Position numbers and translations under genes: made by a program
Assembly (NCBI GenBank): GCA_913030945.1
Contig: CAJWEP010000003.1
Span: 1-48,053 of the forward strand
DNA length: 48,053 bases
DNA from: an uncultured Verrucomicrobiota bacterium
GTDB taxonomy: Bacteria > Verrucomicrobiota > Verrucomicrobiia > Limisphaerales > UBA1096
Direction: 5' to 3'
Shown here: positions 1 to 48,053 of the stretch, one piece after another
Layout of the letters: each line of letters opens with the position of its first letter
Position numbering within the stretch: position 1 is the first letter of the stretch
The notes under the pieces: generated by a model
Databases searched by the model: none
Told to the model about the DNA's origin: nothing
Seen by the model: the letters and a program-made list of their open reading frames with translations, nothing else

Positions 1-608
1 GGTGGGCGACTGAGTTCCGCCACCTCCAGCGCACCGAGGTGCTCGAGGCCGAGGAGTTTTTTGCCAAGGGCCAAAAAGGCTCCAGCGCCATGCCGCACAA
101 GCGCAACCCGATCACCGGCGAACGCCTCACCGGCCTGGCCCGCGTGCTGCGTGGCAACGCGCTGGCCGCGATGGAAAACGTCGCCCTGTGGCACGAACGC
201 GATATCAGCCACAGCTCTGTCGAGCGCGTCATCTTCCCTGACTCCTGCACGCTGCTCAACTACATGCTCCACAAGTTGACCGACCTCACCAAGGGGCTGA
301 TCGTATACCCCAAGAACATGACCAAGAACCTCGGTCAATCGCTCGGCATGTGGAACTCGCAGTCGGTGCTGCTCGCACTCATCCGCAAGGGACTTACCCG
401 TGAGGAGTCGTATGCACTCGTCCAACGCAATGCCATGGAGACGTGGAAAACCAAGCACGCCGGCCGCGACGACGCCGACTTCCTCACGCAACTGCAGTCC
501 GACCCTGCCGTCGCGAAGCATTTCAAAAAAGGCGAACTCGAGGCCATCTGCTCCACCGACTTCCACTACAAACACATCGAGTCGCGCTTTAAAAAACTGG
601 GGCTGTGA
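1..608 (+). CDS. purB: Adenylosuccinate lyase, C-terminal part (5' truncated by window edge)
   Basis: Fumarase/ASL signature GSSAMPHKRNP and WHERDISHSSVER; frame runs in from the window start. Confidence 0.95.
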   Translation, partial: WATEFRHLQRTEVLEAEEFFAKGQKGSSAMPHKRNPITGERLTGLARVLRGNALAAMENVALWHERDISHSSVERVIFPDSCTLLNYMLHKLTDLTKGLIVYPKNMTKNLGQSLGMWNSQSVLLALIRKGLTREESYALVQRNAMETWKTKHAGRDDADFLTQLQSDPAVAKHFKKGELEAICSTDFHYKHIESRFKKLGL

Positions 609-1393
609 ATCAAGCCCTGGATAACAAGACTATCGTCATCGTCGGCGGGACGACCGGGCTGGGCCTGTCCGCCGCCAAGGCGTTCGTCAGCGAGGGGGCG
701 CAGATTGTCGTGGTGGGACGCAACGCCGACAGCGTGGCCAAGGCGGAGTCGCCGCTTGGCCAAGCGGCGCGCGGCTTGGCCGGCGATGCGACGGATCCGC
801 AGACCACACTCGAGGCAATCGGCTTGGCCAAGCGGGAATTCGGCGGATTCGACGGCCTTTACCACGTCGCCGGCGGCAGTGGACGAGCGATGGGCGATGG
901 ACCGCTGCACGAGATCAGCGACGACGGTTGGCGGCAGACGATCGACCTGAATCTCACCTCGGTTTTCAACTCAAACCGCGCCGCGCTGCGGGAGTTTGCC
1001 GCGCTTGGCCAAGGCGGCGTAATTCTCAACATGACCTCGGTACTGGCCGACTCCCCCGCCCCGAGCCATTTCGCGACGCACGCCTACGCGGCGGCCAAGG
1101 CCGGGATCGTTGGCCTCACGAAGTCGGCGGCGGCGCAGTACGCCACGCAAAACATCCGGGTGAACGCCATCGCACCGGCGCTCGTCGCCACGCCGATGTC
1201 CGGCCGCGCACAGGCGAGCGACGAAATCATGAGCTTCATCAAACAGAAGCAACCGCTGGACGGAGGCCGGATCGGCATGCCGGAAGATTTGGATGGCGCA
1301 GCGGTTTTCCTGATGTCCGCCGCCGCCAGTTTTATCACCGGCCAAGTGCTGGCCGTCGATGGCGGCTGGAACGTCAGCGAGGGGGAGGGATGA
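605..1393 (+). CDS. SDR family NAD(P)-dependent oxidoreductase
   Basis: GGTTGLG Rossmann motif, YAAAK catalytic motif, C-terminal ITGQVLAVDGG; GTGA overlap with purB stop. Confidence 0.92.
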   Translation: MNQALDNKTIVIVGGTTGLGLSAAKAFVSEGAQIVVVGRNADSVAKAESPLGQAARGLAGDATDPQTTLEAIGLAKREFGGFDGLYHVAGGSGRAMGDGPLHEISDDGWRQTIDLNLTSVFNSNRAALREFAALGQGGVILNMTSVLADSPAPSHFATHAYAAAKAGIVGLTKSAAAQYATQNIRVNAIAPALVATPMSGRAQASDEIMSFIKQKQPLDGGRIGMPEDLDGAAVFLMSAAASFITGQVLAVDGGWNVSEGEG

Positions 1394-2277
1394 ACTACAC
1401 GATTGGGATCGACCTCGGCGGCTCATGCGTCAAGGCAGTCGTCGTCACGCCGGACGGCGAAACGTTGGCAAGGCACAACCTGCCCTTCGACGCCGAGGCG
1501 GACATGGAGTGGGCCAATCGCCTCCGCGAACTCGTTCAATCAATCGAGGAGGAACAGGGCGGCAAGCCGGACAACATGGGTTTTTCGGCCCCGGGGCTGG
1601 CGGCGCTAGACGGCAGTTGCATCATGCACATGCCGGTACGGCTCGAGGGATTGGTTGGGTTGAATTGGCAAAAGTTTTTTGATTTCGACAAGGCGATCCC
1701 GGTGTTGAACGACGGCCACGCCGCCCTCCTCGGCGAAGCCTGGCTCGGGGCGGCGCGGGGATTCCAGACCGTCATTCTGCTGACTCTTGGCACCGGCGTG
1801 GGCGGCGCGGCGCTCGTCGAGGGCAAGCTGCTGCGCGGCCGCACCGGCAAAGCCGGCCACTTTGCCCACACCAGCCTTGGCCCGGATGGCCCGCCGGATG
1901 ATTGCGGATGCCCGAGCAGCCTCGAGTTGGCCATCGGAAACTGCACCCTCCAACGCCGCTCAAACGGACGTTTCACGGATACTGGCGGAATGATCGAGGC
2001 GATCGAGAGCGGCGACGCCGAGGCGGAGGCCGTCTGGCTCAAGTCGGTCAAAGGGCTTGCCGCAGCGATCTGTTCGTTCACCAACATCCTCGATCCGGAG
2101 GCGGTCATTCTCGGCGGCGGCATCGCCAACGCAGGCGACCGGTTGTTCGGCCCGCTTCGCGAGTACCTCGACCCGCTGCTTTGGAAGACGGATGACTACG
2201 AGATTAAGCTGCTCTCCGCGCAACTGGGCGATCTCGCCGGTGCCTACGGAGCCGCAGCCAACGCGCTGGGCGTTTAG
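1390..2277 (+). CDS. ROK family sugar kinase (glucokinase-like)
   Basis: IGIDLGGS, LNDGHAALLGE, LTLGTGVGG, CGC motif; ATG at 1390 overlaps the SDR stop (ATGA). Confidence 0.9.
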   Translation: MNYTIGIDLGGSCVKAVVVTPDGETLARHNLPFDAEADMEWANRLRELVQSIEEEQGGKPDNMGFSAPGLAALDGSCIMHMPVRLEGLVGLNWQKFFDFDKAIPVLNDGHAALLGEAWLGAARGFQTVILLTLGTGVGGAALVEGKLLRGRTGKAGHFAHTSLGPDGPPDDCGCPSSLELAIGNCTLQRRSNGRFTDTGGMIEAIESGDAEAEAVWLKSVKGLAAAICSFTNILDPEAVILGGGIANAGDRLFGPLREYLDPLLWKTDDYEIKLLSAQLGDLAGAYGAAANALGV

Positions 2278-2888
2278 ACGCCGAGCAACGCCTCAGCCGC
2301 AGCCACCGATGCAGCCTCACCGTCCTGCAGGATGGTTTGCCATCCCCTGCCCCTGCCGGTCCCGATGTTTTCCGGGCGGTCATCGATGTAAAGGATGGCC
2401 GCGCCGGACTCGCCGGTGCACTGCTCGACCACGTCATAAATCGGTTCGTCCGGTTTCATCGTCCCCACCTCAAACGACAGCACGTAATAGTCGAAGCGGC
2501 TGTAAAACGGAAACCGCTCGCGGATGTGCCCGATGGCGATCTCGTTGGTGTTGGAAAAAACGCAGGTGGGAAAACCGAGTGACTTGAGCCGCTCGAAGAA
2601 GGCGATCATCGTTTCCATCGGCGAAAAAATATCGGCGAAGATGCTGACGAACTCCGCGCGGTCGCCGCGAAACCCAGCCCCATCCCGGATCGCCGCAAAA
2701 AACTCATCGGTCGTGATTTTCCCGGACTCGTACTCGACTTGGATCGGCGAATCAACCGAATCAACCAGTTGCTGAATTTGCTCGATGCCAGCCTCGCTAC
2801 GCTCGGCAAACCGGCGGATAGCGATGCCGTAGTCGAAATCCACCAGCACCTTGCCGAGATCAAAAACAACGATGCTTGGCTGGCTCAT
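2274..2888 (-). CDS. HAD family phosphatase (YihX-like)
   Basis: VVFDLGKVL motif I, SNTN, KPD, IDDRPEN motifs; start chosen at ATG 2888. Confidence 0.88.
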   Translation of the reverse strand: MSQPSIVVFDLGKVLVDFDYGIAIRRFAERSEAGIEQIQQLVDSVDSPIQVEYESGKITTDEFFAAIRDGAGFRGDRAEFVSIFADIFSPMETMIAFFERLKSLGFPTCVFSNTNEIAIGHIRERFPFYSRFDYYVLSFEVGTMKPDEPIYDVVEQCTGESGAAILYIDDRPENIGTGRGRGWQTILQDGEAASVAAAEALLGV

Positions 2889-2892
2889 CGGG

Positions 2893-3510
2893 CTACTTTG
2901 CTTCCAGTTCGCGGCGACCATCGAGCGCCTGGGTCAGGGTCAACTCGTCGGCAAATTCCAACCCGCTGCCGGCCGGCAGGCCGTGGGCAATGCGAGTGAC
3001 CTTCACGCCACGCTTGACCAAGCGCTTGGCCAGGTAGTGCCCGGTGGCGTCGCCCTCCACATCGGTGCCAAGCGCGATGATGACCTCGTCCGCCGCGCCG
3101 TCGGCCAGGCGCTGCTCGAGTTGTGCCACCCGCAGTTCCTCCGGACCAACGCCGTTGATCGGCGAGATTTTGCCGCCGAGCACGTGGTAGTGGCCGCGAA
3201 ACGCGCCGGATTTCTCGACGTTCAAAATATCGACCGCGCGCTCGACAACGCAGACGGTGCGCTCGTCCCGCGCCGGGTTGGCGCAAATGCTGCACGGCGA
3301 TTTCTCGGCAAGCCCGCCGCACTGGGCGCACTCGATGATTTTGTCGCGGGACGTGACGAGCACGTCGGCCAGGCGCCGGGCCACAGCGGTGTCAGCTTGA
3401 ATCAGGTGAAGGGCGAGCCGCTCGGCGGATCGCGGGCCGATGCCCGGCAGGCGGTTGAGTTCCGCCACCAAAGCCGCAAGCGGTTCGGGGAGCGAGGCCA
3501 CGGGCAACAA
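2893..3510 (-). CDS. recR: Recombination mediator RecR
   Basis: LPGIGPRSAERL HhH, C4 zinc finger, YHVLGG, TDVEGDAT toprim; dnaX-ybaB-recR synteny. Confidence 0.97.
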   Translation of the reverse strand: MLPVASLPEPLAALVAELNRLPGIGPRSAERLALHLIQADTAVARRLADVLVTSRDKIIECAQCGGLAEKSPCSICANPARDERTVCVVERAVDILNVEKSGAFRGHYHVLGGKISPINGVGPEELRVAQLEQRLADGAADEVIIALGTDVEGDATGHYLAKRLVKRGVKVTRIAHGLPAGSGLEFADELTLTQALDGRRELEAK

Positions 3511-3831
3511 TCAGAGCCCCGGCAGACCCATGCCGCCGCCCATGCCGCCGGTGAGTTTGCCCATCTCGGCGGACTGCGTTTCGCGCCCCTTGTCGAGCGC
3601 CTGGTTGACCGCGCCGAGTACCATGTCCTCGAGCATGGAGATGTCTTCCGTGTCCACGGCGTCGGGATCGATGCTGATCGACTTGACCACGCCGTCACAG
3701 CTTGCCGTGACCTTGACCGCGCCGCCGCCGCTTGAGGCCTCGACGATTTGTTCGGCCAACTGGGCCTGCGCCTCCTGCATTTGCCGCTGCATCTTGGCGG
3801 CCTGCTTCATGAGTTTACCAATGCTTGCCAT
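3511..3831 (-). CDS. ybaB: YbaB/EbfC nucleoid-associated protein
   Basis: MKQAAKMQ...GGGAVKV...LEDMVLGAVN; lies between dnaX and recR. Confidence 0.95.
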   Translation of the reverse strand: MASIGKLMKQAAKMQRQMQEAQAQLAEQIVEASSGGGAVKVTASCDGVVKSISIDPDAVDTEDISMLEDMVLGAVNQALDKGRETQSAEMGKLTGGMGGGMGLPGL

Positions 3832-3846
3832 GTTGAAATTATCGGC

Positions 3847-5535
3847 TCACTTCCGCACCTCGACGATCCGGCCCCGGAACAGTTCCAGCGCCTTTTGAAT
3901 GAGCGGGTCGTTCTTGAATTCTTCCGGGTCGATCTTCTCCGGCTGGGTAACGGCCTTCGTCTTCCCCGGCTTCGCACGGCCAGCAGCGGACGGCTCGTCG
4001 ATCGGCTCCAGCGGGGGGGCCGGTGCCCGGCCCTCAGACGGCGGCTCGCTGGTGAAACGGAACTGCACATCCGCATGGCCAAGCGCAGCTAGTTGCTCCG
4101 CGAGCATCTTGTGGTTCCGCTGGTTGTCCACCAACGCGAGATGCTCCTCGGTGACACCGATCTCGAAGATGCCGTTTGAAAACGACACGGCGTGCGCCTG
4201 CTGAAAATAGGCCTGCATGAACGGGCTGGCCTTGCTCGCAGCGGCGGCGAGCTGCGACCAGAGCGCCTGCAAATCGACCGGCTTCGCCGACGCTGGGGGC
4301 GGCTCGGCCTCGGGAGCCGACTTGGCCGGTTCGCTTGCCTTGGGCGCCGGTTTGGGAGCGGCAGCCGAGGACGCTTGGCCCGCTGATGGCGGCTCGTTGT
4401 CGCGCAGTTTTTCCAGTTGCCCAAGCACCTCGTCGATGCCCAGCGCCGCCTTGGCCTGCGCCGCCTTGAGCAGTGACACCTCGATCAGGATTTTCTTCGA
4501 CGTGGCCATGCGCAGGCGGCCTTCGCACTCGGTCAGAACATCGAGCACGCGCGTCAACGCCTGCTCGTCGGCCAGTTGAATGCCGGCCTGCAGGGCGGCC
4601 GCTTCCGCTTCGCTGACCTCCAGCAAGGAGAGGTCGCCCTTGGACACGACATACACCAGCCGGTTGCGAATGTGCGTCAGCAGATCGCCGACCAGCCGGC
4701 CCAAGTCCTTGCCCTGGCTGGCGAGGGCGTTTAGCTCGGTCAGCGTCCGGGTGGAGTCGCCGCTGAGCACCGCCTCGGCCAGCGCGAACAACTGCCCCTG
4801 CGCTGTCAACCCGAACATCGAGAGCACGTCCGGCTCGGTGATGGTGTTGCCGCAAAAACTGATGAGCTGATCGAGCGCTGACTCGGCGTCGCGCATGCAG
4901 CCTTCCGCGCCGCGCGCGATGGCAAACAGCGCCCCCTCGTCAATCGTCACCTTCTCCTCGCCGCAAATGTACTTGAGATGCCCGGCGATGAGGTTCACCG
5001 GGATGCGCCGGAGATCGAAGCGTTGGCAGCGGGACATGATGGTCGGCAGCACCTTCTCCGGTTCGGTGGTGGCGAACATGAACTTCACGTGCGCCGGCGG
5101 CTCCTCGAGCGTCTTGAGCAGGGCGTTGAACGCCGCCGTGGTGAGCATGTGCACCTCGTCGATGATGTAGATCTTGAACTTCGACGAGGCCGGCGCATAA
5201 AGGCAGGTCTCGCGCAACTCACGCACCTGCTCGACACCGTTATTGCTGGCACCGTCGACCTCGAGCACATCGATCGAGCGGCTCTCGGCGATCTCGATGC
5301 ACTTAGTGTCGTCGTCTGGGAAATCGACCTTTGGCCCGTCGGTGCAGTTTAGGCACTTGGCAAAAATCCGCGCCAGGGTCGTCTTACCTGTTCCCCTTGG
5401 CCCGCAAAACAGATAGGCATGCGCGATGCGCTCACCGCTGATGGCGTTGACCAACGTCTGACTGACGTGATCCTGACCGACGACATCGCTGAAGCGTTGC
5501 GGACGGTACTTGCGGGCTATGACCTGGTAGGACAC
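3847..5535 (-). CDS. dnaX: DNA polymerase III subunit gamma/tau
   Basis: SYQVIARKYRPQ, GPRGTGKTT Walker A, IIDEVHML, SRC motif; GTG start at 5535 inferred from the conserved N-terminus. Confidence 0.97.
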   Translation of the reverse strand: MSYQVIARKYRPQRFSDVVGQDHVSQTLVNAISGERIAHAYLFCGPRGTGKTTLARIFAKCLNCTDGPKVDFPDDDTKCIEIAESRSIDVLEVDGASNNGVEQVRELRETCLYAPASSKFKIYIIDEVHMLTTAAFNALLKTLEEPPAHVKFMFATTEPEKVLPTIMSRCQRFDLRRIPVNLIAGHLKYICGEEKVTIDEGALFAIARGAEGCMRDAESALDQLISFCGNTITEPDVLSMFGLTAQGQLFALAEAVLSGDSTRTLTELNALASQGKDLGRLVGDLLTHIRNRLVYVVSKGDLSLLEVSEAEAAALQAGIQLADEQALTRVLDVLTECEGRLRMATSKKILIEVSLLKAAQAKAALGIDEVLGQLEKLRDNEPPSAGQASSAAAPKPAPKASEPAKSAPEAEPPPASAKPVDLQALWSQLAAAASKASPFMQAYFQQAHAVSFSNGIFEIGVTEEHLALVDNQRNHKMLAEQLAALGHADVQFRFTSEPPSEGRAPAPPLEPIDEPSAAGRAKPGKTKAVTQPEKIDPEEFKNDPLIQKALELFRGRIVEVRK

Positions 5536-5669
5536 CGGCAGCAGCCTAACCGCTCGGCGCAGCCCAGAAAAGCGCAATGCGCTTGGCCAAGCGCTTGGCA
5601 GCAAAAACTTGTCAGACCCGCCGAAATCCGGATACTTGGCCAAGCGCAAGTTCAGCATTCCTCCACAAA

Positions 5670-6497
5670 ATGGCACACGACATCGAATCCCGACTAGCCG
5701 TTTGCAGTTGGTCGCTGCGGCCGAAAACCTCCGAGGCGCTCGTCGCTAACCTCCGCGAAATCGATATCCCGCGTGTCCAACTCGCACTCGATCCACTCCG
5801 CGAAAACCCTGAGGCATGGGGCAAAACCGCTGAGCTATTCGCCGCCGAAGGCATCGAGATCGTCTCCGGTATGTTCGGCACCATCGGCGAGGATTACTCG
5901 TCGCTCGATGCCATCAAGGAAACTGGCGGCGTCGTGCCGGACGAGCATTGGGACGCTAACTGGGCCAACATCCGGTCCGTCGCCCGCATCGCCGCCGGGC
6001 TTGGCCTGAAACTGGTCACCTTCCATGCTGGCTTCCTGCCGCACGAGGAGAGCGACTCCGGCTTTGCCAAGCTGCTTGGCCGCATCACGCAGATCGCTGA
6101 CGTGTTTGATACCTACGACATCGACCTTGGCTTCGAGACTGGACAAGAAACCGCCGACACACTGCGATTGTTTCTCGAGAAACTCGATCGGCCCAGCATC
6201 GGCGTCAACTTCGACCCGGCGAACATGATCCTGTACGACAAGGGCGACCCAATCGAGGCGCTCGAGACCCTCGCGCCGTTCCTCAAGCAGTGCCATATCA
6301 AGGACGCCACCCTCACCAGGGAGCCGGGCACATGGGGCGCCGAGGTCACCGTCGGCACTGGCGAGGTCGATTGGCCGGCGTTCTTCGCCACCCTGGCCAA
6401 GCTCGACTACAGGGGCGACTGCTGCATCGAGCGCGAAGCCGACGACCAGCGCGTGGCTGACATCCGCACCGCCCGCGAATTCGTCACCCAGCTTTAA
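5670..6497 (+). CDS. Sugar phosphate isomerase/epimerase family (xylose isomerase-like TIM barrel)
   Basis: FETGQE, NFDPANM, HIKD, IERE metal-binding motifs; ATG 5670. Confidence 0.88.
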   Translation: MAHDIESRLAVCSWSLRPKTSEALVANLREIDIPRVQLALDPLRENPEAWGKTAELFAAEGIEIVSGMFGTIGEDYSSLDAIKETGGVVPDEHWDANWANIRSVARIAAGLGLKLVTFHAGFLPHEESDSGFAKLLGRITQIADVFDTYDIDLGFETGQETADTLRLFLEKLDRPSIGVNFDPANMILYDKGDPIEALETLAPFLKQCHIKDATLTREPGTWGAEVTVGTGEVDWPAFFATLAKLDYRGDCCIEREADDQRVADIRTAREFVTQL

Positions 6498-6501
6498 CAA
6501 T

Positions 6502-7536
6502 ATGGCCAGCGACAACATCAACATCGGCATCGTCGGGCTTGGCTTCATGGCCGCGATGCACATCCGCGCGTACCGCCAAATCGACGGTGCAAACGTCGGC
6601 GCAATCTGCGACCTTGATCCCGAACGACTCAAGGGCGACTTCAGTAAAGTGCTCGGCAACATCGACTCCGGCGACCCGGTCAAGCTCGACATGAGCCAAG
6701 TCAAAGCCTATCAGAATTTCAACGAACTCCTTGCCGACGAGTCCATCGATGTCATCGACATCTGCACCCCCACGCGCACGCATCTGCGAATGGCCCAGCC
6801 GGCACTCGCCTCAGGCAAACATGTGATCTGCGAAAAACCGCTCGCCCGGACAGTCGACGAGGCCAGGGAACTCGCCGCTGCCGCCGAGCAGGCCAAGGGC
6901 CGGTTCATGGTCGCCATGTGCCTTCGCTTTTGGCCGCAATGGGCGTGGGTCAAGGAGGCGGTCGACAGCAACCGCTACGGCAAGGTGCAGGCCGCGCATT
7001 TTCAGCGCATCGCCGAGCCGCCGGCCTGGGGGCAGGCCATCTACTTCGACGGCGCAACGTCCGGCGGCGCGTTGTTCGACCTGCACGTGCACGACACTGA
7101 CTTCGTGCAACACGTCTTCGGAAGGCCGAAATCCGTTTACTCGACCGGCTTCACCAAGGTCAGCGGGGCGATCGACCATGTGCTGACGCAGTACGAGGTC
7201 GAATGCGGGGCCAAGGTCAGCGCCGAGGGCAGTTGGGCAATGACACCCGGCTGGGGCTTCAACATGTCATACCGCGTCATCTTCGAGCGGGCCACTGCCG
7301 ACTACGACATCGGCCGCGAGGACGAACCGCTACGGCTGTTCGAAGAGGGCAAGGAAAAGCAGGTAATCGAGTGCGAAGGCACGGATGGCTATGCCGGGGA
7401 ACTGGCCCACTTCATCGACAGCATTCGCTCCGGCCAGGCGCCCAGCGTGTCCGCTGACGACGGTCTATGCACGGTGGAAATCTGCGCCGCCGAGGAGCAG
7501 TCCGTCCAGACCGGCCAACCCGTAACTCTTCGCTGA
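6502..7536 (+). CDS. Gfo/Idh/MocA oxidoreductase (cytoplasmic, no Tat signal)
   Basis: GIVGLGFM, CEKP, GGALFDLHVHD motifs. Confidence 0.92.
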   Translation: MASDNINIGIVGLGFMAAMHIRAYRQIDGANVGAICDLDPERLKGDFSKVLGNIDSGDPVKLDMSQVKAYQNFNELLADESIDVIDICTPTRTHLRMAQPALASGKHVICEKPLARTVDEARELAAAAEQAKGRFMVAMCLRFWPQWAWVKEAVDSNRYGKVQAAHFQRIAEPPAWGQAIYFDGATSGGALFDLHVHDTDFVQHVFGRPKSVYSTGFTKVSGAIDHVLTQYEVECGAKVSAEGSWAMTPGWGFNMSYRVIFERATADYDIGREDEPLRLFEEGKEKQVIECEGTDGYAGELAHFIDSIRSGQAPSVSADDGLCTVEICAAEEQSVQTGQPVTLR

Positions 7537-7547
7537 AGGCAGACACG

Positions 7548-10500
7548 CTACTCACTCCCTTTCAGCACCCGTTGGCACAGCGCCGGCAGCACCACCAACG
7601 TCAGCGCGGTGGCGGTGAGGATGCCGCCGATGACGACGGTGGCCAGCGGTCGCTGAACCTCCGCGCCGGTGCCGGTGGCCAACGCCATCGGAACGAAGCC
7701 GAGCGATGCAACCAACGCGGTCATCAGCACGGGGCGCAGACGTGTGAGCGCTCCCTCGCGGATGGCTTCCCCGAGCGGCCTGCCCTGATCGCGCAACTGG
7801 TTGATGAACGTGACCAGCACCAGGCCGTTCAGCACCGCCACACCCGACAACGCGATGAAACCAACCGCCGCCGAGATGGAGAACGGCAGCCCGCGCAACG
7901 CCAGCGCCGCCACGCCGCCGGTCAGCGCCAGCGGCACGGCGGTGAAGACGAGCAGCGCCGGGCGCACCGCGCCGAAGGTCGCGTGGAGCAGCAGAAAGAT
8001 CAGCACAAAACAAACCGGCACAACGACGGCTAGGCGCTGCCGGGCAGCGGTAAGATTCTCAAATTGCCCACCCCAGTCCAGCCACACTCCGGCGGGAAGT
8101 TCCACGTCCGAGTTCACCCGCTCGCGCACTTCGCTGACGAATCCAGCCAAGTCGCGCCCGCGCACGTTGCACTGCGCCACCACGCGGCGTTTGCTGTTTT
8201 CTCGGCTGACCTGAAACGGCCCCTCGGTCTGCACCACCTCCGCCAACTCGCCAAGCGGCAACACCGGCGGGAGAGCGGCACTTTCATTTGCGCCACCCGG
8301 CAAAAGGATCGGCAACGCCGCCAGCGTGGCTGCCTGCTTCCGCTTGGCCTCGGGCAATCGGACGACAATGTCGAACCGCCGGTCGCCATCGAACACCTGC
8401 CCCGCCGCGCGGCCGCCGATGGCGATGTTGACGCTCGCCACCACGGCGGCGGCATCCAGCCCGTAGCGCGCCAATATTCCGGGCCGAGGTCGCACAGTCA
8501 GTTCCGGAAGGCCGGTTGTTTGCTCAACTTTCACGTCGGCCGCGCCGGGCACGTCATTCATCACAGCGGCGATTTTTTCCGCAGTGCGCCGCAGTTCAGC
8601 CGGATTTTCGCCGAAAACCTTCACCGCAAGATCGCCCCGCACCCCGGCTATGAGTTCGTGAAACCGCATCTCGATCGGCTGGGAAAATTCGTACTTGTTG
8701 CCGACCAAGGGGGCCACGGCGTCGCGCACTTTTGACTCGATGGAAATCTCACCCTCGGGTGCACGCTTGGCCAAGCGCGGCTCCGGCCACTCGGCACGCG
8801 GCTTGAAGATGATAAGCGTGTCCGAGACACTCGGCGGCATCGTGTCGGCCGCCAGGTCGGCAGTGCCGGTTTTCGAAAAAACCAGCTCGACCTCCGGCAA
8901 CTCCGGCAGCATGGCCACGGCGCGCTCGACCTCAAGTTGCATCCGAGTGGACTGTTCGATGCCGGTGCCGGGGATGCGCATCGCGTGCATGGCGATGTCG
9001 CCCTCGTCCAACTGCGGCACGAACACCTGCCCAAGGTTCGCGAACACCACGCCCGCGCCAAGCAGTATCGCCGACGCCGCGCCGAGCACCACACCCCGGC
9101 GGCGCAGTGCAAACTCCAGCACCGGTGCGTACCCCCGCCGCGCCGTTCGCATGAGGGCGTTGTCACTCTCCGCTACGCGCCCGTTTATGGCCAGAGCCAC
9201 CATCGCCGGCACGAACGTCAGCGACAACACGAACGCCCCAGCGAGCGCGAAGATCACCGTGAGCGCCATCGGGTGAAACAGCTTCCCCTCGATGCCGGTG
9301 AGCGCGAGAACCGGCAGATAAACCACCGTGATAATGCCGACGCCGAACACGAATGGACGGCGCACTTCATGGCTGGCGGCGCGGACAACGCCGAGCCGTT
9401 CGCTGAGCGTTAGCAACCGGCCCAGTTCGCGCTGGCGGTCGGCCAAGCGGCGCAGGCAGTTCTCCACAATGATGACCGAGCCATCGATGATAATCCCGAA
9501 GTCAATCGCGCCGAGGCTCATCAGGTTGCCGCTGATGCCGGCGCGATGCATCCCAGCTGCCGCGAGCAGCATCGAGAGCGGGATGGTCAGCGCGGTGAGA
9601 AACGCGGCGCGAAGGTTGCCGAGCAGCCCGAAGAGCACGGCGATCACCAGCGCCGCGCCGTAAAACAAATTGTGCGCCACGGTGTCGATGGTGGCGTTCA
9701 CCAGCCGCGAGCGGTCGAGCACGGGCCGAACGGCAATACCCGGTGGAAGACTGCGACGCACCTCCTCCAACTGCTCCGCCGCCGCCTTGGCCACGTCGCG
9801 ACTGTTCGCGCCGGTGAGCATCATCGCCGTGCCGACCACTGCCTCATGCCCGTCGACGCTGGCGCTGCCGAGCCGCATTTCGCCGCCGAGCGTGACGTCC
9901 GCCACGTCGCCAACGCGAACTGGTGTGCCGTTACTCTGCTTCACCAAGACGTCCGCAATGGCCGCCGAGCCCCCGAGTCGGCTGCTGGCCCGTACAAGCG
10001 CCGCCGAGCCATCACGTTCAATGTAACCCGCGCCGAGACTGAGATTGTTCCGCTCCAACGCGGCGGCGAGGTCGTTGAGTGTCAGGCCATGCGCGCTCAA
10101 CGGCCCAAGCCGAGGCAGCACGTGATATTGTTTCACATAACCGCCGATGGCATCGACGTCGGCCACGAGCGGGACGGTCTTAATCTGTGGCCGGATGATC
10201 CAGTCCTGCACCGTGCGCAGATAGGCCAAGCGTTGAACCTCGTTGGTGAGCCGCTCGCCACCGGGCGTGACGAAGCCGCCCGCTTGGCCAAGCGCAGGCG
10301 GATCGAACTCCACCGCCCACATGAGCACCTCGCCAAGCCCGGTGGTGATCGGCCCCATCCTAGGCTTGATCCCCGCCGGCAATGACTCCCGCGCAGCAGT
10401 CAGCCGCTCGTTGATTTGCTGTCGAGCAAAGTAAATGTCCACCGCGTCATCAAACACCGCCGTCACCTGGCAGAAACCGTTGCGCGATATCGACCGCGTA

Positions 10501-10742
10501 TGTTCCAGCCCCGGGATGCCGGCGAGCGCCGTCTCGAGCGGGAACGTCACCAACCGCTCGATGTCGCTCGTCGAAAACGCCGCGTGCTCGACGTTGATTT
10601 GCACCTGCTTGTTCGTGATGTCCGGCACGGCATCGATCGGCAGTTGCGACAACGACCACGCACCGAACACCGCCGCCACGAGCGTCAACGCCACCACCCA
10701 GTGACGCTGCTCGACAGAATATTTCAGGATTCGTTCAATCAT
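7548..10742 (-). CDS. czcA: CusA/CzcA family heavy-metal efflux RND transporter
   Basis: LPIDAVPDIT, NLMSLGAIDFGIIIDG, RLRPVLMTA, GAEVQRPLATVVIGG; 1064 aa. Confidence 0.93.
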   Translation of the reverse strand: MIERILKYSVEQRHWVVALTLVAAVFGAWSLSQLPIDAVPDITNKQVQINVEHAAFSTSDIERLVTFPLETALAGIPGLEHTRSISRNGFCQVTAVFDDAVDIYFARQQINERLTAARESLPAGIKPRMGPITTGLGEVLMWAVEFDPPALGQAGGFVTPGGERLTNEVQRLAYLRTVQDWIIRPQIKTVPLVADVDAIGGYVKQYHVLPRLGPLSAHGLTLNDLAAALERNNLSLGAGYIERDGSAALVRASSRLGGSAAIADVLVKQSNGTPVRVGDVADVTLGGEMRLGSASVDGHEAVVGTAMMLTGANSRDVAKAAAEQLEEVRRSLPPGIAVRPVLDRSRLVNATIDTVAHNLFYGAALVIAVLFGLLGNLRAAFLTALTIPLSMLLAAAGMHRAGISGNLMSLGAIDFGIIIDGSVIIVENCLRRLADRQRELGRLLTLSERLGVVRAASHEVRRPFVFGVGIITVVYLPVLALTGIEGKLFHPMALTVIFALAGAFVLSLTFVPAMVALAINGRVAESDNALMRTARRGYAPVLEFALRRRGVVLGAASAILLGAGVVFANLGQVFVPQLDEGDIAMHAMRIPGTGIEQSTRMQLEVERAVAMLPELPEVELVFSKTGTADLAADTMPPSVSDTLIIFKPRAEWPEPRLAKRAPEGEISIESKVRDAVAPLVGNKYEFSQPIEMRFHELIAGVRGDLAVKVFGENPAELRRTAEKIAAVMNDVPGAADVKVEQTTGLPELTVRPRPGILARYGLDAAAVVASVNIAIGGRAAGQVFDGDRRFDIVVRLPEAKRKQAATLAALPILLPGGANESAALPPVLPLGELAEVVQTEGPFQVSRENSKRRVVAQCNVRGRDLAGFVSEVRERVNSDVELPAGVWLDWGGQFENLTAARQRLAVVVPVCFVLIFLLLHATFGAVRPALLVFTAVPLALTGGVAALALRGLPFSISAAVGFIALSGVAVLNGLVLVTFINQLRDQGRPLGEAIREGALTRLRPVLMTALVASLGFVPMALATGTGAEVQRPLATVVIGGILTATALTLVVLPALCQRVLKGSE

Positions 10743-10754
10743 GAAGACTCCCTT

Positions 10755-11996
10755 TTAGTGCGAGTGGTCGTGCCCAGCCATGGCCTTGCCCAACTCGGCC
10801 TTGAGCAGGAAACCGCCTCGAACGACGAGCGCCTCGCCGTCCACCAAGCCACGCTTCACCGGCCTCCAGTCGTCGACCTCGGGGCCAACCGCCACCTCTC
10901 GCGCCTCGAACGTGTTCGCCTCGCCCGGCACCGGCACGAACACCACCGGCTGCCCGCCGATGTCCTGCACGGCCTTGGCCGGGACGGCGACCGATCGCTC
11001 AGCAGCGGCACCCGCCGGCAGCTTGGCCGCGACAAACATTCCGGGTCGCCATGAACCATCCCGATTGGCCACGACCGCCCGCGCCCGAACCGTGCGCGCG
11101 CCCGGCGTAGCCACCGGACTGACGTAATCGAGCGCGGCCGTGGCACTCCGACCGGTCGCCGGATCAGTCAGCGTCACGGACTGGCCCGCTTTCAACGCGG
11201 CGGCCCGCGCGGGCGACACCTCCGCAATCAGCCAGAGTTCACCCAGCCCGGCCACGACGAAAAGGTGCGACTGCTCCGGGCTAACCGTTTCGCCCAACGT
11301 GACGCCGCGCTCGACCACCGTGCCGCCGATCGGCGCGCGCACCTCGGCTTGAGGACGGATCACCCCGGTCTCCTCGAGCCGCGCGATGTCGGGCTGGGTC
11401 ATGCCGAACAATTGCAGCCGATTGCGTCCGCCGGCTTGGGTGGCCCGGGCCGACTTGAGCCGGGCCTCAGCAGCACTAAGGACGACCTCCCGTTGTTGTA
11501 CATCCGCCCGCGAGACCGCCTCGGCGGCGGCCAGTTCCCTGCCGGATTGAAAATACTGCTCCGCAGTTTGAAACCCTGTCGTGGCGGCGGCCAGTTCGGC
11601 GAGTTTGGCCAAATGATCGTTCTGCGCCGCGCCAAGCTCGGCGCTCTCGATGACGAACAACAATTCGCCCGCAGCAACCGAATCGCCGACGCCCTTGGCC
11701 AAGCGCGACACGCGGCCGCTCACCAGTGTGCCGACGTGCGCCAAGGCGTCCTCGTTGTAAGCCAGCCGCGCCGGGGCTGAAAACGTCTCACGCAACGCGC
11801 GCTGTTCCGCTTGGCCAAGCGCGATGCCGTGATGCTCGATGGCGGCGGCAGAGAGGACGATCTCATCCATGTGCGGCTCATCGGGTGAATCATGGCCGTG
11901 GCCGTGATCGCCGTGTGAATGGTCGTGTGCGTCGCCGCAGCCAACCAGCCAAAAAGCCAGCGCGCCGATGGTTGAAAAGGTGAAGATGGATTTCAT
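10755..11996 (-). CDS. czcB: CzcB-like periplasmic adaptor (membrane fusion protein) with lipobox and His-rich termini
   Basis: LVGC lipobox, HDHSHGDHGHGH, RAPIGGTV, RPGMFV, C-terminal GHDHSH. Confidence 0.88.
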   Translation of the reverse strand: MKSIFTFSTIGALAFWLVGCGDAHDHSHGDHGHGHDSPDEPHMDEIVLSAAAIEHHGIALGQAEQRALRETFSAPARLAYNEDALAHVGTLVSGRVSRLAKGVGDSVAAGELLFVIESAELGAAQNDHLAKLAELAAATTGFQTAEQYFQSGRELAAAEAVSRADVQQREVVLSAAEARLKSARATQAGGRNRLQLFGMTQPDIARLEETGVIRPQAEVRAPIGGTVVERGVTLGETVSPEQSHLFVVAGLGELWLIAEVSPARAAALKAGQSVTLTDPATGRSATAALDYVSPVATPGARTVRARAVVANRDGSWRPGMFVAAKLPAGAAAERSVAVPAKAVQDIGGQPVVFVPVPGEANTFEAREVAVGPEVDDWRPVKRGLVDGEALVVRGGFLLKAELGKAMAGHDHSH

Positions 11997-13336
11997 TGTT
12001 TTTCTTTTGTTGTTTTTGTTTTGAAAATGGCCGCCGCACCTCCCGAGGCACGGCGGAGTTCGGTCGAGGCGTGTGCCGCCCGGAGCTCCAGTTGGACAGC
12101 CCGTAATTGAGCTTTTTGCAGGTCGAGCTCGGCCAGCAGCAGCGGCGTGATTCCCGACTGGCCGCTCTCGTAAATAGTGCGGGCCAGGTCCACCCGCTGC
12201 TGCTGAAGCGGCGTCAACTGCCCGCGAGCCTGCGCGGCGACAGCGGCGAGCTTGGCCTGCGCAGCGTGCGCCTGCCGGACTTCCTGCACGGTTTGCCGCA
12301 CGGTTTGCGTGAGCCGATGCCGCGCGGCGAGCGCCAAGGCGCGGGCCTTGCCACGGCGCGCCTGCCCCCAGTCGAACAACGGCAGCGGCACGGCCAATGA
12401 CGGGCCAAGCGACCAGTCGCCTTCCCGCTCAGCGTCCAGGCCGGCAGCGCTACTCTCGATCAACGCCAAGCGGGCGAGCGCGCGGCCGTCCTCGAGCGCG
12501 GCCAGTTGCCAGCGGTCGGCCAGAATCTCCGGTCGGTTTCGGAGAGCAGCAGCCAGCCACTGCGCTTCCGACCCGGCGTGTGCGGCAACCGGCAACGGCG
12601 TAGTTTGCGGCCAATCCGCGTCGCCGGAGGGCTGGCCAAGCAATCGGGCGAGAGTGAGTCGTTCGCGAGTCAGACTCAGGCGGCGATCCTGCAAATCGAT
12701 GCGGGTTTCGGCGCGGCGCGCCTCGAGTGCGGCGACGTCCAGCCGTGTGCCCTCGCCGGCGGTGAGTCGGTGTCGGGCGATTTGCAACAGCCGGTCGATG
12801 TGGCTGTCGCCCTGTTCAAGCAGCGCCACCTCCCGCCGAAGCGCATTGGCGGTGTGGTAACTTTTTTCCATGTCGGCAATGACGTTGAGCGCCGCGGCGA
12901 CCGCCCGGGCGCCGGCGGCGCGGAGCCGGTTGTCGGCGGCGCGAATGCGGCGGGGCGCCAGCAGCGCAGCGGCAAGGTCCGCTGCCAAGCCGGTTTCCGT
13001 CACGGGGCTGCCGCCACCCTTCGGGTAGCGGAACACTATACTCAACACCGGATTGGGAGGGAGCCTCGACTGCCGCGCATCGGCCTGCGCAGCGCGAACT
13101 TCGGCCAAGGCGGCCTGCAGCGTCGGCGATTGGCGCACCGCCCGCTCAATGGCAGCGGGAAGGTCGAGCGCATTGCCGATCGGCGGCGCGTCCGTCGGGA
13201 GCGCCTCGGCGCGGAACTGGACGGCGTTGGCCAAGCCGGCGGCGGCACGGATATCCGGCCCCGGGGGAGTGGCGCAACTCACGCCCAGCCCGAGGCCAAG
13301 CGCGCAAAAAAAGTAACGAGTTTTCTTGAACAACAT
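11993..13336 (-). CDS. czcC: TolC/CzcC-type outer membrane efflux protein
   Basis: GVSC lipobox, PPNPVLS, VPLPLFDWGQ; overlaps czcB start. Confidence 0.85.
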   Translation of the reverse strand: MLFKKTRYFFCALGLGLGVSCATPPGPDIRAAAGLANAVQFRAEALPTDAPPIGNALDLPAAIERAVRQSPTLQAALAEVRAAQADARQSRLPPNPVLSIVFRYPKGGGSPVTETGLAADLAAALLAPRRIRAADNRLRAAGARAVAAALNVIADMEKSYHTANALRREVALLEQGDSHIDRLLQIARHRLTAGEGTRLDVAALEARRAETRIDLQDRRLSLTRERLTLARLLGQPSGDADWPQTTPLPVAAHAGSEAQWLAAALRNRPEILADRWQLAALEDGRALARLALIESSAAGLDAEREGDWSLGPSLAVPLPLFDWGQARRGKARALALAARHRLTQTVRQTVQEVRQAHAAQAKLAAVAAQARGQLTPLQQQRVDLARTIYESGQSGITPLLLAELDLQKAQLRAVQLELRAAHASTELRRASGGAAAIFKTKTTKEKQ

Positions 13337-13407
13337 ATTTTTGAGATAAAAAAGGACACAGCACGACTGCGGACAGTCGCCAAAACGAAGTGGAGCCGGA
13401 CGGCTCT

Positions 13408-13803
13408 TTAAGCGAGAAGTGAGGGGGCGCGGCCAGGGATGGCGGCGCGCGTGATGAAGGCCCAGCGCTTGGCCAAGCCCGGAGGGGCGCGACTGCTCAT
13501 CGGGATGCAGCGTTCCGTCGATGCGGGGATGGTGAGGCGAAAGACATGCTCCCAGGCGAGAGCCGCGTCGAAGTTGAAATCGTAATCAACCGGCTTGCTG
13601 AAGTTGTAGTCGCCGGACTCGATAGCCGTGCATACATCGCACTCGTTGTGCTCGTCACGGGATTGCTGATCACCGTCGTGCTGATGCTCCGATTCGCAGC
13701 AGAATTCCGGGAGCCAGCCCGCGGTGCCCAGCAGGCAATGGGAGGTCGCCGGCAGCCAGATGGCCGCCAGAAACCATACCACGATGAGCCGAAATAACTT
13801 CAC
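13408..13803 (-). CDS. Small exported Cys/His-rich leader protein with CxxC and RAPP/RAPS motifs (DUF2946/CruR/CutF-like)
   Basis: Hydrophobic N-terminus, SHC, CC, HQH, CDVC, RAPP and terminal RAPS; about 71 bp upstream of czcC on the same strand; GTG start 13803 inferred. Confidence 0.75.
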   Translation of the reverse strand: MKLFRLIVVWFLAAIWLPATSHCLLGTAGWLPEFCCESEHQHDGDQQSRDEHNECDVCTAIESGDYNFSKPVDYDFNFDAALAWEHVFRLTIPASTERCIPMSSRAPPGLAKRWAFITRAAIPGRAPSLLA

Positions 13804-13908
13804 CAGGTGGCGAAACAACTCCACGTAACCGCGCCTGTCAAGGACGTAACACTTTGATGGTGCAAACAAGCTCTGTGAGATAAATTGTGCATTTACAGGA
13901 AAAAGCCC

Positions 13909-13936
13909 TTGTCATGCAAATTTTTCTTGGTAATTT
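13909..13936 (+). promoter_or_regulatory. Putative sigma70-type promoter of rpmE-prfA
   Basis: TTGTCA-N16-TAATTT with extended -10 TG, in an AT-rich divergent spacer. Confidence 0.4.
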
Positions 13937-13950
13937 GCTCGCCCTTTTTG

Positions 13951-14199
13951 ATGAAGGCAGACTTACATCCGGAATATGTGGAATCGACGATTCGTTGCGC
14001 CTGTGGCAATGAAATCAAGACGCGATCCACCAAGCCCACCATGCTCATCGGCATTTGCAACGAGTGCCATCCGTTCTACACCGGCCAGCAGAAATTCGTC
14101 GACACCGCCGGTCGGGTCGACAAGTTCCAGCAGCGCATGGCGAAGACCAAGGCCGCCAGGGAGGCTGCCGACAAGAAGCGTAAAAAGAAGAGCCTTTAG
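13951..14199 (+). CDS. rpmE: 50S ribosomal protein L31 (Zn-binding C+ type)
   Basis: [12 protein letters not shown]...[19 protein letters not shown]. Confidence 0.97.
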
Positions 14200-14268
14200 G
14201 CAGCTTTCAGCAGTTCGCCCGCGGCAGAGAAACGGTTTTCTCCCGCGGGCGTTCGCTGTATTTGGAGT

Positions 14269-15345
14269 GTGAATCTTCAACCCCACATCAAGCAGTTCTG
14301 CAAACGCCAGGACGAACTGGAAAGCGCCCTCAGCACCCCCGCTGTGGCCAGCGACAACAGGCAGCTCCTCGAGTTAACCCGCGAATACTCGCGGATGAAG
14401 AAACTGGCCGAATTGGGCAAGCGCTACCTCAAGCTGCTTGCCGACATCGACGCCAGCAGGCAGTTGATCCAGGCCGAGCCGGCCGACTCGGAACTGGCAG
14501 AACTGGCCAAGGAGGAACTGCCCGCGCTCGAGGCGGAGCAGGCCAAGCTCGGGCTCGAGTTGCAGTATGGCATCATCCCGCCGAATCCGACCGACTCGCG
14601 CGACACGATCGTTGAGATTCGCGCCGGCGCCGGGGGCGCGGAGTCGGCCCTGTTCTGCGCCGACCTGCACCGCATGTACGTCCGTTTTGCCGAGTCGCAG
14701 GGCTGGAAGGTCGAGTCGATGGATGCCAGCGCGTCCGACCTCGGCGGCTTCAAGGAGGTCATTTTCGGTATCAAGGGACAGGACGTGTTCAGGAAGCTGA
14801 AATTCGAGAGCGGCGTCCACCGTGTGCAGCGCGTACCGGCCACCGAGACGCAAGGCCGCGTGCACACAAGCACCGTCACCGTCGCCGTGCTGCCCGAGGC
14901 GGAGGATGTCGACATCGAGATCAAGCCGGACGATTTGGAGATCAACGTCTGCCGCGCCTCCGGCCCCGGTGGCCAGGGGGTGAACACCACCGACTCCGCG
15001 GTACAGATCCAGCACAAGCCAAGCGGCATGATTGTCCGCTGCATGGACGGGCGTTCACAGCAGAAAAACAAGGAACAGGCGATGAAGGTACTGCGGTCTC
15101 GGTTGCTCGAGCAAAAGATCGCCGAGGAACACGCCAAGTACGCCGCCGAGCGCAAGTCGCAGATTGGCACCGGCGAACGTAACGAGCGCATCCGCACCTA
15201 CAATTTCTCGCAGAACCGCGTGACCGACCACCGCATCGACCTCACGCTGTACAATCTGCCAACGTTCATCGAGGGCGAAATCGATGAGGTCGTTTCAGCC
15301 CTCCTCGCCAACGACCTCCAAGAGCGCTTGGCCGACCTCGAGTGA
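14269..15345 (+). CDS. prfA: Peptide chain release factor 1
   Basis: GGQ motif (GPGGQGVNTTDSA), PAT specificity loop (RVPATE), RIRTYNF. Confidence 0.97.
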   Translation: MNLQPHIKQFCKRQDELESALSTPAVASDNRQLLELTREYSRMKKLAELGKRYLKLLADIDASRQLIQAEPADSELAELAKEELPALEAEQAKLGLELQYGIIPPNPTDSRDTIVEIRAGAGGAESALFCADLHRMYVRFAESQGWKVESMDASASDLGGFKEVIFGIKGQDVFRKLKFESGVHRVQRVPATETQGRVHTSTVTVAVLPEAEDVDIEIKPDDLEINVCRASGPGGQGVNTTDSAVQIQHKPSGMIVRCMDGRSQQKNKEQAMKVLRSRLLEQKIAEEHAKYAAERKSQIGTGERNERIRTYNFSQNRVTDHRIDLTLYNLPTFIEGEIDEVVSALLANDLQERLADLE

Positions 15346-15355
15346 CCAAAATTTT

Positions 15356-15934
15356 ATGCAACCTGAAGGACTGATATTCGACTGTGACGGAACGATCGTC
15401 GACACCATGCCGATCCACTACGCGGCCTGGTGCACCACCACGTCCAAGCATGGGCTCGTGTTTCCCGAGGACCGGTTTTATGCGCTCGGCGGCGTCTCAC
15501 CGTTCGAGGTGCTTCGAATGCTCTCCCAGGAGCAAGGCATCGAGATCGACGCCAAGGCGGTGACGCACGAGAAGGAGGCCAAGTACATGGAACTGATCAG
15601 CGACGCCAAGGAGATTCCCGAGATCATGCAGATCGTCCGCGAGAGCCACGGCAACATCCCGATGGCCATCGCCTCCGGCGGCACGCACGAGACCGTCGAG
15701 GGCATCCTGCAACACTGCGGCATCCGGCACTACTTCGACGCCATCGTCACCAGCCAGGATGTGGAAAATCCTAAGCCGGCGCCGGACACGTTTCTCGAGG
15801 CCGCGCGGCGGATCAATGTTGCACCGGAAAAGTGCCGGGCGTATGAAGACGCGGACATGGGCATCAAGGCGATCCTCGCCGCCAGCATGGAGCCGGTCGA
15901 TGTCCGCGACATACTCGCCGCCGCCAGACGCTGA
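15356..15934 (+). CDS. HAD-IA phosphatase (YqaB/beta-phosphoglucomutase-like)
   Basis: LIFDCDGTIVDTMP, ASGG, KPAPD, YED motifs. Confidence 0.88.
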   Translation: MQPEGLIFDCDGTIVDTMPIHYAAWCTTTSKHGLVFPEDRFYALGGVSPFEVLRMLSQEQGIEIDAKAVTHEKEAKYMELISDAKEIPEIMQIVRESHGNIPMAIASGGTHETVEGILQHCGIRHYFDAIVTSQDVENPKPAPDTFLEAARRINVAPEKCRAYEDADMGIKAILAASMEPVDVRDILAAARR

Positions 15935-15965
15935 CCCAGCGCTTGGCCAAGCAGCCTAATGATCC

Positions 15966-17207
15966 ATGAAAGGACTCCCCGGCTTTCGCGATTTTTACCC
16001 GGAACCGATTCCCACCGCGGACTCGTGGAGCCTCGATCTGCGCCGACATATCTTCGACACCTGGCGCGGCACCGCCGAGCGCTACGGCTTCCGCGAATAC
16101 GACGGCCCGCCGATCGAGGAACTCGAGCTTTACACCAAGAAGAGCGGCGACGAGATCGTCGGACAGCTGTACAACTTCACCGACAAGGGCAGCCGCAACG
16201 TCTCGCTGCGGCCGGAGATGACCCCCACCCTTGCTCGGATGGCCGCCGCGCATACGCGTAACTACAAGAAACCGATCAAGTGGTTCTCCATCCCCCAACT
16301 CTTTCGCTACGAGCGGCAGCAGAAGGGGCGACTGCGTGAACACTTCCAACTCAACGCCGACATCATCGGCGAGGAAAACCTGGCCGCCGACGCCGAGTTG
16401 ATCGCCCTGCTCATCGACACCCTGCGCAACCTCAAACTGACGAGCGACGACTTCGTCGTACGCCTCAGCAGCCGCCACGCCTGGCAGGACTTTTTCGAAA
16501 ACAGCAGCGCACATGAAAAGGATGTGTGTGACTTTTACCAGATCATCGACAAGCTCGACCGCGAAGACCCGATCGTCTCCGGCGAAAAGTTGGCCAAGCT
16601 CGGTTTCTCCCTCGAGCAGGTGAACGACTTCATCGAGAGCGGCCAAGCGACCGACGAACTCGCCGCCATCATCGGCAACATCGAGGCACGCGGCTTGGGC
16701 GACTTCATCAAGGTCGACTACCAGATCATCCGCGGCCTGGCGTACTACACCGGGCCGGTGTACGAGGCGTTCGACAAGCGGGGCAAATTCCGAGCCATAG
16801 CCGGCGGAGGCCGCTACGATCACCTCGTCAAGCTCGTCTCCGGTGGAAAAACGGATTTACCCGCGCTTGGTTTCGGCATGGGCGATGTCGTGCTTGCCGA
16901 GCTACTCAAGGATCGCGGCCTCGTTCCTCCCCTTGGCCAAGCGCTCGACGCCTTCGTGCAAATCACCGACGAGTCGCTGCGCAACGCCTCGCTTAGCCTC
17001 GTCCAGCAACTTCGCCAAGCCGGACAAGCCACCGAGTATCCACTGCTCAGGGCCAAGCCGGACAAGCAACTCAAGCGCGCCCTTGAGCTAAAAGCCAAGT
17101 GGCTCGTCACCCTCGACAACGCCAACCAAGCCCACATCAAAAACCTAGGAACCCGCGAGGAACAAACCGTCCCATTGGTTGACGTAGCCTCCGCTTTGCA
17201 GGACTAA
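15966..17207 (+). CDS. hisS: Histidine--tRNA ligase
   Basis: LRPEMTP, FRYERQQKGRLREHFQ, RGLAYYTG, GGGRYD. Confidence 0.96.
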   Translation: MKGLPGFRDFYPEPIPTADSWSLDLRRHIFDTWRGTAERYGFREYDGPPIEELELYTKKSGDEIVGQLYNFTDKGSRNVSLRPEMTPTLARMAAAHTRNYKKPIKWFSIPQLFRYERQQKGRLREHFQLNADIIGEENLAADAELIALLIDTLRNLKLTSDDFVVRLSSRHAWQDFFENSSAHEKDVCDFYQIIDKLDREDPIVSGEKLAKLGFSLEQVNDFIESGQATDELAAIIGNIEARGLGDFIKVDYQIIRGLAYYTGPVYEAFDKRGKFRAIAGGGRYDHLVKLVSGGKTDLPALGFGMGDVVLAELLKDRGLVPPLGQALDAFVQITDESLRNASLSLVQQLRQAGQATEYPLLRAKPDKQLKRALELKAKWLVTLDNANQAHIKNLGTREEQTVPLVDVASALQD

Positions 17208-17277
17208 TCCACCGCGAATTCTGCTCTGGACATTTGCAAGGTGTGGGGCAATATTCTTCCCACCAATCGTTGTACCG

Positions 17278-17709
17278 ATGAATGCCCGGGAAATACTCAA
17301 GGACCGTCAGGGAATCGTCCGATCCATCGCGCCCGATGCCACGGTGTTCGAAGCTGTGGAAGCGATGGACAAATTCAAAGTGGGCGCACTGATGGTGATC
17401 GATAAGAGCAAACTGGTAGGCATCATCTCCGAGCGAGACTATACGCGAAAAGTCATGCTCAAGGATCGTTCCTCCAAGTCCACCAAGGTCTCACACATCA
17501 TGACGCACAAGTTGGCCCAAGTGGGGCCGGAAGCCAGCATCGAAAAATGCATGGACATCATGGGCAAAAGCCGGATTCGCCATCTGCCGGTGGTTGAGAA
17601 AGGGAAAGTGCTAGGCGTCATTTCATCCACCGACCTGCTGCTGCTGACGGTTTCGGAAAAGGACCACATCATCGAGCAGCTCGAGCGCTACATCGCGCCC
17701 GGGTTTTAG
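17278..17709 (+). CDS. CBS domain pair protein
   Basis: VGIISERDY, IRHLPVV. Confidence 0.9.
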   Translation: MNAREILKDRQGIVRSIAPDATVFEAVEAMDKFKVGALMVIDKSKLVGIISERDYTRKVMLKDRSSKSTKVSHIMTHKLAQVGPEASIEKCMDIMGKSRIRHLPVVEKGKVLGVISSTDLLLLTVSEKDHIIEQLERYIAPGF

Positions 17710-17727
17710 CAACCGCTGGGCCAAGCG

Positions 17728-18162
17728 CTACCTGCTGCGCTTGGCCTTGGGTGACTTGGTCTTTTTTTCTGGCCTAGCCTTGGGCTCGTAATGGGCTGTA
17801 AATGCCTCATCAAAATCGTAACCGCCAACAAAGTCCTCCCGGGTGTCCTTCTCGGTCTTGGCTAGGAGATTGTTCTCGACGAGGTTGAACACGATCTCGC
17901 CGAAATCCTCGGTGGAATGGATGCCCCACTCGTTGAGCAGCAGCTTGGCCATCGGCCCGTAGGTCTCAATCGCAAACTGACGCATGCCGTCGGTCAACTC
18001 CCGCCCGGTGACATGCCGCGGCTCCTTCGCGCCGGACATCTTGGCCATCTTGTGCTGGGTGAAATCGAGTCCCTCGCGCACAAAATGGTAGGCCTCATGC
18101 GGATACCGGTTGTCCTTCGCCAGGATCGTCTCCAGCACTTCGTTGTAGTCGAACTGTTGCAT
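17728..18162 (-). CDS. Minf_1886 family (TIGR04138-like, Verrucomicrobia/Planctomycetes-restricted) protein
   Basis: DNRY...AYHFVREGL, RHVTGREL, WGIHSTEDFGEIVFNLV pattern recognised from memory. Confidence 0.85.
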   Translation of the reverse strand: MQQFDYNEVLETILAKDNRYPHEAYHFVREGLDFTQHKMAKMSGAKEPRHVTGRELTDGMRQFAIETYGPMAKLLLNEWGIHSTEDFGEIVFNLVENNLLAKTEKDTREDFVGGYDFDEAFTAHYEPKARPEKKTKSPKAKRSR

Positions 18163-18317
18163 CAGTTTTCAGACCGTCCGGGCGACGGTTCGGTTGGCTT
18201 GAGTATGCATGATTTCACTCCCCACCCGATAAGCAGGAGCAATGCCACCGCGCAGATCATTTTCTGCTCCTTCGGTGTGAGGTGATTCCGGGCGATGTTG
18301 GAGGGCGAAAATTTCAC
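18162..18317 (-). CDS. Small single-TM protein, 51 aa (below the ORF-track cutoff)
   Basis: [51 protein letters not shown]; GTG overlaps leuS stop (GTGA) and its TGA overlaps the next ATG (TGATG). Confidence 0.7.
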
Positions 18318-20977
18318 ACCGCGACGATATTCACCAGTTTGCCGGGAATGACGATCACTTTTTTCACGCTTTTGCCGTCAGTGTGGCGCCGGACGTTTTC
18401 GCTCTCCTGCGCGATTCGCTCAATTTCAACCTTGTCGAAGTTTGCTGGAATCTGGATGCGGTCGCGCAGCTTGCCGTTGACCTGCACTGCCATCTCGATG
18501 GTGGACTCTACGAGGTGCGCCTCATCGTGGCTAGGCCAAGGCTTGTACGCCAGCGTCGAACCGGCTCCGTTGGCCTTGGCATACAGTTCCTCGGCAATGT
18601 GCGGCGCGAACGGCGCGAGCAGCAGCAGGAAATCATTCATCACCGACAGCGGCCGAATGTCCCAGTTTGACGCCTCGTTGGTGAACACCATCAGCGCGGA
18701 GATGGCGGTATTGAAGCGCAGATGTTCCATGTCCTCGGTCACTTTTTTGATGCAGGTGTGCAGCACCTTGAGCTGCCCGGGCGTGGCCTCCGCCTGCCCC
18801 ACCGTTTCGTTCAGTTTCAGCGCGGCGAGCAGCTCCGGTCCCGCATCCGGATTCGCCGTCAGTTGCTGTTCGAACTCCTTTTCGCTCTGCTCGTCGATGA
18901 ACATCCGCCACACGCGGCCGAGGAACCGGTACACACCCTCAACGCCCTTCGTGTTCCACGGTTTCACCATCTCGAGCGGCCCCATGAACATTTCGTACAG
19001 GCGAAAGGCATCCGAACCAAACTCCGCAAGGATGTCATCCGGATTGACGACGTTGCCGCGCGACTTGGACATCTTCTGGCCGTCCGAGCCAAGGATCAGC
19101 CCCTGATTGACCAGCTTGTAAAACGGCTCCGGCGAACTCACCTGGCCAAGGTCAAACAACACCTTGTGCCAAAAGCGCGCGTATAGCAGATGCAACACCG
19201 CGTGCTCAGTGCCGCCGACATACAGGTCGACGCCCGGCGTGGCGTTGTCGTTGGCCGATCCCATCCAGTAGCGTTCTGCCCCGTCGGCGACGAAGCGGTC
19301 GCTGTTTTGCGCATCGAGAAAGCGCAGGTAATACCAGCAACTGCCGGCCCATTGCGGCATGGTGTTTGTCTCCCGCTTGAGGCCGTCGTCGGCCTGGCAC
19401 CACTCTTCGGCACGGGCCAACGGCGGGTCGCCGGAACCGGTTGGCTTGAAGTCGGTGAGATCCGGCGGCGTGAGCGGCAACTCATCTTCCTCCAGCCCAA
19501 GGTGGCCGCCCTCGTCCCAAACGATCGGGAACGGCTCGCCCCAGTAGCGTTGCCGGCTGAACAGCCAGTCACGCAGCTTGTAATTGATCATCCCTTGGCC
19601 AAGCGCTTTCTCCTCGAGCCAGGCGGTGATTTTGCGCTTAGCCTCGGATGTCGGCAGGCCGTCGAGCAAACCGGAATTCACCGCCGTGCCAACGCCGGTG
19701 AAACCAACCGACTCTTCCCCTTCGGGCGCCTGGACGACCACCTCGATCGGCAGCTTGAATTTTTGCGCGAACTCCAGATCGCGCGTATCGTGTGCCGGCA
19801 CCGCCATGATCGCGCCAGTGCCATACCCGGCCAGAACGTAGTCGGCCGTCCAGATCGGCACCGGCCGGCCATTGGCCGGGTTGATCGCGAACGCGCCTGT
19901 AAACACGCCGCTTTTGTCCTTGGCCAAGTCGGTCCGCTCCAAGTCGCTCTTCCTCGCCGCCTCGGCTTGATACGCTTCGACCTCGGCTTGTTGTTCGGCT
20001 GAGACGACTTCGTCCAGCAACCCGCTCTCCGGCGAGAGGACCATGTACGTCGCGCCAAACAGCGTGTCCGGGCGCGTGGTGAAAACGGCAATCTCGACGT
20101 CGGAATCCTCGACGCGGAAAAGCACCTCGGCCCCATCGGAGCGTCCGATCCAGTTGCGCTGCATTTCCTTGAGAGAGTCGCTCCAGTCGATGCCGTCGAG
20201 ATCGTCGAGCAGGCGCTGTGCGTAGGCGGTGATGCGCAGCATCCATTGGCGCATCGGTTTGCGCTCCACCGGAAAACCACCGACCTCGCTCACGCCCTCC
20301 TTGACCTCCTCGTTAGCTAACACGGTGCCAAGCTTAGGGCACCAATTCACCGGCGCCTTGGATACGAAAGCCAAGCGATAGTTATCGCGCCAAGCGCGGC
20401 GTTGTTCGTCGGTGGTCGCGTCCGGCGGATAGGCCAGCGTGTCGATCGGCTCCGCCTTGTTGGTCGTCGGGTTGAACCACGAGTTATAAAGCTGCAGGAA
20501 GATCCACTGCGTCCAGCGGTAGTAACCGGGGTCGGTGGTGTTGAGTTCGCGACTCCAGTCGTAGCTGAAGCCAAGCGACTGGATCTGCCGCTTGAAGTTG
20601 GCCACGTTCGCCTCGGTGGTGATCCGCGGGTGCTGGCCGGTCGTGATGGCGTACTGCTCCGCCGGCAGGCCGAACGCGTCCCAGCCCATCGGGTGCAGCA
20701 CGTTGAAGCCGCGCATGCGCCTGTAACGGGCGAGGATGTCGGTGGCGGTGTAGCCCTCCGGGTGGCCGACGTGCAGCCCGGCGCCGGACGGGTACGGGAA
20801 CATGTCAAGGATGTAATACTTCGGCACGTCGCCGGGATTCGCGTCGGCATGACGCTCGCGGAATGGATGGCCATCGGGGACACTTTCACCCGGGTTCCAT
20901 GCCCGAAATGTTTCGTTCTCCTGCCAATGCTGCTGCCATTTGGGCTCAAAAATCTGGAACGGATATTGTCTGCGCAT
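18314..20977 (-). CDS. leuS: Leucine--tRNA ligase
   Basis: [14 protein letters not shown] (HIGH), FTTRPDT editing domain, KMSKS. Confidence 0.98.
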
Positions 20978-21028
20978 TCTCGCGGATAAACAGGTTCAGT
21001 TGGGTTGTCGCTTGGCCAAGCGCTTGGC

Positions 21029-22753
21029 TTATACCTCGAGGTTGTGATCGGTCACCGCACCCAGCGACGCCGACGTCACGGCGCTGGCGTACTTGGCCAA
21101 GACGCCCTTGATGTAGCGTGGCCTGGGCTTGCGCCACGCCTTGCGGCGCTTAGCCAATTCCTTCGCCGGCACGTCGAGCACGAGTTGCCGCCGCTCGGCG
21201 TCGATGGTGATCGAGTCTCCGCGCTTCACCATGCCCAACGCACCGCCTGCATACGCCTCCGGTGTGATGTGGCCCACGACGAAGCCGTGCGTCCCTCCGG
21301 AGAATCGGCCGTCGGTAATCAGCGCCACGTCGTTGCCCAGGCCTGCTCCCATGATGGCGGCTGTCGGGCCCAGCATCTCGCGCATGCCCGGGCCGCCTTT
21401 CGGCCCCTCGTAGCGGATGACGATCACATCGCCTTTTTTGATTCTGCCACCGAGGATCGCCTTCATCGCCTTCTCCTCGGAGTCGAACGGCTTGGCCGTG
21501 CCGGTGAAGCTCATGCCCTCCTTGCCGGTGATCTTGGCCACGCCGCCCTCCGGCGCGAGGTTGCCGTACATCACCACGAGGTGGCTGTCCTTCTTGATCG
21601 GCCGGGACAGCGGCTGGACGATTTTCTGTCCTTTGCGGTACGGTTTCGCCTTGGCCAGGTTCTGCGCCATTGTCTTGCCGGTGACCGTCATGCAGTCGCC
21701 ATGGAGCAGCCCGGCACGGAGCAGTGTTTTCATCATCGGCTGGATGCCGCCTATGGCGACCAACTCGCTCATCAGGTATTTACCGCTTGGCTTGAGATCA
21801 GCAAGCACCGGCACTTTTTTTCCGATCCGCGTGAAGTCATCGATACTCAACTTGACGCCGGCTGCGTGCGCCATTGCCAGCAGATGCAGCACGGCATTCG
21901 TCGAGCCTCCAAGCGCGATGACGATGGTGATCGCATTCTCGAATGCCTTTTTCGTCATGATGTCGCGCGGCTTGATGCCTCGCTTGAGCAGGTTTAGCAC
22001 CGCGGCACCGGCCTCGCGGCAATCCTTCTTCTTGGCCGGACTGATCGCCGCCTGAGCGCTGCTGCCCGGCAGGCTCATGCCCATTGCCTCAATCGCGCTG
22101 GCCATCGTGTTGGCCGTGTACATCCCGCCGCAGGAACCGGCACCCGGGATGGCGCACGCGGTGATCTGTTCGAGGCCCTTGTCGGAAAGGTTGTCGTTGG
22201 CATGCGCGCCGACCGCCTCGAACACCGAGACGATGTCGAGTTTCTTCGTTTGACCCGTGATGCAGCCCGGCAAAATCGTGCCGCCATACACGAACACCGC
22301 CGGGCGGTTCATCCGCGCGATCGAGATCATGCAGCCCGGCATGTTCTTGTCGCAACCGCCGATGGCGACGAAGCCGTCCATGCACTCGCAGCCGACGACT
22401 GTCTCGATCGAGTCAGCAATAACCTCGCGCGACACGAGCGAATACTTCATCCCCTCCGTGCCCATCGAGATGCCGTCGGAGATCGTGATGGTGTTGAACA
22501 CGATCGCCTTGCCGCCGGCCCGGTTCGCGCCGTTCTCGGCCACGCGCGCCAACTCGTCGATGTGCATGTTGCATGGCGTGACATTGCTCCACGTGGAAGC
22601 CACGCCGATGATCGGCTTGGCAAAGTCGGCCGTCTTGAAGCCGGTCGGGTAAAGCATCGCCCGGCTCGGGGCGCGATCCGGCCCATCCAGCATAATCGCG
22701 GAGTGGGGACGCAGGTTCGGTTGGTCTTTCTTTTTACGGATGGTTTTCTTCAT
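21029..22753 (-). CDS. ilvD: Dihydroxy-acid dehydratase
   Basis: [43 protein letters not shown]; ATG 22753 chosen. Confidence 0.96.
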
Positions 22754-22861
22754 CGCAAACTGACAGCCACGCAGTCTCAGCAAAGTACTCCAAAAAAACA
22801 AGTCGCTAGGCTTGATGACAATGTTTGACAAAAAAAATCTATCTGCCAAGCATTGCTGCGT

Positions 22862-23401
22862 ATGAAACCCTGCATGACACTACTCCTCTCCATCGGCTTG
22901 GCTGGAACGGTTTGCGCCGAGAAATCGACCCTCGACATCCCGTTGAAGGACATCGACGGCAAGAAAACTAACCTCGGCGCCCACAAGGGCAAAGTGATGC
23001 TGGTTGTCAACGTTGCTAGCAAGTGTGGCCTTACTCCGCAATACAAGCAACTACAGGCCGTCCACTCAAAGTACGGCAAAAAGGGCTTCACCGTGCTGGG
23101 TTTCCCCTGCAACCAGTTTGGCAAGCAGGAACCTGGCACTTCGTTGGAGATCAAAAAATTCTGCACCGACAACTACGAAGTCACCTTCCCTCTTCATTCC
23201 AAGATCGAAGTGAACGGCAACGGCGCCCATCCGCTCTACAAGCAGCTCAAGAAGGAATCAGGCGGCTCGGACAAGATACGCTGGAACTTCGAGAAGTTCC
23301 TGCTCGACAGCAACGGCAAAGTTATCAAGCGCTTCTCGCCCCGCACCAAGCCGAACGCCCCCGAGGTCATCGCGGCCATCGAAGCTGCATTGAAAGAATA
23401 G
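22862..23401 (+). CDS. Glutathione peroxidase family protein (Cys-type) with signal peptide
   Basis: [25 protein letters not shown]; hydrophobic N-terminus. Confidence 0.93.
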
Positions 23402-23419
23402 TACTCAAAACCCACCAGG

Positions 23420-24439
23420 CTACGGCAACTTGAGCCAGACGGTGTTGGCAAGGATAAGTTCGAGCAGCAGCAGCGCCAGGCCAGTGATGACGAGAAACGG
23501 AAACCACTCGTCGTAGTTGAAATAGCGCTCCACCTCCACCTCGGTTTTTTCCATCGTGTCGATTTTGTCGTAAATCTCCCGAAGCTCGCTTTGGCTGTCG
23601 GCGCGGAAGTACTGGCCGCCGGTTCGGTCGGCGATTTTTTGCAGCGTTTCCTCGTCGATGTTCACCTCGACGTTGCGGTAGCGCTTCCGACCAAACACGT
23701 CCGTGTACGGCATCGGCGCAACGCCGCGTGTGCCGACGCCGATGGTGTAGACCTTCACGTCCAGCAACTCGGCCGCCTCGGCGGCGGTCAGCGGCGCGAC
23801 GGTACCGGCGTTGTTCTGGCCGTCGGTCATCAGGATGATGATGCGACTCTCCGAGTCGAGGTCGCGCAGGCGGTTCAACCCGGCACTGATCGCCGAGCCG
23901 ATCGCGGTGCCGTCCTCGATCGACCGGCTCCCGGCCTCAAGTCGGTCGAGGTTGGCGAGCAGGAAGTCGTGGTCGAGTGTCAGCGGCGCGGCGATGTACG
24001 CCCGCCCGGCGAAAGCCACCAACCCGATTCGGTCCGCTGGCCGGTTGTCGACGAACCCCTTTAGCACCGCCTTGGCCACGGCGACGCGGTTGGCCCGTTT
24101 GCCTTTCAACTGAAAGTCCTCGGCTAGCATGCTGCCGGACAGGTCGAACGCCACGGCGATGTCGATGCCGCTGGCCCGGATTTTCTCGGTGCCCTCGCCC
24201 CATTGCGGCCGGGCCATGGCGAGTACGAACAGCAGCAGCGCTGTCCAGCGCAGAAACCCGAGCAGCGCCCCGGACTTCGGCTTGACCAAGCCCATGATGC
24301 CGCGCACGAGCTGCACCGAGGAAAACATCAACGCCGGCCGGCCGGCCAGCCAACGCCGTCGCGCCCATGCGACCAGCGGCAGCAGCAGCAGCAGCAGTAG
24401 CCACCACGGGCTGTCAATTCTCAGCTCGCCGAACGTCAT
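23420..24439 (-). CDS. BatA-like vWA domain membrane protein
   Basis: N-terminal double TM with LARP-like motif, DLSGSM MIDAS, TDG, C-terminal TM. Confidence 0.9.
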   Translation of the reverse strand: MTFGELRIDSPWWLLLLLLLPLVAWARRRWLAGRPALMFSSVQLVRGIMGLVKPKSGALLGFLRWTALLLFVLAMARPQWGEGTEKIRASGIDIAVAFDLSGSMLAEDFQLKGKRANRVAVAKAVLKGFVDNRPADRIGLVAFAGRAYIAAPLTLDHDFLLANLDRLEAGSRSIEDGTAIGSAISAGLNRLRDLDSESRIIILMTDGQNNAGTVAPLTAAEAAELLDVKVYTIGVGTRGVAPMPYTDVFGRKRYRNVEVNIDEETLQKIADRTGGQYFRADSQSELREIYDKIDTMEKTEVEVERYFNYDEWFPFLVITGLALLLLELILANTVWLKLP

Positions 24440-25044
24440 GGCTCGGCCTCCGTCTCCTCGCGCAGGCTGGGCTGCGTCTCGCCAACCAGCCGACTGGCAG
24501 CCTCGTGCAGATCGCGCAACTCCTGCTCAGGCGGTTCCGCCTTGGCGAATTTCACCATGTCGCACGCGCCGAGGAAGTCGGCGAGCAGTTGCTTGTGCTC
24601 CGTGGCCAGGCGCTGGCTCGACTGCAGTTCAAGCAAAAACTCCTCAGTTGTCCGATCCGGCGCGTGCAGGTCGAACCGTTCCTCAAGATACAGCCGAATG
24701 ATTTGTGACACCTCGACGCAGAACCGCTCCGCCTCGTGGACCAGGCCAAGCGCACGCTGCAGCCGCTCCCACGCCACAACGTGCGGGGGCGGAGGGGGCG
24801 GAGGTGCCAGTTCCTCGCTGCGCCTGGCCAAGCGGCGGCGGACAAACCAGGCAACGACCCCAGCAACCACCAGCGCCGCCGCCGTGACCAGCAGCCACCA
24901 CACCCACTCGTGGCCAGTGGGGATATCGACCACGTCCTTGAGCCCCCGGATGTCCGGGATTTCCTCCGAGCCAACTGCGTTGGTGGCATCGGCAGGATCC
25001 GGCAAAACAAGTGCCGCGGAGTTGGTGCTGGGAGTCGTCGGCAT
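24436..25044 (-). CDS. Bat-cluster associated membrane protein (DUF4381-like)
   Basis: DIRGLK followed by TM, TTEEFL, DMVKFAK; lies between DUF58 and vWA genes. Confidence 0.75.
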   Translation of the reverse strand: MPTTPSTNSAALVLPDPADATNAVGSEEIPDIRGLKDVVDIPTGHEWVWWLLVTAAALVVAGVVAWFVRRRLARRSEELAPPPPPPPHVVAWERLQRALGLVHEAERFCVEVSQIIRLYLEERFDLHAPDRTTEEFLLELQSSQRLATEHKQLLADFLGACDMVKFAKAEPPEQELRDLHEAASRLVGETQPSLREETEAEP

Positions 25045-26003
25045 CAGGCAGCGAGGTGCCGGCGTTTCAGGCGCATCTCAAAAAATTTCTCGAGCGCCAT
25101 AATGTACGGCTCGTCGGTGCAAAGCTGGATCGAGTCGATCCCGGAGGTGCGAAAAAGCCGCAGGAGTTCCTCCTGCGCGTCGGCCTGTCGCTGGGTGTAG
25201 GCCTCGCGGCGGCGTTTCTCGCCGGTGTTGATCTCGGCGATCTGCCCCGTCTCGGCATCCTGCAACACCACCCAGCCGACGTTCGGCAACTCAAGTTCAC
25301 GCGGGTCGGTGATCTGCACCGCAACCACGTCGTGCCGTCGGTTGGCCTGCCGCAACGCCGTCGCGGAGGTCTTCGCCAACGTCTCCGACATGACGACCTG
25401 CCGTCGCAAATGCGCGTCCACAGACCGACGGGTGGGGTTCGTTTGCCCGAGGAAATCGGATACGCAGACGGTGATCGCCTTGCGTGGCACCACGCGGCCG
25501 AGAAACTCCAGCGCGCCGTTCAGGTCAGTGCCGCGGTGTTCCGGTTCGAAAAACAGAATCTCGCGGATCACCCGCAGCACGTGGAACCGGCCCTTTCGGG
25601 GCGGCACGTATTTCTCAACCTTGTCGGTGAACAGGATCAGCCCAACCTTGTCGTTGTTGCGGATGGCCGAGAAGGCCAGCACCGAGGCCAACTCGGCGGC
25701 GATCTCGCGCTTGGTTTGCTGAACCGAACCGAAGAAACCGGAGCCGCTCAGGTCCACCAGCAGCATCAGTGTCAGCTCGCGCTCCTCCGAGTACACCTTG
25801 ACGAACGGCTGGTTCATCCGGGCGGTGACGTTCCAGTCGATCGACCGGATCTCGTCACCCGGAAGGTACTCGCGCACCTCCTCGAAGTGCAGCCCCTGCC
25901 CCTTGAACGCACTGTGGTACTGCCCCGCCAACGTCTCGGTGACAAGTCGCTTGGTGCGAATCTCGATTTGCCGGATTTTTTTGAGAATCTCCCTCGGGAT
26001 CAT
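25044..26003 (-). CDS. DUF58 domain protein
   Basis: FEEVREYLPGDEIRSIDWNVTAR, DLSGSG, SDF. Confidence 0.93.
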   Translation of the reverse strand: MIPREILKKIRQIEIRTKRLVTETLAGQYHSAFKGQGLHFEEVREYLPGDEIRSIDWNVTARMNQPFVKVYSEERELTLMLLVDLSGSGFFGSVQQTKREIAAELASVLAFSAIRNNDKVGLILFTDKVEKYVPPRKGRFHVLRVIREILFFEPEHRGTDLNGALEFLGRVVPRKAITVCVSDFLGQTNPTRRSVDAHLRRQVVMSETLAKTSATALRQANRRHDVVAVQITDPRELELPNVGWVVLQDAETGQIAEINTGEKRRREAYTQRQADAQEELLRLFRTSGIDSIQLCTDEPYIMALEKFFEMRLKRRHLAA

Positions 26004-26027
26004 AATGGCGCGAACGCGGAACGCAGC

Positions 26028-27641
26028 TTAGCCGATTCCCCCGCTGGTGTGTAGCCCCCGCTTGGCCCGAGCCGCTCCCGCGACAGCCACTGCCACGAGG
26101 AGACAGGCCCAACCGAAGACGTCGCCGTGCCGGTTGTACACCGTTTGGCCAAGCGCCTGGCCAAGCGGCACCTCGAACGACACAAATCCGGCCCCGTAAA
26201 TGTCGTCGGTCTCCTGCCCGTAAAACTGCCGTACTTGGCCAAGCGGATCGATCCAGCACGTGAGCCCGTTATTGGCGCAGCGGACCAGCGGCACGCCGTT
26301 CTCCACCGCACGAAAGACGGCGTTGGCCGCGTGCTGCCACTGCTCCGGCCCGGCGCCGAACCAGCCGTCGTTGGTCAGGTTCACCAGCAGGTCCGTCACC
26401 GCCGACACGTGCTCACGGCCCCCGTGCGGAAACGAGTCCTCGAAGCAGATCAACGGCGCGAGCACGTATTCGACGTCCTGCAGCGTGAACTGCACCGGCT
26501 CGATTCCCGCAGTGAAACTGCCGCCGATCGGGGAAAGGTATTTCATGAACGGCAGCGCCTTCTCGAACGGGATGTACTCGCCAAACATGACCAGTCGCCG
26601 CTTGCGGTAACTTGGCAACTGCGGGCCGTCCGCCGTCAATAAAACCGCGCTGTTGTAAAATCGAACCTCATCCGAGCCCTCCACCCGCTCGACGTCGTCC
26701 GCGCCAAAGAGCAGCGGCACGCCGTTGGTCTTCACCATGTCAAACACCTCCGGCCAACGCTCCGCCGAGATTGGCACGCAGGCCTCCGGCCATAGGAGCA
26801 AATCCGGCTTGGTGGCCAACGCCAGCCGCGACAACTCGAGCATCTTGGCCAACCGCTCATCACCGGTGCCGCCCTGCCAAATCAGCTGCTGCGGGATGCT
26901 CGGCTGGACCAAGGCAACAGTGAATTCATCTTTCCCGGAATGGCTTCCGGAATTAAAATGGGGAGTGATCCGCTTCACTATTCCCCAGCTGCAAACCAAG
27001 CCAAATGCCAGCAGCGGCAACGCCGTGTCCGCCCACCATGACAATGGGTTGGCTGGCGCGCGGCGGATTTGCAGCACGGCAAACAAAAGGCTCACCGACG
27101 CCCACACCACCAAGAACGACACGCCGTACACACCGGTCACCGACGCGATCTGGATCAGCGGCAGGTTCTCGAACTGGCTGACGCCGAGGAAGTTCCACGG
27201 GTAGCCGCCGAGCAACCGTGCCTGCACCATCTCCAAGGCCACCCAGGCCACCGCGGCAAACAGCCCAAAGCCGAGCCGCCGAAACCACGGCCACTCCAGC
27301 TTGGCCAAGCCGTCCCGCAGCCACCCGCCGCAAAACCACGCCCACGCCGCCGGATACAGCGCAGAGTACAGGCTCAACGCCAGCCAGCCGCCAACCGCCC
27401 CGGCCGCATGTGGCATATTCAGCAGGAATCGCAGCGAAACCAGACGGAAAACCAGCGCCGCGACAAAGGCCAATCCGAACAACCGCCAACGCCGCTCTCC
27501 TGCGACGACCGCCAACCAGGCGCCCGGCACCAGCCAGGCGAAGCCAAGCCAGCGTGGCTCCGGGAAAGCCAGAGCCAAGGCCAGCCCCACCAATACCGCC
27601 AGCAGCCACCGCACTTGGCCAAGTTTTTTAATCCCCAACAA
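26028..27641 (-). CDS. lnt: Apolipoprotein N-acyltransferase
   Basis: GGYPW, WPE, YNSA, KRRLVMFGEY, ICFE, NDGWF; start uncertain (TTG 27641 or GTG 27614). Confidence 0.93.
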   Translation of the reverse strand: MLGIKKLGQVRWLLAVLVGLALALAFPEPRWLGFAWLVPGAWLAVVAGERRWRLFGLAFVAALVFRLVSLRFLLNMPHAAGAVGGWLALSLYSALYPAAWAWFCGGWLRDGLAKLEWPWFRRLGFGLFAAVAWVALEMVQARLLGGYPWNFLGVSQFENLPLIQIASVTGVYGVSFLVVWASVSLLFAVLQIRRAPANPLSWWADTALPLLAFGLVCSWGIVKRITPHFNSGSHSGKDEFTVALVQPSIPQQLIWQGGTGDERLAKMLELSRLALATKPDLLLWPEACVPISAERWPEVFDMVKTNGVPLLFGADDVERVEGSDEVRFYNSAVLLTADGPQLPSYRKRRLVMFGEYIPFEKALPFMKYLSPIGGSFTAGIEPVQFTLQDVEYVLAPLICFEDSFPHGGREHVSAVTDLLVNLTNDGWFGAGPEQWQHAANAVFRAVENGVPLVRCANNGLTCWIDPLGQVRQFYGQETDDIYGAGFVSFEVPLGQALGQTVYNRHGDVFGWACLLVAVAVAGAARAKRGLHTSGGIG

Positions 27642-27732
27642 CGGCGGAAGATTGCCCGACGACAAAAGGCGAGTCGAGCGTCCGGCTTTTGGCTTGCGAA
27701 TCGTCCCCGCTGCCGTCACCGTCCGCGGCACG

Positions 27733-28692
27733 ATGTCTCGCGCAATTTTAACCGGAAAATGGATCGCCGTCGCACTGCTCTTCGTCGCTGCGGCAAATCC
27801 GACGTTTGCTGAAAAGATCAGTGTCTTGTACGTCGATGGACAAAACAACCACAACTGGAAAGCCATGACGCCTTACATGAAAGCGCAAATGGAGAAGACC
27901 GGATTGTTCCAAGTCGACGTGGTTACTTCCCCTCCTCGCGCCCCTCGCCCGCCGCGAAACCTGAGCGAGAGCCAAAAGGCCAAGGCGGCCGAAGCCGCCA
28001 GAAAAATCCGCGAGGAGTTTCAGGCCAAGTGGGACACCTTTCGCCCAGCGTTCAAAAAATATGATGTCATCGTGAGCAACTACAACGGCGAAGACTGGCC
28101 CGAGCCGGTCCAGCGCGCGTTTGAAAAACACATGAAGAGCGGCGGCCGCTTCATCGTCGTCCACGCCGCCGACAACTCATTCCCGAATTGGCCCGAGTAC
28201 AACCGGATGATCGGCCTTGGTGGCTGGGGCGGTCGCACCGAAAAACACGGGCCGTACGTCTACTACAACGACGAGGGCAACCTCGTCCGGAACACCCAGC
28301 CAGGTAGGGGCGGCAGCCACGGCCCGCAGCACGCCTTCAAGATCGTCGTGCGAGACGACTCCCACCCGGTCACCAACGGCATGCCGACCGAGTGGATGCA
28401 CGCTCAGGACGAGTTGTATGATTCCCTCCGGGGCCCGGCCGAGAACATGAAGATCCTCGCCACCGCCTACAGCGCCAAGAGCAAACGGCACGAGCCGATG
28501 ATGATGACAATCAACTACGGCAAGGGCATCATTTTCCACACGCCAATGGGCCACGAGAACGGGAAGTCGCTCCAATGCATCGGGTTCATCGCCACGTTGA
28601 ATCGTTCCGCCGAATGGCTGGCCACTGGCAAAGTCACCCAGGCGCTCCCAAAAAAATTCCCGACGGCCACACAGGTTTCATTGGCGGACTGA
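27733..28692 (+). CDS. Secreted ThuA-like (class I glutamine amidotransferase-fold) domain protein
   Basis: Signal peptide, DGQNNHNW, HAADN, DELY, TPMGH. Confidence 0.85.
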   Translation: MSRAILTGKWIAVALLFVAAANPTFAEKISVLYVDGQNNHNWKAMTPYMKAQMEKTGLFQVDVVTSPPRAPRPPRNLSESQKAKAAEAARKIREEFQAKWDTFRPAFKKYDVIVSNYNGEDWPEPVQRAFEKHMKSGGRFIVVHAADNSFPNWPEYNRMIGLGGWGGRTEKHGPYVYYNDEGNLVRNTQPGRGGSHGPQHAFKIVVRDDSHPVTNGMPTEWMHAQDELYDSLRGPAENMKILATAYSAKSKRHEPMMMTINYGKGIIFHTPMGHENGKSLQCIGFIATLNRSAEWLATGKVTQALPKKFPTATQVSLAD

Positions 28693-28705
28693 TACAGGCT
28701 TTCAC

Positions 28706-29215
28706 ATGAGCGAAAATGCAAATCCGACTGCGACTATCCAGACCACCAAGGGGGAAATGAGCATCGAGCTATGGCCCGATGCCGCCCCCGGCACGGTGGA
28801 AAACTTCACCAAACTCGCCAACGACGAGTTTTACGACGGCACCTGCTTTCACCGGATCATGGCTGGCTTCATGATCCAGGGCGGCGACCCGCAAACCAAG
28901 GACGAGTCGCTCGAGAATCTATGGGGCACCGGCGGGCCCGGCCATACGATCAAAGCCGAGTTCAATGACCGGCCGCACGTTCGCGGTGTCATCTCAATGG
29001 CCCGCTCGGCCGATCCCGACTCCGCCGGCAGCCAGTTTTTTGTCTGCCTGGGTAAAGCCGACTTCCTCGACGGCCAGTACACCGCCTTTGGCCAACTGAG
29101 CGCAGGCGACGACACGCTGAGCGACATCGGCGACACGTCGGTTGGACCAAGCAGCAGCGGCGAGAACAGCAAACCGCAGGAGCGCGTTGAGGTCACCAGC
29201 ATCCGCGTGGCCTGA
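28706..29215 (+). CDS. Cyclophilin-type peptidyl-prolyl isomerase
   Basis: FYDGTCFHR, FMIQGGDP, SMAR, GSQFF, LDGQYTAFG. Confidence 0.95.
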   Translation: MSENANPTATIQTTKGEMSIELWPDAAPGTVENFTKLANDEFYDGTCFHRIMAGFMIQGGDPQTKDESLENLWGTGGPGHTIKAEFNDRPHVRGVISMARSADPDSAGSQFFVCLGKADFLDGQYTAFGQLSAGDDTLSDIGDTSVGPSSSGENSKPQERVEVTSIRVA

Positions 29216-29422
29216 CTTGACCAAGCGCTACCTTGCCCCGCGTGAGCCAACCCGATGACAACGCCGGCGTGCCCAAGCTAGCTGACCACAATGGGTTGCT
29301 CCGAGGCCAGGGCTGGTGTGATGACCGCGCAGTTGGCTAAAGGCGAAACATCTCACACGACGAAGCCACGGCACACCTGCTGAACCTCATGTGACAGGGC
29401 TGGGCCACTAAGGAACAAATCG

Positions 29423-29986
29423 ATGCCGATTAAAAATCCAGAACTGACCCCCTGGCCGCTGAAGGAGAGCCGCTACGCTGACGACTACAAAATTTTCAAG
29501 GTGCGCTCGGACCGCCGCACCTCACCGCGCACCGGCGACGAGCACGAGTTTTTTGTGATCGAGTCGGTGGACTGGTGCAACATCATCGCCCTGACGCTGG
29601 ACGATCAACTGGTGATGGTTGAGCAATACCGGCAGGGAACCAACCTCATCGAACTGGAACTTCCCGGCGGAATGATCGATCCCGGCGAAAACCCGCTGGA
29701 AACAGCAGTGCGCGAGTTGCGCGAGGAAACCGGCTATGCCGGCGATGCGCCCGAGAGCGGCGGATTCGTTTACGCCAACCCAGCGATCATGAACAACAAG
29801 GTGCACACCGTCATCATCCGCAACGCCAGCAGCCAGCACGTCACCCAACTCGACGCCGGTGAGGACCTGATCACCCGACTCGTGCCGCTCGATGAGATTC
29901 CGAAATTGGTCGAGAACGGCACGATCGGCCACTCGCTGATGGTCGCCGCGCTCTTCCGGTTTCAGATTGCGGAAAACGCCAACTAA
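29423..29986 (+). CDS. NUDIX hydrolase (ADP-ribose pyrophosphatase-like)
   Basis: Nudix box GMIDPGENPLETAVRELREETGY, QYR. Confidence 0.92.
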   Translation: MPIKNPELTPWPLKESRYADDYKIFKVRSDRRTSPRTGDEHEFFVIESVDWCNIIALTLDDQLVMVEQYRQGTNLIELELPGGMIDPGENPLETAVRELREETGYAGDAPESGGFVYANPAIMNNKVHTVIIRNASSQHVTQLDAGEDLITRLVPLDEIPKLVENGTIGHSLMVAALFRFQIAENAN

Positions 29987-30255
29987 GGGCGAATCTCGTT
30001 TTTCTTCTGCTCGAGTTCCTCCTCGAGCACCTTCCGCTCGCTGGCCAACTGCTTGTTCAACTGCTCGACCTGCTCGATTTCGCCAGCCGCCTCGGCCTTC
30101 TCGATCTCACCGTTGAGGAACACCTCGCGGTCTGCGATCTTCGCCTCGTACACCTTGCTAATCTCGGCCAGCTTGGTCTTCAACTCATCACTCAATTCCT
30201 GGGTTGGAGACTCCTTTTCCAACCGTTCCATCGCCAGTTCGTATGCTGATTTCAT
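29983..30255 (-). CDS. Small coiled-coil hypothetical protein (MKSAYELAMERL type)
   Basis: Acidic helical ORF with typical codon usage; ATG 30255. Confidence 0.75.
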   Translation of the reverse strand: MKSAYELAMERLEKESPTQELSDELKTKLAEISKVYEAKIADREVFLNGEIEKAEAAGEIEQVEQLNKQLASERKVLEEELEQKKNEIRP

Positions 30256-30287
30256 TTTAAACTTATTAGGGAAGTTGGACGAATCCA

Positions 30288-30758
30288 TCACCCATCTCGG
30301 CCGCCCTCCGCTTGGCCTTTGTTACGATTCTTCCGCCACGGCATGTCCGGGAACTTGCCCGGCAGCTTAAACGACTCCGCTTTGGGCTTGGCCATTTGCA
30401 GTTCGTCATCGCCAGCGGCGCTTAAGGCCGCGTCCGCGCCGGGTTGTTTCCACGAAGCGATCTTCGACTGGAGCCCATGATGCTCGGCCGCCTCCTTGTT
30501 GCCTGTTTTCATGTAAAACAGCGAAAGGTTCGTGTGAACCAACTGGTCGTTGGGGCACAGTTTCTCGGCCTTGTGCCCTTCCTCAATCGCCCGCTCGTAT
30601 TGCTTCAGTCGGCACAACGCCATGCTGAGCGACATGCGGGCGTCGAAATAGTTTCTGTCCGCCGCGAGGATCGCCTCGAAGCCGTCGACCGCCTGCTCGT
30701 ACTCGCCTTGACTGAAGGCGAACGTGGCCTCATCAAATTGTTCCTGCAACTCGTCCAT
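30288..30758 (-). CDS. Tetratricopeptide repeat protein
   Basis: TPR-like helices (GEYEQAV, AIEEG..A..L.PND..VHTNLS); ATG 30758. Confidence 0.8.
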   Translation of the reverse strand: MDELQEQFDEATFAFSQGEYEQAVDGFEAILAADRNYFDARMSLSMALCRLKQYERAIEEGHKAEKLCPNDQLVHTNLSLFYMKTGNKEAAEHHGLQSKIASWKQPGADAALSAAGDDELQMAKPKAESFKLPGKFPDMPWRKNRNKGQAEGGRDG

Positions 30759-30826
30759 TGAAACCAGGCGCTTGGCCAACCTAACGGCGCCGGTGTCATG
30801 CGGCAAGCGCTTGACCAAGCGCAAAC

Positions 30827-30858
30827 AAAAAAAAGCCCCGGCAGCAACCCGCCGGGAC
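30827..30858 (-). terminator. Rho-independent terminator of the cytochrome c/LRR gene
   Basis: Minus strand: CCCGGC-GGGTTGCT-GCCGGG stem-loop followed by an 8-T tract, just after stop 30882. Confidence 0.8.
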
Positions 30859-30881
30859 CTCGAGAAAAATCGTTTACCTGT

Positions 30882-32213
30882 TTATTTTTTTACCTTGGCA
30901 ATGTGCTTGGCCGGTTCCTTGGTAAAGTCGCCAAGGCAGTTGTCGCAGCAGAAACCGATCACGAATTTCTTGGATGCATCGATGTCCTTGCCGCTGATCG
31001 GGCACTTATTATTGCCCGGCCCCTTGATTTTGGCGATGTGCTTGGCCGGTTCCTTGGTAAAGTCCCCGAGACAGTTGTCACAGCAGAAGTTAATGGCGAA
31101 GAGCTTGGCCGGATCGACGGCCTTGCCGCTGACCGGGCATTTCTTGTTGAAGCTGACCTGCTTCGCTTCCTCTTTCTTTACTTTCTTTTTTTCAGGTTTG
31201 GGCTCTTCTTTTTTGGGTTTGGGAGCTTCCTTCTTCTCCTCTTTCTTAGGCTCGACCTTGGCAAGTTTGAAGCCGAGGTTGACATCTATGTTAGGCAACG
31301 CCTTCTTCAGCTCAGCTGCACCTTTCTCGGTCACACCGCTTTGCCAGGCATAAAGCTTGTACAGGAATTTCATGTCCTTGAGGCTGGCCAAGCCGGCGTC
31401 GGTAACCTTGGTGTTGTAGAGGTTAAGCGACATCAGGTTAGTGAGCCCCTCGATCTGTTTCAGCGCCGCGTCATCGACCGATGTGTTGGCCAGGCTCAGC
31501 TTGGTCAAGTTCGTATTACCCTTGATGTAACCCAGACCTTTGGCGGTAATTTTCGTATTAGCCAAATCCAACTCGGACAGATTTGTGATGTCAGCCAGAG
31601 GAACGATGTTGTCATCATTGACATTTTTCCCGACCAAGCGGAAGTTGGCATAAATAAGTTTGGTGTTTTGCGCCAGTGCCATTACCAGTGGAGCAGAGGA
31701 TTTGTCCCCGATCCCCTCGCCGGAACTGAGCTTGGCGATGGCAGCCTTCTCAGCATCGGAAACGGGCGCCTCCTTGATTTTCGGCTCTGGCAACCTGTTG
31801 GCGGCAGCCTTGGCAGCAGCCCGATCCTTGGCGCTGATTAACACCAATCCTTCCGGCCAGTTAGCGCCCTCATCGATCCACTTCTTAATGGTTTCAATCT
31901 GCTCCTTGGTCAAAGGATCACCCTTGGACGGCATAATGTCGTCGTGATCTGCCGGAAGCGAAATGTGCTTGTAGATTCCACTCTCGGCGGATTTGCCTGG
32001 AACCAAGACTGGTTCCTCGCTTTCACCTCCCTTCAAGGTGGCCTCAAGAGTGTCCATCCGAAGTTCACCTTTCGGCTTTTTCAGACCATGACACTCGACG
32101 CAACGCGCCTCAAAAATACTTTGGATCGATTTAACAAAATCAACCTTATCCTCCGCCCAGCCATCCAGGGCAAAGGCGCCAACAGAAAGAATTATTGCAA
32201 TTGTTTTTCTCAT
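30882..32213 (-). CDS. Exported protein: planctomycete-type cytochrome c + LRR + Lys/Glu/Pro linker + two YHS/TRASH-like Cys repeats
   Basis: Signal peptide, VDF..I...CVECHG...MP...WIDEGA, LRRs (LxxLxLxNTxITD), two CP(V/I)SGK...FCCDNC repeats. Confidence 0.85.
   Translation of the reverse strand: MRKTIAIILSVGAFALDGWAEDKVDFVKSIQSIFEARCVECHGLKKPKGELRMDTLEATLKGGESEEPVLVPGKSAESGIYKHISLPADHDDIMPSKGDPLTKEQIETIKKWIDEGANWPEGLVLISAKDRAAAKAAANRLPEPKIKEAPVSDAEKAAIAKLSSGEGIGDKSSAPLVMALAQNTKLIYANFRLVGKNVNDDNIVPLADITNLSELDLANTKITAKGLGYIKGNTNLTKLSLANTSVDDAALKQIEGLTNLMSLNLYNTKVTDAGLASLKDMKFLYKLYAWQSGVTEKGAAELKKALPNIDVNLGFKLAKVEPKKEEKKEAPKPKKEEPKPEKKKVKKEEAKQVSFNKKCPVSGKAVDPAKLFAINFCCDNCLGDFTKEPAKHIAKIKGPGNNKCPISGKDIDASKKFVIGFCCDNCLGDFTKEPAKHIAKVKK
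30895..31150. repeat. 135-bp-period tandem duplication encoding the two Cys repeats
   Basis: ATGTGCTTGGCCGGTTCCTTGGTAAAGTC at 30901 and 31036. Confidence 0.9.
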
Positions 32214-32280
32214 TTTCGCGTGAATCCAGACGCAGATTATCCACGATGTATTTATCGATGGCAACCGGAAAATTGCGCTT

Positions 32281-32743
32281 TATTATAACAGAAAATGTCC
32301 TCTTTGGGACTCGTGACCAGGCCAAGGGAACTCAACGAAGTCTTGAGTTCGAAGAGTCCCTAGTGGTGCAGAGAGACTGGACAGCGAAGGGACAGAACAA
32401 CCGCTATCAACTGGATCGATGACACGAAAGCCTGAGCTTGTTGGACAAAACGATCATCGTGCGGTTCTTACGCGATGAAAGCCTGCAGATGGTTTATCAG
32501 GGCAGGAAACTCAAATGGCAGCAGTTGCCCGAAGAAGCGCCGCAAGTCAAAGACGCAGAGAAACAGCCGAGCCCCACAAAACGCCAGATCCTGGGCAGAG
32601 CCGGCGCGAACAGCCCATGGAGAAAGAAGAAACAGCATAGAGCGAAGGCGCGTAAGCCTGTTGCCCCTCCACCCCCCTCATGCGACACATCGCGATCACG
32701 CTCCTGATCCCCGTCCATGAGGATATTTAAGAAAGTTTTGACA
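32281..32743 (+). mobile_element. Internally deleted, decayed IS1202/ISNCY-like insertion sequence
   Basis: In-frame transposase C-terminal fragment (VVQRDWT...YQLDR*HESLSL...VRFLRD...YQGRKLKW...SPWR) with a TGA at 32420; degenerate inverted ends TATTATAACAGAAAATGTCCTC / GAGGATATTTAAGAAAGTTTTGACA. Confidence 0.65.
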
Positions 32744-32764
32744 CCCGCTTGGCCAAACGCCCGG

Positions 32765-33754
32765 TCACCTCGCGGAAATCTCGAGCATACGCTCGATCGG
32801 CTGCCGGGCGCGTTCGATGATGTCGCCGGGAAGCGTCAGCTCCGGGGAACGGTTGGCCATGCAGTCGTGCAGTTTTTCGAGCGTGTTCATTTTCATGAAG
32901 CGGCACTCGTTGCAGGCGCATTTATCAGTCGGCGCGGGGATGAACTGTTTCTCGGGGCATTCCTTCTGCAAGCGATGCAGCATGCCGAGCTCGGTGGCGA
33001 TGATCACCGCCTTGGCCCGTGAGTCGCGGCAGAAGTGAACCATTTTCTCAGTGGAGCAAACCTCGTCGGCGAGCATGCGCACGGCCTTGGTGCACTCGGG
33101 ATGCGCCACCAGCGGCGCGTCGGGGTGCTCTCGGCGAATCCGCGTGATGCTCTCGTGCGTCCACTCGACGTGCACGTAACAATCGCCCTGCCACATCGTC
33201 ATGGGCCGGCCGGTCTGCTCGGTCACCCACGAGCCGAGATTCTCATCCGGCACAAACAACAAATCGCGATCCGCCGGCGCGGCCTCGACGATTTTCTTCG
33301 CGTTGCCGCTGGTGCAGATCACGTCGCTCAGCGCCTTGACCTCCGCACTACAGTTGACGTAGGCGATGGTGTAAAAGTTGGGGTTCGTCGCCTGCAACTC
33401 GCGCAGCTTGTCCGGCGGACAGCTCTCCTCGAGCGAACAGCCGGCGTCGCGATCCGGCAGCAGCACGGTTTTTTTCGGCGACAGAATCTTCGCCGTCTCG
33501 GCCATGAAATGTACACCGCAAAACACGATGACCGCCGCATCGGTTTCGGCCGCCTGTCGCGAGAGGCCCAGCGAGTCACCCACGTAGTCCGCCAAGTCTT
33601 GAATCTCCGGCACTTGGTAATTGTGCGCGAGGATCACGGCGTTGAGATCCTCCTTGAGCTGGAGAATCTCCCGGGAAAGCACGTCAAGCTGCTCCGGCGG
33701 GGTCCGCCGCTCCACGCGGAAACCGGCGACGGCGCTCGGCTGGATCTCGGTCAT
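32765..33754 (-). CDS. nadA: Quinolinate synthase
   Basis: ILAHNYQ, GDSL, FCGVHFMAE, YVNCSAEVKA, CTSGNA, HPEC. Confidence 0.96.
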   Translation of the reverse strand: MTEIQPSAVAGFRVERRTPPEQLDVLSREILQLKEDLNAVILAHNYQVPEIQDLADYVGDSLGLSRQAAETDAAVIVFCGVHFMAETAKILSPKKTVLLPDRDAGCSLEESCPPDKLRELQATNPNFYTIAYVNCSAEVKALSDVICTSGNAKKIVEAAPADRDLLFVPDENLGSWVTEQTGRPMTMWQGDCYVHVEWTHESITRIRREHPDAPLVAHPECTKAVRMLADEVCSTEKMVHFCRDSRAKAVIIATELGMLHRLQKECPEKQFIPAPTDKCACNECRFMKMNTLEKLHDCMANRSPELTLPGDIIERARQPIERMLEISAR

Positions 33755-33845
33755 GTCGATCACGGCAGAAACGGTACGGCTATCGCTGGGCCGGGTCAAC
33801 CGGGGCTTGCCTCGATTGGCCAAGCGGGTATTTTCCCGTAGCAAC

Positions 33846-35123
33846 ATGAGCACACAAATCACCCGCCGCCGTTTCGTCCAGCAAAGCGCGTTTACCCTCC
33901 TCGCTGCCGGAAGCGCGCGGACCTATGCCGCCAACGAGAAGCTCGACATCGGCATCGTTGGCGTGGCCAACCGGGCCAAGGCCAACCTCAACGGTGTCGC
34001 TGGCGAAAACATCGTCGCGCTGTGCGACGTGGACAGCAACTTCCTCGCTCGCGAGGCCGGGCGCTTCCCGCGGGCGCACCAGTACGCCGATTTCCGCCGG
34101 ATGATCGGGCGCGAAAAGCTCGACGCGCTCGTCGTAAGCACGCCGGACCACACCCACGCCGTCGCCACCACCGCCGGCCTGCACAATGGCCTGCACGTTT
34201 ACTGCGAAAAACCGCTGACGCGCACCGTCTCCGAGTGCCGCGCCGTCACCGAACTAGCCCGGCGCAACAAGCTCGTCACGCAAATGGGCACACAAATCCA
34301 CGCCGAAGATAATTACCGTCGGGTTGTCGAGTTGCTGCGCGCCGGGGCAATCGGCACGGTGAAGGAAGTACACGTCTGGGTCGGCGGAAATTTCGGCGGT
34401 GGCTCCCGTGGAACCGGGAAACACAGAGTACCGGCCAATCTCAATTACAACCTCTGGCTGGGGCCGACTCGCTATCACATCCCGTATCACCCAACGCATC
34501 ATCCGTTCAAGTGGCGGCAGTGGTGGAACTTCGCCGGGGGCACGCTCGCCGACATGGGCTGCCACCACATCGACCTGAGCCACTGGGCGCTTGGCCTGCG
34601 GCACCCCAACCGGATCGAGGTCGTCAAGGGACCCAAGCCAGACGCCGAGGCCACGCCGTATTCGCTCGTGGTTGATTTCCATTACAAAGCACACGGCAAA
34701 CAACCCGCCACCAAGCTGCGCTGGTATCATGGCAATCACCGCCCGCCACACTTTGCCAATGGGCTACTCCCCGAGTGGGGCAACGGCAGCCTGTTCGTCG
34801 GCAGCAAGGGCATGCTGCTCGCCGACTACGGCAAACACGTGCTGCTGCCGGAAAAGGAATTCAAGGATTACGAGCGACCCAAGCCCAGCATCCCCCGCTC
34901 GCTTGGCCATCACCGAGAATGGATTCACGCCATCAAGACCGGCGGCACCACGACCTGCCACTTCGACTACGCCGGACCACTGACCGAGGTGGTGCTGCTC
35001 GGCAACATCGCCCACCGCACCGGCGCGCCCCTCGAGTGGGAACACGTGAAAATGAAACTCACCGGCCACCCGAAGGCCGCCGAGCTCATGCGGCACCTCT
35101 ATCGCGCCGGCTGGCACCTTTGA
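33846..35123 (+). CDS. Tat-exported Gfo/Idh/MocA oxidoreductase
   Basis: TRRRFV Tat motif, STPDHTH, YCEKP, DMGCH. Confidence 0.92.
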   Translation: MSTQITRRRFVQQSAFTLLAAGSARTYAANEKLDIGIVGVANRAKANLNGVAGENIVALCDVDSNFLAREAGRFPRAHQYADFRRMIGREKLDALVVSTPDHTHAVATTAGLHNGLHVYCEKPLTRTVSECRAVTELARRNKLVTQMGTQIHAEDNYRRVVELLRAGAIGTVKEVHVWVGGNFGGGSRGTGKHRVPANLNYNLWLGPTRYHIPYHPTHHPFKWRQWWNFAGGTLADMGCHHIDLSHWALGLRHPNRIEVVKGPKPDAEATPYSLVVDFHYKAHGKQPATKLRWYHGNHRPPHFANGLLPEWGNGSLFVGSKGMLLADYGKHVLLPEKEFKDYERPKPSIPRSLGHHREWIHAIKTGGTTTCHFDYAGPLTEVVLLGNIAHRTGAPLEWEHVKMKLTGHPKAAELMRHLYRAGWHL

Positions 35124-35187
35124 CCGGCGCTTGGCCAAGCGCACGAAAGACTGGCCAAGCCGGCCAGCCGCATGCTAGATTTCTGCC

Positions 35188-35748
35188 ATGCCAATCGACC
35201 AAGTAATCAAGGAAACCGAGGAAAAGATGGCCAAGTCCGAGGCGGCCATGATGCACGAGTTCGAGGGAGTCCGCACCGGCAAAGCCAACCCGGCGCTGGT
35301 GGAGAACCTCATGGTGGACGCCTACGGCTCGACCATGCGCCTCCGTGACATGGCCGGCATCACCGCCCCTGAGACACGAATGATCCTCATCCAGCCATGG
35401 GACGCCGGCACGGCGGAGGCCATCGCCAAGGCCATCCAGGCTGCCAACCTCGGCCTCAACCCGGCCATCGACGGCAAGGTCATCCGCCTCGTCCTGCCGG
35501 AGCTCAGCCAGGAACGCCGCGAGGAACTGGTCAAGGTGGCCAGAAAGATCACAGAGGATGGCCGGGTGGCGGTGCGTCATGTCCGCCGCGATGCCAAGGA
35601 TGGCCTGAAGAAATCAGCCAAGGAAGTCGGCGTCTCCGAGGATGAAATCAAGGGTGCGGAAAAACAGGTGCAAAAACTGACCGACGACTTCATCAAAAAA
35701 CTCGACGGACACCTCGCTGACAAGGAAAAGGAAATCCTGACGGTGTAA
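35188..35748 (+). CDS. frr: Ribosome recycling factor
   Basis: VRTGKANP, IQPWD, LGLNP, ERREELVK, KEKEIL. Confidence 0.97.
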   Translation: MPIDQVIKETEEKMAKSEAAMMHEFEGVRTGKANPALVENLMVDAYGSTMRLRDMAGITAPETRMILIQPWDAGTAEAIAKAIQAANLGLNPAIDGKVIRLVLPELSQERREELVKVARKITEDGRVAVRHVRRDAKDGLKKSAKEVGVSEDEIKGAEKQVQKLTDDFIKKLDGHLADKEKEILTV

Positions 35749-35774
35749 GGGGTCGATACTCCGAATTTCAGACC

Positions 35775-35960
35775 TCACTTTGCCCGGTTCCGGCAAGTTC
35801 GCAAACGACTCCCTCTCACGGCCTCGAGTGAGCGAATGGACTCCTGGAGCCGTTGGGCATTCGCAGGGACTCGCAGGAGATAAGCCGTCTCTTCAACAGC
35901 CACCTCATTCTCAAGAAAACTTACGTCCACTGGCTGTTTTTCTTTTCCACTGATATTCAT
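35775..35960 (-). pseudogene. YefM/Phd antitoxin remnant
   Basis: EETAYLLRVPANAQRLQESI matches the YefM C-terminal toxin-binding segment; the N-terminal DNA-binding part and a YoeB toxin are absent. Confidence 0.65.
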
Positions 35961-38900
35961 TTTGCTACAGCTACTTTGTTCGCCTCCCGATTTGTCGGGG
36001 TGAATTTGTGGATCAGCTTGCCGGTGTTGACGTTCCAGAGCCGGAGGATGCCGTCGAAGCCCCCGCCGACAGCCAACCTACCGTCCGGTGTCACGTCGCT
36101 GGTGTGCATGTAGGCACTAGTGTCCGGCAGGCGGCGCACCTCGCCACCGTCCTCTTTCACAACTTTCACGACATGATCACCGGCTGAGACGACTGCCTGC
36201 GTGCCGATGCCAAGGAAGTGCACCGAGGTGACTTCTTTGTCGAATCCGCTGAATGATTTCTTTTGTTCGCCGTTTAATAGGTTCCAGATTTTCACCGCCT
36301 TGTCGGCGCCGACGGTGGCCAGCACGCGGCCGTTTTGCTGCCAACTCACACCCAGCACGTGGCCGGTGTGCCCTTCGAGCGCCCGGAGTTCCCTGCCCCG
36401 GCTGGTCTCGAACACACGAGCAAAGCGGTCGGTGCCGCCCGTGGCCAAGCGACTGCCGCTCGGAGAGAAGGCCAGCGAGCAGACCGTGTCGCTGTGTGCC
36501 ATGGGGATTCGCAATTCCTCGGAGCCGTCCTCCATGCTCCAGATGAAAATCTCCCCGCCGCGCGACGGGAATCCGCCGCCGGTGGCGAGCCATTGGCCGT
36601 CGGGGCTAAAGTCTAGTGCGATCACACGGTCCTCGAACGGCGATTCATCGTTGCCGCCGATGGATCGTGCCAAAGCCCACATCGGCTCGACGGCGAGCAT
36701 CAACATCTCCGGAGAATCGCCGGTCAATGCCAACCGCCCGTTGCTCAACGGCTGCATAAACCGTGCCGACCGAGCGGACGAGTCAACGGCATGCGAACGG
36801 ATGCCGGTGGCGCTGGCCCAAGCCTGAACCCGCCCATCGACGGACAGCGTGTAAACCAGCAATCCGTCGTCCGAGTATGTAGTATCGATCCAATCCTGCA
36901 TCCCCGCGGCCGCCACCGACTTGGCCTCGGCGAGCGCTGCTTCGTGCCGGACGGGCAGTTTGTCGGCTTCGGCCTGCGCTGCCCTGGTTTGCTCCAGGTT
37001 CGCCTCGGCAGTTTGGATGTTTTTGCTGGTGAACCCAACTTCCGACTTGGCCAAGTCAACCTCACGCTTGGCTTTCTTGATCGCATTGCCGGCATCGGCT
37101 GTTTTTTTATCGAGCGCTTTTTTCTCCTCCGGCGTTTTCTTTTTGCGTTCCTCGAGTGCGGCCAGGGCTTTCACTTTTCCTTCGAACTCCTCCTGTGCCG
37201 GCTTCACTTTGGCCTCGGCCGAGGCGAACGAGCGGGCAGCAGCTTGTGCCCCGGTTTCCGTCTTGGCCAGTTGCTGCCTGGCCGGGGCGAACCGGTCGAG
37301 CGCAGACTCGAATTGGTCGGCCTTGCGCTTGGCCAAGGCAGCGGCGACATCGGCCTGCATGGCCAACGCCTCGTCTCCCTTGGCCTTGTCGGCCGAGGTG
37401 CGCACGTCTGCGGCCAGCTGCCGGGCGTTCTGAGCAGCCGAGCCAAGTTCCATCAACTCGGCGGTCAGTTTCGCTTTGACGGTGGCGGCTTGGGCCTTGG
37501 CCTCGCGGGCCTTGGCCAGGGCATCCTTGGATTCGGCGGTCCGCGCCTGCGCCGCCTTCAACGCTGCGTCGGCACCGGACTTGGCTTTTGTCGCGGTCTC
37601 GATTTTTTTCGGCAGTGCGGCGATTTCGTCGGTCAGTTTTTTCAGGCTGGCTTCGCTGTCATTTTTCTCCTTGGTTTTGTCGGCCACGGTTTTTTCATGC
37701 TTGGCCAAGGCCTCTGTCGCCTTCTTCGCGGCTTCCCTGTCCTTTTTGAGTTCCTTCTCTTTGCTCTCGACGTTGGCCTTGTGGTAGCCGGTCTCGGCCT
37801 TCACAAATGCCAGCGCCTGCTCTGCCCGTGCCACCGACTCGGCGGCGAGCGGGTTGCCTTCCAGTTGGGCTGTCATCGCCCACTTGTTTGTTGACCAAAG
37901 TTTCGCCGTCGGCCCTCCGAGGGTGGCGAGTTGTTCGCCGTCGGCCCGAATCCGTAGTCCGGTTACAGGCGCGCCGTGGTCGAGTGCCCCGATCTGCCTG
38001 CCGTCCTCGACACTCAGGACCATCACCGTGTTGTCGGCACGGCCGGCAAGCACTGTGTCTCCCCCCGGCAATGCCGCCAGCGCGGTGATGTCACCGCCCG
38101 GTTTCCATTCGTGCACATCTTGTCCGGGGTTGATCGCAGCCCAGATTTTGATAATGCCGCCGGGATGCGCTGACACGAGCTGTTCGTCGTCCAGCCAAAC
38201 GACGGCTTGGACCGCCGGTGGCGATGATTCGCGCGTGACGCGCTCCCCGGTCACTGTTTCCCAGACACGCACTTTTCCATCGGTAAACGACACGGCGACC
38301 CGGTTGCCGTTGGGCGACACGGCCAATTGTCCGGCTGCCTGGCCCGGGACTTGGTCGCTCCAGAGCGGCATCATGCTTTGCAGATTGATCGCCTGGACTG
38401 CCCCGGCCGAGCCGGCAACGAGCACACGCCCCCGGCCAGGAGCGGCGCCGAATGCTGTGACTGACTCGCCGCCGGACAGCAAGGTCAGCGGGCGGGCCGC
38501 CGACGCCGTTTGCCGCCGCCAAAGCTTGGCCACGCGATAACCTCCCGAAGCCAGCATTTGGCCGTCGGGGCTGAACGCGAGCGACTGCACGACATCCCGA
38601 TGCGCCACGGCGACCGCGGCGGGGTTACCCTTGGCCAAGGCAGGATCGAAAAGCCGGGCGGCAAGGCGGCGGGTCGGCAAGTGGTAGACAAACACCTGAT
38701 TGCCACGGCCACAGGCGGCGTACTGGCCGTCCGGCGAAATGGCAGCGGTGTAAATCGGCTTAAGGGCGAAAGGAAGCGGACGCCAGTTCAATTCCTGCGT
38801 CACCCGTGGCACTTCGCCCTTGGCACCTTCATCGATCCAAAGCTTGAGGAGGCCAAGCTGGTGGGGCGTAAGCTTGCCGGCGCTGACCTTGTTACGCCGC

Positions 38901-39229
38901 GGCGGCATGAACGGTTTCTCGATCTGCCGGGTGTGGGCCATCAACAGGCTCTTGTTGGCGTCCCCCGGCACGACCATCTGGCCGTTTTCGCCGCCCTTGG
39001 CGATGGTTGCGGGTGTCTCGAGGTTCAGTTCTCCCTCGGCATCCCGGGTGTTGTGGCAGGCGAGGCAGTTTTTGCGCAGGATCGGCAGAATCTCGCGGGC
39101 GAAATCGACCGGCTTATCGCGACTCAAGTCGGTGACATCAAGCCCGGCCGGCGGCTCTGCTACAAGGAGGGGCGGCGCGGCCAGAACCAGGCTTCCGGCC
39201 ATCATCGTGCTCAGGATTGCGTACTTCAT
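35957..39229 (-). CDS. Exported planctomycete-type cytochrome c + WD40 repeat protein with central coiled coil
   Basis: Signal peptide, CLACH, MPP...WIDEGA, many FSPDG/WD repeats, Ala/Lys-rich helical insert. Confidence 0.88.
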   Translation of the reverse strand: MKYAILSTMMAGSLVLAAPPLLVAEPPAGLDVTDLSRDKPVDFAREILPILRKNCLACHNTRDAEGELNLETPATIAKGGENGQMVVPGDANKSLLMAHTRQIEKPFMPPRRNKVSAGKLTPHQLGLLKLWIDEGAKGEVPRVTQELNWRPLPFALKPIYTAAISPDGQYAACGRGNQVFVYHLPTRRLAARLFDPALAKGNPAAVAVAHRDVVQSLAFSPDGQMLASGGYRVAKLWRRQTASAARPLTLLSGGESVTAFGAAPGRGRVLVAGSAGAVQAINLQSMMPLWSDQVPGQAAGQLAVSPNGNRVAVSFTDGKVRVWETVTGERVTRESSPPAVQAVVWLDDEQLVSAHPGGIIKIWAAINPGQDVHEWKPGGDITALAALPGGDTVLAGRADNTVMVLSVEDGRQIGALDHGAPVTGLRIRADGEQLATLGGPTAKLWSTNKWAMTAQLEGNPLAAESVARAEQALAFVKAETGYHKANVESKEKELKKDREAAKKATEALAKHEKTVADKTKEKNDSEASLKKLTDEIAALPKKIETATKAKSGADAALKAAQARTAESKDALAKAREAKAQAATVKAKLTAELMELGSAAQNARQLAADVRTSADKAKGDEALAMQADVAAALAKRKADQFESALDRFAPARQQLAKTETGAQAAARSFASAEAKVKPAQEEFEGKVKALAALEERKKKTPEEKKALDKKTADAGNAIKKAKREVDLAKSEVGFTSKNIQTAEANLEQTRAAQAEADKLPVRHEAALAEAKSVAAAGMQDWIDTTYSDDGLLVYTLSVDGRVQAWASATGIRSHAVDSSARSARFMQPLSNGRLALTGDSPEMLMLAVEPMWALARSIGGNDESPFEDRVIALDFSPDGQWLATGGGFPSRGGEIFIWSMEDGSEELRIPMAHSDTVCSLAFSPSGSRLATGGTDRFARVFETSRGRELRALEGHTGHVLGVSWQQNGRVLATVGADKAVKIWNLLNGEQKKSFSGFDKEVTSVHFLGIGTQAVVSAGDHVVKVVKEDGGEVRRLPDTSAYMHTSDVTPDGRLAVGGGFDGILRLWNVNTGKLIHKFTPTNREANKVAVAK

Positions 39230-39359
39230 GACAGGGTGGGGAGAGGCTCCCCTTTTGTCGGCCGGAATGAAAGCAGTATTGCTGCAGGCGCATGAGTTGC
39301 CCCGGGGGCGTTCCCGTCCGTCATCGACGAAAAAATGGCCCTTTAATTCATCCCCAGCT

Positions 39360-39387
39360 TTGACTTGCCGGAAAAAAAGTCTAGAGT
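39360..39387 (+). promoter_or_regulatory. Putative sigma70 promoter
   Basis: TTGACT-N16-TAGAGT followed by AGGAG RBS before ATG 39412. Confidence 0.4.
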
Positions 39388-39411
39388 GGGGTAAGACAGT
39401 AGGAGAATATC

Positions 39412-40752
39412 ATGAGCCAGCATCAAGGCAAATCCGCGACAGGCAGCAACCGCAGAACGTTCATTAAGCAGGCTGCCGCGGTCACGGCCGTAGCCGGAGC
39501 GGGCAACATCATCAAGACACCGGTTTACGGCCAGAGCAAGGCACCCTCAACCGGCCGGGTGATCGGGGCCAACGACCGCGTGAACGTCGGCTTCGTCGGC
39601 GTGGGTAACCAGGGGTTCAACACCCACGTCCGCCAGATCAAGAACAACACCGGCAAGCACAACGCCCGGCCTGTCGCCGCGTGCGACGTGTTCTCCGAAT
39701 ACCGCGACCGCGCGAAGGAATTCATGGGCATCGGGTCGGGCGATGTTTACGACGACCACCGGCGACTGCTCGAGCGCAAGGACATCGACGCAGTGATCAT
39801 CGCCACAGTGGACCACTGGCACGCGCCGGTTGCCATCGACTCGATGAACGCCGGCAAGCACGTGCTGATCGAAAAGCCGATGACCCGCTACCTCAGCGAG
39901 GCGTTCGACGTGTACGACACCTGCAAGCGCACCAAGCGCGTGATGCAGATCGGCGCGGTGTTCTGCATCGAGAAAAAATGGCACCAGGCGGCGCAGCTCG
40001 TGCGCGACGGAATGATCGGCCCGCTCGTCCTCGGGCAATCCTCCTACTGCCGAAACAGCCCCAAGGGCGAGTGGAACTACACGATCAACCCAAAGCTCAC
40101 CGACAAGAGCATCGACTGGAGCCGCTGGCTTGGCCAAACCGGCAAGCGCCCGTTCAACGCCGACCACTTTTTCCGCTGGCGCAAATACCACCCGTACTGC
40201 TGCGGCATCCTCGGCGATTTGCTCGCGCAAAAGATTCATCCGCTGATGATCGCCAGCGGCAACCCGGAATTCCCAAACCGCGTTGCCTGCCTGGGCACGA
40301 AGGAGATCACCACCGACCGCGACGTGCCGGATAACACGCAGGTGCTGGCCAACTTCCCAAGCGGCTACACGCTGATGGTCGTCGGCAGCACGGTGAACCA
40401 GCAGGGTCTGCCGGAGATGCTGCGCGGCCACCACGGCACGCTCTACTTCGGCGACGACAAGGTGGACCTCAAGCCCGAGACCCCATTCGGCGACGAGATC
40501 GCCCCGGAGAGCTTCAGCGGCCTCAAGCCAAGTGGTGCGGACTTCTTCGCCGAGCACGCCGACTGGTTCAAAGTCATGCGTAACGGAGGCGAGACCCAGG
40601 GCAACATCGATCTGTCGATGCGCGCCCAAGTGGTCATCTCGCTGGCCGAGATGTCCGAGCGAATGAGCCTTACGCTATTATTCGACAAAAAGAGCCGGAA
40701 AATCACCACCGGCACCGGCCAGGAGGTGCAACCGCTCAACTACCCGGCATAA
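39412..40752 (+). CDS. Tat-exported Gfo/Idh/MocA oxidoreductase
   Basis: NRRTFIK, GANDRV, DHWH, IEKP. Confidence 0.92.
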   Translation: MSQHQGKSATGSNRRTFIKQAAAVTAVAGAGNIIKTPVYGQSKAPSTGRVIGANDRVNVGFVGVGNQGFNTHVRQIKNNTGKHNARPVAACDVFSEYRDRAKEFMGIGSGDVYDDHRRLLERKDIDAVIIATVDHWHAPVAIDSMNAGKHVLIEKPMTRYLSEAFDVYDTCKRTKRVMQIGAVFCIEKKWHQAAQLVRDGMIGPLVLGQSSYCRNSPKGEWNYTINPKLTDKSIDWSRWLGQTGKRPFNADHFFRWRKYHPYCCGILGDLLAQKIHPLMIASGNPEFPNRVACLGTKEITTDRDVPDNTQVLANFPSGYTLMVVGSTVNQQGLPEMLRGHHGTLYFGDDKVDLKPETPFGDEIAPESFSGLKPSGADFFAEHADWFKVMRNGGETQGNIDLSMRAQVVISLAEMSERMSLTLLFDKKSRKITTGTGQEVQPLNYPA

Positions 40753-40975
40753 GCCACTGGCTACAAGAGAATTACAAAGTCTCGCCAGCTGGGTGGGTGG
40801 GGGAGTTTGTGACTTGGCCAGGCGATTGGCCAAGCTTCCGATGCAGAGACAGGTTCAACCCTGCTTGGCCAAGTTTTTCCTGTTGTTTCCGTCAAAGAGC
40901 CGGTAAGTTGTCCCCGACCTGAAGACATCATCGTGATGTTTTCTGGCGTTTTCATTTATCCAAAGAACAAAAACA

Positions 40976-42358
40976 ATGACAAAGACTCCATCGAACGAGC
41001 TGACTCGCCGCAAGTTTATTTCGCATTCCTCGGCGGCGTTGGGTGCCGCCGCGTTTGGCCCCTTCATCCTCCGTGGCCAAAACCTGAACAGCAAAATCAA
41101 TGCGGCCGCCATCGGTGCTGGCGGCAAGGGCAGCAGCGACACGGATAACAACGCCCGTTGCGGTGCCAACATTGTCGCACTGTGTGACGTGGACTTGAAC
41201 AGACTCCGGGAGCGAGGGGAAAAATATCCCGGGGCCGCAACCTATCAGGACTTCCGCAAGATGCTCGAGAAGGAGAAGTCCATCGATGCCGTCTCCGTGT
41301 CCACCCCGGACCACATGCACGCTGTCGCCGCCATCACGGCCATGAAGATGGGCAAACATGTGTACGTCCAGAAACCGCTCACCCAGTCGGTCTATGAGGC
41401 ACGGGTCATGCGCAAGGTGGCCAAGGAGCAAAAGGTGGCCACACAAATGGGGAACCAGGGGAGTGCCGGCAGCGGATTGCGGCGTGCCGTGCAGGTGATT
41501 CAGTCCGGCATCATCGGGGACGTCACGGAATTGCACGTGTGGTCTAACCGGCCGATCTGGCCGCAGGGTATTGATCGTCCCAAGGGCGCCGATCCGATCC
41601 CGGAACACATCAACTGGGACATCTGGCAGGGTCCGGCTGAGCACCGCCCGTACAAGGCGGGGGTTTATCACCCGTTCAAGTGGCGCGGCTGGCAAGCGTA
41701 CGGTACCGGGGCACTGGGCGACATGGCCTGCCACACCGTCAACATGCCTTTTCGCGCGCTCAAGATGGGGTACCCAGACGTGGTCGAGGCGGAGGACTTC
41801 TCCCCGATGAACGACGAGACGTATCCGCTCAACTCCCGTCTTCGTTTCGAGTTCCCCGCCCGTGAAGGCATGGTTCCGTTGAAATTCTGGTGGTACGACG
41901 GCAAGAAAGACGGCACACAGAACCAGCCCAACAAGGACACCGCCTCGAAAATAAGAAACACCTTCGGCAACATCCGGGGAAGCGGCTGTCTGCTCATTGG
42001 CTCCAAGGGCCAAATCTACACACCGGACGACTACGGTTCCCGCTACTACATCTCCCTGAACGACGAGAAAAAATTCAAGGACAGCAGAAAACATGGGGCG
42101 GACCAGGCGATCGCGGATGACTACTGGAAGTCGCCCGGCCATAACCAGGAATGGTTCGACATGATGAACGGCGGACGCGCTGCGTACTCAAACTTCGACA
42201 ACTCCGCCTACCTGACCGAGATCATCCTGCTCGGCTGTATCGCCCTGCGGATCGGCAAAAAGAGAATGGAATGGGACGGCCCGAACATGAAGTCGCCCAA
42301 CACCCCGGAGGCGGCGCAGTTCGTCAAGCGCGACTACCTCAACGGCTACACGCTGTAA
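40976..42358 (+). CDS. Tat-exported Gfo/Idh/MocA oxidoreductase
   Basis: TRRKFI, STPDHMH, VQKP, GALGDMACH. Confidence 0.92.
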   Translation: MTKTPSNELTRRKFISHSSAALGAAAFGPFILRGQNLNSKINAAAIGAGGKGSSDTDNNARCGANIVALCDVDLNRLRERGEKYPGAATYQDFRKMLEKEKSIDAVSVSTPDHMHAVAAITAMKMGKHVYVQKPLTQSVYEARVMRKVAKEQKVATQMGNQGSAGSGLRRAVQVIQSGIIGDVTELHVWSNRPIWPQGIDRPKGADPIPEHINWDIWQGPAEHRPYKAGVYHPFKWRGWQAYGTGALGDMACHTVNMPFRALKMGYPDVVEAEDFSPMNDETYPLNSRLRFEFPAREGMVPLKFWWYDGKKDGTQNQPNKDTASKIRNTFGNIRGSGCLLIGSKGQIYTPDDYGSRYYISLNDEKKFKDSRKHGADQAIADDYWKSPGHNQEWFDMMNGGRAAYSNFDNSAYLTEIILLGCIALRIGKKRMEWDGPNMKSPNTPEAAQFVKRDYLNGYTL

Positions 42359-42387
42359 CAGAGGATTTTCCCCAACTTTCGGGAACC

Positions 42388-42420
42388 ACCCGGCCAGCCA
42401 GGCGCTGCGCCGGGTTTTTT
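42388..42420 (+). terminator. Rho-independent terminator
   Basis: ACCCGGCCAGC...GCTGCGCCGGG stem followed by TTTTTT, downstream of stop 42358. Confidence 0.7.
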
Positions 42421-42494
42421 GTGATAACCGCGAAGCCCGGTTCTGGGATAACTGCTCACCCCTTACCGCTCACTTTTAACTCCCCTCGCTTGGC

Positions 42495-43871
42495 CTACAG
42501 CTTCCAGCCGGTGCGGTATGGCGGGTCAACCAGCTTGTTGGCCGCTTCGTCGTTGGTGAATTTCATCGCCTTGGCATCCCACTCCAATCGAATACCGGTC
42601 CGACCGGTGGAGTCTTCACCCCAGGTGCGCTGAATGGCAATCATGCCAAGCAGCCCGATCTCGCTAAGCGCCCCACCATACTCGAACGGCGAACCCGCTG
42701 GCTGATTGTTCCGCACGGCCTCAAGCCAATCCTTTTGGTGACCGCCCCGCACTCGCGGAATCTTCTGATCCGGCCTACCGAACTCCTTCATCTTCGCCTC
42801 GGGGATGATCCGGCAGCCCCCTGCCCCGTGTGAGCCGTGCATGATCTTGCCCTTGTCACCGATCACGACCGCGCCGGTACCAACCACTTTGCGGTTCTCG
42901 ACCTTGAGTTCGTCGGGCCGCGGGATGGAATAATCGCCGTCGTACCAGACGACCTTCACCGGACCACGCTCGCCCTTGGCCGGAAACTCGTAGGTGATCT
43001 TCGTGCCCTTGGGATAAAACTCTTTGTGCTTTATCGGGTCATAACCTTTCGTATCCGCAGTGATCGCCGTCGGCATTCCAAGATCCAGCGCCCAATAGGA
43101 CGGATCGAGCACATGGCAAATCCAGTCGCCGATGCAGCCGCTGCCGAAGGCGGAATAACCGCGCCAGTTGAACGGCAAATAAGCCGGGTGATAGGCACGC
43201 TCAGCGGCAGGGCCAAGCCACAAGTCCCAGTCCAATCCCTTCGGCACCTCGTGCTCCTCGGTTTGCAGGGCATGCTGTTTGTTGATCTGGCAGTAGACAT
43301 TCTTGAAGGCATCGCATCCCAAGTGCACCTCGGAGACGTTCCCGATCGCCCCCGCCCAGACCAGTTCACAAAAGAAGCGGATGTGATCTGAGGAATGTCC
43401 CTGGTTGCCAACCTGAGTGATCACCTTTTTATCCAGGGCCGCCTTGCGCAGTGTGCGCACCTCGGCGACCGAGTGAGCCAGAGGCTTTTCCGAGTACACA
43501 TGTTTTCCGCGCCCGATCGCGCCCATGATGGCAACCGCGTGCGTGTGGTCCGGGGTCGCCACCAGCACGGCATCAATCTGGTCGCCCACGGCATCGTACA
43601 TTTTCCTGAAATCCTTGAATCGCTTTGCCTTCGGGAATTTCTTGAACGAGTGAGCGGCATTACGGTCATCCACATCGCACAACGCCACGATATCCTCGCC
43701 CGCCATCGCGCCGAGGTCGGCTCCGCCCCGCCCGCCGCAGCCGATGGCGGCGATGCGTATCTTGTTGTTGGGTGTGTTCTGCCCCTCGGCTGCGCGCAGC
43801 ACGTGGCTGGACACGACCTGAAAACCAAAGGCAGTCGAGGCTGACTTGAGTAGAAAAGTACGGCGTTTCAT
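42495..43871 (-). CDS. Tat-exported Gfo/Idh/MocA oxidoreductase
   Basis: KRRTFL, IGCGGRG, TPDHTH, SEKP, GDWICH. Confidence 0.92.
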   Translation of the reverse strand: MKRRTFLLKSASTAFGFQVVSSHVLRAAEGQNTPNNKIRIAAIGCGGRGGADLGAMAGEDIVALCDVDDRNAAHSFKKFPKAKRFKDFRKMYDAVGDQIDAVLVATPDHTHAVAIMGAIGRGKHVYSEKPLAHSVAEVRTLRKAALDKKVITQVGNQGHSSDHIRFFCELVWAGAIGNVSEVHLGCDAFKNVYCQINKQHALQTEEHEVPKGLDWDLWLGPAAERAYHPAYLPFNWRGYSAFGSGCIGDWICHVLDPSYWALDLGMPTAITADTKGYDPIKHKEFYPKGTKITYEFPAKGERGPVKVVWYDGDYSIPRPDELKVENRKVVGTGAVVIGDKGKIMHGSHGAGGCRIIPEAKMKEFGRPDQKIPRVRGGHQKDWLEAVRNNQPAGSPFEYGGALSEIGLLGMIAIQRTWGEDSTGRTGIRLEWDAKAMKFTNDEAANKLVDPPYRTGWKL

Positions 43872-44049
43872 GTTTATGGTAACGACTTCAAAACCTGCTG
43901 AATCGGGGGAACCCTATCCATACCGCCGTTCATGCGCAAGACAAAAAATGCGCTCCAACTAACCGGTTGACTCCCGCATTGCCGCGCCAACATACTGCCT
44001 GCCATCACGCTGCACCGCGGAAGCCGGGCCGGCACACCCAGACCATTTG

Positions 44050-44508
44050 ATGAACGAACTTCTCGCCCAGTCGACGCCGCTGCAAATCACGCTGTTCTGC
44101 CTGATCGGAGCCCTCAACACCCTGTTGGATTTCGTGATCTACAATTTGCTGACAAAAAAACTGTCGCGAATCCCCTCTAACATCCTGTCCACCAGCGTGG
44201 CGATGGCGTTCAGTTTCTCGGCCAATTTTTTTGTCTTTCAGCCCGAGGTCGTCCGCGCCCCTGAGCAGGCGGCGAAGTTCATCGCCGTGACGGCCCTTTC
44301 GCTTTACTTCATCCAGAATGTCGTCATTTATGTCACCTCCAACCTCTGGCTTCAGCCCGTGAGAACCGCGCAGGCTCTCTCGCGGAAATGCCGGTTCAGT
44401 CGCGGCTGGAGCGACGCCTTCATCAGCAAGAACACCGTCAAGCTCCTGGCCACGGTGTGCAGCATGATCTGGAATTTTCTCTGGTACAAATACTACGTTT
44501 ACCTTTGA
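44050..44508 (+). CDS. GtrA family membrane protein
   Basis: FCLIGALNTLLDF, FSANFFVF, WNFLWYKYYVY. Confidence 0.85.
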   Translation: MNELLAQSTPLQITLFCLIGALNTLLDFVIYNLLTKKLSRIPSNILSTSVAMAFSFSANFFVFQPEVVRAPEQAAKFIAVTALSLYFIQNVVIYVTSNLWLQPVRTAQALSRKCRFSRGWSDAFISKNTVKLLATVCSMIWNFLWYKYYVYL

Positions 44509-44637
44509 CCGATTGGCCAAGCGCTTGGCCTCCGATGCCGCCCCAGCCGGCACATAGGGGTTGTTTTTTGAATAATGGCCGGTAGCATCCGCGTCCGGAC
44601 ACACAGTTTTTAATCAATGAAACGAACAGCAAAAAAC

Positions 44638-46131
<1,494 letters not shown>

Positions 46132-46308
46132 ACCAGGCGCAAGATACTAGGCACTAGCCCATTATGACTTGCTACTAACGACTTGGGATTCAGGACTTGC
46201 GACCTTTTCGACGCGCTCTGGATTATCCAGCAATGCATCTGCAATCTTCATTTGTCTGGCTAAGCACGCACGCACATCATCGAGGCATATCGCCAGAGGA
46301 AACCGAGA

Positions 46309-47934
46309 ATGAATGGGCGAAATGAGAATCGACGATCGACAGAACGGCGTGGCTCTCGTCGTCAACTTTTAAAGAGCGCTGCCTGCCTCATTGCTGCCTA
46401 TTCAGCTCTTAGCCTAGTGTCCATAATAGCAGCTGACCTTGGCTCCACGCATGGAACGCAATGGTCGCCCTTTCTGCAATGGACTGTCGTCAATCCGACT
46501 TGGAGCGGCAATGCCTTCGACGTGCGGGCAACCGCCGAATTCACGCACCACCCAAGCGGGGATACGCGTCGAACGGGAATGTTCTTCATTGGCGGGAAAA
46601 CCTGGGCATTCCGGTTCACCGGCACGAGAACTGGAAAGTGGTTGTTCGTCACCTCCAGCGAAGACGAGGATCTTCGGGGGCATACCGGCAAAGTGCTGAT
46701 TTTGCCAAATTCTCGTGCTGACGCACACGGATTCCTCAGGAAGTTTGGGAATAAATGGGGCTGGGAGGGAACCGAAAACGTCATCGTCCCACAGTTGGTG
46801 ATGTGGGATTACATCGTTGGCAGCAGCAACCCACGTATGTTTCACAACAAGCCGGACCTGGTGAAACGCAAGATTGAGCAGTTCATCGTGGATCACGGCT
46901 TCGGCGGTTTCCACGTTCCAGTGATCGGCGGACGTTGGTTTGATTTCGACGCCACCAGCGATCGAGTCGAGTCGACGATGGCGAATCCTGCCATCCCCAC
47001 CTTTGAAGCCTTGGAGTTGCTGATCACCAAGACCCATAAAGCCGGTGGCCTAGTTCATATCTGGCCTTGGGGAGATCATTCCCGTTCACAGACACCCAAA
47101 AGTCTGACCGGCGGAATTGGCGGTGTGATTGACGAGCGTTTGCAACGCTACATTGCTGCGCGACTGGGTCCCGTGCCCGGCTGGAGCATGGGTTATGGAT
47201 TCGACCTGGATGAATGGGTTGTGGCAAGCCAGGTGAAGGCCTGGCGGGACTCGATACACGGCCACATGGGTTGGAGCCACTTTCTGGGTGGCCGACCTGT
47301 GGGACCAAACCACGGCACTGATCACGCCGATAACGTCGCATGGAACAAGGAACTAGACTACAGCAGCTATGAACACCACAGACCGACCTACGAGGTCTAC
47401 CTGGCCGCCTTGAAGGCAATCCCTGGTCAGCCGGTCATGTCGGAAGATCGTTTCCGCATCCGTAGTGTAGGTCGGTATAGGATGAAGGATTACAGCGAAG
47501 AGCTCACGCGCCGTGGCCTTTATCACTCGACCATGGCTGGCGGTGTGGCCAATATCTGGGGAACCCAACCAGAGCATAGCCCAGACGGCGTCTATTCCAA
47601 CAAAGACCAGATCAAGACCTATTCGGTCTTTTTTCATGGGAAGGACCGATTCCTGGCGGACATGGTACCCGCAAACCAAATGAGCGCTGATACCGACACG
47701 CGTATCCTCCTAAGTCGACGAACCCAAAGTCTTTGCCTATACCGTGAGACTGCTGCGACCATACACGTCGACCTTACGGATATGCTAGGCCCACAACCGG
47801 TGGTTGCAGTCGACACAAAAAAGCCGTACCGGGAAATCGATCTGGGCAACCTGCAACCGAAGGCCCAGACGATCAGGCTACCGATGGTTTCAGATTGGGT
47901 TCTGGCGGTGGGAAATTTCAAGATTGAGCGTTAG
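46309..47934 (+). CDS. DUF5060-like N-terminal domain + putative glycoside hydrolase-like barrel; exported
   Basis: GNAFDV..AEFTH.SG...F..GG.TWAFRF...G.W.F.TSS.D.DL.G.TG pattern; RRQLLK followed by hydrophobic stretch; lower GC and different codon usage. Confidence 0.6.
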   Translation: MNGRNENRRSTERRGSRRQLLKSAACLIAAYSALSLVSIIAADLGSTHGTQWSPFLQWTVVNPTWSGNAFDVRATAEFTHHPSGDTRRTGMFFIGGKTWAFRFTGTRTGKWLFVTSSEDEDLRGHTGKVLILPNSRADAHGFLRKFGNKWGWEGTENVIVPQLVMWDYIVGSSNPRMFHNKPDLVKRKIEQFIVDHGFGGFHVPVIGGRWFDFDATSDRVESTMANPAIPTFEALELLITKTHKAGGLVHIWPWGDHSRSQTPKSLTGGIGGVIDERLQRYIAARLGPVPGWSMGYGFDLDEWVVASQVKAWRDSIHGHMGWSHFLGGRPVGPNHGTDHADNVAWNKELDYSSYEHHRPTYEVYLAALKAIPGQPVMSEDRFRIRSVGRYRMKDYSEELTRRGLYHSTMAGGVANIWGTQPEHSPDGVYSNKDQIKTYSVFFHGKDRFLADMVPANQMSADTDTRILLSRRTQSLCLYRETAATIHVDLTDMLGPQPVVAVDTKKPYREIDLGNLQPKAQTIRLPMVSDWVLAVGNFKIER

Positions 47935-48053
47935 GTGAGGTAAAGAATTGAAAGCTGAAGGCAACTAAACCAACCCACTCCACCACCTGAACGCCTTGGG
48001 GTTTTGGTTCTACGGCAACGGAGTGATTTTCTCGTATATCGCTGACTCTTCCA

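Follow-up and report, generated by a model that had tools for sequence, protein, structure and literature searches.

An iterated palindrome in one Verrucomicrobiota genus, probably spread by a DNA-level force that depends on natural transformation

The window (the whole 48,053-nt stretch of DNA analysed, from an uncultured marine Verrucomicrobiota) contains 25 copies of the palindrome CTTGGCCAAG, against 0.11 expected, and none of 100 shuffles gave more than one. We think it probable that this iterated palindrome has spread under a force acting on DNA, filtered by the encoded proteins and most likely dependent on transformation. The motif would thus be a lineage-specific word spreading by point substitution, and not a product of selection on peptides. 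Two routes would fit a dependence on natural transformation: cells might preferentially take up DNA that bears the motif, as happens with uptake signal sequences, or incoming DNA might be processed or converted in the motif's favour during RecA/DprA-dependent recombination. Genus lineages that lost ComEC (the DNA channel) and DprA (the RecA loader) would also have shed most of the motif and a large part of their GC content.

Motif abundance, form and location

Twenty-four of the window copies lie within 750-38639 and the remaining one at 40864; the 8-base core, TTGGCCAA, has 37 copies (0.95 expected). The source assembly (G000; 345 contigs, 93.6% complete) holds 1,722 copies of CTTGGCCAAG in 3.41 Mb, against 22 expected under a third-order Markov model, and the motif is its top-ranked 10-mer. 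It forms the core of a longer palindrome, sCGCTTGGCCAAGCGs: flank preferences are symmetric out to 14-16 bp (492 copies of the 14-mer, 0.3 expected), with no conservation beyond about 16 bp. The commonest one-off variants carry transitions at positions 2 and 9 (694 copies, 20 times the expectation). Spacing is near-Poisson (coefficient of variation, CV, of 0.95 vs 1.00 +/- 0.03). Published uptake sequences are spaced more evenly than this, and none is known to be a palindrome.

The identities of the window genes carrying the motif are backed by Pfam. Eighteen of the 25 sites are in such genes (10 LAK, 8 LGQ), two LAK sites are in unverified short ORFs and five are non-coding:

755..764, SDR gene (605-1390, plus strand), LGQ frame, PLGQA
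823..832, same SDR gene, LAK frame, GLAKR
1004..1013, same SDR gene, LGQ frame, ALGQG
5582..5591, upstream of the probable dnaX start, AWPS only in an over-long ORF; taken as non-coding 5' leader
5635..5644, second dnaX-leader copy, 53 nt from the first; LAK-frame, upstream of the probable start
8766..8775, AcrB/CzcA-type transporter gene (7551-10742, minus), LAK frame, RLAKR
10283..10292, same AcrB/CzcA-type gene, LGQ frame, ALGQA
11694..11703, HlyD/CzcB-type gene (10758-11996, minus), LAK frame, RLAKG
11810..11819, same HlyD/CzcB-type gene, LGQ frame, ALGQA
13468..13477, putative 153-aa ORF (13411-13869, minus), LAK frame, GLAKR
15942..15951, intergenic, 11 nt past the ORF end at 15931 and 15 nt before hisS
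16932..16941, hisS (15966-17204, plus), LGQ frame, PLGQA
19594..19603, leuS (18317-20977, minus), LGQ frame, ALGQG
19919..19928, leuS, LAK frame, DLAKD
21011..21020, intergenic, upstream of leuS and 12 nt past the ilvD stop codon (both genes minus)
21092..21101, ilvD (21032-22849, minus), LAK frame, VLAKY
26234..26243, lnt (26031-27866, minus), LGQ frame, PLGQV
27300..27309, lnt, LAK frame, GLAKL
27614..27623, lnt, LGQ frame, KLGQV
35130..35139, first codons of a putative 126-aa ORF (34767-35144, minus), LAK frame, RLAKR; may be intergenic
37046..37055, PSCyt1-WD40 gene (35960-39229, minus), LAK frame, DLAKS
37328..37337, same PSCyt1-WD40 gene, LAK frame, ALAKR
37700..37709, same PSCyt1-WD40 gene, LAK frame, ALAKH
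38630..38639, same PSCyt1-WD40 gene, LAK frame, ALAKG
40864..40873, intergenic, between 40749 and 40976; beyond the range first described
11605..44520, 12 copies of TTGGCCAA outside the full 10-mer, starting at 11605, 13227, 16590, 26145, 26845, 29088, 30772, 32749, 33816, 40130, 40826 and 44513

The 12 extra core copies are one-off or partial forms, and the genic ones are again in LAK- or LGQ-type frames. The dnaX start is presumably near 5534 (minus strand), where the conserved DnaX N-terminus places it; the two leader copies can pair with each other (fold of -39.7 kcal/mol, z -1.86).

Reading frames, codons and protein tolerance

A preliminary description of this DNA held that genes carry the palindrome in two frames only, LAK and LGQ, and that the WP frame appears only in shadow ORFs. 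Within the window both statements stand: verified genes use LAK and LGQ only, the WP reading at 5582 precedes the dnaX start, and every peptide that was named in the SDR, CzcA-type, CzcB-type, HisS, LeuS, IlvD and Lnt proteins is present, as are four LAK in the WD40 protein. RLAKG in the HlyD/CzcB-type protein and GLAKL in Lnt are further peptides of the same kinds. Genome-wide neither statement holds. By our own simple gene caller, which over-extends 5' ends, 1,382 in-gene sites divide into 779 LAK, 519 LGQ and 84 WP, the third frame encoding [A/T/P]WPS at 4-6% of sites. WP sites number 35 of 927 once the opening 15% or 80 codons of every ORF are removed and 11 of 181 within regions aligned to the orthologues of one congener, and 13 of the 24 genus genomes having LeuS at the relevant column carry an exact WP-frame copy there.

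The motif codes for 775 of 1,601 compatible LAK peptides (48%), 518 of 824 LGQ (63%) and 84 of 131 WPS (64%). Observed motif counts in the LAK, LGQ and WP frames are 72, 196 and 1,385 times what codon independence would give. The third frame is as saturated as the others, so its rarity reflects the rarity of Trp-Pro and not exclusion. The frame would be whichever the local protein tolerates (xLAK, LGQ[A/V/G] or [A/T/P]WPS), with Trp-Pro presumably tolerated at few places and used there just as often.

No tripeptides of the proteome are more enriched than LAK and LGQ (3.9-fold; WPS 3.6-fold), and the force would have roughly quadrupled them while overriding codon preference. TTG GCC AAG spells 988 of 1,826 LAK (54%, where codon usage predicts 5.7%), and CTT GGC CAA spells 648 of 1,165 LGQ (56%, where 2.4% is predicted). 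That the motif uses non-preferred TTG, CTT and CAA had been proposed from the window and is borne out genome-wide: Leu is encoded by CTG (36.9%) and CTC (27.0%) more than by TTG (18.5%) and CTT (12.5%), and CAA accounts for 33% of Gln codons.

Genes hold 80% of the copies, with all three frames in use, and density is 0.45/kb in coding vs 0.91/kb in non-coding DNA. Convergent intergenic regions reach 2.18/kb, and copies in tandem intergenic regions lie a median of 14 nt past the stop codon of the preceding gene; the long form of the palindrome is more frequent in non-coding DNA (43% vs 25%). Atypical genes carry fewer copies, stretches just past genes carry more, and copy density declines from 0.63/kb in the least conserved quartile of genes to 0.25/kb in the most conserved. 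Purifying selection on proteins would thus set where the motif settles, most densely in non-coding DNA and especially just past stop codons.

Comparisons of orthologues indicate that most sites are derived. We aligned 314 orthologue pairs between G000 and G031, a motif-free genome of another family with equal GC (61.1%). Motif-coded tripeptides are conserved there at 10 of 99 LAK and 6 of 63 LGQ sites, well below the background identity of 30.5% (p=2e-6 and 1e-4), and the two peptides are fewer in G031 than in G000 over the same aligned columns (LAK 84 vs 183, LGQ 23 vs 114). Against G001, 19 of 105 LAK and 11 of 65 LGQ are conserved (background 43.5%). This low conservation implies that sites are mostly derived replacements at variable positions, and the gapless alignment of 181 of 210 sites implies an origin by substitution and not by insertion. 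The LeuS ALGQG site is exact in 10 genus genomes, with a Gln that is derived by comparison with motif-poor clade and outgroups, and the HisS PLGQA site is exact in all five aligned motif-rich genomes, with residues replaced in four of five motif-poor congeners. A minority of sites (LeuS DLAK, IlvD VLAKY) arose by synonymous recoding of conserved peptides: DLAKD is conserved in outgroups and 18 of the 19 motif-rich genomes have the exact site, and the exact motif at VLAKY is present only in G000 and G023, which indicates a recent gain.

Once made, sites are maintained. G016, another motif-rich species, has the exact 10-mer at 69 of 92 sites (75%), above a background of 19-24% (31-41% where amino acids are conserved). 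As a test of a DNA-level force, we compared codons within the motif with the same codons elsewhere and found them more conserved (TTG 86% vs 45%, CTT 81% vs 34%). Outgroup conservation with average codon choice is thus not what these tripeptides show, which supports the originally proposed DNA-level force filtered by protein tolerance, with the nuance that this force does not exclude the third frame.

Distribution and transformation genes

The motif is restricted to one genus: 20 of its genomes have 766-3,286 copies, G041 has 427 and five have 41-65, compared with 0-48 in genomes from a further 16 families of the order. An AU test did not reject the tree with the motif-poor clade sister to all others (p=0.081), and for this clade loss is favoured, not proven, over the motif never having been fully gained. 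GC drops from about 60% to 41% alongside the motif, and the two are confounded.

Of the 20 motif-rich genomes, 14 yielded ComEC and 14 DprA (18 at least one of them), and neither was found in the five motif-poor genomes or in G041; the eight genus genomes with neither gene include all seven lowest motif densities. Because ComEC is present in 38 of 39 genomes from other families of the order, absence represents loss. Synteny concurs: dprA is missing between conserved neighbours in G006, G001, G011 and G041, and comEC has dropped out of G011 (57-bp junction), has been replaced in G041 and is not at its locus in G001, G004 or G008. Since G011 is in a different clade from the other losers, the losses occurred independently at least twice. 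Detection controls succeeded in all five motif-poor genomes (PilM_2, T2SSE and LeuS/IlvD/HisS/RF1, each 5/5). G012 has 705 copies/Mb yet neither gene was found in it (67% complete, locus not recovered), and G011, which lost both genes, has kept 291 copies/Mb, which fits a recent loss, if weakly.

These patterns point to a transformation-dependent drive resembling that of uptake sequences, through a link that is correlative, with few independent events among non-independent kin. RecA was not found in four of the five motif-poor genomes; this clade may have lost recombination generally, or its assemblies may be patchy, and in neither case does the signal single out uptake. The motif-free families of the order have ComEC and DprA almost universally, which rules these two out as the specificity factor; no receptor was identified.

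Alternative explanations and related systems

Dimeric DNA-binding proteins would be expected to recognise a perfect palindrome like this one, whose flank symmetry extends to 14-16 bp, and an operator-like site selected chromosome-wide (e.g., for nucleoid organisation or segregation), decaying after loss of its protein, would also account for interspecies conservation well above background; for HIP1, the same pattern was interpreted as selection (PMC5861425). We regard this as possible and rather unlikely, since density follows lack of constraint (highest between genes and in poorly conserved genes), spacing is near-random, one copy per 2 kb within proteins would be costly, no candidate protein was identified and the joint disappearance of motif, comEC and dprA from two or more lineages would have to be coincidental. 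Less likely still is methylation-directed biased mismatch repair (Elhai's model for HIP1), in which an orphan methyltransferase would mark an inner site such as GGCC or TGGCCA, and repair of mismatches beside the methylated base would regenerate the palindrome. The predominance of transitions at positions 2 and 9 is as this model would have it, and cyanobacterial HIP1 and alternate HIPs co-occur with cognate methyltransferases (PMC4390886). Against it, no C5 PF00145, N4/N6 PF01555, N6_Mtase PF02384 or D12 PF02086 methyltransferase was found in the 93.6%-complete G000; PF00145 is in 2 and PF01555 in 1 of the 26 genus genomes, where the only motif-rich carrier is G010 and G008, with both, is motif-poor. 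Among 20 scanned of the 30 proteins found with the catalytic tetrapeptide [DNS]PP[YFW], there were only PrmC and RsmD.

The enrichment in convergent regions and just past stop codons, together with the non-coding bias of the longer form, would suit a transcript hairpin acting as terminator, stabiliser or processing site. Such an RNA-level role is very improbable: three single copies in context are no stabler than shuffles (z +0.52, -0.73 and +0.14), only 45 of the 345 non-coding copies have a T-run after them, most copies are genic in three frames and there is no Rfam match in the window. Selection for the LAK and LGQ peptides, for which their proteome enrichment might speak, and a mobile miniature element inserting copies are hardly credible and already contradicted: a single DNA word yields three unrelated peptides and non-coding copies, the enrichment is specific to one codon spelling, nothing is conserved past about 16 bp and orthologues align without gaps.

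Among the closest known systems is HIP1 (GCGATCGC, cyanobacteria) with the alternate HIPs: a short GC-rich palindrome with palindromic extensions, at hundreds of copies per Mb, in all three frames and non-coding DNA. The tests in PMC5861425 had the same outcome as ours, with sites conserved above controls and codons more so inside the motif, and a recent proposal links HIP1 to natural transformation (bioRxiv 10.1101/2024.09.10.611283; PMC13756078). The present motif differs in sequence, in occurring in Verrucomicrobiota, in spanning one genus and not a phylum, and in the lack of a cognate DNA methyltransferase in the G000 searches. Like the USS of Pasteurellaceae and the DUS of Neisseriaceae, it has about one copy per 1-2 kb, enriches the encoded tripeptides, prefers poorly conserved genes and residues, is scarcer in atypical genes and is enriched just downstream, preferences that Findlay and Redfield 2009 describe for USS and DUS (PMC2817400). 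Its presence likewise goes with competence genes, here as judged from genes and sequence. Unlike USS and DUS, it is a perfect palindrome, enriches tripeptides about 4-fold vs about 2-fold and is spaced near-randomly. REP/BIME and MITEs are also repeated palindromes denser between genes, whereas this motif is 80% genic in frame, made by substitution, only 10-16 bp long and without conserved flanks. GC-biased gene conversion, reportedly described in bacteria by Lassalle et al. in 2015, offers a further parallel, as motif and GC fall together where transformation genes are lost, which a recombination-dependent conversion bias predicts. That process is not sequence-specific, whereas the force here gives a single 10-16-mer an advantage of some two to three orders of magnitude.

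Abundance, form and reading frames of the palindrome

The 48-kb window contains 25 copies of the 10-base palindrome CTTGGCCAAG, against an expectation of 0.11, and none of 100 shuffles held more than one copy; the core of the palindrome, i.e., the inner 8 bases, occurs 37 times (0.95 expected). The assembly of the genome that holds the window (G000; 3,413,498 bases in 345 contigs, 59.5% GC, 93.6% complete) has 1,722 copies, or 505 per Mb, which is 78 times the 22 copies expected under a third-order Markov model. This is the top-ranked 10-mer of the genome, and the next-ranking 10-mers all overlap it. The flanking preferences are symmetric (C/G at 81-82% beside the core, then G/C at about 60%, C/G at about 59%, then S), which gives sCGCTTGGCCAAGCGs as the full element. 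The 14-mer form has 492 copies in G000 (0.3 expected), and the most frequent one-off variant, a transition at positions 2 and 9, has 694 copies, 20 times above expectation.

We looked for regular spacing and saw none, the next-neighbour distances in G000 being near-Poisson. Pairs less than 150 nt apart number 185 (126 +/- 10 expected), and there is a deficit at 500-1,000 nt. Close pairs within the window are found at 755/823, 5582/5635, 11694/11810 and 21011/21092. Two stretches of about 7 kb each (window 27624-35129 and 40874-48053) have no full motif and a lower GC content (57-59%); they encode a PSCyt1-LRR protein, nadA, several GFO/IDH/MocA oxidoreductases and a DUF5060 protein. They are possibly younger or atypical DNA, since genes of low GC3 carry fewer motifs genome-wide.

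The preliminary description had named the genes of the window and listed peptides that the palindrome spells in them. Pfam bears out the identities (SDR, DnaX, AcrB/CzcA-type, HlyD/CzcB-type, OEP, RF1, HisS, LeuS, IlvD, Lnt, NadA and PSCyt1-WD40), and every listed peptide was recovered when the sites were mapped onto the window genes. Pfam-supported genes hold 18 of the 25 sites, ten read as LAK (TTG GCC AAG) and eight as LGQ (CTT GGC CAA); two others, both LAK, lie in short unverified ORFs and five are non-coding. The sole reading in the third frame, [A/T/P]WPS (the WP frame), is at site 5582. This site and site 5635 are both upstream of VSYQVIARKYRPQRF, which, judged by the conserved DnaX N-terminus, is the probable start of the DnaX protein; the longest dnaX ORF opens at 5676 on the minus strand, and the conserved DnaX N-terminus runs from about 5534. 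The two copies in this 5' leader (window 5535-5676, minus strand) are 53 nt apart and can pair as a long hairpin (-39.7 kcal/mol, z -1.86; 9 of 200 shuffles are equally stable). A PrmC-like gene of G000 sits away from the window ORF 15284-15931.

It had also been claimed that the palindrome is written into proteins in only two of the three frames. This holds inside the window and fails genome-wide, where 84 of 1,382 in-gene sites read [A/T/P]WPS. The gene calls come from our own simple codon-model caller (2,527 genes, 89% of G000), and their 5' ends are over-extended because the longest ORF was always taken.

Reading frames of in-gene motif copies in G000
All in-gene sites: LAK 779, LGQ 519, [A/T/P]WPS 84, total 1,382
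Sites left when the initial 15% or 80 codons of every ORF are excluded: LAK 566, LGQ 326, [A/T/P]WPS 35, total 927
Sites in blocks aligned to the orthologues of one congener: LAK 105, LGQ 65, [A/T/P]WPS 11, total 181

By these calls, with their over-extended starts, the WP frame accounts for 4-6% of in-gene sites. Of the 24 genus genomes whose LeuS covers the relevant alignment column, 13 have an exact WP-frame copy there (P/A-W-P-S), and the WP sites that can be aligned to the motif-rich congener G016 are all conserved there (4/4). Codon independence predicts 10.8 LAK, 2.6 LGQ and 0.06 WP sites, so that observed numbers exceed expectation 72, 196 and 1,385 times, respectively. The motif spells 48% of xLAK peptides, 63% of LGQ peptides followed by V/A/D/E/G and 64% of [SPTA]WP[SR] peptides. 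The third frame is genuine and, relative to opportunity, not disfavoured; it is scarce because few protein positions accept Trp-Pro.

The effect on the proteome of G000 is large: LAK occurs 1,826 times (466 expected from composition) and LGQ 1,165 times (300 expected). At about four-fold each, they head the enrichment ranking of all tripeptides, followed by GQA, WPS and AKR, all of which can be read from the extended palindrome. LAK is encoded as TTG GCC AAG in 54% of cases (5.7% expected) and LGQ as CTT GGC CAA in 56% (2.4% expected), with codons that are in the minority overall, as had been proposed (TTG 18.5%, CTT 12.5%, CAA 33%). For annotation, this means that lineage-specific LAK, LGQ and AWPS peptides and the odd codon usage around them stem from the motif, and they should not be taken for functional protein motifs.

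Origin and turnover of individual sites

We compared G000 with 782 kb of G031, a near motif-free genome of equal GC from another family of the order (61.1% GC, 3 motif copies in this sample). Across 314 orthologue pairs (amino-acid identity 62%), conservation was seen for 10 of 99 motif-coded LAK, 6 of 63 LGQ and 1 of 11 WPS, against a background tripeptide identity of 30.5%. In the reverse direction, G000 keeps 32 of 84 LAK and 12 of 23 LGQ of G031. The same aligned columns hold 183 LAK in G000 and 84 in G031, 114 and 23 LGQ, and 13 and 4 WPS. Set against the motif-poor congener G001 (353 pairs), 19 of 105 LAK and 11 of 65 LGQ are conserved (background 43.5%). Codon alignments of five window genes in eleven genomes have cases of synonymous recoding of conserved peptides (LeuS DLAK, IlvD VLAKY) and of residue replacement at variable positions (HisS PLGQAL, LeuS ALGQG, IlvD NLAK). 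The orthologue comparison and the codon choice, the two tests proposed for it, both support the earlier suggestion of a force that acts on DNA and is limited by what the protein tolerates.

Motif density decreases from 0.63 per kb in the least conserved quartile of genes to 0.25 in the most conserved one, and is at its minimum (0.21 per kb) in the fifth of genes with the lowest GC3. Non-coding DNA of G000 has 0.91 copies per kb, twice the level within genes, with a peak of 2.18 per kb in convergent intergenic regions. Intergenic copies lie a median of 14 nt past the upstream stop codon, and T-runs follow few of them. Preference for low constraint, scarcity at low GC3 and placement after stop codons have been described for uptake sequences by Findlay and Redfield (PMC2817400).

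Sites are kept between related motif-rich genomes. In 170 orthologue pairs between G000 and G016 (84% amino-acid identity, 71% third-position identity), the identical 10-mer is present in G016 at 69 of 92 G000 sites, and the background for in-frame 10-mers is 19-24% overall, rising to 31-41% at conserved amino acids. Codons are more conserved inside than outside the motif (TTG 86% vs 45%, CTT 81% vs 34%, CAA 72% vs 46%). This kind of test, of the conservation of sites and of codons within the motif, was applied to HIP1 by Xu et al. (PMC5861425). Single sites nevertheless turn over, and the site matrix has lineage-specific decays and recent synonymous gains. In a search for relics, cores in G001 orthologues match G000 cores in 10 of 27 cases, against 0 of 6 in G031 (not significant, p=0.14); the overlap between G001 and G000 fits shared ancestry, and convergence at conserved LAK/LGQ peptides could contribute to this overlap.

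Likeness to HIP1 and to uptake sequences

As far as is known, highly iterated palindromes are essentially a cyanobacterial feature, and uptake sequences occur in two families of proteobacteria. How such motifs are kept, by selection, biased repair or biased uptake, has been argued for decades. The motif resembles HIP1-type elements in being an over-represented short palindrome, with hundreds of copies per Mb in all three frames and in non-coding DNA, and in the conservation of sites and codons above controls between related genomes. The word and the host differ, HIP1 being GCGATCGC or a derivative in cyanobacteria and the present motif another word in Verrucomicrobiota. HIP1-type elements are also marked by quasi-periodic long-range spacing; on the 345 short contigs of our assembly, the spacing that can be read is that between next neighbours, which is near-Poisson with an excess of pairs under 150 nt. 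No cognate methyltransferase was found here, in a genome that is 93.6% complete.

The cognate DNA methyltransferase is described as a hallmark of HIP1 in PMC4390886. Searches with PF00145, PF01555, PF02384 and PF02086 gave no match in G000 (assembly 93.6% complete), and among the 26 genus genomes PF00145 is present in two and PF01555 in one. Among the 20 of 30 catalytic-tetrapeptide proteins that were scanned in G000, PrmC and RsmD are the only methyltransferases. Four [NS]PPY ORFs of G000 have no Pfam or NCBIfam family (C19:25558-26748, C61:10291-11409, C17:13201-13659 and C165:6649-7800), and their best matches are weak GNAT or beta-propeller ones. In these four, the tetrapeptide has most likely arisen by chance, and they are the remaining places where an unrecognised methyltransferase could hide. 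Elsewhere in the genus, there is one C5 match in the motif-rich G010 (contig C53), and several C5 and N4/N6 matches in the motif-poor G008 (contigs C283, C75, C47 and C130), one of them with 6 in-frame stops; these have the appearance of scattered restriction-modification or mobile genes with no relation to the motif.

The likeness to USS/DUS lies in the copy number, the tripeptide enrichment and the preference for poorly conserved genes and residues. The host genome also has uptake and processing genes. DNA with a USS/DUS is taken up preferentially through a specific receptor, and we identified no candidate receptor for the present motif. USS/DUS are enriched downstream of genes in terminator-like positions; here, copies reach 2.18 per kb in convergent intergenic regions and lie a median of 14 nt past stops, with few T-runs after them and no unusual hairpin stability of single copies. 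A role as RNA hairpin or terminator was rejected, because three single copies in their context fold no more stably than shuffles, and an Rfam scan of the window gave no match. REP or MITE repeats, which are extragenic, have conserved flanks and spread by insertion, were likewise rejected: 80% of the copies are intragenic, the orthologues align without gaps, and there is no conservation past about 16 bp. The motif would act like HIP1 and uptake sequences. It is a highly iterated palindrome of Verrucomicrobiota with no detectable methyltransferase, in contrast to HIP1. Of 1,052 full-text matches to its 8-, 10- and 12-mers, the 20 listed all have titles on unrelated topics; no report of the motif as a repeat was seen, and we found nothing relevant in the literature on Verrucomicrobia with palindromes or uptake.

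Distribution of the motif, its probable loss and transformation genes

The motif is unevenly distributed within the genus and rare in other families of the order.

Copies of the 10-mer in genomes of the genus and the order
20 genus genomes: 766-3,286
G041, a genus genome of intermediate density: 427
5 motif-poor genus genomes: 41-65 (reversed-word control 1-4)
16 other families of the order: 0-48 (reversed-word control 2-31)

The GC content is about 41% in the five motif-poor genomes, about 51% in G041, 57-64% in the motif-rich genomes and 58-60% in outgroups. An outgroup-rooted tree of LeuS and IlvD nests the poor clade within the genus by G012, G041, G003 and G019 (support 98/94), and the alternative was not rejected by the AU test (p=0.081). 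Sites such as LeuS DLAK have the exact motif in both main clades, with one to four mismatches in the poor clade and in G041. The poor clade has likely lost the motif. This loss is confounded with the shift in GC; composition alone would lower the expectation about two-fold, against an observed fall of about 30-fold.

G000 carries ComEC, DprA, RecA, PilM_2 and T2SSE ATPases. Among the 20 motif-rich genomes, ComEC is found in 14, DprA in 14, and one or the other in 18, and neither was found in any of the five motif-poor genomes or G041, with the Pfam models or with the G000 proteins as queries. Outside the genus, 38 of 39 genomes from the order's other families have ComEC, and therefore the absences in the genus are losses. 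Synteny shows that they are real. dprA is gone from between conserved neighbours in G006 and G001 of the poor clade, in G011 (516-bp spacer) and in G041 (340 bp); comEC has been cut out in G011 (57-bp junction) and replaced in G041, and the conserved locus lacks it in G001, G004 and G008. Since G011 belongs to the other main clade, the losses occurred independently at least twice. The seven genomes of lowest motif density (12-291 per Mb) are all among the eight in which neither gene was found; the remaining one, G012, has a completeness of 67%, and its locus was not recovered. The series from G011 (291 per Mb, 59% GC; a recent loss) through G041 (133 per Mb, 51%) to the poor clade (12-23 per Mb, 41%) looks like progressive decay.

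PilM_2 and T2SSE (type IV pilus, T2SS) were rejected as discriminating markers, being present in both clades, as was PF12836 for ComEA, whose matches are HhH domains in ORFs of 370-500 aa, again in both clades. RecA, chosen as a universal control, was detected in only one of the five poor genomes; neither the Pfam model nor the G000 RecA found it in G004, G006, G008 or G024 (67-89% complete). Either this region is poorly binned or the clade lost the gene; PilM_2, T2SSE, LeuS, IlvD, HisS and RF1, as detection controls, were each found in all five. With RecA missing from four of the five assemblies, the signal of the competence genes is less specific. The poor clade may lack recombination more broadly, and biased uptake and biased conversion of imported DNA are then not separable. 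Furthermore, ComEC and DprA are insufficient for the motif, because motif-free families have ComEC, and a genus-specific factor is missing from this account.

The persistence of the motif appears to depend on the transformation machinery. A tentative reading, which we regard as possible and rather doubtful, is that the palindrome serves this marine genus of Verrucomicrobiota as a signal for DNA uptake or recombination, acting without methylation. The genus would then be a natural experiment: lineages in which comEC and dprA were deleted, on at least two independent occasions, would have ceased to import DNA, after which motif density would have decayed from about 500-900 copies per Mb to 12-290 and GC would have dropped from about 60% to 51% and 41%. 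On this reading, uptake-type motifs would be kept by an ongoing drive dependent on transformation, not by a function of each site, and conversion linked to transformation would sustain the GC content of a free-living bacterium. The present motif, about as extreme and found in a marine phylum that is unrelated and uncultured, has useful features in this respect: no detectable methyltransferase, a proteome effect of about four-fold on two tripeptides plus newly made Trp-Pro, and close relatives without comEC and dprA at graded stages of decay of motif and GC. Public metagenomes thus allow the question of drive or function to be tested with comparative and population genomics.

This one GTDB genus covers about 41% to 64% GC (LeuS GC3 from 31% to 87%), with conserved synteny and proteins 72-90% identical despite this range. 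Among 18 motif-rich genomes, LeuS GC and motif density have a Spearman correlation of 0.65, without phylogenetic correction. The host itself is an uncultured member of the Verrucomicrobiota, its best named LeuS relative being 87% identical. For window 14000-23000, at least 99% of the sampled 31-mers were found in 18 runs of 10 studies (2014-2025), namely seawater and marine metagenomes, a metagenome from a hydrothermal vent and a record whose organism name is a code. The species is widespread in the sea and varies very little in sequence.

Follow-up and report, generated by a model that had tools for sequence, protein, structure and literature searches.

The words known as DNA uptake sequences (DUS, in Neisseriaceae) and uptake signal sequences (USS, in Pasteurellaceae) are defined functionally, in that competent cells preferentially take up, or are transformed by, DNA that bears the motif. 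The known words are asymmetric, and their receptor is the minor pilin ComP in Neisseria, with a minor pilin predicted in the Pasteurellaceae. Within genes, DUS/USS have been described as inflating the encoded tripeptides about 2-fold (Findlay & Redfield), and inverted pairs of copies have been reported downstream of genes (Kingsford et al.). For the cyanobacterial palindrome HIP1, abundance is reported to correlate phylogenetically with pilus and competence proteins, and the motif to raise transformation efficiency (PMC13756078; bioRxiv 10.1101/2024.09.10.611283). Because its abundance correlates with natural-transformation proteins, HIP1 has been proposed as an uptake or recognition tag, and a role at the recombination step that follows uptake has also been suggested (bioRxiv 10.1101/2024.09.10.611283).

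Within the 48,053-nucleotide stretch of DNA analysed here (the window), exact copies of the palindrome CTTGGCCAAG number 25, against a mean of 0.11 and a maximum of 1 in 100 dinucleotide shuffles. Eleven copies extend to the 12-mer GCTTGGCCAAGC, which is absent from the shuffles, and seven to the 14-mer CGCTTGGCCAAGCG (starting at 753, 5580, 8764, 10281, 11808, 21009 and 35128). These counts and coordinates, together with two perfect 16-mers and a 20-bp palindrome (Table 1), reproduce those of an earlier note on the sequence, whose guess of about 62% GC is close to the measured 61.2%. Two of its statements can be put more precisely. The reported span of 750-44530 holds at its start, while the last exact copy is at 40864 and the end at 44530 matches a one-off copy at 44512. 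The reported division into 19 genic and 6 intergenic copies becomes 21 in ORFs and 4 intergenic under rough gene calls; either split is equally defensible because the copies at 5582 and 5635 sit in a doubtful 5′ extension of dnaX, an ORF in which the Pfam match begins only at residue 68.

Table 1. Exact copies of the motif in the window, with their gene context and conservation
Position	Copy	Context	Frame	Conservation
750..769	20-bp perfect palindrome, core 755-764	ORF 605-1393(+)	CTT-GGC-CAA-G (Leu-Gly-Gln, LGQ)	
822..833	12-mer	ORF 605-1393(+)	C-TTG-GCC-AAG (Leu-Ala-Lys, LAK)	
1004..1013	10-mer	ORF 605-1393(+)	LGQ	
5579..5594	perfect 16-mer	5′ region of dnaX ORF 3847-5676(-), maybe upstream of true start		
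5635..5644	10-mer	doubtful 5′ part of dnaX ORF 3847-5676(-)		
8764..8777	14-mer	AcrB-family gene 7548-10742(-)	LAK	kept in G010, G016, G018
10281..10294	14-mer	AcrB-family gene 7548-10742(-)	LGQ	kept in G010, G016, G018
11694..11703	10-mer	HlyD-family gene 10755-11996(-)	LAK	
11808..11821	14-mer	HlyD-family gene 10755-11996(-)	LGQ	
13467..13478	12-mer	ORF 13408-13869(-)	LAK	
15941..15952	12-mer	intergenic by rough gene calls, directly upstream of ORF 15966-17207(+)		
16932..16941	10-mer	ORF 15966-17207(+)	LGQ	
19594..19603	10-mer	leuS 18314-20977(-)	LGQ	other residues encoded in outgroups and motif-poor clade
19919..19928	10-mer	leuS 18314-20977(-)	LAK	identical in 16/16 motif-rich genomes with full-length leuS; LAK retained via other synonymous codons in motif-poor clade and outgroups
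21009..21022	14-mer	intergenic, 34-43 nt upstream of leuS start		kept in G010, G016, G021, G009, G019, G002, G011
21092..21101	10-mer	ORF 21029-22849(-)	LAK	among aligned genomes, source genome only
26234..26243	10-mer	lnt 26028-27866(-)	LGQ	among aligned genomes, source genome only
27299..27310	12-mer	lnt 26028-27866(-)	LAK	
27613..27624	10-mer (12-bp palindrome)	lnt 26028-27866(-)	LGQ	
35127..35142	perfect 16-mer	intergenic, starts 4 nt past stop of ORF 33621-35123(+)		
37044..37057	10-mer (14-bp palindrome)	PSCyt1/WD40 gene 35957-39229(-)	LAK	
37328..37337	10-mer	PSCyt1/WD40 gene 35957-39229(-)	LAK	
37700..37709	10-mer	PSCyt1/WD40 gene 35957-39229(-)	LAK	
38629..38640	10-mer (12-bp palindrome)	PSCyt1/WD40 gene 35957-39229(-)	LAK	
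40864..40873	10-mer	intergenic, ~110 nt past stop of ORF 39412-40752(+), then T-run		

In the source genome, a Verrucomicrobiota MAG (3,413,498 bases, 345 contigs, 93.6% complete), the 10-mer occurs 1,722 times and the 12-, 14- and 16-mers occur 844, 492 and 108 times, respectively, so that the enrichment extends genome-wide and is not confined to the window. The observed-to-expected ratio of the 10-mer is 433 under an order-0 Markov model and 78 under an order-3 model. Real counts also lie far above codon-preserving expectations: called CDS hold 1,349 copies, compared to 80.7 ± 7.0 in 20 synonymous-codon shuffles (a 17-fold excess) and 11.7 in 10 codon-order shuffles. The genome-wide copies define the consensus palindrome (S)CG-CTTGGCCAAG-CG(S), and the sequence information around the core ends at ±3 nt. 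A literature search returned no description of this motif as a known element.

Comparison with relatives showed that the motif is hyper-abundant in only one uncultured Verrucomicrobiota genus, where the 12-mer is found 144-1,852 times in 21 of 26 species genomes; at most 13 copies occur in any of 388 further genomes of the order, which represent 85 other families. Flank preferences are the same across all motif-rich clades. The lowest densities are found in G001, G004, G006, G008 and G024 (2-5 copies/Mb), followed by G041 (45/Mb) and G011 (119/Mb), while genomes bearing the transformation genes described below include G017 (150/Mb, GC3 0.69), G018 (177/Mb) and G010 (461/Mb, GC3 0.87). The GC3 of leuS is 0.32-0.36 in the motif-poor clade, compared to 0.69-0.87. 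G011 lies inside a motif-rich clade as the sister of G002 (support 100/100). The LeuRS tree alone does not reject a basal placement of the motif-poor clade (AU p = 0.198), and the case for loss in that clade is made from relic copies.

Copies are placed unevenly with respect to genes. The genic share is 78% (1,346 of 1,722 copies, the other 376 being intergenic), and density is 0.85/kb between genes versus 0.45/kb within them. The first 20 nt past stop codons are the densest position, with a peak of 7.6/kb at 0-9 nt, and a copy lies within 35 nt of the gene end at 227 of 2,340 gene ends. Convergent spacers are the richest (1.35/kb) and promoter-bearing divergent spacers the lowest (0.66/kb). 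Four lower-GC contigs are almost free of copies.

The motif has left an imprint on the proteome. Genic copies are distributed unequally over the three reading frames (759, 506 and 81 copies), and the tripeptides LAK (3.94x), LGQ (3.94x), GQA (3.8x) and AKR (3.3x) show the four largest excesses of the proteome. Among 1,781 LAK tripeptides, 963 are spelled TTG-GCC-AAG where 102 are expected, and TTG accounts for only 18.5% of leucine codons. It is the DNA sequence, not the protein sequence, that carries the signal. In leuS of the motif-rich lineages, copies were created through residue substitutions (H/Y to Q, K/S to Q, x to S) where the sequence was already motif-like, the pattern that a directional process would produce.

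Copies are also conserved beyond background. Seven relatives that keep the transformation genes have conserved 48 of 85 window copies, compared to 13-31% of background 10-mers. In G011 only 2 of 12 window copies are kept (background 24%), and in G041, G008 and G001 none of 11 in each case. At ten shared sites G002 keeps five copies and G011 two, a difference that is not significant, and its density is only slightly below those of the gene-bearing G017 and G018, so that G011 offers thin evidence. Relative to perfect 12-mers, one-off copies become steadily more frequent, with a ratio of 0.71 in G003, 1.53 in G000, 1.83 in G002, 2.40 in G011, 3.26 in G041 and 3.9 in G008, and the preferred flanks are eroded in G011. 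The motif-poor clade carries relics of the motif: it contains 6-14 perfect 12-mers versus 0-1 for a control word, and two of the four alignable residual copies in G001 lie exactly at the position of a source-genome copy.

The transformation genes follow the same distribution. ComEC, DprA and ComM are each present in 14 of 26 genomes, and all 42 matches fall in motif-rich genomes: the seven lowest-density genomes account for none of 21 possible matches, while each gene is found in 14 of the 19 others. The source genome encodes all three proteins and has a ComF-like gene. The absences of ComEC and DprA are real deletions. By synteny, dprA is gone from between conserved neighbours in G008, G006, G041 and G011, and in G011 the whole comEC ORF has been excised, with flanks that align on either side. 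The neighbours of the deleted dprA and comEC are all retained, indicating that the deletions were targeted and do not reflect general decay. Among single-copy and envelope controls, LeuRS and secretin are present in 26 of 26 genomes, and Ffh (5/5) and NuoN (4/5) in the low-density clade. PilM is present in all five tested genomes of motif-poor lineages, and the cluster of PilM, secretin and an HhH protein is kept even where the motif has been lost. RadC, a competence-regulon gene, is patchy (3 of 6 motif-rich genomes tested, 0 of 4 with the genes lost).

The losses amount to two or at most three independent events (low-GC clade, G041 and G011), and kin are not independent. The loss in G011 is separate from that in the low-GC clade because G011 is nested among motif-rich genomes. 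The largest loss event is confounded with a drop in GC that would by itself wear down a GC-rich word, and further genes may have disappeared together with this drop. In G012 the motif reaches 363 copies/Mb although all three genes are missing; with 67% completeness and two flanking genes likewise absent from the assembly, this genome is uninformative and lends no support to a transformation reading. Most bacteria have ComEC, DprA and ComM but no motif of this kind, so that the three genes are at best necessary.

Taken together, these results are consistent with a model in which the palindrome serves as a 'self' tag of this one genus and is linked to natural transformation, analogous in function to DUS, USS and HIP1, a reading to which we assign a probability of roughly 0.5 and in which a bias in uptake or recombination is inferred. 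Since the motif fades in relatives without the DNA-uptake genes, it would probably mark the DNA of this uncultured soil or water bacterium as its own. The HIP1- or DUS-like signal that the earlier note put forward for a PVC bacterium is borne out in general terms, the motif being genome-wide, lineage-specific and DNA-level in a Verrucomicrobiota host. None of the refuting outcomes listed in that note came about, whether in the codon-preserving shuffles, in the counts from relatives or in the literature. Among the three bases considered there (methylation or repair, DNA uptake, and a nucleoid or recombination signal), the co-distribution with ComEC, DprA and ComM favours DNA uptake. In this model a component of the transformation pathway would prefer motif-bearing DNA; this reader might be a two-fold symmetric receptor that binds double-stranded DNA during uptake, or a factor that engages the incoming DNA during recombination. 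Because motif-bearing DNA would more often replace the resident allele by homologous recombination, mutations creating or improving copies would be over-transmitted, a molecular drive that is possibly reinforced by selection. Copies would build up at sites that tolerate them, in permissive frames and most of all directly behind stop codons, and would be conserved for as long as the pathway works. Upon loss of the transformation genes the drive would stop and the copies would erode.

The motif resembles DUS/USS in its 10-12-nt core with weaker flanks, its genome-wide spread at ~10^3 copies (here roughly one per 2 kb), its limitation to one lineage, its favoured genic frames with inflated tripeptides, its scarcity in atypical, probably acquired, DNA, and its association with transformation machinery, on the presence of which it appears to depend. 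A concentration downstream of genes is likewise shared; DUS/USS there often form terminator-like hairpins from inverted pairs, while folding does not support a hairpin or terminator function for single copies here. Unlike DUS/USS, which are oriented words, the motif is fully palindromic and amounts to an inverted pair fused into one, its host belongs to the Verrucomicrobiota and not the Proteobacteria, and tripeptide inflation is ~4x versus roughly 2x. Like HIP1 (GCGATCGC), it is a hyper-abundant short palindrome of genes and spacers that is conserved at orthologous sites beyond neutral expectation. HIP1 is an 8-mer found across a phylum and served by the cognate methylases DmtA and DmtC with methylation-dependent effects, whereas here the core is 10-16 bp, the range is one genus, and no methylase of the four families searched was found in the source genome. 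HIP1 is also described as quasi-periodic; the counts per 10 kb in the 345-contig assembly are Poisson-like (mean 5.12, variance 5.11), with near-exponential spacings. By analogy with HIP1, a role at the recombination step after uptake is possible. As an over-represented short word that would be read by DNA-processing machinery the motif is also comparable to Chi and KOPS, which are asymmetric, strand-skewed and far less enriched. An oriented signal of the Chi/KOPS type was rejected, since the motif is its own reverse complement and, as a palindrome, cannot carry orientation.

Other explanations were weighed against the transformation-linked tag. The palindrome could be the binding site of an abundant nucleoid, segregation or repair protein, a symmetric dimer, under ordinary selection, its gene having been lost together with the competence genes. 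While a palindrome of 10-16 bp suits a dimeric DNA-binding protein, copies are evenly spread and conserved above background, and the co-loss of ComEC, DprA and ComM comprises only 2-3 events with wider genome change including the GC drop, one would not expect a site with a core function to prove dispensable on three occasions or to decay almost to background. Moreover, a minimum in divergent spacers with a maximum past stop codons is unusual for regulators or nucleoid proteins, and retention of the genes flanking dprA and comEC points to targeted deletions; we therefore regard this explanation as unlikely, although it merits consideration. Less plausible is a functionless by-product, whether of mutation or repair biased towards this particular sequence or of GC-biased gene conversion, in which the motif would be a 'mutational attractor' tracking recombination rate and GC. 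Density does climb with GC3 among gene-bearing genomes, from G017 to G010, one-off variants are strongly enriched too, and motif and GC drop together in G041 and the low-GC clade. However, no known untargeted bias gives a specific 10-16-bp palindrome at 433x, and by hand calculation composition shifts the expectation only ~1.2-fold across the GC range of the motif-rich genomes. Codon preference is overridden and amino acids are changed, and the sharp post-stop peak is hard to derive from mutation bias. The by-product explanation overlaps with the drive component of the transformation-linked tag.

Methylation or repair had been proposed as a further basis. In the classical HIP1 manner, an orphan MTase would mark the motif, with or without very-short-patch (VSP) repair of deaminated 5-methylcytosine, and copies would accumulate through repair bias or a methylation-dependent function. 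HIP1 is reported to be recognised by two methylases and its transformation effect to depend on methylation. A GC-rich palindrome with a GGCC centre resembles many methylase targets, and mobile restriction-modification genes are often missing from MAGs. Profile searches of the 93.6% complete source assembly detected no MTase of PF00145, PF01555, PF02086 or PF02384 and no Vsr, although an MTase of an unknown family or an unassembled gene may exist. Across the genus, the C5-MTase family PF00145 occurs in 2 of 26 genomes (one motif-poor), Vsr (PF03852) in 1 of 26, and the N4/N6 family PF01555 only in the motif-poor G008 (1 of 26). Among one-off variants with a central substitution, C>T (G>A) is the commonest (132 copies versus 18-78 for the others), whereas VSP repair predicts its depletion. 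A product of Dcm/Vsr-type repair was rejected on these grounds, and a methylation-based origin in general has only a slim chance of being correct. A REP/MITE-like miniature mobile repeat, or an assembly or adapter artefact, would match the high copy number and the palindromic form, but is effectively refuted: conservation stops ±3 nt from the core, 21 MAGs of a single genus carry the motif at high copy number against none of 388 others, and in-frame copies in conserved genes are orthologous in up to 16 independently assembled genomes. REP/MITE elements proper are intergenic and imperfect, 20-40+ nt long with conserved flanks, and were rejected for a motif that is largely genic and in frame and carries no information further out than ±3 nt. 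An RNA-level hairpin, acting as a transcription terminator or in mRNA 3′-end protection, is very unlikely. While the post-stop peak and the rich convergent spacers agree with such a function, and the 14-16-mers have the potential to fold into a hairpin of 5-6 bp closed by a 4-nt loop, most copies lie inside genes and a T-run occurs within 16 nt at only 50 of the 376 intergenic copies. Of four single copies put through folding tests, three did no better than shuffles (z = -0.09, +1.43 and -0.12), and the fourth (z = -2.18) pairs with an adjacent half-copy. The 16-mer at 35127..35142 can pair with a half-copy at about 35150-35160. At gene ends the motif may have an additional, secondary function of the kind described for DUS/USS.

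The 25 copies of the palindromic 10-mer CTTGGCCAAG that the earlier note had counted in the window are exact (dinucleotide shuffles gave a mean of 0.11; window GC is 61.2%), as are the 11 12-mers, the seven 14-mers, the two 16-mers and the 20-bp palindrome, together with their coordinates; 35 further copies carry one mismatch. The claim that the signal is genome-wide was borne out, with the motif and its sub-words ranking highest among words of 6 to 14 nt. In the genome of origin (G000; 3,413,498 bases, 345 contigs, GC 59.5%, the window being contig C3) the 10-mer occurs 1,722 times, the 12-mer 844 times, the 14-mer 492 times and the 16-mer 108 times, and the motif exceeds expectation 433-fold under base composition and 78-fold under a third-order Markov model. 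Maximum-order Markov models returned observed/expected ratios of ~1 for every sub-word and are uninformative, because the sub-words themselves carry the enrichment; lower orders and shuffles were used instead. Binned at 10 kb, copy numbers along the genome are Poisson-distributed (mean 5.12, variance 5.11).

A position matrix of all 1,722 copies limited the information to ±3 nt around the core, giving the consensus (S)(C)(G)CTTGGCCAAG(C)(G)(S). The absence of information beyond ±3 nt identifies a short word, not a piece of a longer repeat, and the 3-nt GC periodicity of the flanks indicates a preferred reading frame. With our own rough gene calls (2,340 ORFs, 87% coding), 1,346 copies were genic (0.45/kb) versus 376 non-genic (0.85/kb). 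Genic copies were read as C-TTG-GCC-AAG (Leu-Ala-Lys, 759 copies), CTT-GGC-CAA-G (Leu-Gly-Gln, 506) or CT-TGG-CCA-AG (Trp-Pro, 81). The enrichment withstood the codon-preserving shuffle that had been proposed as a check: per-gene synonymous shuffling, which leaves protein sequences and each gene's codon usage unchanged, predicted 80.7 ± 7.0 copies in coding sequence, compared to 1,349 observed, and only 11.7 remained when codon order was shuffled. TTG-GCC-AAG spells 963 of the 1,781 LAK tripeptides (102 expected), while TTG encodes 18.5% of leucines. The four most over-represented tripeptides of the proteome, LAK (3.94x), LGQ (3.94x), GQA (3.8x) and AKR (3.3x), are all translations of the extended motif; through these inflated tripeptides the motif shapes proteins too.

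Among named records, Verrucomicrobia MAGs come closest (LeuRS is 87% identical to that of 'UBA673'), and the GTDB family consists of one genus with 26 species genomes. Counts in these relatives, likewise proposed earlier, showed that the enrichment is shared by the genus: the 12-mer occurs 330-1,852 times in 20 of the 26 genomes and 144 times in G041, and 6-14 times, versus 0-1 for the reversed control word, in a motif-poor, low-GC clade of five (G001, G004, G006, G008, G024). Flank preference is the same across all motif-rich clades, and there are therefore no 'dialects'. Outside the genus, none of 388 genomes had more than 13 copies of the 12-mer in an order-wide sample of 401 genomes, 86 families and 165 genera. 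A 355-kb sample of motif-poor G001 contained no substitute hyper-abundant word, its top k-mers being only A/T runs. Several members of another family of the order, f37 (e.g. G222, G385, G284, G369, G351), show a faint excess (5-13 12-mers versus 0 for the control), much like the one in the motif-poor clade; the excess may reflect relics in a sister lineage or a signal that is only emerging.

A search for co-distributed genes, as the earlier note had advised, singled out three core transformation genes that track motif density. ComEC (PF03772), DprA (PF02481) and ComM (PF13541) each had hits in 14 of the 26 genomes, and all 42 detections fell in motif-rich genomes. The seven genomes of lowest density yielded 0 of 21 hits; they comprise the five motif-poor ones, with 2-5 copies/Mb, and G041 and G011, with 45 and 119 copies/Mb. 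At least one of the three genes was present in 18 of the remaining 19; the exception, G012, is 67% complete and the flanking genes are also unassembled. At the detection rate of these 19 genomes (42/57), the chance of 21 misses is ~10^-12 by a hand calculation that ignores kinship, owing to which the independent loss events number only two or three.

The absences are real. In G000, dprA is flanked by an aldolase-like gene and nuoN. These neighbours are adjacent in G008, G006, G041 and G011, which lack dprA, with a small ORF of unrelated sequence or a gap of ~150-560 nt between them. Similarly, comEC follows ffh in G000, its ORF has been excised whole from G011 (the flanks align to both sides), and other genes follow ffh in G041 and four motif-poor genomes. 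All neighbours of the deleted genes are kept, and control genes are present in these lineages (LeuRS and secretin in 26/26 genomes, PilM in 5/5 tested; in the motif-poor clade, Ffh in 5/5 and NuoN in 4/5). The ComEA-like proteins suggested earlier as candidates did not behave this way: the HHH_3 domain is present in both groups. Since HHH_3, secretin and PilM are not co-lost with the motif, the envelope machinery does not track it. A ComF-like gene, hit in G000 below the curated cut-off, is absent from 4/4 gene-lacking genomes, G000 being the only motif-rich genome compared. RadC is patchy (3/6 motif-rich genomes) and supports a link to transformation weakly at best.

Orthologous sites indicate how copies are held and gained. 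In an alignment of leuS from 22 genomes and four outgroups (G005, G015, G020 and G023, without full-length leuS, were left out of the tree), the synonymous positions of one copy are identical in 16/16 motif-rich genomes, while in the motif-poor clade and outgroups Leu-Ala-Lys is kept with different codons. Three more leuS sites arose only in motif-rich lineages by amino-acid replacement (Gln in place of His/Tyr, Gln in place of Lys/Ser, and Ser in place of x). New leuS copies formed where the sequence was already motif-like, several times independently. Across up to 28 kb of syntenic window DNA, 48 of 85 G000 copies were conserved in seven relatives (G018 7/14, G021 5/14, G016 10/14, G010 14/19, G009 4/9, G014 5/11, G019 3/4), compared to 13-31% for background 10-mers. 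Copies also turn over, every relative having some that are missing from G000.

G011 is robustly nested among motif-rich genomes as the sister of G002, and its gene loss is thus independent of that in the motif-poor clade. It kept 2/12 G000 copies (background 24%) versus 5/10 in G002, a contrast between the two that is not significant at shared sites; most of its altered copies differ from the motif by one or two transitions, its sample density is lower (0.29/kb versus 0.50/kb in G002) and its flank preference is eroded. The ratio of one-off to perfect copies is 0.71 in G003, 1.53 in G000, 1.83 in G002, 2.40 in G011, 3.26 in G041 and 3.9 in G008. Based on small numbers, these trends are consistent with decay after gene loss. 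The motif-poor clade is monophyletic (100/100) and falls inside the genus in the LeuRS tree (90/93), and an AU test left a basal position unrejected (p = 0.198). The case for the motif in the ancestor of this clade therefore rests on relics: its genomes still hold a surplus of perfect as well as one-off copies, and 2/4 alignable residual copies in G001 lie exactly at G000 copy positions.

Taken together, these results lead us to propose, with a probability of about 0.5, that the motif is a transformation-linked self tag kept up by drive; the two or three independent events, a confounding GC shift and incomplete MAGs are caveats to this reading. The motif may act during binding and uptake or in the recombination step, and selection may add to drive. 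A basis in methylation or repair, offered in the earlier note, fared poorly: C5-methyltransferases (PF00145) occur in 2/26 genomes, one of them motif-poor, Vsr occurs in 1/26, the N4/N6 family PF01555 is found only in motif-poor G008, and PF02086 and PF02384 are absent from G000 (93.6% complete). Copies with C>T (G>A) in the central GGCC showed no depletion, and a model of methylation with Vsr-type repair was rejected on gene content and the one-off spectrum.

Placement between genes bears on a possible function in RNA. Spacer density is highest in convergent spacers (1.35/kb), followed by tandem (0.84) and divergent ones (0.66). After stop codons, normalised density falls from 7.6/kb (0-9 nt) to 4.2/kb (10-19 nt), 2.6/kb (20-29 nt) and ~1/kb beyond, and at 227 of the 2,340 gene ends the nearest copy is no more than 35 nt away. 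Copies may lie so close to stop codons because no other permissive position costs less, or because they serve a secondary function where transcripts end. A hairpin or terminator role was not supported for single copies, 3/4 tested folding no better than shuffled sequence; a T-run lies near just 50 of 376 intergenic copies.

To our knowledge, sequence-specific DNA uptake is firmly established only in two proteobacterial families. In cyanobacteria, an uptake role was proposed only recently for HIP1, the one other palindrome known to be hyper-abundant. Like the uptake sequences DUS and USS, the motif is abundant and lineage-specific, shows frame bias and inflated tripeptides, concentrates 3' of genes and is scarce in atypical DNA, and it is associated with the transformation genes; it differs in being a palindrome and a different word, in having no associated methylase and in leaving a deeper mark on the proteome. 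HIP1 also has a methylase feature, without counterpart in G000 among the four methyltransferase Pfam families searched. In published work, uptake-sequence tripeptides are inflated ~2x in Haemophilus, Actinobacillus and Neisseria (PMC2817400), uptake sequences occur in inverted pairs 3' of genes (PMC1852404), and HIP1 correlates phylogenetically with pilus and competence proteins, with experiments linking it to transformation efficiency (PMC13756078; bioRxiv 10.1101/2024.09.10.611283). Judged from genome sequences, the motif would work like DUS/USS and looks like HIP1, and we file it in neither. Searches of one literature library returned no account of the motif in bacterial genomics (string matches to the 10-mer or 8-mer were primers or unrelated uses), nothing beyond passing mentions of uptake sequences in Verrucomicrobia, and nothing comparable on over-represented palindromes and transformation.

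Base composition also differs within the genus. The leuS GC of the motif-poor clade is 41-43% (GC3 0.32-0.36), compared to 57-64% (0.69-0.87) in the rest of the genus, with G041 intermediate (50%, GC3 0.55); the G001 sample has 40% GC. This fall is possibly due to loss of transformation-linked biased gene conversion. No significant shift in substitution direction was detected after competence loss (GC>AT/AT>GC was 5.9 in G011 and 4.4 in G002, p = 0.47), and the G011 branch is longer (184 versus 102 changes). A more far-reaching reading, improbable as a whole, would combine three propositions: that with this motif uptake or recombination tags extend for the first time beyond Proteobacteria and Cyanobacteria, the motif being a methylation-independent palindrome with a two-fold symmetric receptor; that G011, G041 and the low-GC clade are natural knock-outs at three stages of decay; and that transformation loss halts tag drive and removes GC-raising, recombination-linked biased gene conversion, lowering GC from ~60% to ~40%.

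If the self-tag reading is true, this would be a third unrelated lineage, suggesting that self tags on DNA for transformation arise repeatedly in evolution, with palindromes perhaps a common solution. Related species without comEC, dprA and comM and with graded motif erosion offer a comparison for the molecular-drive model and decay rates, and the genus lets one ask whether transformation-linked gene conversion props up GC. As a lineage barcode, the motif may serve for binning and decontaminating MAGs of this group and for flagging recently acquired DNA; it is also worth including in DNA for transformation attempts on these so far uncultured Verrucomicrobiota.

Against ~36 expected, 3 copies were found in the 71 kb of four G000 contigs (15-24 kb each, GC 0.54-0.56), which are either islands that the genome has (recently) acquired or contigs placed in the MAG by mis-binning. 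Some copies are chained, a second palindrome, GCCAAGCGCTTGGC, appearing where half-sites join tail to tail (108 sites genome-wide), and twelve pairs of copies have starts 10-19 nt apart.

Locations of the motif copies, genes and loci described in the text
Feature	Location	Details
20-bp palindrome	window 750-769
16-mer	window 5579-5594
16-mer	window 35127-35142
Ordinary chromosomal gene content	window 3847-47934	dnaX, AcrB/HlyD/OEP efflux operon, leuS, lnt; also PSCyt1-WD40 protein (1,090 aa), GFO/IDH/MocA oxidoreductases
leuS	window 18314-20977	orthologues compared for GC: L101-L106 (G008, G006, G004, G024, G041, G001)
leuS copy, identical among motif-rich genomes	window 19919
Chained copies	window 21000-21035
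Chained copies	window 44512-44530	includes a one-mismatch copy at 44512, the source of the end coordinate 44530 in the earlier note
Low-density contigs	G000 C26, C48, C56, C59 (L205-L208)	accessory metabolic genes: arsenite-oxidase-like Rieske/molybdopterin protein, PFOR, Rnf, penicillin amidase; also 2,415-aa multicopper-oxidase/cytochrome-c-peroxidase fusion, CotH/lamin-tail protein
comEC place, 3' of ffh	L142-L145 (G008, G001, G004, G024)	membrane-protein ORF of ~160-190 aa and ORF of 670-750 aa; neither with a match in the G000 protein set (E<1e-8)
DNA methyltransferase hits	L082, L083, L115-L117 (G008)	two PF00145 and three PF01555, one PF01555 broken by six stop codons; only genome of the genus with several such hits
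Conserved envelope cluster	G000 C25 ~2600-11800	PilM-like gene, gene with a ComEA-type helix-hairpin-helix (HHH_3) domain in a ~470-aa frame, secretin domain in an open frame of ~4,200 aa; equivalents G041:C63, G011:C79, G008:C91, G001:C49, kept despite loss of comEC, dprA and comM
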